Of a DNA stretch of 64,000 nucleotides, positions 1 to 64,000 are shown piece by piece. The DNA lies in the IMG/VR virus record IMGVR_UViG_3300010356_003454, positions 8,820 through 72,819 of that record; one strand, given 5' to 3'. The notes under the pieces were generated by a model. That model saw only the letters and a program-made list of their open reading frames with translations, ran no database searches and was not told the origin of the DNA. The stretch is from a virus (taxonomy: Duplodnaviria; Heunggongvirae; Uroviricota; Caudoviricetes). Made by a program: the position numbers and the translations under genes. Positions within the stretch are counted from its first letter, which is position 1; every line of letters starts with the position of its first letter.

Positions 1-2
1 AA

Positions 3-716
3 GAAAAAGTAGAATTTGTCAAAATGGTTCTTAATGCAGGATATACTCCTCTTTTTGAATATGTTTCAGGACCTAATCGTATCGTACTTAAGTATTCTGA
101 AGAGGATTTAAGATTTCTTGGTCTCAGGGATAATTTCACCGGAGAATGGATGCCTTCTAGCGAAATGCTATCAGTTCCCTTTAATATTCCTTCATCCGAA
201 AATAGTAACTGCTCTCTTGACGAGCTTATCGAAAAGGCTAAGACCGAAGATAATAAAGAAGGATGGGTGGTTATGTTTGAGGATGGGCAGATGGTTAAGA
301 TCAAAACTGCTTGGTATTTCAATCTTCATGGATTGCGAACTATGAACGTTTTCAGGGAGGATTTCATCATCGAGAGCTATTTGAAGGAGACTCTCGACGA
401 TATAATGTCTCAGCTTAATCCTGAAGAGGATAAAGATGCATTCTCTTTTATGAATACGGTGATGGGCGCTATCAATTCCTATATCAAGCATATTGATGAG
501 TGCACTTATAAGCTGAAGGAAAAATTCGAAAAGGAATATAATTCAGAATGGCATTATTTTGCTAAATTCTGTAATAAAGAGCCCTATTTTGGACTTGCTA
601 GATCACTTATCGAAACGCCTGATGAGTATCACCGTAGAAGGACTGAGATGATTCTCAAAAAGTCATTTAGACTTAAAGGAGCAAAAGACCTTATTGACCG
701 TTGGAAAGAAAAATAG
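3..716 (+). CDS. T4 Rnl1-like RNA ligase, 5'-truncated by window edge
   Basis: Frame is open from base 3. FEYVSGPNRIVLKY, LGLRDNFTGE and KEGWVVMFEDGQMVKIKT match Rnl1 nucleotidyltransferase motifs III-V; motif I would lie upstream of the window. Confidence 0.85.
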   Translation, partial: EKVEFVKMVLNAGYTPLFEYVSGPNRIVLKYSEEDLRFLGLRDNFTGEWMPSSEMLSVPFNIPSSENSNCSLDELIEKAKTEDNKEGWVVMFEDGQMVKIKTAWYFNLHGLRTMNVFREDFIIESYLKETLDDIMSQLNPEEDKDAFSFMNTVMGAINSYIKHIDECTYKLKEKFEKEYNSEWHYFAKFCNKEPYFGLARSLIETPDEYHRRRTEMILKKSFRLKGAKDLIDRWKEK

Positions 717-717
717 C

Positions 718-1191
718 ATGAATAATAAAATATTTGTATTAGCAAAACCCCAGTTTAATGAAATTATGGCTAATAATGGAATTGATGATTCCAATGTTGA
801 GCAGAAGGGAAAGAATATAGCCCTAATTTCTATAAATGATACTATGGGAGCGTGGAGCGTTTCTTGGTTTAATGGAGATCATGAAAATGTCTTGTGCCTA
901 TGGTTTGATGATGTAGAAACGGATCTTCAAGTATCTCCGACCAATCAGAATACTTGTCGTGCTTTTACAGAGGATCAGGCTAAGCAGATTATAAAATTTG
1001 TTGATGCTAATTCTGACCGGGATTTTCTTGTTCATTGTTCAGCAGGTATCTCCCGAAGTGGTGCAGTTGGAACTTTTATTCTAGACTATCTTCAGGGCGA
1101 TAAGGATCATTTTAAGCAGTACAATTCACATATCAGTCCAAACGGGCATATAAGCAGAACTCTAAATAAAATAATATGGGAACGACAGTAA
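718..1191 (+). CDS. Cysteine-based (dual-specificity/PTP-like) phosphatase
   Basis: VHCSAGISRSG is the HCx5R signature; upstream LWFDD acid loop. ATG at 718 lies 1 nt after the ligase stop and is preferred over the track start at 694. Confidence 0.85.
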   Translation: MNNKIFVLAKPQFNEIMANNGIDDSNVEQKGKNIALISINDTMGAWSVSWFNGDHENVLCLWFDDVETDLQVSPTNQNTCRAFTEDQAKQIIKFVDANSDRDFLVHCSAGISRSGAVGTFILDYLQGDKDHFKQYNSHISPNGHISRTLNKIIWERQ

Positions 1192-1382
1192 TATCCAGCA
1201 GAATTTTTCCAGATCCAGTAATGATGATGACCATTACATTAAGAGAAGTAGAATTTCTTTGTCAAAAGGCCGGAGAGAATGCAGAGATTATTAAATCTGC
1301 TATTCTTTCTGCTGAAACAATTCCAGATATTCAGGAGATTATTGAAAAAAAATTCCCTGGTGAGATAATAATTGATGCATAA
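1176..1382 (+). CDS. Hypothetical protein
   Basis: 68-aa ORF filling the gap in the operon; start uncertain. Confidence 0.5.
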   Translation: MGTTVISSRIFPDPVMMMTITLREVEFLCQKAGENAEIIKSAILSAETIPDIQEIIEKKFPGEIIIDA

Positions 1383-1458
1383 TTTTTTTATTTAGATTTT
1401 TTTCATTATATTAGTAGTATGAAAAACCTTTCCTTCTTTAGATATATAAAGGAAACGT

Positions 1459-2304
1459 ATGAGCACATATTCGAAAAAAAAGTTTAAAACCAAAGTTAGG
1501 ATCGAAATTCCTAAACCCTATATTTGTAAGATCTGTGAAAAAGAGCTGAAAAGTATTCCTGGATTGGCTTCACATCTCAAAAATCAGCATGACAGATATC
1601 CATATGGGGATTATCTTTTGAAGTATTATAATATAGATGTTGATGTAATTAATAAAGAGTGGGAAAATGGAAGAGAGGATAGAAAACAAGATCAGCTTAA
1701 GGGATTACGGGAAAGGGCAAAATATTTAAAAGGAAAACCACTAAGAGAAAGAATGACTCCTGAAGAATATAATGGATTCAGAGAAAAGATGAAGGGCGTT
1801 TTTACTTTAAAATGGTTTATCGAAAGATATGGTGAGGAGGAAGGCAAGAAAAAATATGAGGAAAGGAGCATCTCCTTATCCAAAAATACTTACTGGCATA
1901 AGTATAATAGAAAAAATAATCAAAATTGGTCTAATATCTCTCAGGAATTATTCTGGGATCTTTATGCTATAATAAAGGATGATTATAAAAAAATATATTT
2001 TGGAGAATTAAATCACGAATTTAGTTGTGGAGTTCCTTACCATAATTTTGATTTTGTTGTAAATGACATTAATAAAGTAATAGAATTCAACGGGGATAAA
2101 TTTCATGCAAATCCAAAAAAATATTTACAGGATGACCATCCAATTCCATTTTTAAAAGAATCTTCAAAAGAAATTTGGGATAAGGACAGAAGGAAACTTA
2201 AAAAACTTAAAGATAAAGGATATGATGTTTTAATTATATGGGAATCTGAATACTTGTCTAACAGGAAGGATGTAATTATAAAATGCTTAAATTTTTTAAA
2301 ATGA
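1459..2304 (+). CDS. Putative homing endonuclease, Vsr/DUF559-like nuclease with N-terminal C2H2 zinc finger
   Basis: CKIC..LASHLKNQH finger; FDFVV..KVIEFNGDKFH..KGYDVLIIWESEY C-terminal nuclease pattern; Lys-rich. Confidence 0.75.
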   Translation: MSTYSKKKFKTKVRIEIPKPYICKICEKELKSIPGLASHLKNQHDRYPYGDYLLKYYNIDVDVINKEWENGREDRKQDQLKGLRERAKYLKGKPLRERMTPEEYNGFREKMKGVFTLKWFIERYGEEEGKKKYEERSISLSKNTYWHKYNRKNNQNWSNISQELFWDLYAIIKDDYKKIYFGELNHEFSCGVPYHNFDFVVNDINKVIEFNGDKFHANPKKYLQDDHPIPFLKESSKEIWDKDRRKLKKLKDKGYDVLIIWESEYLSNRKDVIIKCLNFLK

Positions 2305-2831
2305 AAAAAGATATTCCTACCTTTGAAAAAATGTATCAATTAGCTCCAAAAGAAATTCAAATTCTTTTGGATAAATGCAGAACAACCCCCCAATCCCCAA
2401 AATGGCATCCTGAAGCGCCCAACGATAATGTTCCTCATAATGTGCTTAAACATACCAAGATAGTCTATGAAAGAGCTAGAAAGAGCGGAGATATAAATCT
2501 TGCTGTTGCAGCTCTATTTCATGATCTTGGAAAGGTAGACGCTACCAAGAAAAATAAGCATGGTTCATGGAGTTCATATGGACATGAATTTATATCTGCG
2601 AGACTTGTCGATGCTCATAAAAAGTGGATTGGCTCTCTCGGAGCAAAATTCATGAGGGTCCATGAAATTGTGGAAAATCATATGAAGATAAAACTTATGT
2701 CTGATATGCGCCCCTCAAAACAGGAAGCTGTTAAAGCACTTAAGTCTTATCACGATCTCTTAATCTTTTCGGAATGTGATAACATGAAAACGCTAACCGA
2801 AGATGAAATGAATGGGATCTTTGCTGAATAA
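2301..2831 (+). CDS. HD-domain phosphohydrolase (similar to HD domain of CCA-adding enzymes)
   Basis: PQSPKWHPE..HT..ALFHDLGK..GHE..H; ATGA overlap with the upstream stop at 2301. Confidence 0.8.
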   Translation: MKKDIPTFEKMYQLAPKEIQILLDKCRTTPQSPKWHPEAPNDNVPHNVLKHTKIVYERARKSGDINLAVAALFHDLGKVDATKKNKHGSWSSYGHEFISARLVDAHKKWIGSLGAKFMRVHEIVENHMKIKLMSDMRPSKQEAVKALKSYHDLLIFSECDNMKTLTEDEMNGIFAE

Positions 2832-2975
2832 GGGATAACAGTAGGCAAAGAGGTCATAGGGGAATCATCAGTATCCCTGTGGGTTTAAATGGTACCCAAG
2901 ACAAAGGTCCCGAAAAAATCCTTTTCTTTCTATGTCGGCACGGTATGTTTTCTGTTAGGATTTCCCCCGCAGTTT
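2831..2975 (+). ncRNA. Candidate structured RNA
   Basis: GC-richer intergenic stretch with several complementary pairs (2831-37/2872-78, 2877-83/2966-72, 2916-22/2957-63), directly followed by a terminator. Confidence 0.25.
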
Positions 2976-3003
2976 AAGGCTCTGAAACTTCAGAGCCTTT
3001 TTT
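2976..3003 (+). terminator. Intrinsic terminator
   Basis: AAGGCTCTGA-aact-TCAGAGCCTT followed by a T run. Confidence 0.85.
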
Positions 3004-3053
3004 GTTTACCCTTTTTTATTATGGGAATAAATAGAATAAAAGACTAGAACTGA

Positions 3054-3548
3054 ATGCAGTTTTCTAATTTTTCCAAAAGGATAGAGGGTAATACAACTTA
3101 TTTTGTAACTAGTTCACCCCTTCTAAATATCAAAGATATAAAGTATTATAAAGATAATGCTACAGGAGGGTTTGCAAAGAAAGAATTCCGCTGGTCTTTT
3201 AATGGAGATTACTGGTCAGCATGGACTGATCTAAGTCAAGGGAGCATCTCATCTTTTAAAATAGGAAACAATACAAGACTATTTCTTGAGATAAGATATA
3301 TCTCATCTGGAACTGGAAAGGTATCCTCTTTTATCGTATATTATGAAGGGGCTGCTCAAAATGTTGCTCCCCCTGCTCCAACCCCATCATCAACGATAGT
3401 AACAAAACCTGCGCCTGTTCAGAAGCCGGGAGAATATAGTGCTTTTGCTAGAAATAAGCAGGGAAATATAATAATATTTTCTACGCCAAATCCTTTGGTA
3501 AATGTAGCAGATTTAAAATATTACAAGGACAATGCTACAGGGGGATAA
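3054..3548 (+). CDS. Putative virion protein with truncated second repeat
   Basis: About 100-aa domain similar to the N-terminus of 3602..5542 (KEFRWS/KEFRYS..W..W..L.QG); YYKDNATGG occurs twice and the second copy is cut by the stop. Confidence 0.65.
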   Translation: MQFSNFSKRIEGNTTYFVTSSPLLNIKDIKYYKDNATGGFAKKEFRWSFNGDYWSAWTDLSQGSISSFKIGNNTRLFLEIRYISSGTGKVSSFIVYYEGAAQNVAPPAPTPSSTIVTKPAPVQKPGEYSAFARNKQGNIIIFSTPNPLVNVADLKYYKDNATGG

Positions 3549-3601
3549 GCGAATCTCTCTCATAATTTCTTGGATAAATAATTAAAATAAGATTCCTTAA
3601 C

Positions 3602-5542
3602 ATGCAGTTTCAACTCACGAGGTATGAATATGTAAAAAGCATCGAATTTAAGACAACTACTCCTATTCTCAATGTAGATAGGATTCGTTATTTTAAGGAA
3701 TTTGAATTAACAGGAAACTTCATCTCCAAAGAATTCAGATATTCCTGGGATGACAACATTTGGACAAATTGGAATACTCTCACTCAAGGAAATCTTGCTG
3801 GTATAGAATTTAGAGATAGACCTAATTTCTATATTCATGTAAGATATAATAGAACTGGAGTTGGCACAGCTAATATTCAGAGATTCTATCTCTATTATGA
3901 TTCAACAATACCTACTCCTCCAGCCCCACCAGATGCCTCTATAGATGCATTTACGCTTCAGGGAGAACTTCCTGCATATTATCTTGATAGGACTAATCAT
4001 TTAGGTCCTTATACTGATATTGTTATTCAGAATTTAGATAATGGTGGAACTATAGGAGTTTATGATAGCAGAGTTGATACCTCAGTTGGAACCACATTCT
4101 ATTTTAAGAGAATAGGTGGAAGAGGTGGTATAAACGTCTATGAAGAGCCATTCGGAAAAATCGTTGTTGATGGTTCAGCAATATCTTCCAATATTTCAGC
4201 TCTCGATTCATCTGTTTCGAATCTCTATTCTGTCATTGAGCTTTTAGATTCTTCTATTTCATATCTTATAGGATGGAACTCATCTATTGACGCCTCAATT
4301 ATTCGAATTGATTCATCAATTGCGGATTTATACTCAAGAGATGTCTCAATAGGAGTAGTTAATGTTGGCGGAGGTGTTGCAGGATCTTTTGCAGGTTTTG
4401 ATGCTTCTAATAATATAAGATTAAGAACTTTTGCTTCTGGAAGTCCTCAAGCAGTTGTTACTGAAGTTGGGGATCAGATTATAATTACTCTTGATGCCTC
4501 ATATAGCGGGGAAGCTAATTATGGTATAAATTTAGGAGGCGGTGATGCTAGCATCTATGCTGGAAAAACCGGTGATGGATTAGAATTTAGAGAGATTAAG
4601 GGAATAGGATCAGTTATTGTTTCAACTTCAGATAATCTTATTCTAATTGATTCATCAGGGGGAGGATCAGGAACTTATGATACATCTCTGGATCCTAGTT
4701 TAGCTATGCCTACATCAGTCGGGGGGATTCCGGCTGGAACAAAAGTTTCTGATCTTTCAGGAGATACATTTATCCAGTTATTTGATAACCTCTTATTTCC
4801 AACGGTTAATCCGACATTTGTTGCTCCAAATAATGCATTTGCTGATAACCAGGGGCCTTATGAAGAAATAGGGGATAGCATTAATATTACTTTTACAGCA
4901 AGTTTCAGTAGAGGACAAATATTATTAAGCGGAAGTTTTCAAGATTATAGATCTGGATTACCCAATACTTATAATTATACCGGGTCTGGATTACCAGCAA
5001 CCGTATCTTCCGTTAATCTTTCAGATATTAGATCAGTTACGGGTTATATAGTTCTTCCGGGAATTCAAAGTTGGACAAATACAGTTTCTTATGATGCTGG
5101 AGTTCAGCCATACGATAGTAAAGGAAATCCTTATAATTCTCCATTAGCGGCAGGAACTACAACAGCAAAATCAGTTTCATTAGAAGGGGTTTATCCTTTA
5201 TTTGGAACGACGGTGAATATAAGTACGCTCACAAAGCAAACTTTGGTCTCAATGATTTCTGGGAATAATATTCAATTTAATATGGTTCCTGAATCTCTTG
5301 GGGAAAAGCAAAAATTTGAAATTCCAGATATGTGGTTAATATCAAGACCATTACTAGGGATCCAAACCTATAATGCTTTTACAATGAATTGGGAATATGA
5401 GGGAGGCAATGCTGCTCAATCTTTATTAAGATGGACTACTTCTTCTGTTCAGGAAACAATACAAGGAAATTCTATAAATTATGCAAGATATACTTACAAT
5501 AGCACAGATAGAAGTTCAATACAGATAAGATTAATTTTTTAA
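3602..5542 (+). CDS. Putative virion structural protein (tail fibre/baseplate associated)
   Basis: 646 aa, S/G/T-rich; C-terminal ~290 aa paralogous to 5564..6955 (DPSLAMP..VGGIPAGTKV...QIRLIF/QIRLVF); late-promoter motif upstream. Confidence 0.7.
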   Translation: MQFQLTRYEYVKSIEFKTTTPILNVDRIRYFKEFELTGNFISKEFRYSWDDNIWTNWNTLTQGNLAGIEFRDRPNFYIHVRYNRTGVGTANIQRFYLYYDSTIPTPPAPPDASIDAFTLQGELPAYYLDRTNHLGPYTDIVIQNLDNGGTIGVYDSRVDTSVGTTFYFKRIGGRGGINVYEEPFGKIVVDGSAISSNISALDSSVSNLYSVIELLDSSISYLIGWNSSIDASIIRIDSSIADLYSRDVSIGVVNVGGGVAGSFAGFDASNNIRLRTFASGSPQAVVTEVGDQIIITLDASYSGEANYGINLGGGDASIYAGKTGDGLEFREIKGIGSVIVSTSDNLILIDSSGGGSGTYDTSLDPSLAMPTSVGGIPAGTKVSDLSGDTFIQLFDNLLFPTVNPTFVAPNNAFADNQGPYEEIGDSINITFTASFSRGQILLSGSFQDYRSGLPNTYNYTGSGLPATVSSVNLSDIRSVTGYIVLPGIQSWTNTVSYDAGVQPYDSKGNPYNSPLAAGTTTAKSVSLEGVYPLFGTTVNISTLTKQTLVSMISGNNIQFNMVPESLGEKQKFEIPDMWLISRPLLGIQTYNAFTMNWEYEGGNAAQSLLRWTTSSVQETIQGNSINYARYTYNSTDRSSIQIRLIF

Positions 5543-5563
5543 TGAAAATAATTTGATATAATA

Positions 5564-6955
5564 ATGTCACGTAATAAAGGAACATTTAATTTTTCTGCAA
5601 ACTTTGAGCCTCTACTTAAAGCACCCCTTGATGCTCGTCAAGTAGTTGGAACCTTTGCAGATCTTACCGATCCCTCAACTTGGAAAGATGCCGATGAGCT
5701 TGTATGGTTATACAATGGTCTTATCGTTGGCGTAGGTAATGATGCAGATCCTTCATTAAATGGAGCTTATTTTCTAAAGGATGCTGATAACTATACAAAT
5801 GCTCTTAGCTGGTCAAAATTAGGCGGGGGAACAGTTATAGATGTAAGTGCTTTAATGGCTTATATTGATGGTTCCATTGCAAGATTAGATGCTTCAATAA
5901 ATCAACTTTGGACATACGTTGATGGATCTATTACTCAATTATGGGATTATTTAGATTCTGCACAATTTGTTAAAGAATCTTCTTTAGGACCAAGTTTTTA
6001 TTGGGATGCATCCGGATTATTAGATGTCAGTATTTCTGGAGGATCATTTACAGGAGATGTAAGTACAAGTCATGTATTTTATGATCCTGCATTAGATCCA
6101 AGTTTAGCAATGCCTGCTGCTGTTGGAGGTATTCCTGCAGGGACAAAAGTTTATGATTTACAAGGAGATTCTTTAAGATCTATTCTTAATGATTTATTAT
6201 TCCCGACTGTAAATCCAACTTATGTTGCTCCATCCGGATCTTTTACAGATAATGTTGCTAATCTACAAGAAATTGGGGCAATGATAAATCCTCAATTTAC
6301 GGCTTCATTTAACAGAGGACAAATTTTAGTTAGCGGAATTTTCCAAGATTATCGTTCGGGATTACCAAATCAATATGTTTTTACAGATGCTTCCGCAAAT
6401 ACTTTATTGATCGATGCTTCCTCAACCTCATTATCTAATGTACAAACGGTTAATAACTATTTAGTTAAGATAGGAACTCAATCATTTACAAGTACGATTT
6501 CTTATGATGCCGGGCCGCAGCCTTATGATAATAAAGGAAATCCTTATGGAACTCCTCTATCTGCCGGAAGTGTTGGAGCTTATAGCACATCATTTGAAGG
6601 GGTTTACCCAATATTTGCAACGACATCGAGTATTTCAGTATTAACCCAGCAACCATTAGTTTCTATGATTACAGGAAATAATGTGACAATGACCATGGTT
6701 GCAGAAAGTGGAGGAAATAAACAAAAATTTGAAATACCGACTGCTTGGACCGGGGCAAGACCTTTAGTAGCAGTCCAACAGTTTAATACAGTATCCAGTA
6801 CATGGGAATACCCAGGGGGATCTGCTGCATCATCGGTAGCCCTATGGACGACTTCATCTGTGACCGAATCAGTTCAGGGGAATACAATAAATTATACACA
6901 ATATACATACAACGGAACCGATCGAAGTAGCGTTCAAATTCGATTAGTATTCTAA
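5564..6955 (+). CDS. Putative virion structural protein
   Basis: N-terminus MSRNKGTFNF.ANFE.L.KAPLDAR shared with 6969..7691; C-terminus shared with 3602..5542. Confidence 0.7.
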   Translation: MSRNKGTFNFSANFEPLLKAPLDARQVVGTFADLTDPSTWKDADELVWLYNGLIVGVGNDADPSLNGAYFLKDADNYTNALSWSKLGGGTVIDVSALMAYIDGSIARLDASINQLWTYVDGSITQLWDYLDSAQFVKESSLGPSFYWDASGLLDVSISGGSFTGDVSTSHVFYDPALDPSLAMPAAVGGIPAGTKVYDLQGDSLRSILNDLLFPTVNPTYVAPSGSFTDNVANLQEIGAMINPQFTASFNRGQILVSGIFQDYRSGLPNQYVFTDASANTLLIDASSTSLSNVQTVNNYLVKIGTQSFTSTISYDAGPQPYDNKGNPYGTPLSAGSVGAYSTSFEGVYPIFATTSSISVLTQQPLVSMITGNNVTMTMVAESGGNKQKFEIPTAWTGARPLVAVQQFNTVSSTWEYPGGSAASSVALWTTSSVTESVQGNTINYTQYTYNGTDRSSVQIRLVF

Positions 6956-6968
6956 AATAAAAAAATGA

Positions 6969-7691
6969 ATGTCAAGGAATAAGGGAACATTTAATTTTGC
7001 AGCAAATTTCGAGGTACTTACCAAAGCCCCTCTAGATGCAAGATTAGTTGTCGATACAAAGGCAAATCTTATAAGTCCTGCTATTTGGCAGGATGCTAAT
7101 AGCAATGTGTGGCTATATAAGGGAATTGTTGTATCTGTTGTTTCTGATCCTTCGGCTGAAAATAATGGTCTTTACTTCCTAACAGATGAGACTCAATATA
7201 CTGATTATAATTATTGGGTCAAATTAGGTTCTACTCTTCCATCCGATCCAAGCGGAACTTCGTGGGCAACATTCCAACTCAACAATGGAAATAATGGAGT
7301 AATTCTAAAAGATGTCAGCGGAAATTTAGAAATATTAACTTTTGACGGAATTACTTATGCTAATCTAAAAGCAGGCCATCTTGATATTAATTCTATCAAA
7401 ATTGACAGCTTAACAGGATCGCTTTATGCTCAGGATGGAAGTGTCTATGTTGTTCCAGGTACTTATAATTTATTAGCATATAGGGGATTTATATCAGGCA
7501 ATGGTAATTCTACAATATTTCCAATTGTTCATGATTTAAGTACTTTAGATCAAAATATTTCAGTATGGGAAAAATCCACAAATGAAGAAATATATCTCGA
7601 TATTATTAGAGGATCAAGTACAAACACATTTATTTTCTCAACTCCTCCAGGAGCTGGGGTTGAATATGATGTGACAATAATGGGATTTTAA
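6969..7691 (+). CDS. Putative virion structural protein
   Basis: Shared N-terminal domain with the previous gene; C-terminal beta domain (..H.L......V..V....YDVTIMG) resembles the end of 7757..12979. Confidence 0.7.
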   Translation: MSRNKGTFNFAANFEVLTKAPLDARLVVDTKANLISPAIWQDANSNVWLYKGIVVSVVSDPSAENNGLYFLTDETQYTDYNYWVKLGSTLPSDPSGTSWATFQLNNGNNGVILKDVSGNLEILTFDGITYANLKAGHLDINSIKIDSLTGSLYAQDGSVYVVPGTYNLLAYRGFISGNGNSTIFPIVHDLSTLDQNISVWEKSTNEEIYLDIIRGSSTNTFIFSTPPGAGVEYDVTIMGF

Positions 7692-7756
7692 CGAAATACC
7701 CGGATTTTCTGGGGGATAAAAAAAAGATAAATAAAATAAAATAATTTTAGAAATTT

Positions 7757-10700
7757 ATGGCAAAGTACGTGCACCCAAACATGATTATTGATTCAAGTGC
7801 TGCATTTTTGAAGAATGTTACATTTGATTCATCAGTCTATTTTCAGGGGGTCACTCACATAAATGCTCCTGCGGCGGTATCTTCACAAACACCATTTGCT
7901 TTAGTATTGGAGAGTGGTTCTGGAACGGACTTACAGGTTAAGTCAGTTCAGCTGGGTACAATGGCAAAAGAGAATGCTACATCGTGGGACGCCTCTCTAT
8001 CTGCTATTCGAACAGATATAGGCAATCTCGAAACTTCAGTAGGAGCTCTTGACACATTGACTCAATCTCACACGACTCAATTAGGCATTCATAATGCTTC
8101 GATTGGAGTTTTAACAAGTTTAACAGCGGTTCATGATTCCTCTCTTGGATTCTTAAACGCTTATCGTTTAATTCAGGATGCTTCGATAGCAGCAAACTGG
8201 CAAAGATGGATTGATTCCAATAGATCTGGTTTTGTTGATAGAAGTCAAACAACTCTTTCATTTACTGATACAACCGGAACTGTAACACTCAATGATGTTG
8301 GCTCTGGATGGTCATACTATAGAGATGGTATAAAATATACTATTTCTGGAAATAAATCAGTAGCTCTTCCAGACGGTGGCTCAGCAGTTGCAGGAGTTTA
8401 TTACATTACAATAGAAGGAACTGATGGTGCTCTTACAGTGGATACTACTGTTTGGGACCTTAATGATCCTAACGTACTTCCCGTTTCTATAATTATTTGG
8501 AATGCATCTAATTCTCCAAAATACTGGATGGCTGATGAAAGGCATACAATGCTTATCGACCGAAAGATGCACCAATATTTACACACTACACAAGGAACAA
8601 AATTAGTAGCAGGGGGAACTCTTGATGGCCCCGATGTTTCAGTTAATACTAATGCTGCTAATGCAATCGGTTGGGAAACTACAACCATAGCCGATGAGGA
8701 CATTTTCCTTAACATAGCTGCTTTAGCAAGACCTAATGGAACAAGCAACAATTATGTTGTATTTTACAGAACGGATGCTAATACTTGGACTTGGAAACAA
8801 GAAAATACTCCTTTATCGGAAAATGGTAGTTTTATCGAATGGGATAATGCAGGGACTCTTACAACTGGTCAGACCGGAAAATACTATACCTCTTATGTAG
8901 GGTTTACAGACTTAAATGATGCTGCAAGAGTTATTATTATTCCTGGTAGAGGAGAATACGATACATTAGATGCTGCAAGAGACGAAGATGTTACTACATT
9001 TGATTTTACAACTCTTCCTGCAAGAGAATTTGTCCTTGCATGGAAACTTGTATGGAGAGCCGATACAGCTTATACAACATATGGTAAAGCTGTTGCTGCA
9101 GCAGAACCGATTAGAGTTCAAGTTAACGTTACCACATCTTCGGGGGCAACTACAGAATCTCACAACGATCTTCTTGGATTACAGGGAGGTACTTCCACAG
9201 AGAGATACCACTTAAGTGCAGCCCAATACAATGATTATATTGGGGAGTCGGAAGTATTAACTCTTATAAATGATGTATCGACAAGATTAGATACAAGGCT
9301 AGATAATCACGATACTTCTATTGCTACACTTAATACTTTAATTCAAAATCTAGAATCTTCAGTTGGCGATCTCGATACGTTAACTCAGGGACATACAACT
9401 GATATTAATAATCTTGAATCTTCAGTTGGCGGTCTAGATACATTAACTAGAACTCATACTTCTCAAATTGCTCAGTTAGATGCTTCAGTCGTAAGAATTG
9501 ATGCTTACCAGGCAATTCAGGATGCTTCAATTGCTTTAGCAGTTTCTGGAACAACGAGTGCATGGAACGGTTTAACAAGAACAGATAACTCTATAGGATT
9601 AGGCGGAACTCTATCTCAGGATACGGTCATTAACACTTCTGCTTTCCAACTTGGAGTTTTAGGTTCAATGCAGATCTCTGGGGACTTAACTGTTGACGGA
9701 TCTATAACTTATATCAATACAACAGAATTAGACGTTTCTGATAATATTATCCAAATCAATACTGGATTAACCGGAACTCCTCCTGTTAATATGGTATCTG
9801 GTATGAAAGTTAACAGAGGAAGCGAAGATCCATATTTCTTCATTTTCTCCGAAGCTGATGATACCTTCAGAATTGGTATAAATGCTTCAGAAGGTGGTTT
9901 ACCTGGCGGAACTCAAGCGGTAGCAACAAGGGAGGATTCTCCAATAGGAACTGCAGTTCCTTTCTGGAATTCCACAGCAAATAGATTTGATACTAATGCT
10001 GGTCTTACATTTGCAGCAGCAACTGGATTAGATGTTGATAATAGAGTAACTGCTAATCTCTTAACTCTCCAGAATATTCCTAATTTAGCATCAGAAGCTA
10101 CAGCTCTTGTTATAGCTACAGATGGTTCGGTAGGATATAGAGAATTAGGAACTAACGCATTCTCTTCAGCAGCTTTTGCTTTAGATTCTTCTTTAGCAGA
10201 AGTTAGAACCCTTGTTAATATCCACGATGCTTCTATTGGTAACATCTATGTTGAATTAGGATATGCAGATGCTTCAACAACTGCTCTTAACACTCTAATT
10301 CAGACTAATATTACCGATATAGCTAACTTAGAAACCTCTGTTGGTGCACTTGACGTCTTAACTCAGGATCATACAGCAGATATAGCTCAGCTTGATGCTT
10401 CTATTGTTAGAATTGATGCTTATCAAGCAATCCAAGACGCTTCAATTGCAGCTGTAGGTGGAGCATGGAAACCTTACGTTGATGGTTCATTAGCGACAAG
10501 GGATTCCTCAATCATAGCTTTATTTGCTAAAAATGCTGCACAGGATGCTTCTATAGTCAGAATTGATGCTTCATTAAATGATACAATCGAATTATTCGAC
10601 GTCATTGATGCTTCATTCCAGGCATTATGGGATTATAATGCAATTCAGGACGCTTCTATAGCAGCTCTTGAGGCAGCAACTCCTAATGTTGCTAACGGTC

Positions 10701-12979
10701 TTCAGATTTTATCCGATGGATCTATAGGATTGGGCGGTCAATTAATTGAAAGCACTACTATTGATGCTAGTAATTATGGCTTCCGGGTAGGAACCGGGGG
10801 ATTTGAATCGGGATTTGAATCGGGCAATGGAGATTATACAGATTTCTTTATAAGCCCCTCCTATGTGTATATGCTAGCCGTGGCAGCCAGCGGAGGAGCC
10901 GGCGTTATGGTGGGGACCGATGGTTTGCTAACGATTCAATTTACCAACGCCCAAATTACTGATTCAGGTGCAGGAGAAGGATTAGTTTATGCAGATGATT
11001 ATTCTTCAACATTCCAAGCTAATTCTCTTATTACAAAAGCATTTGCTGAAAGTCTTGTAGATGAAGTTTCTACTAGAATCTTTAATGCTGAAGGAGATAT
11101 AGCTTCTCTAGATGCTTCTATTGTAAGAATTGACGGATCAATAGTTAATATCTATAACTATCAAGCAATTCAAGATGCTTCTATTTTAGCTCTTGAAAAT
11201 GCTTCAGTTGATTCATGGAATGGTTTAACAACCTCTGTTGATAATTCAATAGGTCTTGGTGGAACTCTTGCTCAGAATACTCTCATCGAAGTTAGTACAA
11301 ATAAAACTCTCTTCATTGGAAGCGGCGATGTTACTTTCGGCCCCGGATATCCTTTAGGATTGGATTATAGAGTATTAGCAGTTTATAACGATAAGCTTCT
11401 ATTAAAAGCAAAAAATGGAACAGATGAAGCTTATATAGACATTTATAATGATAGTGCTAAAATAGCTGCATCTAATGATGCTACATTATCTGGAGCTAAG
11501 TCAGCAACTATTCAATCATCAAACTATGGATCTATCTCTTTAACCGAACAAGGATTAGTAGTAACTGACAGTAGCACAACTACTCAAGGACTTATCTATG
11601 CTGGAGATTATGAGGATGATTTTGTTGCTAGATCACTTGTTACTAAGCAATTTACAGAAAGTCTCGTTGGAGAAGTTTCAACAAGATTAAGTACTGCAGA
11701 AACTGACATAACCAATATCGAGACTTCCCTTGGAATTCTTAATAACTGGAATGTTTCTCAAGATGCTTCTATCGTAACTCTAAGAAATACAACTTTATCG
11801 GCTCTTCAGACTGCTAATAACGGTTTAACAGCTAATGATACAAGCGTAGCTCTTGGTGGTGCTTTAACTCACGATACTGATATTGATGCTACTGGATACA
11901 CATTCTCCGTAACTGGTGGATTAAGTGTCTATGGTACTTTAACAGTTGATGGCTCTGTAACTTACGTTAATTCAGTTGATCTAAACGTTTCCGATAATAT
12001 TATTACCGTTAATTATGGTGAAACTGGAGCTGGCGTATCTAAAGGATTTGCTGGTCTCAAAGTTGATAGGGGGACAGAAGATGATTATGTTCTTGTATTC
12101 TCGGAAGCTACTGATACATTCAGAATTGGTATCGCAAACGAATCAGGTCTTCCTACTGGAACCCAGGCGGTTGCTACAAGAGAAGATACCCCTGAAGGAT
12201 TTGGAATCCCATTCTGGAATGGATCTCTTTATAGGTTCGATACTTCTTCTGGATTTGAATTCACTCCTGGAGTAGGACTTAGCTTACCAATAGCCACTAA
12301 TGATCCTGCAGAAGCAACGGCTCTTATGATCACTCCTGCTGGATTGGTCGTTTCAAGAGAACTTGGAACAATGGCATTTGCAACTGCTACAGATTATACT
12401 CTTAAGACTCTATTTGATTCTTCAGTAGCTGCTATTTGGACTAAATTTGGTTCGGTTGATACATCAATTGCAGGTCTTGATACATTAACTCAGACTCATA
12501 CAACTGATATTAATAATCTCGAAAGCTCAGTTGGTGCACTTGATCTTCTAACTCAGAACCATACTCAGAGTATTGCCGATCTTTCAACTGGTAAACTTGA
12601 TGCAGTAGCAACTGTAACCGGAATTAGTGGTGGCCACGAGGTCTTCTCAAATGAGGCAGATAACGTTGCTTATATCAAGAAGATCGTTGCTGGTACTGGT
12701 GCAACTATTACTTCAGATGCTTCAACAATAACGATTGCAGTATCAGGAGCAGCTGGTTACGTTAGTAAGTATGCAGGAACCTTTAATGGAACGTCAAGTA
12801 CCTCGCTATCTATTCCTGCAGCAACTCACACATTAGGAACAGGACCTCTACAGGTAACTGTTTATGATGGAACAGACCAGGTTTGGGTAGATGTTGATTG
12901 CGCAGCTAACGGAGATATTACTCTTGAATGGACTGGAGGTTCACTAAGTGCATCTTGCAAGTACATCATAATGGGATAA
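7757..12979 (+). CDS. Long tail fibre-like protein
   Basis: 1740 aa; heptad segments (LDASIVRIDAYQAIQDASI) alternate with repeated modules (NGL...SIGLGG.L, about x4; TVDGS.TY...SDNII...FRIGI...TQAVATRED x2). Confidence 0.75.
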   Translation: MAKYVHPNMIIDSSAAFLKNVTFDSSVYFQGVTHINAPAAVSSQTPFALVLESGSGTDLQVKSVQLGTMAKENATSWDASLSAIRTDIGNLETSVGALDTLTQSHTTQLGIHNASIGVLTSLTAVHDSSLGFLNAYRLIQDASIAANWQRWIDSNRSGFVDRSQTTLSFTDTTGTVTLNDVGSGWSYYRDGIKYTISGNKSVALPDGGSAVAGVYYITIEGTDGALTVDTTVWDLNDPNVLPVSIIIWNASNSPKYWMADERHTMLIDRKMHQYLHTTQGTKLVAGGTLDGPDVSVNTNAANAIGWETTTIADEDIFLNIAALARPNGTSNNYVVFYRTDANTWTWKQENTPLSENGSFIEWDNAGTLTTGQTGKYYTSYVGFTDLNDAARVIIIPGRGEYDTLDAARDEDVTTFDFTTLPAREFVLAWKLVWRADTAYTTYGKAVAAAEPIRVQVNVTTSSGATTESHNDLLGLQGGTSTERYHLSAAQYNDYIGESEVLTLINDVSTRLDTRLDNHDTSIATLNTLIQNLESSVGDLDTLTQGHTTDINNLESSVGGLDTLTRTHTSQIAQLDASVVRIDAYQAIQDASIALAVSGTTSAWNGLTRTDNSIGLGGTLSQDTVINTSAFQLGVLGSMQISGDLTVDGSITYINTTELDVSDNIIQINTGLTGTPPVNMVSGMKVNRGSEDPYFFIFSEADDTFRIGINASEGGLPGGTQAVATREDSPIGTAVPFWNSTANRFDTNAGLTFAAATGLDVDNRVTANLLTLQNIPNLASEATALVIATDGSVGYRELGTNAFSSAAFALDSSLAEVRTLVNIHDASIGNIYVELGYADASTTALNTLIQTNITDIANLETSVGALDVLTQDHTADIAQLDASIVRIDAYQAIQDASIAAVGGAWKPYVDGSLATRDSSIIALFAKNAAQDASIVRIDASLNDTIELFDVIDASFQALWDYNAIQDASIAALEAATPNVANGLQILSDGSIGLGGQLIESTTIDASNYGFRVGTGGFESGFESGNGDYTDFFISPSYVYMLAVAASGGAGVMVGTDGLLTIQFTNAQITDSGAGEGLVYADDYSSTFQANSLITKAFAESLVDEVSTRIFNAEGDIASLDASIVRIDGSIVNIYNYQAIQDASILALENASVDSWNGLTTSVDNSIGLGGTLAQNTLIEVSTNKTLFIGSGDVTFGPGYPLGLDYRVLAVYNDKLLLKAKNGTDEAYIDIYNDSAKIAASNDATLSGAKSATIQSSNYGSISLTEQGLVVTDSSTTTQGLIYAGDYEDDFVARSLVTKQFTESLVGEVSTRLSTAETDITNIETSLGILNNWNVSQDASIVTLRNTTLSALQTANNGLTANDTSVALGGALTHDTDIDATGYTFSVTGGLSVYGTLTVDGSVTYVNSVDLNVSDNIITVNYGETGAGVSKGFAGLKVDRGTEDDYVLVFSEATDTFRIGIANESGLPTGTQAVATREDTPEGFGIPFWNGSLYRFDTSSGFEFTPGVGLSLPIATNDPAEATALMITPAGLVVSRELGTMAFATATDYTLKTLFDSSVAAIWTKFGSVDTSIAGLDTLTQTHTTDINNLESSVGALDLLTQNHTQSIADLSTGKLDAVATVTGISGGHEVFSNEADNVAYIKKIVAGTGATITSDASTITIAVSGAAGYVSKYAGTFNGTSSTSLSIPAATHTLGTGPLQVTVYDGTDQVWVDVDCAANGDITLEWTGGSLSASCKYIIMG

Positions 12980-13000
12980 TGGAAATCTCTGAATAATATT

Positions 13001-13032
13001 AAAGGACTGGTTTACTAAATCAGTCCTTTTTT
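13001..13032 (+). terminator. Intrinsic terminator
   Basis: AAAGGACTG/CAGTCCTTT stem plus T run. Confidence 0.8.
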
Positions 13033-13036
13033 ATTA

Positions 13037-13051
13037 GATATATAAAATAAA
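13037..13051 (+). promoter_or_regulatory. T4-type late promoter motif (representative site)
   Basis: GATATATAAAATAAA. The GA(A)TA(T/A)ATAAA motif, similar to the T4 late TATAAATA, recurs just upstream of starts near 1441, 3573, 7726, 13660, 15578, 18306, 20775, 23442, 26041, 26755, 27650, 28935, 41977, 45846, 48593, 57520, 58790 and 63314, and on the minus strand near 35210, 37220, 37780 and 41955. Confidence 0.7.
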
Positions 13052-13061
13052 AATGTAGGGT

Positions 13062-13496
13062 ATGTCATATGTAATTTATAACAACAAAAGAGTTTCGTTT
13101 GGAACTAAATATGTTACAGGAGTTGTTGCTGAACCTCTAGTTCCAATTTTTTCAAATTGGACAAACTCTACATGGGACACATTTACTTCTTCAGGCCTCA
13201 ATATTAGTAGTGCTATAGATGTGGCAAATGGAATAGCATTAACTGATTATGAAACCTTTGTAGTTGGAGATATAATAGAAATACAGTATAATTTAATACT
13301 AAATAGTGGATCATTACCTACATTAAAATTTTGGAGTCAAACAAATGGAGATCTTGGAACAGCTAACATGGTTCAAGGAATTGGCATATGGCAATTTACT
13401 GCTCAAGCATTTGGGGGACCCACATGGGCGATAGGATTTAGAGCAAGCGCGTCTGGAACTAATGCTTCATGCACATTTAGCATATATAAAAAATAA
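13062..13496 (+). CDS. Putative tail-associated beta-sandwich protein
   Basis: 144 aa, aromatic/S/T-rich, within the fibre block. Confidence 0.6.
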   Translation: MSYVIYNNKRVSFGTKYVTGVVAEPLVPIFSNWTNSTWDTFTSSGLNISSAIDVANGIALTDYETFVVGDIIEIQYNLILNSGSLPTLKFWSQTNGDLGTANMVQGIGIWQFTAQAFGGPTWAIGFRASASGTNASCTFSIYKK

Positions 13497-13501
13497 AAGA
13501 T

Positions 13502-13651
13502 ATGTCGTATTTAATTTATAATGGGAAAAGGGTAATATCATCAAATAAGTATGTTACTAAAGCATCAATTTCCCCCGGACCAGCTGCTGCAAATTTCACA
13601 GTATCTAATGCCAGAATGTATGTTCACCAAGGGGATGGAAATAGTTTCTAA
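13502..13651 (+). CDS. Short (49 aa) paralog of the N-terminus of 13062..13496, possibly truncated
   Basis: Read by hand: MSYLIYNGKRVISSNKYVT vs MSYVIYNNKRVSFGTKYVT; absent from the ORF track. Confidence 0.55.
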   Translation: MSYLIYNGKRVISSNKYVTKASISPGPAAANFTVSNARMYVHQGDGNSF

Positions 13652-13728
13652 AAAACTTTAATATATAAAATATAAACACATATTTGCTATTAGTTTTTTC
13701 TGGATAGTGAAAGAAAAATAATAATAAA

Positions 13729-14226
13729 ATGGCTGGAGAATTCAAAATTAAAACGGGGCTATTACTGGGCCCTTCGCCTACTCAACCAGTAATTTCAATT
13801 CAAGATACCTCTATTTCGATTACCCAAGATGCTTCTTCCATTCTTGTAACTGGAAAAGCTATCTATGATTTTCATACAGCTAATTCTCTTTGGGATGTTA
13901 GTACAGATACAACAACGGTATATTTAAAAGATCCTTCCGATAATGTTCAACTTTCATATATCGAGATGGAACAAGATGGCGGTGAATTATTATTAGTAGA
14001 TATGCCGATTTCTTCTCCCTCTGGAGAACAAAGCTATGCAATGAAAATTGATGGATCTACCGCTCTTAAAATATACGGAGATCCTTCTGGAAATACTTTA
14101 AGAGAAACCGCCGTAGTAGTTGAAACTACATATTTTGCGTTAGGAGATCCAACGACTGATGGATCCTGGAGATTAAGAGTTGATGCTTCTGGATTAGAAG
14201 TTGAAAAGAGAGTTTCTGGAATATGA
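13729..14226 (+). CDS. Putative tail-associated protein (may extend to 14250 through an in-frame TGA)
   Basis: D-x-S rich; ends YFALGDPTTDGSWRLRV...EKRVSGI-TGA-ENKGQFN-TAA. Confidence 0.65.
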   Translation: MAGEFKIKTGLLLGPSPTQPVISIQDTSISITQDASSILVTGKAIYDFHTANSLWDVSTDTTTVYLKDPSDNVQLSYIEMEQDGGELLLVDMPISSPSGEQSYAMKIDGSTALKIYGDPSGNTLRETAVVVETTYFALGDPTTDGSWRLRVDASGLEVEKRVSGI

Positions 14227-14254
14227 GAAAATAAGGGGCAATTTAATTAAGATT

Positions 14255-15538
14255 ATGGGTATTAGTAAATTAATATTAACATCTAAAAGTTCAATAGGTT
14301 CTCTCACAGATGAAGATGGGAATATCTACACAACTGTAACTATTGGAACACAAACTTGGATGGTAGAAAATTTAAAAACTACCAAATATAATGATGGCAC
14401 TCCAATTTTAAATTTCACTACCGATGCATCATGGATTTCTAGCGAAGCAGATAATGTAGGAGCATATTGCTGGTACAATAATGATAAAAATACATATGAA
14501 GTATATGGAGCTTTATATAATCATAGAGCAGTTTTATCCGGAAAGTTAGCTCCTGTTGGTTGGAAAGTTCCGTCATATAGCGATTGGGCAACTTTAGTAA
14601 GCTATATCGGAGGTGAACCGTCTGCTGGCCTAAAGCTCAAAGAAACAGGAACTGTTCATTGGAATTCACCAAACAATGCGACCAATGAATATGGATTTAC
14701 AGCATTGGGTAGTGGAGAAAGAAGTAATTTAGGAGTATTTCGTTATAATAAAGATATTGGTTTTTGGTGGACAGCATTAGATATAGCCGTATATGTATAT
14801 AATAACGGAGATGGAATAATATTTCCTACAGGATATGATTATAAGCATGGATTGGGAGTAAGATGTATTCTTGATTCTACTCCTTCTTCAAATTCAAATA
14901 ATAAATTGCATCTATTTGGTAATGCAAATAGTAATGCAAATAAATTAAAAATAACGCCTGAGCCTCCTCCCGCAATTACCGATTATGATGGAAATGTTTA
15001 TACCGAAGTGGTTATAGGCACACAAACTTGGCTACTTGAGAATTTAAGAACAACACATTATAATAACGGAGACGAAATTAAATATCAAATGTTTGACGCA
15101 AGTGGAGGATATGTGTGGCCGAATAATGATATTAATAATAAGAATCCTTATGGAGCTTTATATAACTGGTATGTTATTGATGATGCTAGAGGAATAGCGC
15201 CTTCGGGATATCATGTTCCGACATTGGCAGAAATGAATACATTATTTACTTATTTAGGTGGAACTTCTGTAGCTGGAGGAAAATTGAAGGAGACGGGAAC
15301 GGACCACTGGAACGCAACTAATAATGCAAGTAATGAAAGTGGATTTACTGCTGTTGGTGCAGGATGGTATACTGGATCATATAACCTCTTTAGAACTTAT
15401 ACACTATATTGGATGGCGACTGAAGGCAAGCCAGGATCTGCATATAGATGGTATGTATCTAATACTGGATTAGGCGTTACTGTAAATACTTATTATTATA
15501 ATTATGGTCTGTCAATTCGCTGTATAAAAGATAGTTAA
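14255..15538 (+). CDS. Protein with two tandem Fib_succ_major (FISUMP)-like domains
   Basis: Two copies of D.DGN.Y..V.IGTQTW..ENL.TT.Y..G...YGALYN...P.G..VP...LKETGT.HW...A.NE.GFTA..G...RCI.D; ATG at 14255 preferred over the track start. Confidence 0.8.
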   Translation: MGISKLILTSKSSIGSLTDEDGNIYTTVTIGTQTWMVENLKTTKYNDGTPILNFTTDASWISSEADNVGAYCWYNNDKNTYEVYGALYNHRAVLSGKLAPVGWKVPSYSDWATLVSYIGGEPSAGLKLKETGTVHWNSPNNATNEYGFTALGSGERSNLGVFRYNKDIGFWWTALDIAVYVYNNGDGIIFPTGYDYKHGLGVRCILDSTPSSNSNNKLHLFGNANSNANKLKITPEPPPAITDYDGNVYTEVVIGTQTWLLENLRTTHYNNGDEIKYQMFDASGGYVWPNNDINNKNPYGALYNWYVIDDARGIAPSGYHVPTLAEMNTLFTYLGGTSVAGGKLKETGTDHWNATNNASNESGFTAVGAGWYTGSYNLFRTYTLYWMATEGKPGSAYRWYVSNTGLGVTVNTYYYNYGLSIRCIKDS

Positions 15539-15600
15539 CTATAAAAATAAATTTTGACTAAAAAACAATATCTATTAAATATATAAAATAAAGTATCATA

Positions 15601-16638
15601 ATGGCTTTTAAAACTAATAATATACAGGTTGATGGATCCATTAATATAGACGGATCCATTTATCAGTGGCAACAGCTATTTACCGGTGGCGGTGGAGGAG
15701 GAACTGGTAATGTAGCCTGGGGGTCTGGAAATGTAGGATCTAATAATCAATTAATAACTGCATTAGGTGATGGATCTATTGCTGCTGAGCCGAATCTTAC
15801 TTATGATTTAAGTCTTTTTTCTGTCAATGGCGACGTTAGCATAGGGTCAAATATTTATATGACCGGTGGAAAAATTCTTTATTTATCTGGATCAACAGGG
15901 CAAATAAAATATGTTTCTGATGAGTTAAATCTTATTGGAAATAATATACATCTAAATGCAGCTACAAATATTATTTTAGAGCCTTTTACAGGTCGTGTAA
16001 ATATACTTTCGGATGTTTCTATCTCTTCAGATCTTACAATATCAGGCGATATTATTAACCCCGGAATGCCTAATGCTTCTACTAATTATACTGTATATTT
16101 TGATACAACCACAAAAAAATTATCTTATGCAGATGCTCCTACCGGAGGGGATGTAGATATTTCTACTCTTTCTATAGAATCTTATGTAAATACTTCTACA
16201 TATTATGATTCCTCTATCAGATACCGTACAATGCCTGAACCATCTACAGGATTTGGGTCTGGAAACGGGGCAGAAGGATTATTCGTTAATTTCAAAGCAG
16301 CTAATACTATATCATCTTATTATTGCGGATATATCGATACCGGCGGAAGAATTGCTTTAGCAGATGCCGATGCATCAAATATGATGCCTGCTGTAGCAAT
16401 TAATACAACGGGCAGTTCTTTATCTGCCGGAACAAATTATAATTTATTAATATACGGGGTAGTTAGAAATACTGCTTGGAACTTTGCTATAGGTCAGCCG
16501 GTTTATGTTGGATTAAGTGGGGAGGTAACAACCACTATGCCATCTTCAGCTCCTGATTGTGTTCAAGTAATAGGGAGGACTGTTTCTCCGGACTCAATTA
16601 TTTTTAATCCTTCTCCAGATTTTGTAGTTCTTAAATAA
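15601..16638 (+). CDS. Putative tail fibre/decoration protein
   Basis: G/S-rich linker; C-terminal ALADA...PAVAI...YG......GQPVY...G..TTT.P..VQVIG pattern typical of phage beta-tulip-like domains. Confidence 0.6.
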   Translation: MAFKTNNIQVDGSINIDGSIYQWQQLFTGGGGGGTGNVAWGSGNVGSNNQLITALGDGSIAAEPNLTYDLSLFSVNGDVSIGSNIYMTGGKILYLSGSTGQIKYVSDELNLIGNNIHLNAATNIILEPFTGRVNILSDVSISSDLTISGDIINPGMPNASTNYTVYFDTTTKKLSYADAPTGGDVDISTLSIESYVNTSTYYDSSIRYRTMPEPSTGFGSGNGAEGLFVNFKAANTISSYYCGYIDTGGRIALADADASNMMPAVAINTTGSSLSAGTNYNLLIYGVVRNTAWNFAIGQPVYVGLSGEVTTTMPSSAPDCVQVIGRTVSPDSIIFNPSPDFVVLK

Positions 16639-17057
16639 CAATTATTAGTAAGGCAGATTTAGGAGCATTTGGAAAGGTAAATTTATCACAATTAGGATCT
16701 CTGGGAAGGGTAAATGTAGCTTCTATTGGATCTATAAATAAAATTCAGGTAGTCAGTTCTGTACCGGATAGTATTTCTGTTTATCCCGAAACTGTATATT
16801 TTTATGCGGATGGCACAGGAGATGGAGATATTAATGTGGAGATAACTTCTAGCGGTGCATGGACAAGCGAAGTTCAGAGTATGGGGGATGGAATATTTGC
16901 AGATCTAGCTCCTACTTTCGCAGGAGGGTCGACTACAGTTACAACATATTGCTATTCATGGAATGATCCCCAATCCACTTTTCGAACTTGCCGAATTAGG
17001 TTTACAAGAGGGACAGCAACCGCGGATGTAGTAATTTATCAATATGATTATATGTAA
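16635..17057 (+). CDS. BACON-like beta-sandwich protein with non-ATG start
   Basis: Frame is open from ATA at 16635 (ITIISKADLGAFGKVNLSQLGSLGRVN...), 67 codons upstream of the track start 16836. Confidence 0.6.
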   Translation: MTIISKADLGAFGKVNLSQLGSLGRVNVASIGSINKIQVVSSVPDSISVYPETVYFYADGTGDGDINVEITSSGAWTSEVQSMGDGIFADLAPTFAGGSTTVTTYCYSWNDPQSTFRTCRIRFTRGTATADVVIYQYDYM

Positions 17058-17063
17058 TATATT

Positions 17064-17732
17064 ATGGCTACTAAATACGTTTTTACATCAAGCAATGGTT
17101 ACGCATATAAAATAGGGGAGCAGTATATTGCTATTCCTGATCCATCATTATATGTTAACGATACCTATATTCCATTTGAGCCTGCCGGAAGTTATCAAGA
17201 TATCAGTGTTAATGCAACGCTTATGAATAACTGGGAGCCAAGTAGCGGTTCAGCATCTTGGATAACTTTCTCAAATATTGTTAATAATGGTGCGGTTCCT
17301 GGAGGTTGGGGAAGTTTTCGAGCAACTGCAGCTTCTAATAATGTTGCTGATAGAACTGGAACAATTACAGTTATATCTCGATATAACACGTGGGAAATAG
17401 ATGTTTCGCAGAATGAAGCTGCTGCACCAGCAACTTTATCTTGTTCTCCAACTACAGTATATCTCACTACATTAGGAGGAGCTTGTTCTGGTTACACAAC
17501 AACTGTTACAGTAACTGCTAGTGCCGGAAATAGTTGGACTGCGTCTGTAACCGATGGAACTAGCTGGGTAAGAATTAACGGTACAATTGATGGAACCGCA
17601 TCAGGTACCGGAAATGGAAGCTTTACTATAGGAGCCGGTAGATTATTATCAGGAAGTAGACTAGGAGAAGTTGCAGTTACATCTTCCGCACCTACCGTTA
17701 ATATAATGGTATCTCAAGGATTTTGTCCATAA
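17064..17732 (+). CDS. Tandem BACON-like domain protein (putative adhesin)
   Basis: SWITFS..G.G.F...SNNVADRTGTITV and SWTASVTDGTSWVRI..GTGNGSFTI..SRLGEVAV repeats. Confidence 0.65.
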   Translation: MATKYVFTSSNGYAYKIGEQYIAIPDPSLYVNDTYIPFEPAGSYQDISVNATLMNNWEPSSGSASWITFSNIVNNGAVPGGWGSFRATAASNNVADRTGTITVISRYNTWEIDVSQNEAAAPATLSCSPTTVYLTTLGGACSGYTTTVTVTASAGNSWTASVTDGTSWVRINGTIDGTASGTGNGSFTIGAGRLLSGSRLGEVAVTSSAPTVNIMVSQGFCP

Positions 17733-17746
17733 TAAACTTAAGAAAA

Positions 17747-18037
17747 ATGGAAAACTCACCAAATAAAGTAATTTATAACGAAGAAGTAAAAAAGTTTGAG
17801 TATATTTATGACCCTGATTGCGAAGAGGAAATTAAAAAACTTGGGGATTTCAGAATTAGTATATGTTTAGTTTGTGGGGAACTTGGCGAAAAGAATGGAA
17901 TAAATTTTTGTAAAAAATGTAAATGCGGATTATTTCAAAAAATGTATAGAAAATATCCTTTAGATGAAAACGGAAAAGCGTATTCTGATATTTTATCGGA
18001 TGGATTTCGTTATGTTTGTCCTTTAAAAAAATGGTAA
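17747..18037 (+). CDS. Small Cys-rich (Zn-binding) protein
   Basis: CLVC..CKKCKC..CPLKKW. Confidence 0.6.
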   Translation: MENSPNKVIYNEEVKKFEYIYDPDCEEEIKKLGDFRISICLVCGELGEKNGINFCKKCKCGLFQKMYRKYPLDENGKAYSDILSDGFRYVCPLKKW

Positions 18038-18276
18038 TGATTATTTCTAAGATTTTCTGGGGGTTCCTAAATCTCTTTCTTCAAAATATAGGATTGCTCT
18101 CTCCGAAAAAGAGAAAAACTAATAGGGAGAGATTAGAGACTTGTTATAAATGCGGATTTGCTGAAGATAAATTCTGCTCAATATGTGGATGCTATATTCC
18201 TGCAAAAACAAAAGCAAATTATGATAAAGACGAAGAAGGAAAGAGCATAGGCGGGTGTCCAATGAGATATTGGTAG
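18037..18276 (+). CDS. Small Cys-rich protein, paralog of the previous gene
   Basis: RLETCYKC..CSICGCYIPAKTK..CPMRYW; TAATG stop/start overlap. Confidence 0.65.
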   Translation: MIISKIFWGFLNLFLQNIGLLSPKKRKTNRERLETCYKCGFAEDKFCSICGCYIPAKTKANYDKDEEGKSIGGCPMRYW

Positions 18277-18298
18277 GGAGTTACTCACTCCCTTTTTT
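18276..18298 (+). terminator. Intrinsic terminator
   Basis: GGGAG/CTCCC stem plus T6. Confidence 0.65.
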
Positions 18299-18331
18299 AT
18301 TTCATGAATAAATAAAGAAAAGAAGAGTATA

Positions 18332-19984
18332 ATGGCTGAATGTTCGGATCCTAAAAATCAAAATGTAAGTGGAGCCTTTCCTGGTTCTCAGGGGGAAAAC
18401 TCCGGTGCTTTAGAAGTCAATCTAAATGCAACTGGGGCAGAGATTTTTAATCCGAATCTTGCTCTTTCGGCTGTCCAGACATACAATACTATGAATAGTG
18501 TTGCTAATCAGATGTTTGGTATAGAGGCTCGTTGGTTTAGGGCCGTTCCTCAGCAGAGATCAAAGGATGTTATATTTCAGGAATATACTCTATCCTGTGT
18601 TGAAGATACTCCTCTATGTATAAAAGTTGTACTTCCTGATGGAAATTTTCCGGATAGCAAATACAATTTTGATCTTATGGGTCTAGAGTATAATATTCCA
18701 TTAGAAATACAAATTGATAAGAAATATTGGGAAGATGCAGCTGGATTTGGAACGGCTCCTCAAAAGAAAGATATTGTATATCTCCCTCTTCCAAATAAAT
18801 TATATCAAGTAGAGTCCTCATATCTTAAAAGAGGATTTATGGAACAAGAGACTACTTGGGTTTGTAATTTAATTAAATACCAGCCAGAGGCTTCAAGAAA
18901 AGAAGGAGACGCTCTTAAAGAAACTATTGATAAGTATACAGTTTCCGAAGCCGATCTATTCGGAGAAATTCTCGATGGAGAAATGGAGAAGCTAACAGAT
19001 AAGAAGCAAATGTCTCCAATGAGTTCCACATCTCAAGATAAGTATAAAGAAATAGATAAATCGCTCAAGATTCTTCCTTATACATTAGATTTATGGGGAA
19101 TCATAGTAGCCGAATCAGTATATGATTTAAATACATCATCTATCTATAATGCCATAAGATATAAGAATTCTTCGGATCTTATAACAATAAATTCAGACAG
19201 GGCCATTACTTCATGGATTAATTCTCGGAAAGATATAGATAAACCTTATGATGTTGTATGGATTTTGCCAGATGATACATTGACCCCTCCAGCTAACTTC
19301 AAAATAAAAATATCAGGAAAAAAGAGATTTGCAATAGATGATACATTTGTTATTCAGAGATCAGAAGCTTTGAACTTCTATGCAAAAGTTATAGATGACA
19401 ATCATGCTGCTAGCGGGATTTACTGGTGTAAAGTTGATCAAAAGGTATTAGATCATCTGAATTCTATTCAATATCAGTGGTGGACAAAGCCAGGATGGAA
19501 AATGAGAGTAAAGGATCCTATAGTTATAATTGATGGAATAAATGAAACAACAACAGGATTTGAAGTTACTATAAATGCGGATCAATATATTAAGATTAAA
19601 TATGGATTGCAGGAATATATTACTGCTATGCCTCAAAGAATGATTCAAGGAGATTGGCATGGTTTTGTAATTAATATAGGGAATTCGTGGAATCAGTATA
19701 ATGTATATGTTTGGAAGCCAAGTTTAACGGATGATACTCAGAAGCTCCAAAACATATTCTATGAGACTATTCCATTTACTGCTCAAGAAACTACTGTTGA
19801 TCAATATAGCGTAGATAAATCATACTCATATATGACTAATATACGATTATTTAATTCTACGATAGAAGAGGAAAGACAAGTGGAAGAATTACTATCGTAT
19901 TTTTCTAAGAATGCTGATAAAGCACTTATCTTAGATTCGGCTGACCCCCGCTTCAGGGCTCCATACATAAGTCATCAAAGATAA
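18332..19984 (+). CDS. Neck/head-completion protein (T4 gp14-like N-terminus) with C-terminal extension
   Basis: G.E..IP.EIQIDKKYWE...G..PQKKDIVYLPLPNKLYQV resembles gp14; position upstream of terminase and sheath. Confidence 0.55.
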   Translation: MAECSDPKNQNVSGAFPGSQGENSGALEVNLNATGAEIFNPNLALSAVQTYNTMNSVANQMFGIEARWFRAVPQQRSKDVIFQEYTLSCVEDTPLCIKVVLPDGNFPDSKYNFDLMGLEYNIPLEIQIDKKYWEDAAGFGTAPQKKDIVYLPLPNKLYQVESSYLKRGFMEQETTWVCNLIKYQPEASRKEGDALKETIDKYTVSEADLFGEILDGEMEKLTDKKQMSPMSSTSQDKYKEIDKSLKILPYTLDLWGIIVAESVYDLNTSSIYNAIRYKNSSDLITINSDRAITSWINSRKDIDKPYDVVWILPDDTLTPPANFKIKISGKKRFAIDDTFVIQRSEALNFYAKVIDDNHAASGIYWCKVDQKVLDHLNSIQYQWWTKPGWKMRVKDPIVIIDGINETTTGFEVTINADQYIKIKYGLQEYITAMPQRMIQGDWHGFVINIGNSWNQYNVYVWKPSLTDDTQKLQNIFYETIPFTAQETTVDQYSVDKSYSYMTNIRLFNSTIEEERQVEELLSYFSKNADKALILDSADPRFRAPYISHQR

Positions 19985-20033
19985 TTTATTAATAAAAACA
20001 TTTTAGATAATGCAAATCCATGATATATACTAT

Positions 20034-20735
20034 ATGAAAAATATAGTATATATTACTACGAATCATGTAAATGGAAAACAATATGTGGGTTCCCACTCTA
20101 CTAATAATTTAAATGATTCATATTTGGGTAGCGGAGTTTTATTAAAAAAATCTATTAAAAAATATGGATCTAATAATTTTTCCCGAGAGATTATTAAAAT
20201 TTGTGAATCCCGAGAAGAGGCTATTATCTTAGAAGAAGAATATATTAATCGATTTGAAACTCTAAATCCTAAAGGATATAATCTTAGTCCTTATGGAAAT
20301 GCTGCTTTTCCTGGAGAAAAAAATCCAATGTATGGAAAGAGTCCTTGGAATAAAGGAAAAACCGGAATATATTCAGAGGAGACTTTATTAAAAATTTCAG
20401 CAGGGTCAAAAGGAAGAGGATTTCAAAAAGGCCATTCTCACTCTATGGAAACTCGGGAAAAAATTAGTAAAGCACAAAAAGGAAATCAAAAATGGCTGGG
20501 AAAATCTCATTCGGCCGGATCTAAAAAGAAAATGAGCGAATCGCATAAAGGCCAAATTCCATCCAATAAGGGAATTTCTATGTCCCAGGATCAAAAGGAA
20601 AAGCTGAGAATTTCTCATTTTGGAAAAAATCCTTTTGAAAATATGCCAATAGGGAAATGCATTTATTGCGGGGCAGAGATGAAAATGAGCCATCTTAATA
20701 GATATCACAATAAAAATTGTAAAAGACGTATTTAG
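20034..20735 (+). CDS. GIY-YIG homing endonuclease with NUMOD3-like repeats
   Basis: IVYITTNHVNGKQYVGSH..YLGSG; HS.E...KIS.A.KG repeats; C-terminal CIYC..H..C. Confidence 0.85.
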   Translation: MKNIVYITTNHVNGKQYVGSHSTNNLNDSYLGSGVLLKKSIKKYGSNNFSREIIKICESREEAIILEEEYINRFETLNPKGYNLSPYGNAAFPGEKNPMYGKSPWNKGKTGIYSEETLLKISAGSKGRGFQKGHSHSMETREKISKAQKGNQKWLGKSHSAGSKKKMSESHKGQIPSNKGISMSQDQKEKLRISHFGKNPFENMPIGKCIYCGAEMKMSHLNRYHNKNCKRRI

Positions 20736-20804
20736 GCGAAATAGAACTTTGTCGCTTTTTTTCGTCTCTTTTCGGATATATATAAAAAACTAATCCGAAA
20801 AGTT

Positions 20805-21443
20805 ATGACTATCAAAGATGAAAGAAAAAATCTTGAAGATTTAATCGAAAAGAGCTCTCCTTCTTTGGAAGATGCACAAATACCTATGATGGACCCATCT
20901 GCTCTTCAAGGGATGAAGCCCACATTTAATATGGATTTTGCAAGGACAAAGAAAAATTGTCAAAGAAGAGCAAGGGCTATGATTAAAAAGGCTACAGGAC
21001 TTATGCTAACCGATGGAATGGTGGCAGAAAATCCATATCTCCGAAGTAAAATGCAAATGGATATCCTCTCATTAACCGGACTCCTTTATCAATTAGAAGT
21101 GAATGAAATGATGCAGGAAACCCTTATGGAAGAGGTACGTGCGGGAGCGGCTCACCCTCGTATGTTTGAAGTTTTTGGAAATCTCTCTAAAACAATTGGT
21201 GATTTGAATAAGCAATTACTTCAGACTGTAGAAGCTATCAAAATGACATATAGAGATGTTAAGGGCGATATCCGGGAGAAAATGGAAGAGCTTAAAGCAA
21301 TAGGACCAGGCGAATCAGGAATTATGAGAAATTCACAGGGACTTGTTACTATGGGGACTAAAGAATTAATAAAAGAGGCAAAAAAATTAAAGACAGTAGA
21401 AGCTTCTAATGAAAATATAGAAGACGTTAAAGAGCTTGATTGA
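20805..21443 (+). CDS. Putative terminase small subunit
   Basis: Helical 212-aa ORF directly upstream of the large terminase; assignment by position only. Confidence 0.45.
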   Translation: MTIKDERKNLEDLIEKSSPSLEDAQIPMMDPSALQGMKPTFNMDFARTKKNCQRRARAMIKKATGLMLTDGMVAENPYLRSKMQMDILSLTGLLYQLEVNEMMQETLMEEVRAGAAHPRMFEVFGNLSKTIGDLNKQLLQTVEAIKMTYRDVKGDIREKMEELKAIGPGESGIMRNSQGLVTMGTKELIKEAKKLKTVEASNENIEDVKELD

Positions 21444-21467
21444 TATATACGTTAAAAGACCGTTAAA

Positions 21468-23408
21468 ATGGCTCAATCAGTAGCAACAATTTGGACAACG
21501 GAAAAAGTAAATGAAGCTCTTGAAAAACTCCGATTTGGAGAACCTATAGATTCCACATGTTTTCACGAAAGGGATTATGAGTTAAGGGCTCAGAATATAT
21601 TTTTTCAATTAACACCGGAGGAGGAAGCAGAGTTTGTAAGATGCTCTCAAGATATAGAATATTTTGTTGAGAACTATTGCCGATTCATGACAGACTACGG
21701 AAGGCAAACTGTGGATCTAAGAGATTTTCAGGCAGATATTCTAAATACTTTAGGGGAAGAGGTCTGGTTAGAGGATCTCGATGATTTTGGTCCCAAGGTC
21801 CGAAATTATATTCTTATGGCATCCCGTCAGACCGGGAAGACTACGACTATTTCTGCTTTCTTTGCTTGGTATCTCTGCTTCCATACGGATCGTAATTTGC
21901 TCATTATAGCTAATAAGCAGCAAACAACTACTGAGATAGTGGATAAAGTGGTACAGGTCTTTAGAGGCTTGCCATTCTTCTTAAAACCAGGTATACGGTC
22001 CATTCAGGCGCTGGGATTAAGGTTGGATAATGGATGTAACCTCTATTCTCAGGCAACCACAAAAACCACCTCTATAGGTTTTACTATTCACGTATTATAC
22101 ATTGACGAGTTTGCTCATATTCATCCAAAAACAGTAAGATCTTTCTGGAGATCTGTTTATCCTACACTATCATCATCCAAAGTATCCCAGTGTATTATAT
22201 CATCCACTCCAGATGGTATGGACAATCTGTTCTTTGAACTCTGGGATAAGGCAAATAAGGGAATTAATAGTTTTGTCTTCAAGAGAGTTGATTACTGGGA
22301 GGTTGAAGGGCATGATGACGCTTGGGCGGATAAAATGCGTGCAGACTTTGGAGACGAGGAATTTGCTCAGGAATTTGAATTGAGCTTCGATAGTAGAAGC
22401 AATCTTCTTCTCTCCGCATCTCAATTATCTTGGCTAAAGAGAATTTCTAGTCAATATGTTTATAAGGAGTTAGAAAAGACCGCACTAGATGACCTATTCT
22501 ATAGGGATAAGCTCTTATGGCATCCATCATTCGATCCTAATGAGGATTTTGACACAAAAAAATATAGATTTATTCTTTCTAATGATATCGCAGAGGGAAA
22601 GGATGAAGAGGAGTTAAAAGATAATGACTCTAATGTTACTTCTATATTCCAAATAGAATTAAAAACTCTTGCAAAATTGCGAACTCTTAGAAAGGATGAG
22701 CATCAGATTGAAAATCTATTCAGAATTCGTCAAGTTGGTATATTCAAGGACAATATCGGAGACGAGGATAATATGGCTAAAGTAAATCAGGCTCTTGTTT
22801 TTGATCAATTTGGAGATGAAATTTGTAAGCTGGTAACCGAAGTAAACTTTAATGGAAAAGCATTTCTCAGATCATTCTCAACTCATGATAGTTGGTATGA
22901 TGGAATTCTTATGCACTCTTTTCATACTGCTCCTATACCAGGAGAAAAAGAACCAAGAAAAAAACCAGGATTTAAGACTAAATCCGATAAAGATTTTTTC
23001 TGTAGATTAGGTAAAAAACTTATAGGAAATAAGACTCTGATAACGACTGATAAAGAGACTCTTTCCGAGTTTGGATCCTTTGGAAAGGTAAAAACGACAT
23101 GGAAAGGAATTGCTAAACATGACGATGCAGTTATGGCCGCTCTTAACGTTTCTCGATTCTATTCTGAACCCGAATATGGAGATTGGCTATATGATTTTCT
23201 TGAGGAAATGGAGGATTCCCCTGCTAAGAGATATGCTATGGATTTGCTTGAAGAACCATATGACGAAGCTGAAACTTCGGATAGTATGTTTGCAGCTCTA
23301 TATCTAGATGATTCTCAAAAGGTATCGGAGAATGAAAAAATTAGAGAAATTTTCATGAAAGAGAGGGGAACTAGATATAAGCCAGGCACAACATTTCCAT
23401 GGAAATAG
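21468..23408 (+). CDS. terL: Terminase large subunit (T4 gp17-like)
   Basis: ASRQTGKTT Walker A, VLYIDEFAHI Walker B, ISSTPDG, nuclease DIAEG and HDDAVMA. Confidence 0.95.
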   Translation: MAQSVATIWTTEKVNEALEKLRFGEPIDSTCFHERDYELRAQNIFFQLTPEEEAEFVRCSQDIEYFVENYCRFMTDYGRQTVDLRDFQADILNTLGEEVWLEDLDDFGPKVRNYILMASRQTGKTTTISAFFAWYLCFHTDRNLLIIANKQQTTTEIVDKVVQVFRGLPFFLKPGIRSIQALGLRLDNGCNLYSQATTKTTSIGFTIHVLYIDEFAHIHPKTVRSFWRSVYPTLSSSKVSQCIISSTPDGMDNLFFELWDKANKGINSFVFKRVDYWEVEGHDDAWADKMRADFGDEEFAQEFELSFDSRSNLLLSASQLSWLKRISSQYVYKELEKTALDDLFYRDKLLWHPSFDPNEDFDTKKYRFILSNDIAEGKDEEELKDNDSNVTSIFQIELKTLAKLRTLRKDEHQIENLFRIRQVGIFKDNIGDEDNMAKVNQALVFDQFGDEICKLVTEVNFNGKAFLRSFSTHDSWYDGILMHSFHTAPIPGEKEPRKKPGFKTKSDKDFFCRLGKKLIGNKTLITTDKETLSEFGSFGKVKTTWKGIAKHDDAVMAALNVSRFYSEPEYGDWLYDFLEEMEDSPAKRYAMDLLEEPYDEAETSDSMFAALYLDDSQKVSENEKIREIFMKERGTRYKPGTTFPWK

Positions 23409-23527
23409 AATAGAAGTATAAAATTTCACCTCGCGAGAAGAGATATATAATAAAACACAAGTACTAAATAAAAAGAGATTTTCAAGGAAATCTATATGAA
23501 TAAATAATAAAAATAATTTAATCAAAT

Positions 23528-26035
23528 ATGGCTAAACTTGCTTTAGATTTATCGCAGTTTAAATCCGCGGGTGTCTACACGATAGAGATTGACCAATCAG
23601 AGAGAATAGTAGTTACAACACAGTCATTAAGACTTCTTCCTGGTTTCTCAAAGGTCGGACCTTTTAATGCTCCTGTGTTTATCAGGAATACAAGGGATTT
23701 ACAGAAATTTTATGGAGATTTGGATAGGAAACTTGAGAGAAAGGGTTCTTTCTTCCATAGATCAATACAGACAGCACTTCTTCAATCTCCTGTATTTGCT
23801 ATTAATTTATTGGGGGGACTTAATACTGCTCCTGATTCTTCTCTTGATATGAGTCAGGGAATCTCCCTTTCAGTAGATTCGAATACCGATAACTTTGGGG
23901 ATTACTCAGACAAATATGTAAATTTCTTCAATAGGGAGAGATTTTGGAAAGCGGATCCTGAATATCTTCAAGGAATAGCTACTAATAAAGAAAGCGCAGG
24001 AACTGCCGAAAACACTTCTCTAGTTCAGGTAGCTAATGTTGGAACTAAAACTCTATCGTTTATATTTAGAAAAGCAATTGGCCTACAAGGATACGATGTC
24101 TTTGCAAGAGACTGGTATGGTGCTGATACAAATATTCCTTATGAATGGATACGTCCATACGATAAGATGAAGGATTATTTTATCAATATTATAGCTGTTG
24201 AGGGTGATTGGACTAATTATTCTCAATTATCATCAGATCCTTATTTTGCAGATTTCTTCTCTGCTGAAGGTATTCTTCCTTCAAAATTGAATGATTTTCT
24301 AAATTTACCAAGTGTTAATCTAGTAGGATCATGGGTCGGAACTATTATTCCAGACTTTAGAGATCAGACAGGGGCAAATCAATATATCGAAGATATTGTT
24401 AATGCTTCAACTCAGTTAACTGGTGTATTAGTTAATGTTAATAAGGAGGCTCTTGATCAACTTATTTGGGACGAAGACCAGAATCAGTGGGAAATGGGGG
24501 ATGGATCTTCAACAGTTACAGCTTCTTGGCTAATTGACATGGTAGGACATAATCTTATTGATGTTGATGATGCTTCCGAATATTCGTCATTCTTAAGTTA
24601 TGATCTTGTTGGTCTTGATCCTAGTGTACTTCATAATACTTTTAATATTACACTATATGGAAATGGAACTTCAACTGGAAAGAAATTCTATTTAGATAAT
24701 ATTTCAGATGCTAGCGCAATAACAGTAGGAACCTTAGTTAAAAAAGATGCTACTGCTGCTGATGATATTCCTGGAGTTACCTATGTAATTTCTAAGGTAT
24801 TTACTACAGATGCTTCTACAGTTGGATCCCCAACTGGAGTTTATGTTCTAGAAACTGCTGAACCTATAGATGGATATGCAGGAATGGTTCCTGGCGGAGA
24901 GATCAAAACTCAGAGACAAATAGATGATCTTTTTGTAACAGATCATTACTTAATGAAAAAACTTACAGGTCTCAAGCTTAATTCTAATCATCTACCCGGA
25001 TTTAATTCTCAGGGAGCTCCTTCAATAGAAGAAGGCGTTGAAAAGATTTACTCAATGCTTGAGGATCCAGGAATCTTAAGGGGACTTATGAATCCTGATA
25101 TGATCAATTACAGATATGTAGTTGACACAATGGCTTATGGATTAAGAGCTAATTGCGGTGGTAAAGTATATCTCTCTAGACTTGCTAAGAAGAGGGGTAA
25201 AACTACAGCTATTATTTCTGCTCCTTCCATCAAGCAGTTTGCAACTTCTCAGGATCCTTACTTCTGCGATACCTTTATTCCAGGAGTAGATCCTAAACCA
25301 ATATTCTCAACTGAGTGGATTGCTCAAGGAGGTAACCCTGATATGCCTAGAAGCTTCAGATTTACCCTTCCCGATGAGGATAATGGAAGTAGATATTGCG
25401 GAGTCTTTGGACCATTCCTAAGATATACTGAAGGCGATACAACTATTGATGTACCACCTGCATCTGATGTTTCTAACTCATACATCAGAAAATTCTTAGG
25501 CGGAGATCCTTATGCAATCGTTGCTAACCAGAATGGAGTTATTTCTAATCCTAATTTAGCAGGAGTAGAATATATGATCGACCGATATGACAGAGATTAT
25601 CTAGAACCATTTGGATATAACTCTATCATTGAGAGAACAGGAACAGGTCAGGTTCTTATCTATGCTAACGTAACATCCTACCAGGCTGTTAGAAGCGATT
25701 ACAATTACTTACATGTAAGAGAACTTCTTAATACAATAGAACTACAGGTGGATGAGGCTCTTCAGAACTTTGTATTCCAGTACAATAATCCAGTAATGAG
25801 ACTTAACGTTGTTAATACTATATCTCCAATTCTTGAAAGCATTAAAGATGCTGGAGCCCTTTACAATTACGAAATCGTAATGGACGAAAGCAATAATACG
25901 GCTGAAATAGTTGATGAAGGATTTGCAATAGTTGATATTGGAGTTTGGATTACTAAAGGTATGGAGAAAATTATTAACCGTATCACTGTTAATAAGTCTG
26001 GTGGAGCTAGCTCCGGTGGATTTACAGCAGCTTAA
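23528..26035 (+). CDS. Contractile tail sheath protein (gp18-like)
   Basis: SAGVYTIEID, PGFSKVGPFN, RDYLEPFGYN, LHVRELL, FVFQYNN, ILESIK..GALYNYEIVMDESNNT. Confidence 0.92.
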   Translation: MAKLALDLSQFKSAGVYTIEIDQSERIVVTTQSLRLLPGFSKVGPFNAPVFIRNTRDLQKFYGDLDRKLERKGSFFHRSIQTALLQSPVFAINLLGGLNTAPDSSLDMSQGISLSVDSNTDNFGDYSDKYVNFFNRERFWKADPEYLQGIATNKESAGTAENTSLVQVANVGTKTLSFIFRKAIGLQGYDVFARDWYGADTNIPYEWIRPYDKMKDYFINIIAVEGDWTNYSQLSSDPYFADFFSAEGILPSKLNDFLNLPSVNLVGSWVGTIIPDFRDQTGANQYIEDIVNASTQLTGVLVNVNKEALDQLIWDEDQNQWEMGDGSSTVTASWLIDMVGHNLIDVDDASEYSSFLSYDLVGLDPSVLHNTFNITLYGNGTSTGKKFYLDNISDASAITVGTLVKKDATAADDIPGVTYVISKVFTTDASTVGSPTGVYVLETAEPIDGYAGMVPGGEIKTQRQIDDLFVTDHYLMKKLTGLKLNSNHLPGFNSQGAPSIEEGVEKIYSMLEDPGILRGLMNPDMINYRYVVDTMAYGLRANCGGKVYLSRLAKKRGKTTAIISAPSIKQFATSQDPYFCDTFIPGVDPKPIFSTEWIAQGGNPDMPRSFRFTLPDEDNGSRYCGVFGPFLRYTEGDTTIDVPPASDVSNSYIRKFLGGDPYAIVANQNGVISNPNLAGVEYMIDRYDRDYLEPFGYNSIIERTGTGQVLIYANVTSYQAVRSDYNYLHVRELLNTIELQVDEALQNFVFQYNNPVMRLNVVNTISPILESIKDAGALYNYEIVMDESNNTAEIVDEGFAIVDIGVWITKGMEKIINRITVNKSGGASSGGFTAA

Positions 26036-26066
26036 AAAATGAATATATAAAATAAATTAACTCGAT

Positions 26067-26666
26067 ATGGCTGAAAATTTTAAAAGTCAGGGGTCTTTCG
26101 GCTTACCACATTTCAGAAATTCAAGAGCATCTCAGGAATTATATGAGCCGCTATATTTGAACTTATGGACAGTTCAGATATCACTCCCTGTGGGTGTTGG
26201 ATCGACGGAAGAGAACACAAATCTATTACTTGAAAATGTTCAAAGTATAGGCGGATTAGAGTCTAACTCTTTCCCAGCTTCTCCAATAGGACAGTTCTAT
26301 AAGTGGGCAGAAAGGCGTTTCGCTGGGGCTAAGCCCGAAAAGACCACAATGGATATAACTCTTAAATTTGAAGTTAACCTAAATAGAACCCCAAGTGCAT
26401 ACGTTCTAAAAACTCTTAGAAAGTGGAATGACCTAGTTTATGACCCCTTAACTGGTCGTACCGGATTAAAAGCAGATTATGTAGCTCCTTGGGCATTGAT
26501 AACCCTTTATGATAGAGCTGCTAATCCTTATTGGCAGTGGAAGCTCTACAATGTATTTCCAACAACTGCTCTTCCTGCTCCTGAACTTGATTATCAGTCA
26601 GAAGAAATCTACAGAATTGAAGGTTACGGCCTCGCATGTGACAGCTGGGATGAAACTATTGTGTAA
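26067..26666 (+). CDS. Tail tube protein (gp19-like)
   Basis: 199 aa directly after the sheath; FAG.KP..T.D.T..FE..WKLYNVFP...ELDY pattern. Confidence 0.8.
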   Translation: MAENFKSQGSFGLPHFRNSRASQELYEPLYLNLWTVQISLPVGVGSTEENTNLLLENVQSIGGLESNSFPASPIGQFYKWAERRFAGAKPEKTTMDITLKFEVNLNRTPSAYVLKTLRKWNDLVYDPLTGRTGLKADYVAPWALITLYDRAANPYWQWKLYNVFPTTALPAPELDYQSEEIYRIEGYGLACDSWDETIV

Positions 26667-26692
26667 CAACGAGTTACGTTAGTTATTTAAAT

Positions 26693-26730
26693 AAAAGGTT
26701 TAGCTCTAGTAGAGCTAAACCTTTTTCTTT
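26693..26730 (+). terminator. Intrinsic terminator
   Basis: Perfect 15-bp inverted repeat AAAAGGTTTAGCTCT-agt-AGAGCTAAACCTTTT. Confidence 0.9.
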
Positions 26731-26782
26731 TGCAAAAAAACTTTTTCCTGGGACGAATATATAAATTAAAAATCAATATATT

Positions 26783-27622
26783 ATGCCAAATTTTAAATAT
26801 TATATAATTTATTCGATAACTAATATTTTGAATGGGAAAATTTATGTTGGCTTTCATGCAACTAATGATCTAAATGATAATTATATGGGCAGCGGGATAG
26901 CTATAAACGAGGCCTATAAAAAATACGGTAAAATGAATTTCAGAAAAACTATCCTGGAATATTGTAATGAAAGTAATTGGTCAGAAAGAGAAAAATATTG
27001 GATAGAAAAATTAAACACATATAAAAAAGGATATAATTTAACTAAGGGTGGCGAGGGAACTTTGGGCTTTAATTTAACTAAAGATATGAAGAAAAAAATA
27101 GCAGAATCCAAAATAGGAAAGAAATTACCCAAGGATGTTAAAGAGAAAATTTCGAAGTCATTAATTGGAAATATTCCCTGGAATACAGGAAATATTTTAT
27201 CTAATGAAATTAAAGAAAAAATTTCAGTTTCCAATACAGGAAAGAAAAAATCGGAAAGAGAAAAATCAGAGATATCGAGAAGAATGAAACTGAATAATCC
27301 AGGAAAAAGAATAGAAGTTAGAAAAAAAGTTTCCAAATCTATAAAAGGAAAATTTTCAAAAGAAAATAATCCAATGTATGGGAAATCCAGGTCTAAAAAA
27401 ATTCTTGAAAATTATAGAAATAATGGCATCCGGCTTAAAGGCGATAGGTGGGAATATATGAGGAAAAAAATAAAATGTATAGATCTATTATCTCAGAAAG
27501 AATTTATTTTTGATGGGGTCAAAGATATGGAAGAAAAAATTGGGATTTCTAAAAATAAGTATTATAGGGCTTTAAAAGATCCTTCTGCTCTTCCAAATTA
27601 CAGATTTGAAAATATTATTTAA
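26783..27622 (+). CDS. GIY-YIG homing endonuclease (NUMOD3/NUMOD1-like C-terminus)
   Basis: IIYSITNILNGKIYVGFH..YMGSG; paralogous to 20034..20735. Confidence 0.85.
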   Translation: MPNFKYYIIYSITNILNGKIYVGFHATNDLNDNYMGSGIAINEAYKKYGKMNFRKTILEYCNESNWSEREKYWIEKLNTYKKGYNLTKGGEGTLGFNLTKDMKKKIAESKIGKKLPKDVKEKISKSLIGNIPWNTGNILSNEIKEKISVSNTGKKKSEREKSEISRRMKLNNPGKRIEVRKKVSKSIKGKFSKENNPMYGKSRSKKILENYRNNGIRLKGDRWEYMRKKIKCIDLLSQKEFIFDGVKDMEEKIGISKNKYYRALKDPSALPNYRFENII

Positions 27623-27681
27623 AACCAGGGAGGTTTTTCAGTCTATAATGATATATAGATAAACCGTGTAATATTTAAAAT

Positions 27682-28635
27682 ATGACTGAAGAAGATAAAA
27701 TCAAACAATTTGTTGAGAATCAGGAAAAAACAGAAGCTCCTAATCCTCCTATGGAAGCACACGTAGGACCTCCTATAGCAGAGACTGATAAATCAAAGCT
27801 TCCCTGGCAAAAATCAGCAGATCATGTATCATTAGGTAACCAGATTGGCTGGGATAAGATTAATATAAAAGATCTACCAACTCAGGGCCTATTCTATCCG
27901 GAAGGAACGGAAATTGCCATTAGAGCAGCTACAACTGGAGAGATAAGACACTGGTCAACTCTTAATGAAGATGATCTTTCAGCACTAGATGACATGCTTA
28001 ATTATGTCGTTGAAAGATGCTGCACTATCAAATTCCCTGGAAATAGTTTATCCTCATGGAAGGATATTAAAGAAGTAGATAGATTCTATATTCTTTTAGC
28101 TATTAGAGAAAGAACTTTTGTCAAAGGCGAAAATGTTCTACAGGTTAAAATATCTGAAACGAAGAAAATTGATGTGGCTAAGGATATGGTAGACTATATT
28201 ACATTTGACGATCGTCTTATGAGCTATTATGATTCAGAAAAAAGATGTATATCATTGAAATTTAAAACCGGAAAATCTCTAAATGTACATCTCCCATCTG
28301 TAGGCGTTACTAACTGGCTAAAGAATTATATTAATAGAAAACAGAGACAGCAGGAATCCTTTGACCAGGACTTTCTTAATTTTGCTCCTTTTGTTATTCC
28401 TGATTGGAGAGGACTTAACGATGCATCTTATGAAAGATTTGTTTATGAATCTCAGAATTGGTCGAATGCCGAGATTTCTATGCTCACTGAAATCAGAAAA
28501 ATATTTGCTGACACGATCAATCCTGTAATAAAATATAGGGATGAGCAAGGAGGTGAGCGGACCATTCCGCTAAACTTTCAAGGCGGGATTAAATCTATTC
28601 TCCTTATTTCAGATCCATTTTCACAGCTTGCGTAA
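27682..28635 (+). CDS. Baseplate hub / tail assembly protein (gp26-like)
   Basis: DLPTQGLFYP..IAIRAAT..EI..W; located between tube and tape measure. Confidence 0.55.
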   Translation: MTEEDKIKQFVENQEKTEAPNPPMEAHVGPPIAETDKSKLPWQKSADHVSLGNQIGWDKINIKDLPTQGLFYPEGTEIAIRAATTGEIRHWSTLNEDDLSALDDMLNYVVERCCTIKFPGNSLSSWKDIKEVDRFYILLAIRERTFVKGENVLQVKISETKKIDVAKDMVDYITFDDRLMSYYDSEKRCISLKFKTGKSLNVHLPSVGVTNWLKNYINRKQRQQESFDQDFLNFAPFVIPDWRGLNDASYERFVYESQNWSNAEISMLTEIRKIFADTINPVIKYRDEQGGERTIPLNFQGGIKSILLISDPFSQLA

Positions 28636-28903
28636 GATATATTTTATCGCAACTGATAAATGGGGATGGACAACGGATGATACAGATAAGGCAGAATTCT
28701 ATATGATGGAGTATCTCTTCCAAGATTTGGATGAAAAGATTTCAGAAGAGAATAAGAGATATAAAAAGCAGGAGGATGAATATAAAAAACAACAATCCTC
28801 TCAAAAAGCTCCTAAAATGCCTAAAGCGGGAGATACAAATTACGGAGGATTTAAAACTCCTAAACTCCCAATACCTAAATTAAGTATGCCTAAAATAGGA
28901 TAA
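28628..28903 (+). CDS. Small tail/baseplate assembly protein (gp51-like or chaperone T-segment)
   Basis: YF...KWGWT...D...FY...YL...L...I.EEN.R..KQ pattern; only a TTG start; frame is open from 28574. Confidence 0.45.
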   Translation: MRKIYFIATDKWGWTTDDTDKAEFYMMEYLFQDLDEKISEENKRYKKQEDEYKKQQSSQKAPKMPKAGDTNYGGFKTPKLPIPKLSMPKIG

Positions 28904-28926
28904 AGTGCTCTCACGAGCACTTTTTT
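28902..28926 (+). terminator. Intrinsic terminator
   Basis: AAAGTGCTC/GAGCACTTT stem plus T run. Confidence 0.8.
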
Positions 28927-28962
28927 ATTGTTGGGATATATAAATAAAATTGTCCTACATAT

Positions 28963-31578
28963 ATGCAAAATGCTAATGAGCTATTATATCAGATCCTTCA
29001 AGTTGTAGGAAAGATTGAAGCAAATCAAAGGGGTTCAGCAAAACCAGCTGCGACAGTTCCTGGCCCAGCTGGATCGGGAGATGGATCAATAGCTTCAAAA
29101 CTAGGAGGAGCATTAAAATCCTTTGCTGGGATAGGTCCTAAATCTACAAAGACCTTTTTTACCTTTCTAAGAGGAATGATGGATATTTCATCTAAATCGA
29201 AGGATAAGGATGTTAAGAAAATGCAGACCATTGCGGATTCTCTCGGAATTATGGGCACTTCCCTGCCTTCTATTGCTGAAGGTCTTGGGGACTTGGGAAA
29301 AATTAGAGCAAAACAAGTTGAGAGAGCTATCTGGAGTTTGGATCAGCTATATGAATTCATGGCTGAAGCTGGTGAAGCTAGAAAGAGGAGAAAGGTTGAG
29401 AATGCAGTAAAAACATTTGAAAAAATGGGTAAAGCACTAAAAGACGTTGCTAAACCTGTTAAAGATATATCCCTTTCTTTTGCATATTTGGGACTTGGTA
29501 TACTTGCACTTGCAGGATCCCTAGTATTGACAGGAATGCTCCTGGGATTAGCTAAACCCACGGATGTATTATTATTCCTGGGCGGTCTAGTTGTGGGGGT
29601 TCTTTTGATGTTTGGCCTACTCTGGATGGCTAAGAAAATTGTAGATAAAGGAACAGATGTAATTAAAGATATAGGTCTTGGAATGGCCGCGCTTTCTTTA
29701 GGAATTCTTTCATTCGCTATTACATTAGTTCTTCTTCCAAAGATATTAGGTGGAGAATCTGGCGGATCAATCATTAAATCCATGCTTATGATTGTTGGGA
29801 TTGTTGCTGCTATGGCTTTAATATTTACAATTCTTGGAGCAATGAAGAGTATGACATTTAAGGGATTTATGAGTATTGTTTGGATGTCTGCAGGACTTAT
29901 AGTCTTAAGTGTAGGAATTTTGGCTTTAGCAATGACCGCCAAATTACTGATGACGGGTATGACTCCTGCTTCAGCAACTGATGAGGAGAAAGACAAGAAT
30001 AAGAAATTTATCATGAAAGGCCTTGGAGTTATTGGTCTTATAACTCTAGCAGCCGTAGGATTATTTGCTCTATTAGGAACTCCTGTAGTAGCAGGTCTTG
30101 TTATGACAGGTGCTATAACAATGATCCTATTATCAGCTGCACTTATACTTCTCGCTAAGAGTATAGGAAAACTTGTAGAAACAGGAAAAGCTCTGGAAGG
30201 GGAAGATATCGGAGAGGTATTAACAAAACTTATAGGAGGATCATTAGAAGGATTTCTAGGAGGGATTTCTGTTCTATCCGGAGGGAAGAAGGGATTTGCG
30301 GCTGTTGGCGAATTTATTAAAAATAGTGCTAAGATATTTGCGGGAACCGCAGTCTTAATGTCTATGTCTCTTGCTCTATCTCAATTTGCCAAAGCTATTA
30401 CGGCTTTTGCAGAACTTGAAAATATGAGAATCATAGAGGGATATGACAAGGATGGCAAACCTATATTTGGAGAGAAAGTTAATGTTACAAAAGTTGCATC
30501 TAATATTACTACTTCTATTTCTTCATTTCTATCGGCTCTTATTGCCTCTACAGAAACATTAACCAGAGATCAAGCTGGCGCTATTCAGAAAATGGCCAGA
30601 GCGCTTACTGGAAGAAGAGGTATATTAACAGCTGTTATACAATTTAGTGATGCTCTTAAGACATATGCTGAATTCGGTGAATCGAATGAAATTGGATATG
30701 TAGAGTATGATGAAAATGGAAAGGAAATACGTAAGAAGGTTTCTGCTTCAGCAGTTGTTGATAATATGATCGGATCCTTCCTCTATTTTACAGAAAGATT
30801 ATTTGGAAGATCAGAGGAAGAATTTGGTGATGGCGAACCAGGGGAAGCAGGTGCATCAGGAAAGCAGAAAAGAAGGATTCAAAGGATGGCAAAAGCTCTT
30901 ACCGGAAAACATGGTATTTTAGGAGCAGTTATGCAATTTACTGAAGTATTAAAAGTATTCGCTGAATTTGGAACAGATAATACTATGCCTTTATTTGATG
31001 AAGAAGGCAAACCTATTATGGAGGGGGGAAAACCCAAAAGAATTTCTATGGAGCAGGTCGCAGGAAATATTGTAGATTCCTTAATAACCTTTTCTGATAC
31101 TTTAGCAACAAAACTAGAAGGTAAAACAACAACTAAAGATGCTAAGCAAGCATTACAGAAATATGAAGGCATGATTAATCAGCTGAATAAATTATCTTCT
31201 TCTATGAGCGGCCTAAGTAAAATGACAGCTTCTATACAAGACTTAGCTGATGGAATAGGAGATTTAGCTGTTAATATTGAAAAAATGGATGCAGAAAAAT
31301 TAACTGATGTTCTAAAAAGAATATCCGAGGGATCTTTGGAAATATCCACTTCATCAAAATCTTATGCAGGAGCTTCTGCTGCTTCAACAACAGCTTCCTC
31401 ATCGAAAGGTAAGGAAACCGCAATGACTACTAAAACGGGAGAACCTAAATGGGATGTAATTGCTGCTCAGATTGGGCTATCGGTAGGACAGCAGATAACA
31501 GAAGCGATGAAGAAGGGTCAAGTGAAATTTGAATTTTCAGGAACAGGATCCAATAAGGGGATTTTAGAATTGGGATAA
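28963..31578 (+). CDS. Tape measure protein
   Basis: 871 aa, Ala/Gly/Leu-rich helical with long hydrophobic stretches and an internal repeat (RMAKALTG..GIL.AV.QF); located after tube and hub genes. Confidence 0.7.
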   Translation: MQNANELLYQILQVVGKIEANQRGSAKPAATVPGPAGSGDGSIASKLGGALKSFAGIGPKSTKTFFTFLRGMMDISSKSKDKDVKKMQTIADSLGIMGTSLPSIAEGLGDLGKIRAKQVERAIWSLDQLYEFMAEAGEARKRRKVENAVKTFEKMGKALKDVAKPVKDISLSFAYLGLGILALAGSLVLTGMLLGLAKPTDVLLFLGGLVVGVLLMFGLLWMAKKIVDKGTDVIKDIGLGMAALSLGILSFAITLVLLPKILGGESGGSIIKSMLMIVGIVAAMALIFTILGAMKSMTFKGFMSIVWMSAGLIVLSVGILALAMTAKLLMTGMTPASATDEEKDKNKKFIMKGLGVIGLITLAAVGLFALLGTPVVAGLVMTGAITMILLSAALILLAKSIGKLVETGKALEGEDIGEVLTKLIGGSLEGFLGGISVLSGGKKGFAAVGEFIKNSAKIFAGTAVLMSMSLALSQFAKAITAFAELENMRIIEGYDKDGKPIFGEKVNVTKVASNITTSISSFLSALIASTETLTRDQAGAIQKMARALTGRRGILTAVIQFSDALKTYAEFGESNEIGYVEYDENGKEIRKKVSASAVVDNMIGSFLYFTERLFGRSEEEFGDGEPGEAGASGKQKRRIQRMAKALTGKHGILGAVMQFTEVLKVFAEFGTDNTMPLFDEEGKPIMEGGKPKRISMEQVAGNIVDSLITFSDTLATKLEGKTTTKDAKQALQKYEGMINQLNKLSSSMSGLSKMTASIQDLADGIGDLAVNIEKMDAEKLTDVLKRISEGSLEISTSSKSYAGASAASTTASSSKGKETAMTTKTGEPKWDVIAAQIGLSVGQQITEAMKKGQVKFEFSGTGSNKGILELG

Positions 31579-31622
31579 AACCTCTAATCAATCTTTTCAT
31601 ATAATTTATAAACTATTATTGA

Positions 31623-32687
31623 ATGAAGCAATATTTAGATCTACTCCAAAATATCTTAGATAATGGAGTTGAAAAAGAAAGTGGTCGTGCTAATATGCCT
31701 AATACTATTGAGATATCTAAAGGAGATATTTCAATGGATCTTTCAAAGGGATTTCCCCTTCTCACTACAAAAAGAATGTTCTGGAAAGGAATTGTTCATG
31801 AACTATTATGGTTTTTAAGAGGAGAAACCAATATCAAATATCTTGTAGACAATAACGTAAATATCTGGAATGGGGACGGATATAGATGGTATTTGAAAAA
31901 GTATCATGATCGATCCAGTGGTGATGAATTATCAATGGATGAATTCATCGAATTAATAAAAAATCCTTATTGCGATGACAAGCCAGAACTTCCTTATTGG
32001 ACAGAAAATAGCGGAGAGAGATACACGTTGGGAGATTTAGGTAAGGTTTATGGATACCAATGGAGGAATCAGAACGGTGTCGATCAGATTGCTGATATTA
32101 TTAAGGATCTGAAAGAGAATCCATACGGAAGATATAAAATTTTGGATGCCTGGAATAAATCTGATTTTAGAGATATGGCTCTTCCGCCTTGTCATCTGCT
32201 TTATCATTTTATAGTAAGACCTATATCTAATATTGAAAGAAACGAGTGGTATAGAAATCATGGACCAATTCATACAAATAGATTTGATCCAGATTATCTT
32301 TTTGATGACCCATTTTTAGATAAAGAAGGGGTTTCTAAATTCTATCTGGACCTTAACATGTATCAACGTTCATGTGATACGTTCCTTGGTGTTCCTTTTA
32401 ATATTGCATCAATGTCATTATTACTAATGATTATTGCTAAGACTGTAAATATGATACCAGGCGTAGCTAATTGGATAGGCGGTCATACGCATTTATATGT
32501 AGATCATATACCTGTAGTAAAAGAGCAGATTTCCAGAACTCCATTAGATCTTCCTAAAATGAAGATAAATAGAGAGCTTAATAGCTTAGATGATATATTA
32601 GCATTAACTATTGATGATTTCCAATTAGAAGGGTATGAATATCATCCATCTCTTAAGGCTGAATTGTTTACCGGACTTAAAAAATAA
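31623..32687 (+). CDS. thyA: Thymidylate synthase
   Basis: FPLLTTK, ELLWFLRG, LGKVYGYQWR, ALPPCH, YQRSCDTFLGVPFNIAS. Confidence 0.95.
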   Translation: MKQYLDLLQNILDNGVEKESGRANMPNTIEISKGDISMDLSKGFPLLTTKRMFWKGIVHELLWFLRGETNIKYLVDNNVNIWNGDGYRWYLKKYHDRSSGDELSMDEFIELIKNPYCDDKPELPYWTENSGERYTLGDLGKVYGYQWRNQNGVDQIADIIKDLKENPYGRYKILDAWNKSDFRDMALPPCHLLYHFIVRPISNIERNEWYRNHGPIHTNRFDPDYLFDDPFLDKEGVSKFYLDLNMYQRSCDTFLGVPFNIASMSLLLMIIAKTVNMIPGVANWIGGHTHLYVDHIPVVKEQISRTPLDLPKMKINRELNSLDDILALTIDDFQLEGYEYHPSLKAELFTGLKK

Positions 32688-32696
32688 TTCTTATGA

Positions 32697-32969
32697 ATGA
32701 CAAAAATTTGGGAATTTTTACAGAAACTATATTGGGATGCTTACGATTTGCCTAGTTTTTATTTAGGTATTGAAGGGGAAACAGCATGTCATATCTTTAC
32801 TGCATTATTTTTAATTCTTTTGGCATTAGGATGGGTTTGGATAATAAAAATGAGAATTGAAATATATCATATAAGAAAGAGCCGTCGGGCAACAAAAAAA
32901 CGAATTGATAAATTACTTCTGGGTGTGCTAGAAGAAAAGGATAAAAATAAAAAAGCTAAAAATATTTAA
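32697..32969 (+). CDS. Small membrane protein
   Basis: One hydrophobic segment (IFTALFLILLALGWVWII) and a basic tail. Confidence 0.55.
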   Translation: MTKIWEFLQKLYWDAYDLPSFYLGIEGETACHIFTALFLILLALGWVWIIKMRIEIYHIRKSRRATKKRIDKLLLGVLEEKDKNKKAKNI

Positions 32970-32970
32970 C

Positions 32971-33822
32971 ATGGCTATAAAAAAATTGGGATTAACGATC
33001 AACGCCTTCGACGCATCAGAACTATTAGAGCATCTTATTGAAGAAATAAGGGATCAGGTTGATTGGGTAGCAGCAATATATCAGAAAAAGAGCTATTGGA
33101 AAAATCCAATGGATAAAAAGGATATGGATGAGATTACTAGATTGAAAGAGATAGGTCTCATTGATGAACTTATCGAATTTAAACCTAATTTTGCGAAGTA
33201 TTCTAGAGAACAGGAGTGTGATAAGAGAAATATGGGAATTGAAATTGCTAAACAAAGAGGATGCTCCCATATTCTAAATATCGATGCAGATGAATTCTAT
33301 GATGCAGAGCAGTTTAGGACAGCAAAAGAAATGATCAATAAGAAAGGATGGCCTATTACATATTGGAGTTATGTAAATTACTATAGGGATTTTGAACACT
33401 ATCTTGTTTATCCTTTCAGACCGCTAGTTCCAGGAATACATTCAACATTCTTCAGCTATACTTATCAAGGACCTGCTCCTGGACCAACAGATCCTACTAG
33501 AAGAATTATGAATCCTCATAATATAGGAACTTATGTCTTTCCGGATGAGGTAATCAGAATGCAACATTTAGCTTGGGTACGAAAGGATTTAAGAAAAAAA
33601 CTAGTTAACTGGAGCGCTAAAAACCATTTTGAAAAAGAGCTTATTGATAAAGCTGTAGAGAGATGGGAAAATTGGCAGGAGGGTCAAGATGCTATAATGC
33701 TATTTAATGTTCCTGATAAGAGCGTGAAGGTTAATAAGCTAGAAAAAAGAATTACAAAAATTCGAGTTCCCTGGGTTGAAGAAATGATGGAAGAGTGGAA
33801 AGCAAAGAATGGGCATGTATAA
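32971..33822 (+). CDS. GT-A fold (family 2-like) glycosyltransferase
   Basis: N-terminal strand LTINAFD..ELLEHLI, KRNMG, HILNIDADEFY (DxD motif), late QHLAWVR. Confidence 0.75.
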   Translation: MAIKKLGLTINAFDASELLEHLIEEIRDQVDWVAAIYQKKSYWKNPMDKKDMDEITRLKEIGLIDELIEFKPNFAKYSREQECDKRNMGIEIAKQRGCSHILNIDADEFYDAEQFRTAKEMINKKGWPITYWSYVNYYRDFEHYLVYPFRPLVPGIHSTFFSYTYQGPAPGPTDPTRRIMNPHNIGTYVFPDEVIRMQHLAWVRKDLRKKLVNWSAKNHFEKELIDKAVERWENWQEGQDAIMLFNVPDKSVKVNKLEKRITKIRVPWVEEMMEEWKAKNGHV

Positions 33823-34531
33823 GGGAATAATATACTGTGCTATTTCTCCAAATGGAAAAAGATATATTGGACTTTCCACAAAATCACTAAATCAAAGGAA
33901 GTCCCAGCATTTTTTGATTTTCAAAAAATCTCCAAGGAATCTGTATTTTTATAATGCATTGAGGAAATATGGTTTTGATAATTTTGAATGGATTCTTCTT
34001 GAAGAAATAGAGGCCGATTCAAAAATTGATTTATTAAAGGATCTTAAAATCCTAGAATCATTCTATATTTCTAAATATAACACTTCTAAAAAAGAGTTTG
34101 GATACAATCTAACATTAGGAGGGGATGAAGGTCCTAATGAAGATACGATTGAAAAAATCAAAAAAATAAATACCGAAAAATGGACGGATCCGGAATATAG
34201 GAAAAAGCAGGAAGAAAATTGGGAAGATGCAGAATTTGTCGAAAAATTTAAAAATATTATGAAGGGATTAAGCAATGAAAATTCCAGAAAAATAAAAGAA
34301 AAATGGACGGATCCGGAATATCGAGCTAAATTGGTTAATATAAGAAATACGGATGAATATAAACAAAATCAAAGAAATAATGCTTTAAAACAATGGGAGA
34401 ATCCAGAAATTCGAGAAAAAAGTTTAAAAAGTTTTAAAGAGAAAATCTGGAATAATCCAGAGAGAAATAAAAAAATAAGTGATGCTCTGAAAAGAAATGC
34501 CATCGAAAAAAGAAAAAAAAAGGAGGTTTAA
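33809..34531 (+). CDS. GIY-YIG homing endonuclease
   Basis: GIIYCAISPNGKRYIGLS..FYNALRKYGFDNF..GYNLTLGG; EKWTDPEYR repeat. Confidence 0.85.
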   Translation: MGMYKGIIYCAISPNGKRYIGLSTKSLNQRKSQHFLIFKKSPRNLYFYNALRKYGFDNFEWILLEEIEADSKIDLLKDLKILESFYISKYNTSKKEFGYNLTLGGDEGPNEDTIEKIKKINTEKWTDPEYRKKQEENWEDAEFVEKFKNIMKGLSNENSRKIKEKWTDPEYRAKLVNIRNTDEYKQNQRNNALKQWENPEIREKSLKSFKEKIWNNPERNKKISDALKRNAIEKRKKKEV

Positions 34532-34542
34532 GACTCCTTTTT
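34516..34542. terminator. Bidirectional terminator between convergent genes
   Basis: A run-GGAG..CTCC-T run. Confidence 0.6.
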
Positions 34543-35208
34543 ATTTTTTGATTCCTTTAGAAATTTTCTAAATCTAGGATAGTATTCCTCCCCTACCGAA
34601 TCAACAAAATCCCTCATTGAAGGATCATGTCTCTCTTCATGAGTTATTAGCTGAACTGAAGTAGGATCCACATTAAATTTTAGAGCTGTATCAAATTCTT
34701 GAACAATATAATGAAGAATGTTTCCTTGCGCATCATCTTTGATTCCAATAACTTTTCCGTGAATCTTTTTATTTTTCCCTAATACTTTTCCTTTAACTTC
34801 TGATCCTGCATGAATATATCTTTCATCTCCTTGCGGTGTAGCTGGTTGCTGAAGAATAGGGTCTAGAGGCTTTATACTATAAGTATACATTAGATTAGGT
34901 CCACCGTTATTAGACGAACTCTGGCCAAAACCAAAGCCTCTCCCGTATACGCGACCACCCATAGATGGATTTCCGTATCCCCCAGATCCTCCGCCCCATA
35001 CGGCATATCCAGCTCCTCCTATTCCCTCTTTTAATACATCCTCCAAATCCTCTTTCCTAACCATTCTGGTCATTCCAGAGATATCTTTAGATAATATTTG
35101 GAGATCAGGATCTTCAAAAAGAAATAATTTCTGAATTTCCGGATTATCTAGGCTTTCAGAACTTACGTAATATTCTTTTCCTTTTACTATGACTTTTTCG
35201 CTGTTCAT
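34528..35208 (-). CDS. Hypothetical protein, Gly-rich, possible internal head protein
   Basis: VLKE-GIGGAGY.. and a terminal PRFRKFLKE motif; late-promoter motif upstream. Confidence 0.6.
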   Translation of the reverse strand: MNSEKVIVKGKEYYVSSESLDNPEIQKLFLFEDPDLQILSKDISGMTRMVRKEDLEDVLKEGIGGAGYAVWGGGSGGYGNPSMGGRVYGRGFGFGQSSSNNGGPNLMYTYSIKPLDPILQQPATPQGDERYIHAGSEVKGKVLGKNKKIHGKVIGIKDDAQGNILHYIVQEFDTALKFNVDPTSVQLITHEERHDPSMRDFVDSVGEEYYPRFRKFLKESKNKKES

Positions 35209-35215
35209 ATCTTAT

Positions 35216-35686
35216 TTATCCTTTTAGCCATTCCTTCTTTGATAGGAATCCAGAAGCCATTCCATCCTGATAATGAAAGACCCTGGTTCCATCTGGTAAT
35301 TTTCCTTCTTGCCATATAAATGTTCCCCATTTATTAGTATTTGCCTGCCTCTTTTTAGGACCAACTGGCTGAAATTCTGCTAAGAATTCTTCGGAATCAA
35401 CATGTTCAGGCAGCTCGTTTTCAATATACCAGTCTTCATCAAATCCTGCATAGTCAGTAAATGCTAATGGATCTGAAGGATTATACTCTATTTCTTCTAA
35501 AAAATCAGGTGGAAGTCCTCCTTTTTGAAACCACTCTCTAGAGGAGTCACCTTCCATCGAATCTACTTCAGGAAATCCTTGCGATAGAATAGCCTTTTTA
35601 ATTCCATGATGGCCTATTCCTAGAGTATCATAAATATCGCCACCTCTTTGAAATTTTGCAGTCTCAAAAACTTTTTTAGCTCTCAT
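35216..35686 (-). CDS. Hypothetical protein with MRAKKVFE..FQRGGD...LGIG leader
   Basis: Leader shared with 51471..51872 and the C-terminal part of 46728..47630. Confidence 0.65.
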   Translation of the reverse strand: MRAKKVFETAKFQRGGDIYDTLGIGHHGIKKAILSQGFPEVDSMEGDSSREWFQKGGLPPDFLEEIEYNPSDPLAFTDYAGFDEDWYIENELPEHVDSEEFLAEFQPVGPKKRQANTNKWGTFIWQEGKLPDGTRVFHYQDGMASGFLSKKEWLKG

Positions 35687-37203
35687 TAGACAAATAGCAT
35701 ATATTCAATTTTGATATTAAATGTATGAGGATTATAGACATAGAATCCATCAATTAGATTATCGCAATCAGGACATCCGTCTGGAGCAGTAGTCCAAGCA
35801 TAGAAATCTCCAAACTTTCTCCAAAGATCGTTTGATGTAATATAATCCAAATAATCCCCGGCACTCATGATTGTTTCCGTAGATGATCCATTCATTCCTA
35901 CATCAAGTTTCTTAATGAATTTTTGATAATAAGTGGATGAATCTAAATATGTCTTAACAATAGAAGTGGACTCATTAATTCTTATTTCCTTACAATCCTC
36001 TAAAGTAGTTATTTCTTTTTCGCAATTATACAAAGTACATCTAATAAGCGAAACATCATATATTATGGAATTATAGATAGAAGAGTCAGATATTTCAGAA
36101 TTCCAAATGGTTGTCTCGTTTATAACAGAATTCCCTATAAATGATCTTTCTGATGCATCTATTTGAAATAAGTTAATATTGCTTTTTTCTATAACACTAT
36201 TTTGGAAATCCGTCCAGTATATCCTGGATTCGGTTATAGAGGAATCAACAACACTACAATTTATTAGGGAGCAATCATTTACAAGATCCGCAGGACCGAT
36301 TGTGATATCTTCTAAATCCATATCATATAATCCTGTGGTTACATCCTCAACAAATGGTCCAAAAATTATACTCGGATCAAAAGTTATTTGAATTTGGCTA
36401 AAATAATTGTCTATTTCAATAGGCTCATAAATTTTAACATAATCATTAACATGTTTAATATAGAGCCATTTATCATAAGGGGATTCAGGAGTAGAATTAG
36501 GATATGTGCTCTTCATAATTATTCCCTGCATAGCTCCGTTTGGATATTTAGCATAAAGAATATCATAGTCTTCTGATTCTTCTAAAGTATATGAATCCAA
36601 ATTGGCCTCATGAGGAAATGGGGATGCAGAATCTATTGATGCATCGATAATATTAAGTATAACATTAGAAGCTGTAAAATCAAATCCATCTACATCACCT
36701 GTAAATATTAAAGCGCTTGAATCAAGAGAGGCAGTAATGTTTATTCCCAAATTTCCAAATTGGATATTAAGAGCATCCACAATATTTATATTCTGAGAAT
36801 AATTTGCGGTGACATCTATAGCTTGATTGTAAAATTTAAAATTCTTATAGTAATTAATTGATAAATCAACACTAAAGAAATATGGATTTAGGGATTCATT
36901 ATAGCTTACTAGATATGGTAACAAAAATCCCTGCTGTCTCTGTTGAAGACCCTTTGATAGACCGGGAATATAGACTACCTCTCCCTGCCCTAAAACTTTA
37001 GTCTCAGTACTATAAGCAGTTACAGGTATAGATAAATTTGAAAAATCTATTTTTGCTAATATATCGCTTCCTGATATTATTCCTATTCCATCCTTAATAA
37101 ATTCTAGATTTGCTGAATCGGAAACCCCTGCACAGGGGGATAGAGCAGGATATACATAATCATTGCTGGGATTGTTAAATACGTCTATAGCCATTATAAG
37201 CAC
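35686..37203 (-). CDS. Putative virion structural protein
   Basis: 505 aa, D-x-S rich, with pentapeptide-like (S.I..S.I) segments; late-promoter motif upstream. Confidence 0.55.
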   Translation of the reverse strand: MLIMAIDVFNNPSNDYVYPALSPCAGVSDSANLEFIKDGIGIISGSDILAKIDFSNLSIPVTAYSTETKVLGQGEVVYIPGLSKGLQQRQQGFLLPYLVSYNESLNPYFFSVDLSINYYKNFKFYNQAIDVTANYSQNINIVDALNIQFGNLGINITASLDSSALIFTGDVDGFDFTASNVILNIIDASIDSASPFPHEANLDSYTLEESEDYDILYAKYPNGAMQGIIMKSTYPNSTPESPYDKWLYIKHVNDYVKIYEPIEIDNYFSQIQITFDPSIIFGPFVEDVTTGLYDMDLEDITIGPADLVNDCSLINCSVVDSSITESRIYWTDFQNSVIEKSNINLFQIDASERSFIGNSVINETTIWNSEISDSSIYNSIIYDVSLIRCTLYNCEKEITTLEDCKEIRINESTSIVKTYLDSSTYYQKFIKKLDVGMNGSSTETIMSAGDYLDYITSNDLWRKFGDFYAWTTAPDGCPDCDNLIDGFYVYNPHTFNIKIEYMLFV

Positions 37204-37228
37204 CTTTATTTTATCTATTTATTCAAAC

Positions 37229-37253
37229 AAAAAAAGAGGTTCTGAACCTCTTT
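37229..37253 (-). terminator. Intrinsic terminator (minus strand)
   Basis: AAAGAGGTT/AACCTCTTT stem; the A run on + reads as a U tail on -. Confidence 0.7.
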
Positions 37254-37279
37254 ATCTAAATTATATAAATATTTGTTAT

Positions 37280-37573
37280 TTAGCACATTTCTATAGATAC
37301 ATCTGGGAAATCTTCTTCATAGTCTATATCTTCGTATTCCTCCTCCCTAGTGGCATAAGGCTCTAGATCAGACCAGTTCATATTATTTCTTAGCCAATCC
37401 TCAATTTCATATTCTGAATTAAGGGCATAATCTACTTCTTCTAGCCATTCATTGGATCCTATTTCATAACCATCGACAGATGAATAATAGTTTGCTCTAT
37501 TTTCTGCTATCACCTGCGACGGAACAAAGAAAATATCTCCATTAGGGAATTGGATCTTGATACTTTTTTTCAT
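37280..37573 (-). CDS. Hypothetical acidic protein
   Basis: ATG at 37573 preferred; Trp-containing conserved-looking core (DWLRNNMNWSDL). Confidence 0.6.
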   Translation of the reverse strand: MKKSIKIQFPNGDIFFVPSQVIAENRANYYSSVDGYEIGSNEWLEEVDYALNSEYEIEDWLRNNMNWSDLEPYATREEEYEDIDYEEDFPDVSIEMC

Positions 37574-37584
37574 GATTCCTGTTT

Positions 37585-37770
37585 TTAATAGAAGCAAAGT
37601 CCTATATAATCATCGTCATCTACTGTAGATAGTCCAAATGTAACATTAACTCTTTGAGAAGGCAGATCAACATCAACTTCTTGTATTTCCACATTATAGT
37701 GTCCTATCATATCATCAAGTTCATCCTTAATGATCTTTTTGATCTCTTCCTTATTTAGTTCTTTGCTCAT
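37585..37770 (-). CDS. Hypothetical protein
   Basis: ATG at 37770 follows the late-promoter motif. Confidence 0.55.
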   Translation of the reverse strand: MSKELNKEEIKKIIKDELDDMIGHYNVEIQEVDVDLPSQRVNVTFGLSTVDDDDYIGLCFY

Positions 37771-37786
37771 TTTAATATATATCCGA

Positions 37787-38080
37787 CTATATCCTATCCC
37801 ATGTGCGCCTTTCTCTAGGCTCAGGTATTCCAAATTTATTTAAAACTGGTTTTTCTTTCGGGACTGCTTTGACATCCACAACCTCAACCCCATCAATAAC
37901 CCGAGATGCATAATTTTCTGTCTTTCCAGAAGACGGATCAATATTCACCTCTTTTTTCCTAATTCTCTCTATCAGATCTTCTCCTGGAGAATATGGTTTA
38001 AGTTTTTCTAGGGATACTTCTGAATCTTTATCTGGGACGAGCTCTTTTTCTTCCCCTTGATCTAAGCTCGTCCCTAAGCT
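37787..38080 (-). CDS. 97-codon -1 frame extension of 38074..39066 (no start codon of its own)
   Basis: Hand-translated SLGTSLDQGEEKELVPDK...PEPRERRTWDRI*; entered through A-AAA-AAA at 38086-38080; fills the gap up to the next promoter. Confidence 0.65.
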   Translation of the reverse strand, partial: SLGTSLDQGEEKELVPDKDSEVSLEKLKPYSPGEDLIERIRKKEVNIDPSSGKTENYASRVIDGVEVVDVKAVPKEKPVLNKFGIPEPRERRTWDRI

Positions 38081-39066
38081 TTTTTTGAGGTTGGCGTTTT
38101 TTCAGGATCGTGTTTTACGAAAGCTCCCTTGGAAAATACATTATGATCGTCGTCAACATATTCAGCCATGAGATGCCATCCTCTCATCTTATTAACTGGA
38201 GCAGGATAGTATTTTCCATCTTTTTTCTCTTCATATACCCTAGGATGAGGATCCACTGTGACGGTTTCGGTTTTTATATCAATCTCAGGGATTTTTTCTT
38301 CTTTTGCTATCATTGAATCCTGAAGATCCATGAGATATTCTTGTTCTTCTTCAAAAGCCCTGTCCAATTCTTTATCTTCTAATAGAATACCTTCTGGAGA
38401 TTCTTCTATCTCTTCATCTGGTATTAGCTCAAAAGCCTCATCTGGGGGTGGTTCAGAATGAATTTCTTCGGATTCTTTAGACTCAGATAATTCCCTTTCC
38501 CTTATCCTTTTCTGAATTTCATTTTCAATAATTTCTTCTACTCTTTCAGGCGGAAGTTTCTCATCTTCATCGTCCTCCCCACCTAATTTTTCTCCTTTCG
38601 CTAAACGAATATTATCAGCAACCAATGCTGTCATACCTAAAGCCACAATAGGGAGAAGAGCTCCGGATATCCATGAAATAATAACTTTATACATTTCTTG
38701 ATTTTCAGCCTGTACTCCAAAAAGAATAGCTCTTTGCCAATAGGTCCAATCTGTTGATCCACTACTGTCCATAAATTTAAAGGAGGCATAAACGTTTGCT
38801 GTAACTTGAAGCGCTGTTAATAGGATCATCATTAGCCAAGCTAATATTCGATTCTTATTTTCTGTCATAAGAATGGAGAAAAGAACTGCTGCCTGACCAA
38901 TTTCATATGCTGCACCAAGCAATATTGCTAGGCCTAGTGAATTTGCAAGCTGAAAGAACGTTATAGCATGCAGGGTTGAAACGAAAGCAACTGCTAAATA
39001 TAGAGCAGTAAAGGTACCTATTAAGGCCCAATATAATTTTTTACTTCTATGAATTAATTTTGACAT
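38074..39066 (-). CDS. Membrane protein (about 4 TM helices) with long acidic tail
   Basis: Four hydrophobic segments in the first 150 aa, then an E/D-rich region. Confidence 0.75.
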   Translation of the reverse strand: MSKLIHRSKKLYWALIGTFTALYLAVAFVSTLHAITFFQLANSLGLAILLGAAYEIGQAAVLFSILMTENKNRILAWLMMILLTALQVTANVYASFKFMDSSGSTDWTYWQRAILFGVQAENQEMYKVIISWISGALLPIVALGMTALVADNIRLAKGEKLGGEDDEDEKLPPERVEEIIENEIQKRIRERELSESKESEEIHSEPPPDEAFELIPDEEIEESPEGILLEDKELDRAFEEEQEYLMDLQDSMIAKEEKIPEIDIKTETVTVDPHPRVYEEKKDGKYYPAPVNKMRGWHLMAEYVDDDHNVFSKGAFVKHDPEKTPTSKKA

Positions 39067-39077
39067 ATTATTTTATT

Positions 39078-39410
39078 TTATTTACTTTTCCAGATTTTTA
39101 ATCCTGGGAATCCACATTCAGGACAAGTTGTTCCTTCATGAATTTGATTTTGATTACCTCCGCATGTTTTACACTTGGAATGTTTTTTAACGTATTCTTG
39201 CAAATTAGCATAATTATCTAATAATACGCCTATTTGACTTTTTAAGTTTTTAATAGTTGCTTGAAGTTCTCCAACTCGTGTTCCGTCACCACACGAGCAT
39301 TTATACATGCCCTTTTGGGGATCCGCATCAATCGGAAATTCTATTTTTCCATCACAAAAAGAACAGATGTTTTCTTTATTGTAATATTTTTCCTCTTTTT
39401 TAAATCCCAT
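39078..39410 (-). CDS. Zinc-ribbon / coiled-coil protein
   Basis: CSFC, CSCG, CKTCG and CPECG pairs. Confidence 0.65.
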   Translation of the reverse strand: MGFKKEEKYYNKENICSFCDGKIEFPIDADPQKGMYKCSCGDGTRVGELQATIKNLKSQIGVLLDNYANLQEYVKKHSKCKTCGGNQNQIHEGTTCPECGFPGLKIWKSK

Positions 39411-39793
39411 TATTTTTTATTTAAAGTATCTCTTTCTGCCCCTTTAATTTCAATAGTGGTATTTGTGCGGATTCTTTCCGCAGTTCTTTGTACTGCTTCT
39501 GCTCTTCTTTGAGCTTCATCTACCTTAATACCCGCAATTTTTAAATCTGTAGTAAGATCTTTAATAAGAAATTCTCTAGTTAGGATCTCGTTATCTAAAG
39601 AATCTATTATGAAATTTTTCTCTTTTATGATTTGATCTTTTATTTGTAATAATGAATCGCATTGCTCGGATAGATTTTTATTCTGAATCCTAATAGTAGC
39701 TTTTCGATTGCAGCTCTGGAAGGACTTTATAAAGAACAAAAACACTAATGCTAATGTAATCCACTTAAGATTTTTCTTAAGCCATTTTTCCAT
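39410..39793 (-). CDS. Membrane-anchored coiled-coil protein (i-spanin-like)
   Basis: N-terminal TM (WITLALVFLFFI) followed by coiled coil. Confidence 0.5.
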   Translation of the reverse strand: MEKWLKKNLKWITLALVFLFFIKSFQSCNRKATIRIQNKNLSEQCDSLLQIKDQIIKEKNFIIDSLDNEILTREFLIKDLTTDLKIAGIKVDEAQRRAEAVQRTAERIRTNTTIEIKGAERDTLNKK

Positions 39794-39903
39794 AATTATC
39801 TTTTTATGTTATATATTTCTATTCTACTATCTATCCTATATTATACAAAAAAAGGAAACCCTGGTTTTAGGATTTCCTCTAATTTTATAATTAAATAAGG
39901 ATA

Positions 39904-40321
39904 TTATCTCTCTTTTTCTACAAATTCGATGACTTTAGTTTCGGCTTTTTGCAGATTTTTTGTAGATTTTTTTCCGGAGGTCCAAGGATCATTGTGAGTT
40001 TCACACTGATCTAGATAATAGGTATCTGTATACCATGTTCCATCAGGATAATCCCAATCTTCTATTGCCCACTCTGTTATCTGGCCTGGCTTCATCTGGT
40101 ATGTAGTAGACTGACCATTGCTAAGCCTTCTCTCATCATTGAAATCGCTACCTGCTTGAGTTACATCTACCCAAATTGTCTGTCCGGTTCGGTTAGTTAC
40201 AATTACGGTTCCGAAATTATCCCTTTCGCAAGCTTCCTGTTTTTCGCAGGATAATATAATAGTCAATGTAGCAAGAGCTAGCGAGGCAAAAAGAGTTTTA
40301 AATAAATTTAGTTTTTTTCAT
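39904..40321 (-). pseudogene. Lipoprotein with a one-base frameshift in an A7 run right after ATG
   Basis: Removing one A from 40312-40318 gives MKKLNLFKTLFASLALATLTIILS-CEKQEAC, a typical lipoprotein signal; as given, the ATG frame stops after 7 codons. Confidence 0.6.
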
Positions 40322-40335
40322 CTTTTTTATTTTTA

Positions 40336-40809
40336 TTAGTTACCAAATAGGACGAATCCTAGATTAAATTCAAATGTGAATGCGTTTCCATCAGGACACC
40401 ATCCATATCCCACTCCTGCTCGAGACCAAACTCCTCCTGCATCATATTTCATACCTATTGTTGCAATAGTCATAGGCGATGTGAATTCGCCCCCCCAGCT
40501 ATCTTCATAACGAAATCCTTGAGAAGCTTCTGCAAGAGACACATAGTAGGAGGATCCATATTCGCCTGCTTTAGCAGTATAATAAGTTATTACTCCTGAA
40601 AAGGAGTGAATTCTTTCTCCAGACATTGGCATCTTAGTTGGCATCCAGCCACCGGCGAGACCAAAGTTTCCAAATTGTGCTTCGGCGCCAAGAACGCCAT
40701 ACGACCAAGAGTAACCTCCCTGAACGCTAAAGTTCATTGGAGTTTGAGAGTTTGCTGTAAATACACTAAGCATAAACAGCATGACAATTGCAGAAAAGAT
40801 TTTTTTCAT
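40336..40809 (-). CDS. Outer-membrane beta-barrel protein
   Basis: Sec signal MKKIFSAIVMLFMLSVFTANS, alternating Gly/aromatic strands, terminal FEFNLGFVLF. Confidence 0.7.
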   Translation of the reverse strand: MKKIFSAIVMLFMLSVFTANSQTPMNFSVQGGYSWSYGVLGAEAQFGNFGLAGGWMPTKMPMSGERIHSFSGVITYYTAKAGEYGSSYYVSLAEASQGFRYEDSWGGEFTSPMTIATIGMKYDAGGVWSRAGVGYGWCPDGNAFTFEFNLGFVLFGN

Positions 40810-40908
40810 GTAATTCTATTTTTAATTAATTGCAAATAACTATACCTAATAATACAAAAAAAACCCCTTAGGTTGTTCTAAGGGTTCCCGTTAAAAAATT
40901 GTTAAAGA

Positions 40909-41511
40909 TTATTCTTGCACTGCTTTATCCTCTTCTTCAGGTACTTCTGGCTCCACCTCAAGATAAAAGCCTTGAACCATTGCAGCATACTTATCTTGAA
41001 GGAACTGAATATCTTTAAGTTCCGCTCTTGCTGAAGCTATCTGTTTTCCTATAGCATCAAAACATTTAGCATATACTTCATTTTCCTGCTCAAAGTCTAG
41101 AGCTGCCTGAAGTCCAACCCCTCCGGGATTCTGAAGAGAGTAGAACATAAATTCTAGGGCCTGATACCCAAGTTTTAGATGGGATTTGGGATTTGCTGTT
41201 AAGAATTTTTCTGCATCATCTAGTTCTTCCTGCATCTTAATAACTCCCATCCAACCATTCTTCGACCAGAATAGCCTGGCCCTAACAAAATGCTGAAGAT
41301 AGGCTAGCATTTCTGATGCATCTGCTTCCTCACCTATGTTCCAGGATTTTACAGAAAAATCTCTCGAAGCCTCTTCGAATTCTTTTTTAGCCTCTTCAAC
41401 CTCTTCGTCACTAGGTTTATTTGGATTATCTTGTATAGCTTCTGCAAGCTTTTCATCAAGTTCTTTTACATTATTGATCTCTAGTTCAGCTGGTTTTTCT
41501 TTTTTTGCCAT
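40909..41511 (-). CDS. Hypothetical protein
   Basis: 200-aa acidic helical ORF. Confidence 0.65.
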   Translation of the reverse strand: MAKKEKPAELEINNVKELDEKLAEAIQDNPNKPSDEEVEEAKKEFEEASRDFSVKSWNIGEEADASEMLAYLQHFVRARLFWSKNGWMGVIKMQEELDDAEKFLTANPKSHLKLGYQALEFMFYSLQNPGGVGLQAALDFEQENEVYAKCFDAIGKQIASARAELKDIQFLQDKYAAMVQGFYLEVEPEVPEEEDKAVQE

Positions 41512-41525
41512 AATTTCTATTATTT

Positions 41526-41930
41526 TTATTCTATTACTGCTACTCTAATTATATTTCCCGAATGAAAGATTGTTCCAGGATGTTCTGGATCCACATAAAA
41601 AACGATACAGGAAGCCTCCTTATTTTTATCAAAAAAGTCTTGGAGACCGAAATATCTTCCAAGCCTTAACGATTGAGACTGGAAAAATTTAGTATTATCT
41701 CCGCCAATATTTATTACCTTTCCCTCTTCCTCAATAAAGACTTTAGTTCCAAAATCTGATGATTCCACCTCATGAGGGAGAACGATAAGATTTTCCATAT
41801 CAAATACAAATGTAGGACCTTTTGTAAAATCAACCGCTCCATCAAATTCATATTCTCCTAATTCTCTCTTTAAAGCCTCATTATCTGGATCAATAATTGA
41901 TAGAAGCTTATATTTCTTCCTAAATTTCAT
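41526..41930 (-). CDS. Hypothetical protein
   Basis: 134-aa ORF with late-promoter motif upstream. Confidence 0.6.
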   Translation of the reverse strand: MKFRKKYKLLSIIDPDNEALKRELGEYEFDGAVDFTKGPTFVFDMENLIVLPHEVESSDFGTKVFIEEEGKVINIGGDNTKFFQSQSLRLGRYFGLQDFFDKNKEASCIVFYVDPEHPGTIFHSGNIIRVAVIE

Positions 41931-42000
41931 GATACAACTTTTATTGTTATAGATATATCCCCCTAAATAGTTTTAGGATATATAAATAAAACAGTACTTA

Positions 42001-42573
42001 ATGATTCTAAATTCATTAAATAATCAATTTGTAGTTCAGTTTCCTAAGGGATTCTTCTATCCCGAGATAGTAGCTAAGTGGGAACCGGTAGTTCAGAGAT
42101 TAAAGCTTCCACATCAAACTATGGAGGATTTTATCAATGCTACAGTTCAGAGTGTCACATTTCCAAGTGTAGAACTTCCTCCAGTAGAGCAGGGTCAGGG
42201 ACAGTTTAAAATTCAGTACAGACCAGGAAAGGAACTTGAACCTCTCCTAGAAAAGAATCTAACAGTTACTTTTAAGCTTTCTGAAGGATTTATTTCTTAT
42301 TGGATACTTTTTGAACAGGTAGAGTCTTTTATCGAATATAGAGAGTCTCTTCCATTCTGGCCTCCAATGTATGTCTCATTTTTGGATCATAAGGGATTTG
42401 AACTAGTAGCATTCTCATTTGAGAAGATAATTCCGTTATCACTTTCCCAATTTGAGATATCATATGCTCAGACTGCAGCTGAATTTAATACATTTAATAT
42501 GACCTTAAGATATAATAGGTATAATATTAAAAGACGTATTGATGATAATAACTATTCAAAAAATAATTCATAA
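42001..42573 (+). CDS. Tail-tube-fold protein (T4 gp3/gp54-like)
   Basis: NNQFVVQFP..QSVTFPSVEL..PG..LTVTFKLSE.F.SYW..F..F.EFNMTLRY pattern. Confidence 0.6.
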   Translation: MILNSLNNQFVVQFPKGFFYPEIVAKWEPVVQRLKLPHQTMEDFINATVQSVTFPSVELPPVEQGQGQFKIQYRPGKELEPLLEKNLTVTFKLSEGFISYWILFEQVESFIEYRESLPFWPPMYVSFLDHKGFELVAFSFEKIIPLSLSQFEISYAQTAAEFNTFNMTLRYNRYNIKRRIDDNNYSKNNS

Positions 42574-43022
42574 TGAAAAAACTTGTCAATGAGAGCCTAA
42601 ACGAATTTATGGGGCAAGAGATCTCTACAAAGAAGGGATTCTTTACAAATATTGAGAAGGATACTCTTGAGAATGAAAAATTTCGCAAAGTCTTATATAC
42701 AGGGGAGAATATCCAGTTAGTTCTTATGACTTTAGCTCCAAATGAAGAGATCGGACAAGAAGTTCATGAAAATGATCAGTTCTTCCGTTTTGAAGGTGGT
42801 GAGGGAAAGGTTACAGTTAATAATTCAGAATATAGAGTTAAAGATGGAGATTGTGTTATTATACCAGCAGGATCCGAACATAATATTATAAATACAGGAT
42901 CCGAACCCTTTAAGATGTATACACTATATGCTCCCCCTCATCATAAAGATGGCACAATTCATAAAACTAAGGAAGAAGCAGTAGAGAAGGAAGAGGAATT
43001 TGACGGAAAAACCTCTGAATAA
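42573..43022 (+). CDS. Cupin-domain protein
   Basis: QLVLMTL.P.EEIG.EVH..DQFFRFEGG.G..GD.V.IPAG.EHNI..LYA.PHH; N-terminal MKKLVNESLNE leader. Confidence 0.85.
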   Translation: MKKLVNESLNEFMGQEISTKKGFFTNIEKDTLENEKFRKVLYTGENIQLVLMTLAPNEEIGQEVHENDQFFRFEGGEGKVTVNNSEYRVKDGDCVIIPAGSEHNIINTGSEPFKMYTLYAPPHHKDGTIHKTKEEAVEKEEEFDGKTSE

Positions 43023-43050
43023 ATATAGAAATAAAGATAATAAAGATATT

Positions 43051-43422
43051 ATGGAAAAGAGACTAAGTCGCCCAGCTTTCGCCAATGAATCAGAAGAGAT
43101 CCCAACTTATTTAGATTTCAAATATGCATTATCTTCGAAGATATTCGAAGCTCAAGAAGTTGCTGGAAGTACTCCAGAGCAACTTCAGGCAGCTGAAGAT
43201 GCATATAATAAGATAGTAGAGGGCCTACAGAAAGGGGAGGATATTGACGAGGGACTCTTGGGAGCTCTCGCGGGAGGCGCAGCAGGAGCTCTGGCAGGAC
43301 CTGCAATAGGAAGAGCTATTTGTAATGTTCTTGGAATTGATCAAAATGGAACTCTGGGCAGATTATTAACTTCTAGATTAGTATCAACTGCTCTTGGATA
43401 TGCTATTGGTAAGGGAAAATAG
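43051..43422 (+). CDS. Glycine-zipper protein
   Basis: DIDE-GLLGALAGGAAGALAGPAIG; ATG at 43051 preferred. Confidence 0.65.
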   Translation: MEKRLSRPAFANESEEIPTYLDFKYALSSKIFEAQEVAGSTPEQLQAAEDAYNKIVEGLQKGEDIDEGLLGALAGGAAGALAGPAIGRAICNVLGIDQNGTLGRLLTSRLVSTALGYAIGKGK

Positions 43423-43431
43423 ATATGAATT

Positions 43432-43635
43432 ATGAAAGCAAAATTAGTTAGGGAATCTCTTAATGAGTATTATGGGAGGAAGAAATATTTTGACGGCCAT
43501 CCTCTATCAAAATATAATGCGGATGGGAGTGAAAGGGATCCTTATGAATTATCAGATCAAACCGTTAATGGGAAAAGATTAACATGGGATGAATTTTGGG
43601 ACTGGTACGAAAGAGAGGGGGAGACCGATTATTAG
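43432..43635 (+). CDS. Small hypothetical protein with MKAKLVRESLNE leader
   Basis: Leader motif shared with neighbouring genes. Confidence 0.6.
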   Translation: MKAKLVRESLNEYYGRKKYFDGHPLSKYNADGSERDPYELSDQTVNGKRLTWDEFWDWYEREGETDY

Positions 43636-43658
43636 TAGAAACGCCAAATACAAAATAA

Positions 43659-44279
43659 ATGAGAATAATAGGATTTGACTTTAGTATAAATAAGCCAGCC
43701 GCTTGCATTTACGAAAACAACAATTATGAATTCTATTCTTGGCCATTCGGGCTAAGTGAAAAAATCAAAGAAATTTATCGAGAAGCCGGAGTTCACCTAT
43801 TTAATAGGGAGGATGAAAAGTATAAGGGAACAGACTCTTCTGAAAAAATGAGAAAGGATGTTAGTAATGCTGCTTATCTATCCGATTTAATAATATCAAG
43901 TCTCCCAGATGGGGACCTGTCTAATGATCAAATAGTTTTCGAGGGATTATCTTTTGGCTCAACGGGAAACGTGGTTCTTCAACTAGGAGGATATAAATAT
44001 ATTCTTATGAAAGATTTATATGATGAGTGTGTTCCCTGGGAAAATATGACCACTTATGCTCCTATAACTCTAAAGAAAACTGCTGGAGCTTCAAAGAAGG
44101 GAATGGGAAAAGCAGAAATGATAGAATCATTTTTAGAAAGATCCTCTTGTCCTTTTGCGGAATTTATTAATAAAGATAGATTTCTATTTCAAAAGAAGAC
44201 TGGAACCTGGATTGATCATTTGGATGATTTAGTGGACTCTTTCTGGGCAGTAGAGACATTTAGAGAGAAGAATGGATAA
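43659..44279 (+). CDS. RuvC-like (RNase H fold) Holliday junction resolvase
   Basis: IIGFDFS, IVFEGLSFG, KKTAG..K..M, DDLVDSFWA. Confidence 0.75.
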   Translation: MRIIGFDFSINKPAACIYENNNYEFYSWPFGLSEKIKEIYREAGVHLFNREDEKYKGTDSSEKMRKDVSNAAYLSDLIISSLPDGDLSNDQIVFEGLSFGSTGNVVLQLGGYKYILMKDLYDECVPWENMTTYAPITLKKTAGASKKGMGKAEMIESFLERSSCPFAEFINKDRFLFQKKTGTWIDHLDDLVDSFWAVETFREKNG

Positions 44280-44411
44280 ATTCCTACTAAGATACTAAGT
44301 TATCTTCTTTCCTGAGTGCTTAAGCTCTAATTTTATGCTCCAATAAAAAAAAGTTTTAAAGTCCAAGTTAAAAATCCGTTAGCAATTTAACGTTTTTTAA
44401 CGGTTAGAATC

Positions 44412-44441
44412 TTTGTACTTAGCGAGGATTTATTATATTTG
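44412..44441 (+). promoter_or_regulatory. Bacteroidota sigma-A-type promoter
   Basis: TTTG (44412-15), 18-nt spacer, TATATTTG (44434-41) matches the established TTTG / TAnnTTTG consensus; 4 nt upstream of the tRNA-like element. Confidence 0.65.
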
Positions 44442-44445
44442 TATT

Positions 44446-44523
44446 GGCCTAGCTCCGATAGATGCTAGCCTATCGAGAGACCGGGAACTCAAAAAGCTGG
44501 GGGTTCGAATCCCTCCAAGGCCA
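44446..44523 (+). ncRNA. tRNA-like RNA lacking a canonical anticodon arm
   Basis: Acceptor stem GGCCTAG/CAAGGCC (1 mismatch) plus discriminator A; T-arm GGGGG-TTCGAAT-CCCTC; 6-bp CGATAG/CTATCG hairpin; no 5-bp anticodon stem; no encoded CCA. Confidence 0.6.
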
Positions 44524-44547
44524 CAAAGATAATTAAAATTTAGAGAT

Positions 44548-44730
44548 ATGATTTACTCAAGATCCGAAATGATAGACATGCTTTACGCAGGATATGGGGA
44601 CAGTGAAGTTATTGCTGAACTTAAGAAAGATCTGATGAAAATGACCGATGAAGAATTTATGGATCTCTGCAAAAAAAGTCATATTCATTTAAATTTACTC
44701 CGGAAGAATACCTATTACTGGGCTCGTTAA
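44548..44730 (+). CDS. Hypothetical protein
   Basis: 60-aa ORF after the tRNA-like element. Confidence 0.55.
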   Translation: MIYSRSEMIDMLYAGYGDSEVIAELKKDLMKMTDEEFMDLCKKSHIHLNLLRKNTYYWAR

Positions 44731-44802
44731 AAAAATGTTAAAGGATAGAAATACCTTCCTTTAATCCCTCTTCGTTCATATAAATAATAAAAACAGACTA
44801 TT

Positions 44803-45126
44803 ATGAATGAAGATAAAGCAAAAATCTTTTTAGATAGAATTCTAAATCGGATTGACTCAGGCGAATTTGATGAGCATTTGAATATTCCATTTGCCTCCAG
44901 AAAACTCTTGAAATCCTTAGTCGAGAGTAAAATGGCAAAGAAAGTAGAAACTGGTTCTACCCCAGTTTTATCAGATACGGATCTTTGGCATTGTGTAGAA
45001 GAGGTAAGAGAAACTGCAGCTCATACAGCATCCATATTTTTTGAAAAGGGACTTCTGGTTAAAGATGAAAATGGTGTAGTTGGAATTAATCCAAAATTGG
45101 AAAAATTACTGAATCCTTCTTCGTAA
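44803..45126 (+). CDS. Hypothetical protein
   Basis: 107-aa ORF with TATAAATA upstream. Confidence 0.65.
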   Translation: MNEDKAKIFLDRILNRIDSGEFDEHLNIPFASRKLLKSLVESKMAKKVETGSTPVLSDTDLWHCVEEVRETAAHTASIFFEKGLLVKDENGVVGINPKLEKLLNPSS

Positions 45127-45313
45127 GCCATTCTGGAATATAGAGGCTATCAATAGGGATGCTATCATTTGAAAATTCCATGATGGATTCTAACATATCT
45201 TTTCTGAATTTGTCATGGGAATTTTCTTTTTTTGGATGTGCCGAAGGTCTAAATCCTAAAATAAATATTCCAATAATAGCGGGAAGAATTAGATAAATTT
45301 GTATTTTTTTCAT
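45086..45313 (-). CDS. Small secreted/membrane protein
   Basis: MKKIQIYLILPAIIGIFILG signal-like N-terminus. Confidence 0.5.
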   Translation of the reverse strand: MKKIQIYLILPAIIGIFILGFRPSAHPKKENSHDKFRKDMLESIMEFSNDSIPIDSLYIPEWLTKKDSVIFPILD

Positions 45314-45400
45314 AATTTATAATTTATATTTCTAGCTATCTATGAGGAAAAAGTGTATTAGCAAATGGTTAATTTTCTATTACGAATCGGTTAAATTATT

Positions 45401-45802
45401 ATGAAAGTATCGTTCGATTTTGATAGTACGTTGGAATTAAAATCTATTCAGGAATATGCGGAGGAACTTATCCATCGAGGAGTTGAAGTTTGGGTTGTAA
45501 CATCTCGTTTTGGAGATGATGAATTATATCGAAGATTTTTTCACACCTCAACGAATGTGGATCTTACGAATAGGGATCTCAGAGAAGTTACCAACAGATT
45601 AGGAATTCCCGAAGATCGAATCCATTTTACGAATATGAAGGATAAGTGGGAGTTTATAGAGAATAGAGGATTCATTTGGCATTTAGATGATGATTGGATT
45701 GAGAACGAAATGATAAATTCGAGAACTCTTACGAAGGGTATTGATGCTTTTGGAAATCCCAAATGGCGCGAGGAGTGTGAAAGCCTTTTAAAAAGGAGCT
45801 AA
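45401..45802 (+). CDS. HAD-superfamily phosphatase
   Basis: KVSFDFDSTL (motif I), VVTSR (II), K (III), HLDDD (IV). Confidence 0.85.
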   Translation: MKVSFDFDSTLELKSIQEYAEELIHRGVEVWVVTSRFGDDELYRRFFHTSTNVDLTNRDLREVTNRLGIPEDRIHFTNMKDKWEFIENRGFIWHLDDDWIENEMINSRTLTKGIDAFGNPKWREECESLLKRS

Positions 45803-45816
45803 ATGCTCCTTTTTTT
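45791..45816 (+). terminator. Intrinsic terminator
   Basis: GGAGC-taaat-GCTCC plus T run; same core as the one at 59398. Confidence 0.75.
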
Positions 45817-45871
45817 GTGAAAGTAAAGACCCATCTTTTTTATTAGAATATATAAAATAAAGAAATCGCTG

Positions 45872-46726
45872 ATGGATTTCCTTATGCAATTGTTGAGGTC
45901 TTTATTATCTTTATTTTCAAAAAAAGAAGAGGTTATCGAAGATGTAAAGCCAGAGACACCGGAACCGGAGGAGAAACCTTCGGAACCGGAAAACAAAAAT
46001 GAAGAGCCTATGTACGACTGGTCAAATTTAAAACCGCTAGATATTTCTGATTCTGATCTTGTTCAAGTAGATTGGCTAAAATATTATAAAGTTGAATGGC
46101 CAAAAGATCAGATAGTTCTGCATCATACTGTAAGCGGTCCGGGAATTCAAGGGGATTTAAATACCTGGAAGAATTTTACCTCCCATATAGCAACTTGTAT
46201 GATTGTTGAAAGAGGTGGAAAGATAAATCAATTATTCTCATCTAAGTATTGGGGGTATCATCTTGGAGCAGGAAAGACCTCTCTAGATCAGAGATCAATA
46301 GCTATTGAATTGGATAACTGGGGTGGATTATTCCTTGGAGATGGAAATAATAAGCAATTTGGAAAAAATGCAGATGGAACTCCTAGAATTATTAAAACTA
46401 TACAGGGAAAATTTTATACAGTTTACGGATCGGTAGTAGATGTTCCCGTAACTCATTATCCTGATGGATTCAGAGGATATTATTATTACGAATCCTATAC
46501 TTATGAGCAATTAAAGGCTATAGGCGAATTAATTCTTCTATGGAATCAGAGATTTGGTATTCCTCTAGACTATAAAGAGGATATGTGGGATGTATCACAA
46601 AAAGCTCTATCGGGGGAGAAGGGAGTTTGGACGCACGTTTCTTATAGAAAACCATCTGATAAACAAGATTGCCACCCCCAGCCTGAGCTTATCGACCTAT
46701 TGAAATATTTACATAAATTAGTATAA
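45872..46726 (+). CDS. N-acetylmuramoyl-L-alanine amidase (Amidase_2-like endolysin)
   Basis: QIVLHHT, SIAIELDNWG, VWTHVSYR..KQDCHP. Confidence 0.85.
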   Translation: MDFLMQLLRSLLSLFSKKEEVIEDVKPETPEPEEKPSEPENKNEEPMYDWSNLKPLDISDSDLVQVDWLKYYKVEWPKDQIVLHHTVSGPGIQGDLNTWKNFTSHIATCMIVERGGKINQLFSSKYWGYHLGAGKTSLDQRSIAIELDNWGGLFLGDGNNKQFGKNADGTPRIIKTIQGKFYTVYGSVVDVPVTHYPDGFRGYYYYESYTYEQLKAIGELILLWNQRFGIPLDYKEDMWDVSQKALSGEKGVWTHVSYRKPSDKQDCHPQPELIDLLKYLHKLV

Positions 46727-46727
46727 T

Positions 46728-47630
46728 ATGAAATTTATATCCTTAAATAGATGGCTAAACGAACAGACTCTTAGGGGAAATGTATCTGATCAGAGCAAAC
46801 CTGCAGAGGACGTTAAATACGGATGCGTTATGATGGACACAAAGATTCCAAATTGGGAGGAATATCATACTGCAGGCATTGATGAGGATGATGTTTATAT
46901 TAAGCCTCACGATAAATCATATGGACTTGAAACAGATCCTCACGTTACAGTAGTTTATGGAATCCATGAGGATGAAATAGATCCAGAGACAGTGGCTAGT
47001 GTTATTAAAGCAAATATGAAGCCCCTTACGGTAACTATTGATGAAATTGATATATTTGAAGGAGATGAATACGATGTGGTGAAATACAACGTTCCTGTAA
47101 ATGATCAGCTGCAGGAATATCGAGATCTTTTTTTAAAGTTTCCTAATACCCAAACATTTCCTGAATATCATCCTCACATGACTATTGCTTATGTTAAGCC
47201 GGGAGCGGGAAAGAAATATAAAAGAAAACTTCGAGATCCCTTTGAAGTTACTTTTACAGATGGGGTTTATTCATATCACGATAATCCGGATGATCCTGAA
47301 GATTTCACAAGAAAGGTCTATAATTTAGAGGACGGCGGGAAAAAGAAAAGGGTAGATGAAAATGTTGGATTTGAGAGGGGGGTGGAGCCTTATGAAGCAT
47401 TAGGGATTGGAGAAAAAAGATTTATAAATCAAGTTGTCAACAGGGTTTTTAATATTACAAAGAATTCAATTTGGAGCGAATATGGATATCCACCACCATC
47501 TAAAAAAGATATAGAAGAATGGGCGGAGAATTTAGCTTCTTATATAGGTATTGAAACCCTTGTTGAAGATGAAGATAGGGCTCTTAGCGATGCTTTTGAA
47601 GAACACTGGATGGAGAAAAATGAACAATAA
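46728..47630 (+). CDS. 2H phosphoesterase (T4 gp57B/Acb1-like) with leader and C-terminal module
   Basis: Two HxT motifs, PHVTVVY and TFPEYHPHMTIAY. Confidence 0.8.
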   Translation: MKFISLNRWLNEQTLRGNVSDQSKPAEDVKYGCVMMDTKIPNWEEYHTAGIDEDDVYIKPHDKSYGLETDPHVTVVYGIHEDEIDPETVASVIKANMKPLTVTIDEIDIFEGDEYDVVKYNVPVNDQLQEYRDLFLKFPNTQTFPEYHPHMTIAYVKPGAGKKYKRKLRDPFEVTFTDGVYSYHDNPDDPEDFTRKVYNLEDGGKKKRVDENVGFERGVEPYEALGIGEKRFINQVVNRVFNITKNSIWSEYGYPPPSKKDIEEWAENLASYIGIETLVEDEDRALSDAFEEHWMEKNEQ

Positions 47631-47634
47631 AGAT

Positions 47635-48540
47635 ATGAAATTCCAAAGTCTAAAAGAATGGATTAGCTTGAATGAGGGAGGGGAAGCAATTCCTAATTCC
47701 AGACCAATTACTTGGGATGAAGCTCAAGCTCTTTATTCATGGATTAAGAAATTGATGCCTTCTAAATTTGGTATTGAGCCGGAAGATTTAGAAGTAATAG
47801 GATCTTATGGAAAAAAGGTACAGGGAGAAACCCATGGGGACTTAGATATAGCAGTTTCCGTGGACTCCTTAGTTGAGAGAAACGGATTAGGGAAAGATCA
47901 GGTTTTGGACTTTGTAAATGATGCTCTTCTATCAATGGGATTTGAAACTAAGAAGATGCCAGGTTTTAAACAGGTTTCTGCTGGGATACCTATACCCGGA
48001 ACTTCTGATATAGCTCAAGTAGATTTCATGCTATCACCGGGACTCGAATGGTCTAAATTTGTTTATCATTCTCCCGATTTTCGAAGTGGAGAATCAAAAT
48101 ATAAGGGCGTTTATAGGAATGCTCTTCTGATGGCTATAATTACCGAATCATCTAAGGAAATATTAAAAAGAACTCCGGCAGGAGATGTCGAGGAGTTGGA
48201 AACTAATGTTATAAGATATCCAGAAGGAATTTGGAGAGCTCGAAAGAGCTTTATGGGAAAGAAGGGATTGGTGAAAACCGGACAGCTCCTAAGAGATTTT
48301 GATAAGTTTGTTACTATTAATCCCCAAGAGGTTACAGAATTAGCAGTAGGAAAGGGATATACTCCTCAGAGTATTAGCACTTTTGAGAGATTATGGCATA
48401 TAGTAACTCGAAGTAACTTTGTCCATTCAGATAAATTGGATGACATACTCCAGAAATTTGCAGTAAATCTAAAGAGTATGGGAATTCCTTATCCGGAAGA
48501 GGCTAAAGAAAAATATCCAGAAATATTTGAAGACATCTAA
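47635..48540 (+). CDS. Pol-beta superfamily nucleotidyltransferase
   Basis: IGSYGKK....HGDLDIAV plus third acid in QVDFM; ATG at 47635 gives the MKFQSLKEWISLNE leader. Confidence 0.8.
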   Translation: MKFQSLKEWISLNEGGEAIPNSRPITWDEAQALYSWIKKLMPSKFGIEPEDLEVIGSYGKKVQGETHGDLDIAVSVDSLVERNGLGKDQVLDFVNDALLSMGFETKKMPGFKQVSAGIPIPGTSDIAQVDFMLSPGLEWSKFVYHSPDFRSGESKYKGVYRNALLMAIITESSKEILKRTPAGDVEELETNVIRYPEGIWRARKSFMGKKGLVKTGQLLRDFDKFVTINPQEVTELAVGKGYTPQSISTFERLWHIVTRSNFVHSDKLDDILQKFAVNLKSMGIPYPEEAKEKYPEIFEDI

Positions 48541-48607
48541 TTAATCTACTAAATGCTCTCCTGATAATGGCTAAAAACTTTCAATAAATTTGGATATATA
48601 AAATAAA

Positions 48608-49474
48608 ATGTTTATAGATCCAAATTATTCCTTTCAATTGGAGATAAAAAATCCAGGTAGACTTAAATTATTACATGAAGTTTTAGACCCTAGTTTAAAA
48701 ATGGGAGATAGCGTGAATGTTCCGTGGTATTTCCTTAAAACCTCCTCTTTAAGATCAAATCATTTAAAATTAAAGTGCGATGATTGTGGAAATGTGTTTT
48801 CTAAAAAACTTTGTAATTTAGACCCCTCTAATAATATTCATTATTGTGGTTCATGCTTTCAAAAAGGAGAACGTCATTATAATTTTGGTGGGAGCATTCA
48901 TAAAAATTCAAAAATAGGCATTATTAATTGGCATGATAATAATGAAAATCCTGCTAGAAGAACCGGGGTCAGGAAAAAAATATCAAAAGCTAGAAAGGGG
49001 AAACCCTCTAATATGCTTGGAAAAAATCAATCAGAGGAGACAAAAAGAAAAATAAGTGATTCTAATAAAATTACAATGAAAAAAATGTGGGAAACCGGTA
49101 AATTGAATTATAAATCTAAATATGCCGATTCTAAAATAGAGGAATATAAAGGAATTCAATATCAAGGAAATTATGAACTGGATTTTTTAAAGGAAATGGA
49201 AAAATATGGTCTATTGAGTTTAATAGAAAGGGGACCTGTAATTGAATATATGGATTCGGCAGGAAAGAATAGATTATATTTGGTTGATTTTAAAATAAAG
49301 AATACAGATTTATTAATCGAGATTAAATCCTCCTATACAATTAAGATAAATAGTAAGAATAATCATTTGAAATTTGAATTCGCTAAAAAACATGGAAATT
49401 TTATTATAATTATAGATAAGGATTATTCAGATCTTCGTAAAAAAATTAATGAATATGGGATTTCAAAGTTTTAA
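48608..49474 (+). CDS. Putative homing endonuclease, PD-(D/E)xK (TnsA-like) with Zn ribbon and NUMOD3-like repeats
   Basis: CDDC..CGSC, SEETKRKIS, YQGNYE..YLVDF..LLIEIKSSY. Confidence 0.75.
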   Translation: MFIDPNYSFQLEIKNPGRLKLLHEVLDPSLKMGDSVNVPWYFLKTSSLRSNHLKLKCDDCGNVFSKKLCNLDPSNNIHYCGSCFQKGERHYNFGGSIHKNSKIGIINWHDNNENPARRTGVRKKISKARKGKPSNMLGKNQSEETKRKISDSNKITMKKMWETGKLNYKSKYADSKIEEYKGIQYQGNYELDFLKEMEKYGLLSLIERGPVIEYMDSAGKNRLYLVDFKIKNTDLLIEIKSSYTIKINSKNNHLKFEFAKKHGNFIIIIDKDYSDLRKKINEYGISKF

Positions 49475-51467
49475 AAACTGGTCAGCCGAAAATAATATAA
49501 AAGATAAAGGCATAACGGTTTTATATCCAGGAGGTTACAAACCTCTACATGGGGGTCACATTTCCATTATCCGTAAATATTCGGAATTGCCTGAAGTGAG
49601 TGAAATCCGCGTATTGATTGGTCCCGGGGTCAGAGATGGTATTGATCAGGATAGAGCTGCTAGAATTGCGGAGCGACTTACATCTGGTATTGATAAAGTT
49701 ATTGTTGAAAAAGTTCAGTGGCCTTCACCAGTATTAACAGCTTATAAAATTATAGGTGAAGCAGATCCTGGATATTATGCTCTTGCTGCATCTACAAAGG
49801 GAGATGACTATAAGAGAGTTCAGGACTTTGTAATGAAGCACTCCCCTGGACAGAAATTCTGCAGAGAGGAAGATGGAGTTTATGTTATAGAACTTCCTGT
49901 TAATGCAGAGCCATTAGTATTCTCCGGAAGGGATGATGAGCACGAAGGCGAGCCAATTTCTGCATCTATTCTTAGAAATGATATAGTCAATGATGATTTT
50001 GATAATTTTGTAGCAGGATATCCGGATTCTGATCCAGAAGATATTCAATATGTTTGGAGCGAATTAGCAGAAACTGTTATGAATGAATCCCAATTTACTT
50101 CTGGATCTCCAACAGTTTCTTCAATGGGTAATTATGATCGATCGCAGCCTGGCTATTATTATAGAAATATGCATATGATTGCAGATAGTGATGAAGGCGA
50201 GCCTGAAGATATTTCTGAGGGAGGAGCAGCTGGGCATCTTATGTCTCCTTGGGAAGCTACGGATATGACATTTGGTGAAATCCGCCAACTTATATGGGAT
50301 TCATTAGGTGGTAAGCTCCAAAATGTAACTGAAAAACTCGACGGGCAGAATATAATGGTCACTGTTAAGAATGGTAATGTATATCTTGCTAGAACTCAAA
50401 AGCAGATGAAGAATGGCGGGGAATTGGCTATGAGATGGGACGAGGTTTATGATTCTATGAGTGAGAAAACCCCGGATCATATTAAAAAGGCGTTCCAGCA
50501 AGCCATTAGCGACATCCAAACAGTTATGACTTATGGTAACATGGAAGAGCTCAATAAACTCTTTAAAAACGGCTCTAGATGGCTTAATATCGAGCTTTTA
50601 AACCCAGAGACAGAAAATATAGTGCCTTATGGAGAATTTCAGCTCAGGATTCATAATATCAGAGAGGTTGATGATAACGGGAAAGAGACTAATGTAATAT
50701 GGGAGGGAAAGGATCTGGATAAGATATTAGGTTATATCGATGAGGCTCAAAAAGATGATAATTTAGAAAAGATACACTTAATTAAGAAGACCAATTCCGT
50801 AAATTTTGAAAATATTAAGGATATGGAGAATATCCAAGAGGGGATCATCCGAAGTCTTCAGGTTCTTATGGATGAGAATCATTTGGATGATGAGAATAAT
50901 ATAGGAGATTATTTAGCCCAAGAAATTCGAACTTGGTTACAGGGACATATTAAGGATAGAGGAACAGTTGAAGAGCTAGTTCAGAGATGGGCTTATGGAA
51001 ATAAGTCAACAAATATAGCTCAAATAGTTAAGCAGGTTGAAGAAAAAGAGGGTAAATGGATTCGCGAACAGGATAAGAAAATAGATGACAAGATTGGTGA
51101 ATTGCTAGATCCCCTTATTGAGATATTTTCTCGAGTGGGAATTGCAGTTCTTCAGAACCTATCTGGGATAGCAGCCTCTAATAAGGATTCTGTTTCTAAA
51201 GGAATCAGAAAAAAAGCTGAACAGGCTATAAAGAATATTGAAGAATTTTCTAAGAAAGCTGAAGTTGAAGATATGGAGGATTTCCAGAAAAAGCTATATT
51301 ATCTGGAGACTCAATTACGTAGGATTGAACAAGCTGGAGGATTAGAGGGTATTGCTCCTGTAGAAGGTGTGGTTTTTGAATATAAAGGAAGGCTTTTTAA
51401 GCTGACCGGAATTTATCTTCCTATTCTTAAAATGATAAATTTCTTTCAATTCGGAAGGGATAATTAG
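49449..51467 (+). CDS. Fusion of HxGH (cytidylyltransferase-like) nucleotidyltransferase and RNA-ligase-like domain
   Basis: PGGYKPLHGGH..SASILR in the N-terminal domain; EGGAAGH..VTEKLDGQN..EGVVF...FKLTG (motifs I, IV, V) in the C-terminal domain. Confidence 0.7.
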   Translation: MNMGFQSFKNWSAENNIKDKGITVLYPGGYKPLHGGHISIIRKYSELPEVSEIRVLIGPGVRDGIDQDRAARIAERLTSGIDKVIVEKVQWPSPVLTAYKIIGEADPGYYALAASTKGDDYKRVQDFVMKHSPGQKFCREEDGVYVIELPVNAEPLVFSGRDDEHEGEPISASILRNDIVNDDFDNFVAGYPDSDPEDIQYVWSELAETVMNESQFTSGSPTVSSMGNYDRSQPGYYYRNMHMIADSDEGEPEDISEGGAAGHLMSPWEATDMTFGEIRQLIWDSLGGKLQNVTEKLDGQNIMVTVKNGNVYLARTQKQMKNGGELAMRWDEVYDSMSEKTPDHIKKAFQQAISDIQTVMTYGNMEELNKLFKNGSRWLNIELLNPETENIVPYGEFQLRIHNIREVDDNGKETNVIWEGKDLDKILGYIDEAQKDDNLEKIHLIKKTNSVNFENIKDMENIQEGIIRSLQVLMDENHLDDENNIGDYLAQEIRTWLQGHIKDRGTVEELVQRWAYGNKSTNIAQIVKQVEEKEGKWIREQDKKIDDKIGELLDPLIEIFSRVGIAVLQNLSGIAASNKDSVSKGIRKKAEQAIKNIEEFSKKAEVEDMEDFQKKLYYLETQLRRIEQAGGLEGIAPVEGVVFEYKGRLFKLTGIYLPILKMINFFQFGRDN

Positions 51468-51470
51468 CAT

Positions 51471-51872
51471 ATGAGAGCCAAATTCATCAGAGGAAATGAT
51501 CCTAAATCAGCTATGAGTATAGGAAGGGCTAATCTTAATTACTTTCAGAATAGCGTAAAATATTCTACCCCCTTTGAGCAACTATTAGGTGAGATGGTCT
51601 TTACTCACTTATTTCAGGATCATCAAATTCTGGAAAAAGCTGCTAAAATTTTGGGAGTGGAAGAAAATGAGGTTCGAATTGCATGTAATGAATACGATGA
51701 AGCTCTATCAGGAAGCGAAGTTGAACAGCATGCTGAAAGTCACGAATGGACATATTATAACGAGGACGAAACTGAAGAATACCAATTAATTCAGGCATCC
51801 ACTCTCGAAATCTATGTTGTCCATCGCGAGTATAATGATCTATTCCTGATGCTTCTAGGAGCAATATATTAG
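51471..51872 (+). CDS. Hypothetical protein with MRAKFIRGNDP...SIG leader
   Basis: Leader shared with 35216..35686. Confidence 0.65.
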   Translation: MRAKFIRGNDPKSAMSIGRANLNYFQNSVKYSTPFEQLLGEMVFTHLFQDHQILEKAAKILGVEENEVRIACNEYDEALSGSEVEQHAESHEWTYYNEDETEEYQLIQASTLEIYVVHREYNDLFLMLLGAIY

Positions 51873-51990
51873 GAATTTTAACAAAACTTTATCGAGTTTT
51901 GTGCATATATATTAAGACTTATAAGCCTTAATGGCCTAAAAAGCTAAGATAACTTAAAATTTTTAATTAACTAAAAAGATCTAAAAAGCT

Positions 51991-52995
51991 ATGAGTGATC
52001 AAGAAAACTACAATGCGTTCTTTAATCCCGATGTGGAAGTAAATGAACCAAAAGTCGGACAGGCGATTGAATACAATCCTACCGCCGCAAAAGGTAAAAA
52101 CAATGTTTACCAATCTATTATCAGGTTTATTCCCTGGTGGCAAAATCCAAAACACGGCTCTATTCAGGAAAAATGGGTATCATACTTAGTTGATCCCATC
52201 ACAAATCGTGGCCGTTATGTCGACTGCCCATCTTCAGTGGGCAAACCCTCTCCTCTACAGGATATTTTCTGGAAACTTAAGAAGAGCGAAAGCGTTCAGG
52301 AGCAGAAACTTGCTGACACATTCTCTCGCAGGCATTCCTATGCTTCCCTTATTCAGGTTATTCGTGACGAAAACGCTCCTGAACTCGAGGGAAAAATCCT
52401 CGTCTGGAGATATGGAGTTAAAGTATGGGAAAAGCTCAACGCAGAGCTTAAGCCTATCGTTCAGGGGGTTGAAAAGCATGATCCCTTTGATATTCTCAAT
52501 GGAAAGGCATTCGCCCTTGTAATTACCAAGGTATCTGGTTATAATAACTATGATCAGAGTAAATTCATCGACAAGAAGATTCCTCTTTGCTTGCCAGGTG
52601 AGAAGGACGGTAAGAAGGTTCTTAATCCTATCAACCAGTCAACAGATAAGAAAATGGTATTTGATTGGGTTAAGGATAATTCCCCAGACCTTGGAGACTA
52701 CTCATATAGGGAGTGGGATCAGGAGACCTATGATTATGTTAATCATGTTATCACTTCGGTAACTGGACAGGGAGCTGTTTCTCAAAAATATGATAGCATA
52801 GTAAATAGGGAAAAACCTGCAGCAAGTGCCCCATCAGCAGGCATTACCTCGTCTGAAATTTCAGTTGAAAATATTGACTTAGGTGGAGATGATTTAGGGA
52901 TTTCTGACTCTGGCATGCCAGATCTTGATCTTCCTGACCTTCCGGAGGTTGATGGAATCGGCGGAGATTTAGATGATATTATAGGTAATACCTGA
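51991..52995 (+). CDS. Single-stranded DNA-binding protein (gp32-like)
   Basis: YQSIIRFIP..YVDCPSS..VIRDE..PELEGKI.VW.YG..HDPFDILNGKAF..KVSGYNNYDQSKF; acidic C-terminal tail. Confidence 0.85.
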   Translation: MSDQENYNAFFNPDVEVNEPKVGQAIEYNPTAAKGKNNVYQSIIRFIPWWQNPKHGSIQEKWVSYLVDPITNRGRYVDCPSSVGKPSPLQDIFWKLKKSESVQEQKLADTFSRRHSYASLIQVIRDENAPELEGKILVWRYGVKVWEKLNAELKPIVQGVEKHDPFDILNGKAFALVITKVSGYNNYDQSKFIDKKIPLCLPGEKDGKKVLNPINQSTDKKMVFDWVKDNSPDLGDYSYREWDQETYDYVNHVITSVTGQGAVSQKYDSIVNREKPAASAPSAGITSSEISVENIDLGGDDLGISDSGMPDLDLPDLPEVDGIGGDLDDIIGNT

Positions 52996-52997
52996 TA

Positions 52998-54113
52998 ATG
53001 ACAGAAAATCTATTTGGTGGAATAACGGAAGGGATGACATTTGATTCATCCCTTTCGGATTCCCTAGATAAGAGCCTATCTCCAGAAGAATATAAGGGGC
53101 ATATACTTCATACTCTGGAATCACTTCTTAGGCAGAGGTTTGCTAATAATCCTGCCAAACAAAAAATCCATCCTCATACAGACAGGGTTACATTTTCGTG
53201 TCCCTATTGCGGGGACTCTATGCAGAGTGATTATAAGAAAAGGGGTAACGTAATTCTAAAAGGAAAATTCGCAGGATATTACAAATGTTTTAACTGCGGA
53301 GTTTTTAAACCCGTTACAGATTTCTTAGCAGATTATAAAATAAATGCCGAATTAGAACTTGTTAATTATCTCTCCTCGACAAAGACGGACTTCAAAAAAC
53401 AGTCCTATGGTAGCTATGATATTTCAGTATTAATAAATGCTCAATCTATAGAAGGGTATGCCATAGAAAGAGAGGAACTTAAACAGAAGTTTAACTTCGT
53501 AGAAGTATCCGGTACACCGATCTTATCTTGGTTAAGAGGACGTCTGCAATTTGAAGAGGAGAGATTTTTATATAATTATGATAAAAATTTCCTTGTAGTT
53601 CTTAATTTAACAAGGGGCGGAAAGATTCTGGGATTCCAGAGAAGAAATTTTGACAAGAGATTAGAGAAATATAATACTTATAATCTTCGAAAGATCTATG
53701 AAGAAATGGGAATTGATAAAGAGATTCCTGATGAAATAGATGCTATTTCTCAGATTTATAGGATTTCCGAAATAGATTTTAGTCGAAAGGTAACTCTTTT
53801 CGAAGGCCCTTTAGATGCATTTCTTTTTCAAAATTCAGTTGCCAATGCAGGTGCTTCAAAAGGATTTCCCATTGATATGCCTCTTCGATACTGGTATGAT
53901 GATGATCAGAAAGGAAGAGAAAAAGCTGTTCAAAAAATAGAACAGGGATCCGAAGTATTTTTATGGACTCGTTTCCGAAATCATATAGGCCTTCCTTGGA
54001 GAAAAAAATGGGATTTGAATGATGTGGTTATGTGGTTAAAAGAAAATGGAAAGAATAAGCCTATTTTTGATCTCTATTTCTCATCCGATCCTATGGATGC
54101 TTTAGACATATAA
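52998..54113 (+). CDS. DNA primase (gp61-like)
   Basis: FSCPYCGDS..YKCFNC zinc finger; TOPRIM LFEGPLDAFL and YDDD..G. Confidence 0.85.
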   Translation: MTENLFGGITEGMTFDSSLSDSLDKSLSPEEYKGHILHTLESLLRQRFANNPAKQKIHPHTDRVTFSCPYCGDSMQSDYKKRGNVILKGKFAGYYKCFNCGVFKPVTDFLADYKINAELELVNYLSSTKTDFKKQSYGSYDISVLINAQSIEGYAIEREELKQKFNFVEVSGTPILSWLRGRLQFEEERFLYNYDKNFLVVLNLTRGGKILGFQRRNFDKRLEKYNTYNLRKIYEEMGIDKEIPDEIDAISQIYRISEIDFSRKVTLFEGPLDAFLFQNSVANAGASKGFPIDMPLRYWYDDDQKGREKAVQKIEQGSEVFLWTRFRNHIGLPWRKKWDLNDVVMWLKENGKNKPIFDLYFSSDPMDALDI

Positions 54114-54125
54114 ATAAATAGAGAT

Positions 54126-54293
54126 ATGAAGAAGGGATTAAAAACAAAATTAGAATTTAGATTCGGAGCAGATGATGATGGTATGCCGGATCTTAATTTT
54201 GTTGTTCCTAATCCCCCTGAAAAGAAGAAGGCTGAAATAAGGATTATTAAGAAAAAGAAGAAATCTAAGAAAAAAAATTCAGAACTTTTTTAA
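54126..54293 (+). CDS. Small basic hypothetical protein (55 aa)
   Basis: Hand-read ORF MKKGLKTKLEFRFGADDDG...; stop 1 nt before the next ATG; absent from the track. Confidence 0.55.
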   Translation: MKKGLKTKLEFRFGADDDGMPDLNFVVPNPPEKKKAEIRIIKKKKKSKKKNSELF

Positions 54294-54294
54294 G

Positions 54295-54810
54295 ATGGAA
54301 GAGAATGCAGAAAATATAATTCCGACATCTTTTGATGAATTTATGAATCCCGAGCCTGAAACGACTAAGGATGGTAAATCAGAAAAGGAGACGCTAGATG
54401 ATAGATTTGCTAGGGAAAGAATTTCTTGGGGGGTTAAGGTAAAAAATATGTCAGCTAAACTCTCGAAGACTCTCCTAGTTGCAGAACTTATGACTGAGGT
54501 ATATACGGAGAGACAAATAGCATTAGAATATTATCATTATATTATATCTCTATTGGTAAAGATTAACAAGGCCTATAATAAATCATATTCTGAAAAATAT
54601 AAATTTTATTCTTATCAGTCTCAGGAGAGATTTCCTAACGAGACCTCTAAAAATATGAGAATTTTAGCAGAGCTGGCAGATCTTAAAGAGAAAAGAGAGA
54701 TATTAGATAATCATTCCAAATTTATGGAGGGTACTCTCCGAAGCATAGATCAAATTATATTCGGGATGAAAACTAGAGTGGATATTGAACAAATAGCGAG
54801 GGGAAAATAA
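54295..54810 (+). CDS. UvsY-like recombination mediator
   Basis: Helical; C-terminal L...KFMEGTLRSIDQ..FGMK.RVDIEQ resembles UvsY; upstream of UvsW. Confidence 0.5.
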   Translation: MEENAENIIPTSFDEFMNPEPETTKDGKSEKETLDDRFARERISWGVKVKNMSAKLSKTLLVAELMTEVYTERQIALEYYHYIISLLVKINKAYNKSYSEKYKFYSYQSQERFPNETSKNMRILAELADLKEKREILDNHSKFMEGTLRSIDQIIFGMKTRVDIEQIARGK

Positions 54811-55352
54811 TGGGGTGGTTAGAATATAGAGTTGATGGTCGGGTAGATATATCAGGCGGAGCATGTACGGAATTTCATGATATCTCTTATGGCTATGATA
54901 AGTATGACGTTGATTTAAAAAAAATCTTATGCGGAAAAACTATTGACCTCATTTCCAAAAAATATTTTATTGAAATTTTTGATGCTCAAATTGATCCATC
55001 AGTTAAAAAAGAGAGAAATAATGCTTCTCAATATATAGGTACTTCAATTATTAATAAATATGATCTTAATCATAGAAAAGAAATACCTTGCTTGAAAAGC
55101 ATTACTTTTGGTAAATTTAGGAATTCGGATAAAAAGCTTGCTGCTTTTTTTCATGAATTGGGACATTTTGCAATTTTACCGGAAAGCAATAACTGGAATA
55201 TCCTGAAATCAGAGCTTTTTGCTTCAATTATTGGGTTTCAAATAGCTAGGGACGAAGGGGTTAAAATTTCAAGAAGAGCGGAAATCTGGATTATGAAAGG
55301 CTTGATAAGTTATGTAAGAAAATTTGGAATTTTAACAAATGAAGATATTTAA
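54810..55352 (+). CDS. HExxH zinc-metallopeptidase-like protein
   Basis: AAFFHELGHF followed by E..AS. Confidence 0.55.
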   Translation: MGWLEYRVDGRVDISGGACTEFHDISYGYDKYDVDLKKILCGKTIDLISKKYFIEIFDAQIDPSVKKERNNASQYIGTSIINKYDLNHRKEIPCLKSITFGKFRNSDKKLAAFFHELGHFAILPESNNWNILKSELFASIIGFQIARDEGVKISRRAEIWIMKGLISYVRKFGILTNEDI

Positions 55353-55968
55353 CGGAATAATATATTGCGCTATTTCTCCTTCCGAGAAAAAATATTATGG
55401 GAAAACAGTTAGAACTTTAGCTGCAAGAAAAAGAGAGCATTCGAGAAATACAAACCACTGGGTATTTACAGATGCTTTAAGGAAGTATGGGGTAGATAAT
55501 TTTAAATGGATCATTATTGAATCCATAGAAGCTTATGATAGAAAGAGTCTTAAATATAAACTAGATGAAAGAGAAAAATATTGGATAGCTAAAGATAATA
55601 CACAAGATCGGGAATTTGGATATAATATGACAAAGGGGGGAGACGGAACTTTTGGTTATAGAAGAGAATTTTCGGAAGAGCATAAAAGAAAAATAAGTGA
55701 GGCATTAAGGGGGAAAAAATTATCTGAAGATCTGAAAAAAGAGATAAGCAATATCCTAAAGGGAAAGAAAAAAAGTAAAGAGGGGAGAATGAAGATGAGC
55801 AGAGCGAGAATGGGAATAATTTTTTCTGATGATCACTGTGAAAATATAAGAAAATCGAAAATGAGAGAAAAAAATCCTAATTGGGGAAAATCTAGATCCG
55901 AAGAAACAAAAATAAAGATATCCGAGTCTAATAAAGAAACTTGGCGATTATTCAGGAGAAAAATATGA
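55339..55968 (+). CDS. GIY-YIG homing endonuclease (GIY-YYG variant) with NUMOD3-like repeats
   Basis: GIIYCAISPSEKKYYGKT..ALRKYG.DNF..GYNMTKGG; paralog of 33809..34531. Confidence 0.85.
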   Translation: MKIFNGIIYCAISPSEKKYYGKTVRTLAARKREHSRNTNHWVFTDALRKYGVDNFKWIIIESIEAYDRKSLKYKLDEREKYWIAKDNTQDREFGYNMTKGGDGTFGYRREFSEEHKRKISEALRGKKLSEDLKKEISNILKGKKKSKEGRMKMSRARMGIIFSDDHCENIRKSKMREKNPNWGKSRSEETKIKISESNKETWRLFRRKI

Positions 55969-57500
55969 AATTTCAAATTACAGAAGATGGGAAATTCCTA
56001 AAATTGGTTGATTCGACTCAACTTGAATTGGAGCAGCTAGAAGCTTCGATGACTAAAAAACCAGATAATTGGTTTATAATTCGTAAAAAACTTCCCCATT
56101 GGGATGGAGAGATAAAATTTATCGATAGGTATAATAGAATTCCTATCGGACTATGGGGAGAAGTTCAGAAGTTATCTAAAAAATATAATTTTCCTCTGGT
56201 TCTAGATACAGGAGATGCTTTGCAGGATCCTAATTTCTCTGAAGAAGATTTTGATTCTTGGGTTGTTGATCATTTTGAGCATTCCACTATAAATCCTAGA
56301 CAATACCAGATTGAGGCAGTTCAAAGAGCTCTTAAATACATGAACTGTACGGAAGAAATATCCACTTCTGGAGGAAAAACCCTCATTGCTTATATGATGT
56401 TTAGATATCTTTTGGATAGGAAGGGGCTTAAAAGAATGCTGTATATCGTTCCTAATATAGGCCTCGTAGAGCAGACCGAAGATAAATTTAAGGAATATGA
56501 GGCTAAAGCAAAGATAAAAAATGTTCCATGGGAATCCATAGCAATTTACGGGGGATCAGATCGAAGAGGTGAAGATGAGGCTCATATAGTTTTTGGAACT
56601 TATCAGTCGTTAGCAAAAAAGAGTTTAGAGTATTTTGGGAAATTCGATGCAGTAATAGTGGATGAGACCCACCATGCAAAAGCTAATTCGATTAAAACCA
56701 TTCTCATTAAATGCTATAATGCTAAATGGAAAATTGGTCTCACAGGATCTTTACCTAAAGAGGGATCTTGTGATTCCTTTACTATTCAGGCATATCTGGG
56801 ACCAATGGTCTATCAGCTACATTCCCATCAGCTTATTGAAGACGGCAATGCTACTCCGGTTCATGTTGTTGGAATTGAAATGGACTATATTTCAGATGAG
56901 GTTAAGAAGAATCTCTATGATCTTCGAATGCAAAAAGCTGATGAGAAGGACGGAAGCAAATTATTGAATCTGGAAAAACAAATTGCAAGGGAGGATAGAA
57001 AAAGACTCCTTTATGTTTGTGATATAATTTCTAGGGCAAAGAAAAATGCTCTTGTTCTTTTTTCAGATATTAAAAATTCTTATGGCAGAAATATTTATGA
57101 CTGGCTGAGAGAGAATACGACTAAAAATGTCTATTATATTGACGGAAATACAGAAGCCGAAAGACGTGAGTTTTATAAGCATAAGATGGAAGAGGAATCT
57201 GATGTAGTTCTTGTAGCTTCTATTGGAGTCTTTTCGGAGGGTATTGATATTCTTAATCTTCATAACCTCTATATCGTAGAGAGTTCCAAGTCTGAAATAA
57301 TTGTTCGTCAGATGCTGGGGCGAGGTATGAGACTCATGGATGGAAAGGATAAAATAACAGTTTTTGATTTTTCCGATAATTTTCAATATGGAACTCATCA
57401 ATGGCAGAAAAAGAATTATCTCCTCAGACACGCGGACGAGAGAAGAAAGATTTATAAGGACAAAAGATTCCCATACAAACTCTTTAAGGTGAAGTTATAA
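55965..57500 (+). CDS. uvsW: UvsW-like superfamily 2 DNA helicase
   Basis: PRQYQ, STSGGKT, VDETHHA, GLTGS, SEGIDI.NL, RQMLGRGMR; ATGA overlap at 55965. Confidence 0.9.
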   Translation: MKFQITEDGKFLKLVDSTQLELEQLEASMTKKPDNWFIIRKKLPHWDGEIKFIDRYNRIPIGLWGEVQKLSKKYNFPLVLDTGDALQDPNFSEEDFDSWVVDHFEHSTINPRQYQIEAVQRALKYMNCTEEISTSGGKTLIAYMMFRYLLDRKGLKRMLYIVPNIGLVEQTEDKFKEYEAKAKIKNVPWESIAIYGGSDRRGEDEAHIVFGTYQSLAKKSLEYFGKFDAVIVDETHHAKANSIKTILIKCYNAKWKIGLTGSLPKEGSCDSFTIQAYLGPMVYQLHSHQLIEDGNATPVHVVGIEMDYISDEVKKNLYDLRMQKADEKDGSKLLNLEKQIAREDRKRLLYVCDIISRAKKNALVLFSDIKNSYGRNIYDWLRENTTKNVYYIDGNTEAERREFYKHKMEEESDVVLVASIGVFSEGIDILNLHNLYIVESSKSEIIVRQMLGRGMRLMDGKDKITVFDFSDNFQYGTHQWQKKNYLLRHADERRKIYKDKRFPYKLFKVKL

Positions 57501-57516
57501 TAACTTCACTTTTTTT
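57489..57516 (+). terminator. Intrinsic terminator
   Basis: GTGAAGTTA-taa-TAACTTCAC plus T7. Confidence 0.8.
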
Positions 57517-57546
57517 ATGGATAAATAAAGAAAATGACTCTTTATT

Positions 57547-57909
57547 ATGAGAAAATTTGTTGCCGAGAATATCGAAGAAGTAAAAGAATGGGTTTCTTCA
57601 GATACAGGATTTGAATTATATGCTGAACCTGCTGATAACGGAGGTGATATGAATGTTTCGGATCTTTCTGATGAAGATATTCAGGACCTAATTCCACCAC
57701 CAGGATTTAAATTTAATCCAGCTTCTTTTTCTGAATATGTAGATACCCTAATTGAAGCAATTCCCGAAAATCCGGTTTTTGTTGCTAAGGCTTTTGATGC
57801 AGCCCTTAAACAACATCCTTATCTAACTCAGAGAGGAGTAGGATTTAAACAGAATAATCCATTTGAAGCATCAATACAAAAATTTATTCAGGCTCTAAGA
57901 AGCTTATAA
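57547..57909 (+). CDS. Hypothetical protein, possible internal head protein
   Basis: MRKFVAENIEE leader; late promoter upstream. Confidence 0.65.
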   Translation: MRKFVAENIEEVKEWVSSDTGFELYAEPADNGGDMNVSDLSDEDIQDLIPPPGFKFNPASFSEYVDTLIEAIPENPVFVAKAFDAALKQHPYLTQRGVGFKQNNPFEASIQKFIQALRSL

Positions 57910-57911
57910 TT

Positions 57912-58490
57912 ATGAAGGCTAAAACCGTTTTCGAAGAGGTTCGATTCAATTTTAAAGGAAGTCCTACAGATAGATTCCGGGTTAAACCTGGAATAAAAAG
58001 AGGGCCTTCTGAGAATCCTAGAAAACAGAGATCCGGACTAAATCCCGATGAAGAAGAAATTGTAAATAGATTTCGTGATAAATTAGAGAAAATTAGAGAC
58101 GAGATCTATTCATTAGAGGATGAAAAAGAATCATTAGAGAGGGATCTAGAGGATCTGGCAGAAACCCCGTTTGACTCAGGAGAACTTGAAGAGTTTTATG
58201 CAGATGTTCAGAACAGATATGGATTCAATGCTTTAGATATTCTTAATTCTGGAATGGAAGACGAAGAAAAAATCAAGGCTATAGATGCTCTTAATCCTCG
58301 AGAGGATTTCGGGAGGAGAGAATTTGAAGATCTAATGCATAATTATAATTATTATCATCCAGCAGGGGCGGACCAGGATCAGGTAGAAAAAATTGAAAAG
58401 AGAATAAGAGCTATCGAAAATGTTCTCAAAGAAAGAGAAGGCATGATTGATAGACTCGAGACTAAAATATATAATTTGGAGAACTATTAA
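57912..58490 (+). CDS. Coiled-coil hypothetical protein
   Basis: MKAKTVFEE leader; two heptad segments. Confidence 0.7.
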   Translation: MKAKTVFEEVRFNFKGSPTDRFRVKPGIKRGPSENPRKQRSGLNPDEEEIVNRFRDKLEKIRDEIYSLEDEKESLERDLEDLAETPFDSGELEEFYADVQNRYGFNALDILNSGMEDEEKIKAIDALNPREDFGRREFEDLMHNYNYYHPAGADQDQVEKIEKRIRAIENVLKEREGMIDRLETKIYNLENY

Positions 58491-58492
58491 TT

Positions 58493-59386
58493 ATGGCATT
58501 TTTAAGAGAAGGCGCGGTAAAAGATCTTATGACCCGAGGACCTAATAAGGATACTTTGGTTCAATGGGCTTCTCAAAATGTTCTTACCTCTAGAGAAAAT
58601 CCAGGGGAGAGAATTCGAGAGTATGCTCATCAGTTTGGTCTTACTGTGTCAGAATTAGAATCCTTAACGAATATATTTCTTGGCATGGAACAGAGCCCAT
58701 CAGATTCAGATGTTTTGCTAGATTTATTATCTAGTATTAAGGAAGCCCGAGAATTTGGAGATATTAGGGAAGACCTCCATTTTGATAATGAATATATAAA
58801 TAAAACTAAAAATATGAAAGAATCTATTTTAATGCCTCGACTACTAAAAGAGGATCATCATAAAGAGTGTTCCGATGAGGCTTCAATGGTAAAGATTCAG
58901 CTTAAGAGTATTATTGATGAAGCTGGTGAAATTTTACAAGGATTAGATAGTTGCGAGCAGATAGATGCTTGGGTTCAGAGCAAAATTTCTATAGCAGAGG
59001 ATTACATCTCAACGGTTGCTAAATATATGAAATATGAAGAGGAAGAGGCTCCTGCTGAATTACCTCTAGTTCCTGCTGAAGATGAACTTATAGGTGGACC
59101 TAAGGTTTCAGATGAACCACTATCATTACCTAAAGATGACATGATGATGCCTCCTATGGGTCCTGATGTAGAACCAGAAGGAGAATTAGTTCAGTCCGAA
59201 ATTGAAATTGATGCAGATGATGAATTGGAAGAACCAGAAGATGATGGATTTGATGAATTTGCTGAAGATGATGAATTTTCGGAAGATGATGAATTTGTTG
59301 ATGATGAAGATATGGAAGAAGCAGAACCTGAAGAAGATGATTTAGAAATATTTTCTAAAGCTGATTTCGAAAATATAAAAGGCTAA
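58493..59386 (+). CDS. Acidic protein with possible nested start at 58814
   Basis: EASMVKIQL..WVQSKI..AEDYI..Y domain and a long D/E tail; late-promoter motif at 58790 inside the ORF. Confidence 0.7.
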   Translation: MAFLREGAVKDLMTRGPNKDTLVQWASQNVLTSRENPGERIREYAHQFGLTVSELESLTNIFLGMEQSPSDSDVLLDLLSSIKEAREFGDIREDLHFDNEYINKTKNMKESILMPRLLKEDHHKECSDEASMVKIQLKSIIDEAGEILQGLDSCEQIDAWVQSKISIAEDYISTVAKYMKYEEEEAPAELPLVPAEDELIGGPKVSDEPLSLPKDDMMMPPMGPDVEPEGELVQSEIEIDADDELEEPEDDGFDEFAEDDEFSEDDEFVDDEDMEEAEPEEDDLEIFSKADFENIKG

Positions 59387-59397
59387 AATACAGAAAA

Positions 59398-59428
59398 TAA
59401 AAAAGGGAGCTAAATGCTCCCTTTTTTT
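59398..59428. terminator. Bidirectional terminator
   Basis: A run-GGGAGC-taaat-GCTCCC-T run between convergent genes. Confidence 0.8.
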
Positions 59429-59434
59429 GTGAGA

Positions 59435-60778
59435 TTATCTTCGACCTTTTGAAGAGCCAGAAGAGCTAGAAGATCTAGAAGAGCTAGATGATCCAGTCGA
59501 GCTTCTGCCTATACTCGATGAACCGCTTGAGCTTCTCATAGAAGATCCAGAACTACTCCTTATTTGTGTTGAAGACCCAGATGAACTTCTGGAATAAGAT
59601 CCAGGAGATACTGAAGACGGTCTCGAAGATGTTGATGGTCTTATTGTCTGTATTGTTCTATTTGTGTTTGAAGGAGAAGAATATGTACTTCTTGTCTGAG
59701 TTCTTGTTTGTGGTGCTGTCCTTACCTGATTTCCAGAATTTGTTGTGGAAGATCTCCTATAAGTATTCGTATTTGTATTATTATATTGTGGTCTTGTCTG
59801 CATTCTGGGCTTTTGATAAGTTGGTGTATATGTTCTTCCTGATTCGTTATATAATGGCTTTGTTGAAGGATCCTGAGATTTTGTAGTAGGCGTTACAGTT
59901 CTCGTAGTTGTTGAGACCTGAGTTCTCCTTGTTTCTTGAGTTCTTGTTATAGGAGTGGAGGGCCTATTAGCTTCTGTTCTTGTAACAGTGCTAACCCTTC
60001 TCTGCCCTTCAACTTTAGTTCTTAAAACCTTTCCGCTTCTCCTATCAACTTCGACCGTTCTATTAACTGTAACCGGTGTTCTTAAGCTTTTAGATGAAGT
60101 TGTAGGATACTTCTGGTAAATGTTATTATAATTTCCAATATTTTTATTGGGTGAATGATATGTATAATATCTACTTCCTAAAGCTCCATATCCCCTGGAG
60201 GGCGTCCGATTATCAATATAGATATACGTGCGAGAAGGGTAGTAGCTGTATCCGTACCAGTAGTTGTATCTATAAGGATAGCTCCAATAATAATTACGAT
60301 AATATGGATAGTATCCGTAGTAATAAGGTGAGCTCCAATACCAAGGATCCCAATACCATGAGTCATAATAGAAAGGATCGTAATATCCGTAATTATAACT
60401 CCAGTATGGGGTAAATGTATATCCCCTATGAAATCTATAGATTAGAGATGTGTAATAGAGATCATTATAGACTTCCTGCTTTGCATCATAATATGCCGCT
60501 TGCTGTTCAAGTCTTAATTCTTTCTTTTCTAGGCGGAGCTCTTTTTGTTTAAGTTTTAGCTCATCCTTTTTAGCACGATAATAGAGATCGTCATATTCCC
60601 GGGACTCTTCCTTGGCATCTACATAGAGCGTATCGTTCTTGTAGATGGTATCCGGAGCCATTGCTTTTTCTTTAGCTAAGACATACTTTTCATAGTCTGA
60701 TAGCTCTCTTTCTTCCGTTTGAGCGAGAGATATATAACTAAAGAGCAAACTGATTAAGATAAATAGTAACTTTTTCAT
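59435..60778 (-). CDS. Secreted Tyr-rich / Arg-Ser-rich protein of host (Bacteroidota-like) type
   Basis: Signal peptide MKKLLFILISLLFSYISLA at 60778; EYDDLYY, YYTSLIYRFHR, Tyr/Trp/Pro-rich block, low-complexity R/S tail. Confidence 0.75.
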   Translation of the reverse strand: MKKLLFILISLLFSYISLAQTEERELSDYEKYVLAKEKAMAPDTIYKNDTLYVDAKEESREYDDLYYRAKKDELKLKQKELRLEKKELRLEQQAAYYDAKQEVYNDLYYTSLIYRFHRGYTFTPYWSYNYGYYDPFYYDSWYWDPWYWSSPYYYGYYPYYRNYYWSYPYRYNYWYGYSYYPSRTYIYIDNRTPSRGYGALGSRYYTYHSPNKNIGNYNNIYQKYPTTSSKSLRTPVTVNRTVEVDRRSGKVLRTKVEGQRRVSTVTRTEANRPSTPITRTQETRRTQVSTTTRTVTPTTKSQDPSTKPLYNESGRTYTPTYQKPRMQTRPQYNNTNTNTYRRSSTTNSGNQVRTAPQTRTQTRSTYSSPSNTNRTIQTIRPSTSSRPSSVSPGSYSRSSSGSSTQIRSSSGSSMRSSSGSSSIGRSSTGSSSSSRSSSSSGSSKGRR

Positions 60779-60896
60779 AACTCTTAAATTTAGTTTGATA
60801 TATAATATATAGTATAAAAACTGTGCCGAAAATAGAATTCGGAAAACTGCCAAAAAATTAAAGTATATATAGAATATAAAATAAAATCTTCTTATT

Positions 60897-61415
60897 ATGA
60901 GAAAATTTAACGCTGTTTTTAAGGAAAAACAGGCCATTACAGAAAAGGTTCTAGAAGAAAAACTCCTAAATCAATTTAAGGATGTTTATTCCGCTCTTTT
61001 GGAACAATACCAGACTGTAGAGTTTTATGAGTTAGATGAGGATACTCAGGTCGCTTTCCTTAGGGAACTAAATGAATACTGGACTGAAGAAGAAGGCCTA
61101 TCTAATAAAGGTCAGAAATTCCTTAAGACTAAATCCACTATTCTAACTGAATCGTCAACTGCATTACAGAAGAAATCCTTTCTTAAGAATAAAGCTACCG
61201 TTATTATATCTGAATCACTTAGACAAGCTGATCTTAAGACCAAACTATATGAAGTTCTTGATGAAATGTTTAAGAATACTCAGTCTAAAGAGATTACCGA
61301 TGTCTTACCAGTAGATGCTATCTCAGGAACGATACTTGAATCATTTGGAAGTGCTTTGCAAGACTTAATGACTGAAATTGTTTATGAACTATCTCCCGAA
61401 AAAGAAGAAGAATAA
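60897..61415 (+). CDS. Hypothetical protein, possible prohead core/internal protein
   Basis: Several I/L-x-E sites (AITE, ILTE, IISE); late promoter upstream. Confidence 0.65.
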   Translation: MRKFNAVFKEKQAITEKVLEEKLLNQFKDVYSALLEQYQTVEFYELDEDTQVAFLRELNEYWTEEEGLSNKGQKFLKTKSTILTESSTALQKKSFLKNKATVIISESLRQADLKTKLYEVLDEMFKNTQSKEITDVLPVDAISGTILESFGSALQDLMTEIVYELSPEKEEE

Positions 61416-61442
61416 TAAGAAGATCTGATATACTAAGATTAA

Positions 61443-61466
61443 AGGAGGCTAAGGCCTTCTTTTTTT
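61443..61466 (+). terminator. Intrinsic terminator
   Basis: AGGAGGC-taag-GCCTTCT plus T run. Confidence 0.65.
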
Positions 61467-61506
61467 GTGAGATATATAAGATATACTAATTTAAAAATTA
61501 AATATC

Positions 61507-63315
61507 ATGTTGAACACGCTCGAAATGGTTTTAGAAAAAAGAGGACCAGAGTATCTTAATCAACTACTAAGCGACGAAATCATTGTCACAGAAAAATTAG
61601 ATACCTACAGAATCCTCTTTGAAAATGTTAATGGAGAACTGAAGTTCTTCAAAAAAGATAATACAGAGCTCAGTCTTGTAGAAAGAGTTCTTACCAACAT
61701 TTGGGAGGATGCTATTATAGAACTTTCCATTATTCTTCACGAAGAAAAATTGCCAGAAGGCTTATGTTTTGGGGTAGCTTATACTCCAGTCAATAAGCCT
61801 ATTCGTTTATCTTATGATAAAATGCCAAAGTATATCCTAACGGATGTTACGAAAAGAAATCCATCTACGAAAAAGGTCTTGGAATCCTATGATTATGATG
61901 AAGTCACCGAATGGGCGTCCAAACTTAATTTAGGAAGGCCCCCTGTAATATTCGCCGGAAAGCTTTCGGACACTCAGAAAAAGAAGCTTATAGAATACGG
62001 AAAGGGAAATTATGATGAAGAAGAGAATTTATTAGAAATAATTGGTAATTCCTATTCTGGATCTGATATTATAGAAGGAATCATTATAAAGTCTGGAGAT
62101 CAGCTTATTCAAGTTCAGACTTATGAATTTGAAATTCTAAATGAGGCATATCAAAGAGTAGAGAGCTCCAGAGATTTTTATGATCTTACTCTGCTTAGAA
62201 TTAATTCTTTCATGGATAGGTATGATTATCCTCAGCTTACAGAAAGATCGTCCGATGAGCTCTATCTCGAATTAGTTTGCGATATATTTAATAATTATTG
62301 CAAAGCTGGAAATATCTCTGAAGATATCGATCCAAAATACTTAAATCCACCTAGTTATGGCTATTCCGGGGATTTAAACCTTCTATTAATCAAAAATCTG
62401 GATACTATTAAGATTCTCGAGAGCGGGAATAAAATTCACGAATCTGTATTTAAAATTATGCTCTCTTCTTTTAGAAAGTATAAAAAACCATATGGTCTTT
62501 TAGGAGAATCCCATGTTCAGAAATTTAATACTTATGTCTATTTCATAAATGAGAAGGTCAAAGGGCAGAGTTTAGGAACTATTCCTATGACCGAATTAAT
62601 TACAGAAGGAAAAATAGAAGAGGCTTCAGACAATGTAGTAGTTAATGCTGTTCACGATAAGATAAAAACTGATGTAGATAATATGAAAATTATTGCATCA
62701 GTTCAAAAAGCATTCCAGCCTATTGCTCCTAAACTAAATAAGGGCAAAGATAGATGCGTAATTTATTTGACTGATCCCCAGCCATTGACAAAATCGCAGG
62801 AGGAAAATATTCAGGATCTTGCTAGAGTCTGGAAAGCACCTGTTCTTCTTGCATTTGTAAGAGGAAATGCTAGACTAGATGGAGAAAAATTTCACTTATC
62901 TGATGAGATTAAGAAAGCTCAGCTAGAGGCATTTGCTGATTCCCATAAGGATATAGTCCCTGCTTTCTTCTCTATTGAATCATGGGATTTGGTAGAAATA
63001 TTCCAGTATGCTAGACCATCTTATGAGCCGATAGCAGTAATCACAGATAGCGATAAAAAGAGTGAATTTTCGGTCCAATTATACTTTGAAGAAGAAGTTA
63101 TGGGCGGTCGAATTGGTGTTGAGAAGGACTTTAATATTGGGGAGATGGAGAATAAGGATAAGTTAACTGCTTTCCGAACCATCGAAGATAATGAAGTTGT
63201 AACATTTAGAGAATTAACTCCTGATTCAGTATGGGGATATTTTAATACCATGGTTTCTGAATACAGAAAGTGGAATGGAAGTGTGCCCGAACAGTTTAAA
63301 GAGAATAAATTTTGA
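61507..63315 (+). CDS. RNA-ligase-like domain fused to a degenerate HxGH-nucleotidyltransferase-like domain
   Basis: IVTEKLDTY and IIEGIIIK in the N-terminal part; C-terminal VIYLTDPQPLTKSQ aligns by eye with the G.F.P...GH loop but lacks the histidines. Confidence 0.5.
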   Translation: MLNTLEMVLEKRGPEYLNQLLSDEIIVTEKLDTYRILFENVNGELKFFKKDNTELSLVERVLTNIWEDAIIELSIILHEEKLPEGLCFGVAYTPVNKPIRLSYDKMPKYILTDVTKRNPSTKKVLESYDYDEVTEWASKLNLGRPPVIFAGKLSDTQKKKLIEYGKGNYDEEENLLEIIGNSYSGSDIIEGIIIKSGDQLIQVQTYEFEILNEAYQRVESSRDFYDLTLLRINSFMDRYDYPQLTERSSDELYLELVCDIFNNYCKAGNISEDIDPKYLNPPSYGYSGDLNLLLIKNLDTIKILESGNKIHESVFKIMLSSFRKYKKPYGLLGESHVQKFNTYVYFINEKVKGQSLGTIPMTELITEGKIEEASDNVVVNAVHDKIKTDVDNMKIIASVQKAFQPIAPKLNKGKDRCVIYLTDPQPLTKSQEENIQDLARVWKAPVLLAFVRGNARLDGEKFHLSDEIKKAQLEAFADSHKDIVPAFFSIESWDLVEIFQYARPSYEPIAVITDSDKKSEFSVQLYFEEEVMGGRIGVEKDFNIGEMENKDKLTAFRTIEDNEVVTFRELTPDSVWGYFNTMVSEYRKWNGSVPEQFKENKF

Positions 63316-63338
63316 ATAAATAAAATAAAAGTATAGAT

Positions 63339-64000
63339 ATGTCTATAATTACTCCGACGAGAGAAGAATTAAAAGAGGCTTGCAAAATGCTTCAGTTTAA
63401 TATTAATATGCCCAGCATAATCGAATATCTTAATGAAAATGATGTTGATTATAGGGGATGGACTGATCTAGAAATGATCCGTTGGTATCTAGAAAACGGG
63501 GGTCCGATAAATGAATCTCTTAATGAAGGAACTTGGGCTTTGCCTAAATCATCTCAGGAGAGAAGGGATGCAGCTCTTTATTTCACAGATATAATTGAGA
63601 GGTTAAAGAAAGAAATCTATCCAGTATTTGGGGATGATATTCTTTTTGACGAATTTGATGGTGCTATTAGGAGAATTGAGGAGCTTTCTACTATTCCTGA
63701 AGAAGAAATTAAGGAATCCCTTAATGAAGATGTTACCATACCTCCTCAATTAGCTAATCAATACCTTACCGTTAAGAAACAAATGGCTGATAAACAGAGT
63801 AAGAGGGATCAACTTATGAAATCTGTTAATCAGGTGGATAATGAGATGAATATTCTTAATAAAAATCTTATTGCAATAGAGACAAAAGCTGCTGAATTAC
63901 AGGGAAAGGAAGTTGAACCGCAAGGAGAAAAAGCGCAGGGAACTCAGACTGTTGAGGTTCAGGGAACGGTTAAAGAGTCCTTTGATATTGATGAATGGTG
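63339..64000 (+). CDS. Hypothetical protein, 3'-truncated by window edge, possible internal head protein
   Basis: Hand-read open frame MSIITPTREELKEAC... containing INESLNE and IKESLNE; absent from the track. Confidence 0.7.
   Translation, partial: MSIITPTREELKEACKMLQFNINMPSIIEYLNENDVDYRGWTDLEMIRWYLENGGPINESLNEGTWALPKSSQERRDAALYFTDIIERLKKEIYPVFGDDILFDEFDGAIRRIEELSTIPEEEIKESLNEDVTIPPQLANQYLTVKKQMADKQSKRDQLMKSVNQVDNEMNILNKNLIAIETKAAELQGKEVEPQGEKAQGTQTVEVQGTVKESFDIDEW

Follow-up and report, generated by a model that had tools for sequence, protein, structure and literature searches.

A recurrent N-terminal leader on unrelated proteins of an uncultured ~400-kb phage: a candidate cut-site-plus-tag label for capsid cargo

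Why should genes for unrelated phage proteins open with the same short peptide? The question arises from a 64,000-nt stretch of Caudoviricetes DNA (IMGVR_UViG_3300010356_003454, positions 8,820–72,819; hereafter the window, in whose coordinates features are given), in which a preliminary description had seen, between 34528 and 64000, a family of about a dozen genes with capsid-targeting leaders like those of phage T4. The contig is 137 kb long, about 34% of the genome of an uncultured phage with a genome of roughly 400 kb. The quoted N-termini are all present at or near their coordinates, although MRAKKVFE at 35686 belongs to a minus-strand gene that starts there (35216–35686) and the start placed at 49449 (MGFQSF...) is actually at 49455.

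The leader consists of an optional start (M-[KR]-A-K-x), then hydrophobic-x-E, then S-[LIV]-N, and finally either a Glu or a 16-residue tag, F-E-R-G-x-D-P-K-x-x-[ML]-x-I-G. The first ending gives the "ESLNE" type, which amounts to two tandem hydrophobic-x-E sites. The whole F-E-R-G...I-G half had been overlooked at first reading, as had gene 51471 and an internal tag at 47349–47411. A profile search finds 23 copies across the contig; every one is on the coding strand and in frame, at ORF starts or internal, and ~20 further leader members lie downstream of the window. In public data, 1682 protein cluster representatives match the tag, and a single protein may contain as many as 12 copies; it was not found in the cultured or named relatives checked (Lak-C1, MaF61, PTm1, LR756500, and LR756502). 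The full leader is one portable module.

A loose I/L-x-E near the N-terminus is not enriched: 41 genes have generic [VIL]-x-E among their N-terminal 14 residues, where chance alone predicts ~37. Narrower patterns behave differently. Eleven genes have [VIL]-N-E among these 14 residues (2.3 expected, P = 3e-5), and six have ES[LI][NKD][EG] within the first 25 (0.26 expected). When all six frames of the 137-kb contig were scanned with the strict pattern [LIVF]-x-E-[SNHA]-[LIW]-x-[EG], 12 of the 13 matches were inside called genes; nine sit 3–5 residues past the initiator Met, and two are internal to gene 63339. Could the similarity still be a feature of the DNA (translation-start context, a recombination hot spot, a repeat) or chance, rather than peptide function? 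In favor of this, AT-rich genomes often have M-K or M-R starts with A-rich codons, the loose rule does no better than chance, and modules are exchanged at the leader unit. However, codons vary synonymously at every conserved leader residue (TTC/TTT 8:10, four Gly codons, three Pro codons), so conservation is at the protein level. The in-frame, coding-strand placement of the hits, the enrichment of the strict patterns, and internal copies that keep the motif though they lack a start context point the same way. We regard a DNA-level or chance origin as very improbable, already largely refuted by the synonymous variation and the internal copies.

About 10 genes between 34528 and 64000 have a genuine leader. 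On the minus strand, gene 35216–35686 (156 aa) has the full leader, MRAK-K-V-F-E then F-Q-R-G-G-D...L-G-I-G (encoded at 35612–35686; profile matches with E 2.6e-14 and 1.5e-15), and lies downstream of gene 35686–37194, itself preceded by a promoter-like motif, P2, at 37215–37224. The remaining members are on the plus strand. Gene 42573–43022 encodes a Cupin_2 enzyme (Pfam, 8.6e-19, residues 51–118) with an ESLNE-type half leader (first 11 residues, 42573–42605) and a short linker, and gene 43432–43635 a 67-aa protein with a half leader of the same type (43432–43467; strict pattern five residues from Met). The product of 46728–47630 has two modules: a variant leader, M-K-F-x-S-L-x-x-W-L-N-E (46728–46763), is followed by a 2H phosphoesterase (Pfam 2_5_RNA_ligase2, 6.4e-10, plus a weak Acb1 match), the internal cut-site-plus-tag at 47349–47411 (profile E 3.2e-8), and a 72-aa helical module. 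AF2 models its domains confidently and places leader residues 12–22 and junction residues 204–228 at pLDDT <50. Gene 47635–48540, which is Pol-beta-type nucleotidyltransferase-like (weak Pfam NTP_transf_2 match, 0.0038), has the same variant leader, ending S-L-N-E/G-G (47635–47676; slashes mark known or predicted cuts). Next comes 49455–51467, an HxGH nucleotidyltransferase fused to a ligase-like (KxDG) domain, with a variant leader (49455–49490) and an internal junction, D-I-S-E/G-G-A-A-G-H, at 50208–50219; Pfam gave no match for this protein, and both domain calls come from sequence motifs. Gene 51471–51872 (133 aa) has a shortened full leader, MRAK-F-I-R-G-N-D-P-K...S-I-G (51471–51524; profile E 1.3e-8).

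Two adjacent genes at 57547–58490, behind a P2 motif at 57519–57528, have probable leaders: 57547 begins M-R-K-F-V-A-E-N-I-E-E, a strict-pattern match, and 57912 begins M-K-A-K-T-V-F-E with a degenerate F-K-G-S-P, a weak profile match (E 0.46). At 63339–64000, behind P2 at 63314–63323, is the start of a very acidic 368-aa protein whose gene continues beyond the window end. The doubled ESLNE described in it was located as two internal I-x-E-S-L-N-E copies (63507–63527 and 63708–63728); Pfam and PHROG gave no match for the protein, and its acidic homologues in relatives retain I-K-E-S-L-N-E. Genes 35216, 42573, 43432, 46728, 47635, 49455, 57547, 57912 (degenerate), and 63339 are supported members. 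Membership is not supported for two other candidates, 58493–59386 (plus strand; an acidic 297-aa protein starting MAFLRE, with only a loose hydrophobic-x-E match) and 60897–61415, since nothing in either goes beyond the chance-level rule. Two further strings that had been listed as domain junctions are present as candidate junctions, VLKE-GIGG in gene 34528–35208 and DIDE-GLLG in gene 43000–43422.

Leader-bearing folds in the window therefore include a cupin, a 2H phosphoesterase, a Pol-beta-type nucleotidyltransferase, and an HxGH-nucleotidyltransferase/ligase-like fusion, along with unannotated bodies. Bacterial homologues of the cupin (131–137 aa) begin at the body without a leader, whereas phage versions have variant leaders and linkers that differ in length. 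Where relatives fuse GNAT to 2H, the leader motif lies inside the protein. Portability of the leaders across unrelated proteins is supported by these observations.

The leader unit also marks where genes come apart. Among relatives, gene fissions and fusions occur exactly behind the Glu. The homologue of 47635 in relative G003 starts M-G-G-N-A-I-K, that is, at the first residue past the L-N-E of the window protein. D-I-S-E-GGAAGH, proposed earlier as a domain junction, is a true module boundary: the halves of 49455 are separate genes in G003 and G006, the second starting M-S-G-A-A-G-H or M-A-G-S-A-G-H, right behind the junction Glu. In G018 the same boundary has a full tag, and in a 97%-identical strain (L044) the 51471 module is itself internal, behind Y-I-G-E/S-A-N-F-E-R-G. 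In a set of 127 polyprotein junctions, a hydrophobic residue (L, V, I, or M) fills position −6 in 83%, Glu fills −4 in 97%, and Ser fills −3 in 80%; figures for 81 junctions of IMG/VR relatives are similar. The tag residues F, R, G, P, and G are conserved at 100%, 100%, 98%, 95%, and 98%, respectively. Inside module bodies there is no depletion of hydrophobic-x-E-[SN] (37 in 13,623 residues, near compositional expectation).

Such strings raise the possibility that the unit is simply a flexible linker or cap, left uncleaved, that connects the separately folding modules of "polyvalent" proteins, with N-terminal copies left over from shuffling. The spacing between tags in multi-module strings (83–244 residues, median 114) would suit a linker, as would the movement of modules between genes at the unit and the existence of phage polyvalent proteins with 2–15 domains, some of them packaged unprocessed (PMC5512222). 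However, a pure linker gives no reason for 97% conservation of the Glu or for the hydrophobic residue two positions ahead of it, and it would neither persist at the N-termini of single-module proteins nor join a captured bacterial cupin. Moreover, G018 (complete, 405 kb), which has 81 copies of a variant leader, keeps a cut-type motif at its internal copies in a register moved by about four residues (hydrophobic-N-E directly precedes the tag), a shift easier to reconcile with enzymatic recognition than with a fixed structural role. We consider the linker explanation quite improbable.

If an enzyme reads the site, which one? Protease and capsid genes were not found on the contig, so the link to a head protease runs through relatives. 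Four leader-bearing relatives (G001, G007, G018, and G020) encode a Peptidase_S77 protease of the T4 gp21 type, and G005 gives a weak match; the same protease matches Pfam Peptidase_S80 less strongly (6.7e-8). It is fused to a scaffold-like region with 8–10 [VIL]-N-E sites where ~1 is expected (P 1e-6 to 1.6e-7). The relatives' capsid protein belongs to the Gp23 family (6.5e-39), and its H-A-L-N-E/A-E-M-G-G aligns with F-L-T-E/A-E-I-G-G of T4 gp23, which is cut between E65 and A66. Sites in both the capsid protein and the scaffold have a hydrophobic residue two positions ahead of the Glu, and no tag. On the contig, a leader-bearing protein at genome positions 76773–77558 holds a copy of the capsid cut site and N-arm (44% identity over 66 residues, E 1e-12), and G003 and G006 likewise encode a leader-bearing protein with such a copy. 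It should be noted that G001 and G007, both protease-bearing, have few other genes in common with the parts of the contig open to comparison, and that in G018 the terminase is only 54% identical and the leader has diverged.

Promoter-like motifs precede leader clusters and tail genes alike. P1, GATATATAA at 41977–41985 (plus strand), heads the 42001–43635 cluster, and P1-like sites at 45847–45855 and 48593–48601 head the clusters at 45872–48540 and 48608–51872, respectively. The window has 17 P1 matches against 6.7 expected, a count reached in 0 of 100 shuffles. P1 also lies ~25 nt ahead of tail-tube and fibre-like genes, and the AT-rich P1 and P2 are common to leader clusters and to sheath, tube, and fibre genes. 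The earlier description had many of the leader genes following a late-promoter motif; P1 and P2 are not proven late promoters, because they are also found ahead of homing endonuclease genes.

Taken together, we favor the reading that the leaders are a two-part label, cut site plus retained tag, on head-loaded proteins trimmed by a T4 gp21-type prohead protease, to which we assign a probability of roughly 55%. Because the protease, scaffold, and capsid evidence comes from relatives, this capsid-cargo reading is entirely comparative. Proteins and polyproteins would be produced late and enter the prohead core, where the prohead protease would cleave behind the Glu. Since the F-E-R-G...I-G tag lies behind the predicted cut, it would remain on the product, and each released module would bear it at a free N-terminus, much like genes that start directly M-N-F-E-R-G. 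The cargo (the cupin, 2H phosphoesterase, nucleotidyltransferases, and many small modules) would then be delivered with the DNA.

Several points speak against capsid cargo. They include the dependence of the protease link on relatives, the undepleted hydrophobic-x-E-[SN] of module bodies, and the P1 and P2 sites before homing endonuclease genes. In addition, the tag is conserved far beyond the needs of a cut site, and its purpose may be unrelated to the capsid; and some of the cargo, the RNA-repair-type enzymes, could serve just as well in the cytoplasm. In an alternative reading, the tag is a short linear motif that recruits unrelated proteins to one partner in the infected cell (a chaperone, compartment, condensate, or import machine), any cut at hydrophobic-x-E-S being made by another protease and the capsid not being involved. 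The 16 residues are conserved more strongly than protease sites usually are, stand behind the predicted cut, and are predicted to be disordered, as linear motifs are; the protease's known substrates, capsid protein and scaffold region, lack the tag; and many of the bodies are enzymes able to act in the cytoplasm. Intracellular recruitment leaves unexplained, however, why the motif ahead of the tag copies the hydrophobic-N-E site of the capsid protein and scaffold, why a leader-bearing protein contains the capsid cut site and N-arm, and why leader clusters and tail genes have promoter-like motifs in common. We think it unlikely, although it deserves more weight than a linker.

A T4-type cut motif stands before and between many unrelated proteins, and under the capsid-cargo reading the phage therefore probably fills its capsid with a large, swappable protein kit. 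A bolder version, which we hold tentatively and at somewhat less than even odds, is that any protein, even a freshly captured host enzyme, may become head cargo by acquiring the ~25-residue unit. Dozens of modules, single or strung together, would be separated by the prohead protease in the capsid; once injected, they would serve as an immediate-early set of enzymes and anti-defence proteins, and the retained tag would represent a novel type of docking peptide for the capsid interior or the DNA. If the cargo reading is true, the head-packaged, injected proteome of an uncultured ~400-kb phage clade could be read directly from sequence, and hydrophobic-N-E plus tag would be a rule for finding candidate early-acting counter-defence enzymes, the window's candidates being the Acb1-like 2H phosphoesterase and the nucleotidyltransferases. 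It would also show the conversion of host genes into phage cargo, offer a natural tag for putting foreign proteins into large capsids, and imply a system far larger and more modular than that of T4 or phiKZ (tens of modules per genome, ~1700 public clusters).

How does this compare with known systems? Encapsulin cargo-loading peptides are short, disordered, and conserved, and dock diverse cargo inside an HK97-fold shell. They are usually C-terminal, involve no protease step, and have no sequence relation to the leader, so that the likeness is an analogy only. Closer are the propeptides of inner-body and ejection proteins in phiKZ-like giant phages (phiKZ gp93; SPN3US gp53 and gp54), which are cut by gp175 or gp245. 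There, paralogous head proteins that have otherwise diverged retain the same N-terminus, with x-x-E sites in tandem: SPN3US gp53 and gp54 both open with M-A-N-F-V-K-S-K-L-A-R-E-S-V-E, while the cut in phiKZ gp93 is at S-L-E-13 (PMC5694885). K-L-V-R-E-S-L-N-E in the present leaders is similar. In contrast, the phiKZ-type motif has S, A, or G at the position that is L, V, I, or M in 83% of our 127 junctions, the propeptides there mostly exceed 100 residues, and neither a retained tag nor polyprotein strings are reported.

Polyvalent proteins (Iyer, Burroughs, Anand, de Souza, Aravind 2017, PMC5512222) resemble the present ones in having many unrelated conflict-type domains per polypeptide, predicted delivery with the DNA, and rapid domain shuffling. 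Their multi-module character is found here as well. They are, however, defined by domain content and often have a zincin-like peptidase of their own, and descriptions of them mention neither a uniform tag between domains nor a prohead-protease site, whereas modules here are small (~114 residues), each preceded by the same leader unit. No peptidase or MuF-type domain is among the Pfam matches of the window's members, and no peptidase motif was noticed when 20 polyproteins were read by eye.

The nearest parallel is T4, in which the capsid targeting sequence (CTS) of IPI, IPII, IPIII, and Alt is removed by the prohead protease gp21. Processing depends on CTS residues 8 and 10, and foreign proteins can be loaded by means of the CTS (PMC9026906); we confirmed its sequence for ipII and ipIII in NC_000866. 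In both systems a short N-terminal peptide ending hydrophobic-x-E is common to unrelated proteins, and the relatives add a Peptidase_S77 and the motif at the homologous maturation site of a Gp23-type capsid protein. The proposed T4 likeness is thus partly supported; sequence comparison finds no similarity to the CTS (M-K-T-Y-Q-E-F-I-A-E) beyond the hydrophobic-x-E rule. The leader prefers Asn at the middle position, it is found between the modules of polyproteins as well (up to 12 per chain), and against T4's handful there are about 80 copies in the 405-kb genome of G018. Whereas the T4 CTS is removed, the 16-residue tag follows the predicted cut and would be retained, and in the literature searched we found no described counterpart of a retained tag.

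The leaders form a real, nonrandom system. Inspection of the N-termini of all 180 genes called across the contig revealed two recurrent motifs, often fused: M-[KR]-A-K-x-V-x-E-S-L-N-E and F-E-R-G-x-D-P-K-x-A-[LM]-x-I-G (the tag). When the joined form was used as a profile, it matched the contig at 23 to 25 sites, on the coding strand only, at the starts of ORFs or within them. Six-frame translation of the contig contains the strict "ESLNE" pattern 13 times (12 in genes, nine located 3–5 residues after the Met). The pattern ES[LI][NKD][EG] was observed in six genes versus 0.26 expected, and [VIL]-N-E occurs in the first 14 residues of 11 genes (2.3 expected, P = 3e-5). It is important to distinguish these motifs from the loose [VIL]-x-E rule of the preliminary description, which shows no enrichment near N-termini (41 genes vs. 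~37 expected), and a generic [VIL]-x-E at an N-terminus was rejected as evidence because it is at chance level. That description had correctly recognized the cut-site half of the leader and the direction of the interpretation, but included some chance members: genes 35216, 42573, 43432, 46728, 47635, 49455, 57547, 57912, and 63339 (named by window start) are retained, but 58493 and 60897 satisfy the loose rule only. It had overlooked gene 51471 as well as an internal copy located at 47349–47411. A HAD-type phosphatase gene at genome positions 76192–76764 starts M-R-A-K-R-V and its counterpart in the relative G006 (L130:65–619) starts M-R-A-K-T-V-N-Q; this start, without the Glu or tag, is perhaps a decayed or partial leader.

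The window occupies bases 8820–72819 of a single 136,819-bp IMG/VR contig (GC ~35%) that CheckV rates as ~34% complete, implying a genome near 400 kb. Window genes include a large terminase, a head-closure-like protein, fibre-like genes, and the tail sheath, which shares 41% identity with the sheaths of the nearest named relatives, the Prevotella Lak megaphages. Megablast of window 42000–52000 against GenBank phages gave no match. Close IMG/VR relatives reached via the sheath are short contigs in every case. Terminase or polymerase-like genes that are ~70% identical are shared with the relatives G003, G006, G009, G011, and G017. In the nearest named relatives by sheath (Prevotella Lak phages, MaF61, PTm1, LR756500, and LR756502), neither a profile nor a DNA pattern found the tag, compared with 23 matches in the control search of the phage's own genome.

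Relatives fetched from IMG/VR with a back-translated tag pattern include composite leaders, such as M-K-L-I-P-E-S-L-E-E-S-L-N-F-E-R-G. The consensus ahead of internal tags is a hydrophobic residue (−6), any residue, E (−4; 96%–97%), S (−3; 70%–80%), a hydrophobic residue (−2), and N (−1), followed by F-E-R-G. Judged from these sequences, the leader is a single module of predicted cut site plus tag, and the composites and junction consensus together identify the window "ESLNE" leaders as tagless copies of the unit's first half. Among N-terminal copies, about 30% open directly as M-N-F-E-R-G; in the rest, a cut behind the conserved Glu would expose a similar N-terminus, S-x-N-F-E-R-G. A repeat at the level of DNA might produce such a family, but synonymous codons vary at all of the conserved residues, which led to rejection of this explanation and indicates selection on the peptide rather than the DNA. 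Cut-like motifs inside module bodies show no depletion, which is uninformative.

The module is attached to unrelated proteins. In the window, leader genes encode a Cupin_2 protein, a 2H phosphoesterase (with a weak Acb1 match), a protein with a weak Pol-beta NTase match, and an HxGH/ligase-like fusion that has no Pfam match. Cupin homologues on bacterial chromosomes (named Niabella, Sphingobacteriales, and Pyrinomonadaceae by their records) are 67%–72% identical, have lengths of 131–137 residues, and start at the body, whereas phage cupins consist of body plus leader plus a linker of variable length. The 2H family retains a variant leader, M-K-F-x-S-L-x-x-W-L-N-E, and in GNAT-2H fusions this motif sits at the internal junction. 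Module boundaries also coincide with gene boundaries: the G003 NTase starts exactly after the S-L-N-E of the window protein, G003 and G006 encode the two halves of the HxGH-ligase fusion separately (the second gene starting right after the window D-I-S-E), and a 97%-identical strain has the counterpart of gene 51471 as an internal module. A whole-library profile search returned 1682 cluster representatives at E ≤ 0.001 (482 at 1e-10); single proteins have as many as 12 copies, and the median spacing is 114 residues. The AlphaFold2 model of the 46728 protein is confident for the 2H and C-terminal helical domains, with pLDDT < 50 at the leader (residues 12–22) and the junction (204–228). A 140-aa protein at window 43000–43422 has, behind D-I-D-E, a Gly/Ala-rich hydrophobic C-terminus of glycine-zipper type, which may be a membrane-active peptide that a cut would free.

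Neither Pfam Peptidase_S77 (prohead protease) nor Gp23 (major capsid gene) was found on the ~34% complete contig. The proposed link of the leader system to the protease thus rests on relatives. Among 17 long tag-bearing IMG/VR contigs, a Peptidase_S77 domain opens ORFs of ~780–850 residues in G001 and G007 (weakly in G005), and in G001 and G007 a Gp23-family capsid gene adjoins this ORF. The capsid protein sequence H-A-L-N-E|A-E-M-G-G aligns to F-L-T-E|A-E-I-G-G of T4 gp23, in which the cut falls after E65 (PMC5694885). A scan of genome contigs with the capsid protein gave no match. The region behind the protease domain contains eight to 10 [VIL]-N-E sites versus ~1 expected (P ~ 1e-6). These contigs represent other genome regions, with few genes comparable to those of the present contig.

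The relative G018 (IMGVR_UViG_3300027899_000001) is complete (405,016 bp, terminal repeats present). The terminases of G018 and the present contig are 54% identical, and the G018 capsid protein, which carries H-A-L-N-E|A-A-M-G-G, is 79% identical to that of G001. G018 has the same protease fusion as G001 and G007 (10 [VIL]-N-E sites vs. 1.04 expected, P = 1.6e-7). Leader profile A1 has a single match in G018, and a regular-expression scan found a diverged leader, M-K-L-V-R-E-H-I-N-E-K-F-x-E-E-S-D-P-x-x-D-M-G-I-G, in 81 copies (47 N-terminal and 34 internal). The internal copies retain hydrophobic-N-E immediately ahead of K-F, so a cut-type motif before the tag is kept in two lineages in registers about four residues apart, a pattern more in keeping with recognition by a protease than with a fixed structural element. 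K-F-x-x-Y-x-K-W-L-N-E, the variant leader of the window, stands immediately ahead of the tag in G018 and is thereby linked to the tag-bearing system. Adjoining the G018 capsid gene is a glycosyltransferase, methyltransferase, and epimerase-like cluster (296–304 kb); a similar cluster occurs in G001 at 65.9–74 kb.

The present contig itself provides a direct tie to the head: a 261-aa protein with a leader, encoded some 4 kb beyond the window (genome 76773–77558; L002:4773–5558), includes the segment Q-I-D-E|D-A-V-G-G-V-S-A-P, which resembles the G001 capsid protein at its cut site and N-terminal arm (44% identity over 66 residues, E = 1e-12). Homologues in G003 and G006 match at 62%–75%. The 261-aa protein is perhaps a minor component of the capsid or core, with mimicry of the capsid N-arm. 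Three very acidic proteins with long Glu/Asp-rich tails (window 58493–59386, 63339–64445, and 65154–66527, the last two running past the window) have no Pfam or PHROG match; in two of the three there are internal copies of I-x-E-S-L-N-E or numerous hydrophobic-x-E sites. Possible roles for the three are core/scaffold-like or DNA-mimic. The acidic protein of G001 does not adjoin head genes, and its location is therefore no guide to its function. The genes after 61507, an RNA-ligase-like protein and acidic proteins lacking Pfam/PHROG matches, were rejected as a head module.

Two AT-rich motifs, P1 ([GA]ATATATAA) and P2 (G[GA]ATAAATA[AG]), occur 13–30 nt ahead of start codons. P2 has eight window matches versus 2.9 expected, on the coding strand (3025–3034, 3572–3581, 18306–18315, 23498–23507, 35212–35221(−), 37215–37224(−), 57519–57528, and 63314–63323). 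Half precede tail/neck genes, including the sheath, and half precede leader clusters or neighbouring genes. P2 is a candidate late promoter that resembles the T4 late TATAAATA box. P1 (17 window matches vs. 6.7 expected) stands before tube and fibre genes, homing endonuclease genes, and leader clusters. By our own count from the gene table, the contig has 14 leader clusters, 13 of them headed by P1 or P2, which is consistent with late expression. Many genes for homing endonucleases of GIY-YIG or NUMOD type (window 20034, 26783, 33809, 48608, 55339, and several downstream places) lie scattered between the structural and replication genes; P1 stands upstream of several of them. The G003 terminase and G006 polymerase-like genes each match in two pieces, which suggests insertions. 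Directly 5′ of the leader-bearing 2H gene is an Amidase_2 gene (peptidoglycan amidase, endolysin-like; 45872–46726), and the two share a P1 motif.

The leader system is best described as head cargo labelling of the capsid targeting sequence (CTS) type, with cleavage, packaging, and injection predicted. Text searches of the literature for the motif strings yielded unrelated papers only. Among known systems, the T4 CTS comes closest: its residues 8 and 10 govern processing, and it can load foreign proteins (PMC9026906). A second precedent is SPN3US/phiKZ, in which diverged head paralogues bear identical N-termini with tandem x-x-E sites (PMC5694885). Polyvalent proteins likewise are multidomain and involve the idea of delivery with the DNA, but a uniform tag is not described for them (PMC5512222). 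In contrast to known CTS labelling, here a predicted cut site is combined with a tag that would be retained, and the unit stands not only at N-termini but also between modules and is massively expanded.

Follow-up and report, generated by a model that had tools for sequence, protein, structure and literature searches.

A putative programmed −1 frameshift of two polarities in a family of phage membrane proteins

Does a tailed-phage gene that ends in its own stop codon give rise to a second, longer membrane protein through a ribosomal slip just ahead of that stop, and what would keep such an arrangement in place? The window (the whole stretch of 64,000 nucleotides analyzed here, contained in a 137-kb contig with 35% GC) raises this question on its minus strand, where the frame-0 ORF of a predicted membrane protein closes with TCA AAA AAA GCT TAG and an open −1 frame runs on beyond it. 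The mechanism itself is textbook; however, most of the cases known from phages concern tail chaperones or extended capsid and tail proteins, whereas here it would operate in a widespread and unnamed family of membrane proteins from large, uncultured Lak-related phages. A preliminary description of this DNA proposed that −1 programmed ribosomal frameshifting (PRF) yields a short and a long form of a protein with four transmembrane segments. We recomputed the coordinates of the heptamer, the 5-nt spacer, the 10-bp stem, the loop and the 97-codon −1 frame, all of which agree with that description, and the locus is laid out as follows:

38599..39066, minus strand: membrane domain, residues 1–156, four long helices
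38074..39066, minus strand: frame-0 ORF, the short form, 330 aa, 37.6 kDa
38107..38184, minus strand: RGWH..E.VD..GNVF motif, shortly before the shift site
38080..38086, minus strand: slippery heptamer A_AAA_AAA in the frame-0 register, followed by an invariant G (38079)
38074..38076, minus strand: frame-0 stop TAG, its G being the first base of the stem
38034..38074, minus strand: stem 1 of the stimulator, arms 38074–38064 and 38044–38034, 5 nt past the heptamer
38010..38056, minus strand: probable stem 2, loop GGGGA (38056–38052) with TCCCT (38014–38010)
37787..38080, minus strand: −1-frame extension, 97 codons, TAG at 37789–37787

The short form comprises the four-helix membrane domain, an acidic low-complexity linker, the RGWH motif and a terminal ...KKA-stop. 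The 5-nt spacer (38079–38075) leads into stem 1, which has 10 Watson–Crick pairs (38074–38065 with 38043–38034) and one U–G pair and encloses a loop of 19 nt in the window. This hairpin (−20.7 kcal/mol; z −2.3 over 75 nt) is the strongest found after any of the 274 A6R runs in the 137-kb contig, and among the candidates there that combine a heptamer with overlapping ORFs it alone is strongly structured, the runner-up reaching −9.7. The extension keeps the blocks GEDLI, GVEVVDVKA (37891), FGIP (37834) and a terminal WDRI-stop; it would bring the long form to 426 aa and 48.5 kDa, with the tryptic peptide SLGTSLDQGEEK specific to that form. Going upstream, the −1 frame meets a stop at the 6th codon, and its first start codon is a GTG at 37948, 44 codons past the shift. 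Database-predicted proteins for such genes terminate at the frame-0 stop. The "next promoter" that had been placed past the extension gained no support, sigma-70 matches not being in excess.

The run of seven A residues appears genuine: exactly seven are present in two independent near-identical assemblies (L064 and L066) and in divergent homologues, and an RNA-library contig crosses the site without an indel in the run, albeit contigs hide rare variants. A sequencing error is ruled out on these grounds. A 1-nt deletion at 38104 in one RNA contig of depth 2 was taken as noise.

Scans of viral, metagenome and genome collections for homologues yielded 80 distinct gene ends, the window included, of which 69 keep the element of heptamer, spacer and stem, which bears out the conservation that the preliminary description had named as a check; since many loci are closely related, such counts overstate independence. 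The element is not universal, being missing from about 11 of the 80 loci and from the distant homologues checked. To avoid circularity, we took a set of loci solely by the presence of an EVxDxK block downstream in the −1 frame (n = 45), and every one of them has A_AAA_AAA in the frame-0 register with G as the next base, as compared to 50 of 219 other Lys-Lys pairs in these genes (23%). Within the block, third positions vary about nine-fold more than first and second positions (0.38 versus 0.04), and ATG, GTG and TTG are all absent ahead of it in 14 of the 45 loci, with start positions scattered in the rest. Moreover, a profile of the −1 extensions matches the frame-0 C-termini of those relatives in which the tail lies in frame (see below) with E-values down to 4e-22, which confirms the extension as a real protein. 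These comparisons show that the −1 frame is under coding selection.

Comparison of the loci likewise shows stem 1 to be kept by strong covariation. On a plain MAFFT alignment there are 97 two-sided changes in it as against 31.5 in shuffled alignments (0 of 500 shuffles), a signal that collapses when the stem is slid, and 14 different 8-nt sequences occur in the 5′ arm. RNAalifold, unprompted, chooses a helix starting 5 nt past the heptamer, within the textbook spacing of 5–8 nt from heptamer to stimulator (PMC4066793). None of the 44 in-frame A7G sites in neighboring genes has such a stem, and searches of Rfam returned no match. A_AAA_AAG, which is highly shifty in E. coli, replaces A_AAA_AAA in a single one of 68 scored loci. 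In the literature that we searched, whose coverage was incomplete, we found no description of the membrane-protein family or its signal.

The further guess that the hairpin loop pairs with downstream sequence as a pseudoknot receives moderate support from pairing energies, codon choice and co-changing partners. Across loci, the partner strand of the loop lies about 6–33 nt past stem 1, and the mean helix energy of stem 2 is −6.1 for its own pairing as compared to −2.0 with shuffled flanks, −2.8 to −4.0 at other places in these genes and −4.5 with non-cognate partners. Rare codons are favored in both arms: the loop Gly is GGG in 24 of 34 cases versus 16%, and a C precedes Pro in 26 of 72 versus 57 of 671. 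The partners co-change across lineages (GGGG/CCCC, GAGG/CCTC, GGAGT/ACTCC and GGAGC/GCTCC), albeit with few independent changes. The connector from stem 2 to the 3′ arm of stem 1 measures 6–7 nt in the window, rather than the 0–1 nt of a coaxial stack. Given a connector longer than in the canonical H-type and the few independent compensations, we regard the formation of stem 2 as probable, and the structure would be a non-canonical pseudoknot at best.

What the signal does to the protein differs between relatives. In 49 loci (about 70% of the signal-bearing ones, the window among them) the slip adds the tail, and we term these extend-type; in 20 loci (about 30%; 19 by script and L018 by eye, with 11 loci lacking the element) the tail is in frame 0 and the slip removes it, and we term these truncate-type. 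The truncate-type loci have A_AAA_AAA-G at the homologous place, the 5-nt spacing, a covarying stem and an equivalent loop–downstream pairing; however, their frame 0 runs on for 106–134 codons, while the −1 frame gives just an unconserved basic stub, 7–44 residues long. The frame-0 TAG has become a sense codon in all truncate-type and a few extend-type loci. Modulo 3, the span that begins at the heptamer and closes with the stem equals 1 in 49 of 49 extend-type loci and 2 in 19 of 19 scored truncate-type loci, and this complete separation of the classes places the frame-switching indel inside the hairpin; L007 lacks one loop base relative to the truncate-type stems. Polarity also goes along with the upstream motif: RGWH is present in 46 of 49 extend-type loci, while an AT-hook-like GRP motif takes its place in 18 of 19 truncate-type loci. 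The RGWH motif has no consistent match in Pfam or PHROGs, with a weak match to phrog_8612 in homologues.

The membrane-domain tree and the 3′ module are discordant, with 11 apparent polarity changes on that tree. Recombination of the 3′ module is the probable reason; polarity may in truth have flipped just once or twice, and with such apparent exchange the tree cannot tell gain from loss. Homologues fused in frame without the stem had been named as an observation that would speak against frameshifting, an objection that mostly falls away, given that most in-frame homologues keep both heptamer and stem. The notion that the "fused" and "A9-only" homologues are signal-free is likewise overturned, as most of the fused ones have both at the homologous place; an in-frame fusion of a homologue need not mean that the signal is lost, and this should be checked first. 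With the slip adding the tail in about 70% and removing it in about 30% of signal-bearing loci, both protein forms seem to be needed by these phages. Further, the retention of the element where frame 0 is already open points to selection for a two-product ratio rather than the rescue of a broken gene. What is selected thus appears to be that tail-bearing copies are kept at a fraction of the total, and the family offers a natural experiment on why frameshifts persist.

Comparison of the homologues also brings out a second slip site. In 19 loci an A run precedes the final ~20 residues (DKFGIP...FDRI), which lie out of frame; the run is A9 in 18 of these loci and A10 in one, and is not followed by a strong structure. 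Where the FDRI peptide is in frame, the runs have at most 8 A, except for two loci with A11. The first site is also present in 18 of the 19 (5 extend-type and 13 truncate-type), while the window gene has the first site only. Nine A residues is the usual length for polymerase slippage (PMC1088944), which may be what happens at the second site, if it is not a ribosomal shift. With the two sites in tandem, three nested products are predicted. On balance, we favor the view that a single family combines a pseudoknot-stimulated slip in both polarities, switched by a one-base indel in the loop, with a polymerase-slippage A9 site to give three nested forms, and that this natural variation tunes what share of the copies in a membrane complex bears a C-terminal docking peptide. 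The tandem loci are L004, L005, L007, L116 and L137, with further ones in L018, L029, L031, L033, L037, L039, L048, L051, L062, L096, L108, L124 and L028 (A10). L020 and L114 carry A11 runs, the tail being in frame there, and a shift of the opposite sense would be needed in L028 and L041.

In a sister subfamily the gene closes with ...LKKK-stop, encoded by A10 + TAA, and the −1 frame holds another conserved tail, of 50–90 codons; about 20 protein representatives show the LKKK-stop ending. Its loci include L146:2010–2300, L148:4290–4480, L147:3575–3699, L119 and L142, some with a hairpin about 20–25 nt downstream. Several distant members (P0125, P0130, P0131, P0135, P0138, P0140, P0144, P0146, P0147 and P0149) have another conserved C-terminal peptide of the ..HFINL type, in line with docking through a C-terminal motif; the frameshift is absent in both of those whose DNA was checked.

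The 137-kb contig encodes a T4-like tail sheath and tube and a terminase, and the annotated proteins that best match the sheath, with about 41% identity, come from Prevotella Lak megaphages. Contigs with homologues of the membrane-protein gene reach 260–405 kb. Lak phages reassign TAG. In the genome studied here TAG ends 24 of 179 long ORFs, and the standard genetic code is in use, with TAG among the ordinary stops. Gene leaders are A-rich, with Shine–Dalgarno motifs in 9 of 103. The Lak-like sheath, the standard code and such leaders together point to a host among the Bacteroidota. Near-identical DNA is present in wastewater, sludge and digester runs. Lak genomes gave no match to the membrane protein, INPHARED gave a single distant homologue (LR756500.1, 462 kb) without the frameshift signal, and the one match among GTDB genomes is on a 3.9-kb MAG contig that is probably a binned phage.

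We consider it very likely that the first site serves programmed −1 ribosomal frameshifting at A_AAA_AAA. With two tRNA-Lys on the heptamer, the ribosome would meet the GC-rich and probably pseudoknotted stem 5 nt downstream, whereupon a fraction of ribosomes would slip back one base and translate 97 more codons, while the remainder would stop two codons later. The products would be two inner-membrane proteins with a common four-helix domain, of which only the longer has a cytoplasmic tail with a conserved peptide at its end; relatives would keep two products either with a long frame-0 and a short −1 form or through an A9 site gating the last ~20 residues. The locus shows the features by which −1 PRF is recognized, namely an in-register heptamer within the frame overlap, a covarying stimulator at the 5–8 nt expected and a coding −1 frame without its own start. 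The original proposal of a short (330 aa) and a long (426 aa) form accordingly gains strong comparative support from the heptamer (45/45), the stem covariation and the polarity classes.

We infer that both forms are made and that ribosomes rather than RNA polymerase do the slipping, because register, spacing and covariation are readable by a ribosome, and a polymerase still positioned over the run cannot be affected by a stem further downstream. Were the polymerase to slip on A7 and add one A, the A8 mRNA would encode the identical long protein and the hairpin might then serve mRNA protection or pausing; the junction peptide cannot separate the two mechanisms, since the protein is the same either way. 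Such slippage would fit a run that is nearly always pure A, and the family's own second site is structure-less and A9 in 18 of 19 cases, the length seen in the dnaX of T. thermophilus and in IS elements (PMC1088944). However, seven A residues fall short of the usual nine, and an A7 run with a fixed stem does not correspond to a slippage site. The stem is as yet untranscribed while the polymerase is on the run, and the RNA stimulator known for bacterial slippage lies upstream (Roseiflexus IS630, PMC5009743). Moreover, the stem is fixed at 5 nt and the run at one codon register in both classes, and the bridging RNA contig carries no insertion, a weak point in itself; hence we hold slippage at this site to be improbable.

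Alternatives that dispense with slipping altogether fare still worse, and we rejected them on TAG usage, missing starts and loop length. The downstream frame could form a small gene that is started independently, since the GTG at 37948 opens a 53-aa ORF and the G-rich loop might offer a purine-rich ribosome-binding site; this is highly improbable given the loci without any start before the block (14 of 45) and the scattered starts in the others, the occurrence of the same sequence as the in-frame C-terminus of other relatives, the scarcity of Shine–Dalgarno motifs (9/103) and the invariant heptamer that such a gene would leave unexplained. We give equally little credence to UAG readthrough or a Lak-like reassignment of TAG, or to an antisense terminator (stem plus T7 on the plus strand), even with Lak phages as the closest annotated relatives by tail sheath and the G of the TAG abutting the stem. 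Ordinary TAG usage (24/179) and the failure to find tRNA genes weigh against recoding. Readthrough would gain little, as frame 0 stays open for only 3 codons here (median 8 across loci) and is unconserved there, and the element is kept where the TAG is a sense codon. As for a terminator, the 19-nt loop is too long, no terminator-like call falls on the site, and the flanking genes are on the minus strand.

The closest mechanistic likeness is to E. coli dnaX (tau/gamma) and the IS1/IS3 transposases, which likewise use a lysine X_XXZ_ZZN with a stem-loop or pseudoknot 5–8 nt on to make two products (PMC4066793, PMC5009743); for A_AAA_AAA followed by a stem-loop there is a proven example among IS elements (PMC4066793). 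The protein here is unrelated, however, with A_AAA_AAA rather than A_AAA_AAG, and an upstream Shine–Dalgarno stimulator is unexpected in the inferred host type. Its family, in contrast to those systems, also has both polarities and both kinds of site, often in tandem. That the two mechanisms can reach the same outcome is illustrated by dnaX itself, for which E. coli relies on a ribosomal shift and T. thermophilus on polymerase slippage at A9 (PMC1088944). As in lambda gpG/gpGT, T7/T3, A2 and A118, the last codons would slip by −1 and a C-terminal part would be added in a minority of molecules (PMC5009743). In contrast to those cases, this is a polytopic membrane protein without homology to them, located away from tape-measure, capsid and tail genes, with a strong covarying stimulator and a polarity reversal in relatives; the small soluble pair between tail-tube and tape-measure genes that marks tail-assembly chaperones G/GT is not what is found here.

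The nearest precedent that we found for the polarity flip is the P/V editing of paramyxoviruses, in which the default product is swapped between lineages (Sendai/measles versus rubulaviruses) and both are kept (PMC5009743). There, however, it is an RNA polymerase that stutters, in RNA viruses of animals, and both products have functional C-termini, whereas the short form here ends at once or in the unconserved basic stub of 7–44 aa. The tssM1 of Citrobacter rodentium (A11) resembles the present case as an inner-membrane protein with a lipoprotein partner and two lengths whose ratio matters (PMC4256274); it differs in its polymerase slippage, its periplasmic C-terminal domain, its T6SS context and the lack of homology. 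The dozens of covarying stimulator variants would make a test set for frameshifting on Bacteroidota-type ribosomes.

What the protein might do is suggested by its motifs and gene order, on which all of the following function readings draw. The claim of four transmembrane segments is backed by the predicted AlphaFold model, a confident four-helix bundle (pLDDT 92), while a fold prediction from 10 sequences was unusable (pLDDT 58). The membrane domain has 697 cluster representatives at E ≤ 1e-3 and carries the invariant polar residues S30, H33, N42, E55, Q87 and N91; its charge distribution suggests an N-in/C-in topology with both termini cytoplasmic. Pfam and PHROGs gave no consistent family for the protein, its tail or the 132 members, and the ESM Atlas matches were unnamed viral clusters only. 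In PDB searches with Foldseek and VIA-align nothing rose above helical-bundle noise (best Z 7.2), and the clear structural matches were all to uncharacterized phage proteins. Weak structural similarity extends to proteins of Tenacibaculum phages pT24/PTm1, to DUF2637 phage proteins (TM 0.60–0.67, Foldseek E ~0.1; no Pfam sequence match) and to phiC31 gp25 (TM 0.46), the last two of which we take to be possible relatives of SpdB2. SpdB2 of Streptomyces is a membrane protein with four helices that oligomerizes, forms pores and binds DNA, and it is known from actinophages too (PMC4447253); with different hosts and no sequence match, we treat this as a lead only.

The gene sits in a conserved block with a sigma factor, an exonuclease and a lipoprotein-like partner:

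39410..39793, minus strand: partner gene, 127 aa, hydrophobic N-terminus plus QSC (lipoprotein-like) and a coiled coil

The partner gene is upstream within the examined flank in 72 loci of the neighborhood set and also stands beside distant homologues. It has a near-invariant Cys28 and is co-conserved even in distant relatives without the frameshift signal. Between the two genes in the window, 39078–39410 (minus strand) encodes 110 aa with two zinc-ribbon-like Cys clusters and is missing there in most relatives.

We tentatively posit that the protein is a membrane-embedded tether or scaffold acting with the neighboring lipoprotein, in which the basic/AT-hook-like and C-terminal motifs would dock phage DNA or protein at the envelope. 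Since all the arrangements make the tail-bearing form a fraction, as in dnaX tau/gamma or TssM, we propose a presumably oligomeric membrane complex in which only some copies have the docking tail. The tether is slightly favored over a holin-like and an exclusion role, the two that the preliminary description had suggested. Of these, a lysis protein with effector and regulator forms and the neighboring lipoprotein as part of a spanin is a weaker candidate. The gene order of the sister A10 subfamily lends it some support (sigma factor, Rz-like gene with a weak match at E 0.02–0.03, lipoprotein, membrane gene and Amidase_2, so that the lipoprotein/membrane pair is flanked by lysis-type genes), as does the retention of the lipoprotein-like neighbor throughout the family. 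However, the amidase in the window genome lies about 7 kb away on the other strand, and no holin family was consistently matched by the 132 members, albeit holins are too diverse for a missing match to exclude such a role. The strongly conserved domain with invariant buried polar residues and the cytoplasmic tail of 170–270 aa with AT-hook-like motifs also count against it, both being unusual for holins. Superinfection exclusion, or another remodeling of the host envelope, appears unlikely: an inner-membrane protein paired with a lipoprotein and polar intramembrane residues would suit a channel, but no known exclusion family was matched and the gene lies in the conserved core block rather than an accessory region. 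The earlier suggestion of a holin/antiholin pair or an exclusion factor is thus not established; it draws on the sister-subfamily gene order, with a membrane tether at least as likely.

Elsewhere in the window, the amidase (45872–46726) adjoins a 2H-phosphoesterase at 46728–47630 (plus strand) with a weak match to the anti-CBASS protein Acb1 (E 6e-4). The gene at 40336–40809 (minus strand) encodes 157 aa with a signal peptide and a C-terminal Phe, has no Pfam match and resembles a small outer-membrane beta-barrel. Downstream of the membrane-protein gene, 35686–37203 (minus strand) is kept in 42 loci and has a pentapeptide-like repeat region, with a GTG or ATG start likely near 37203.
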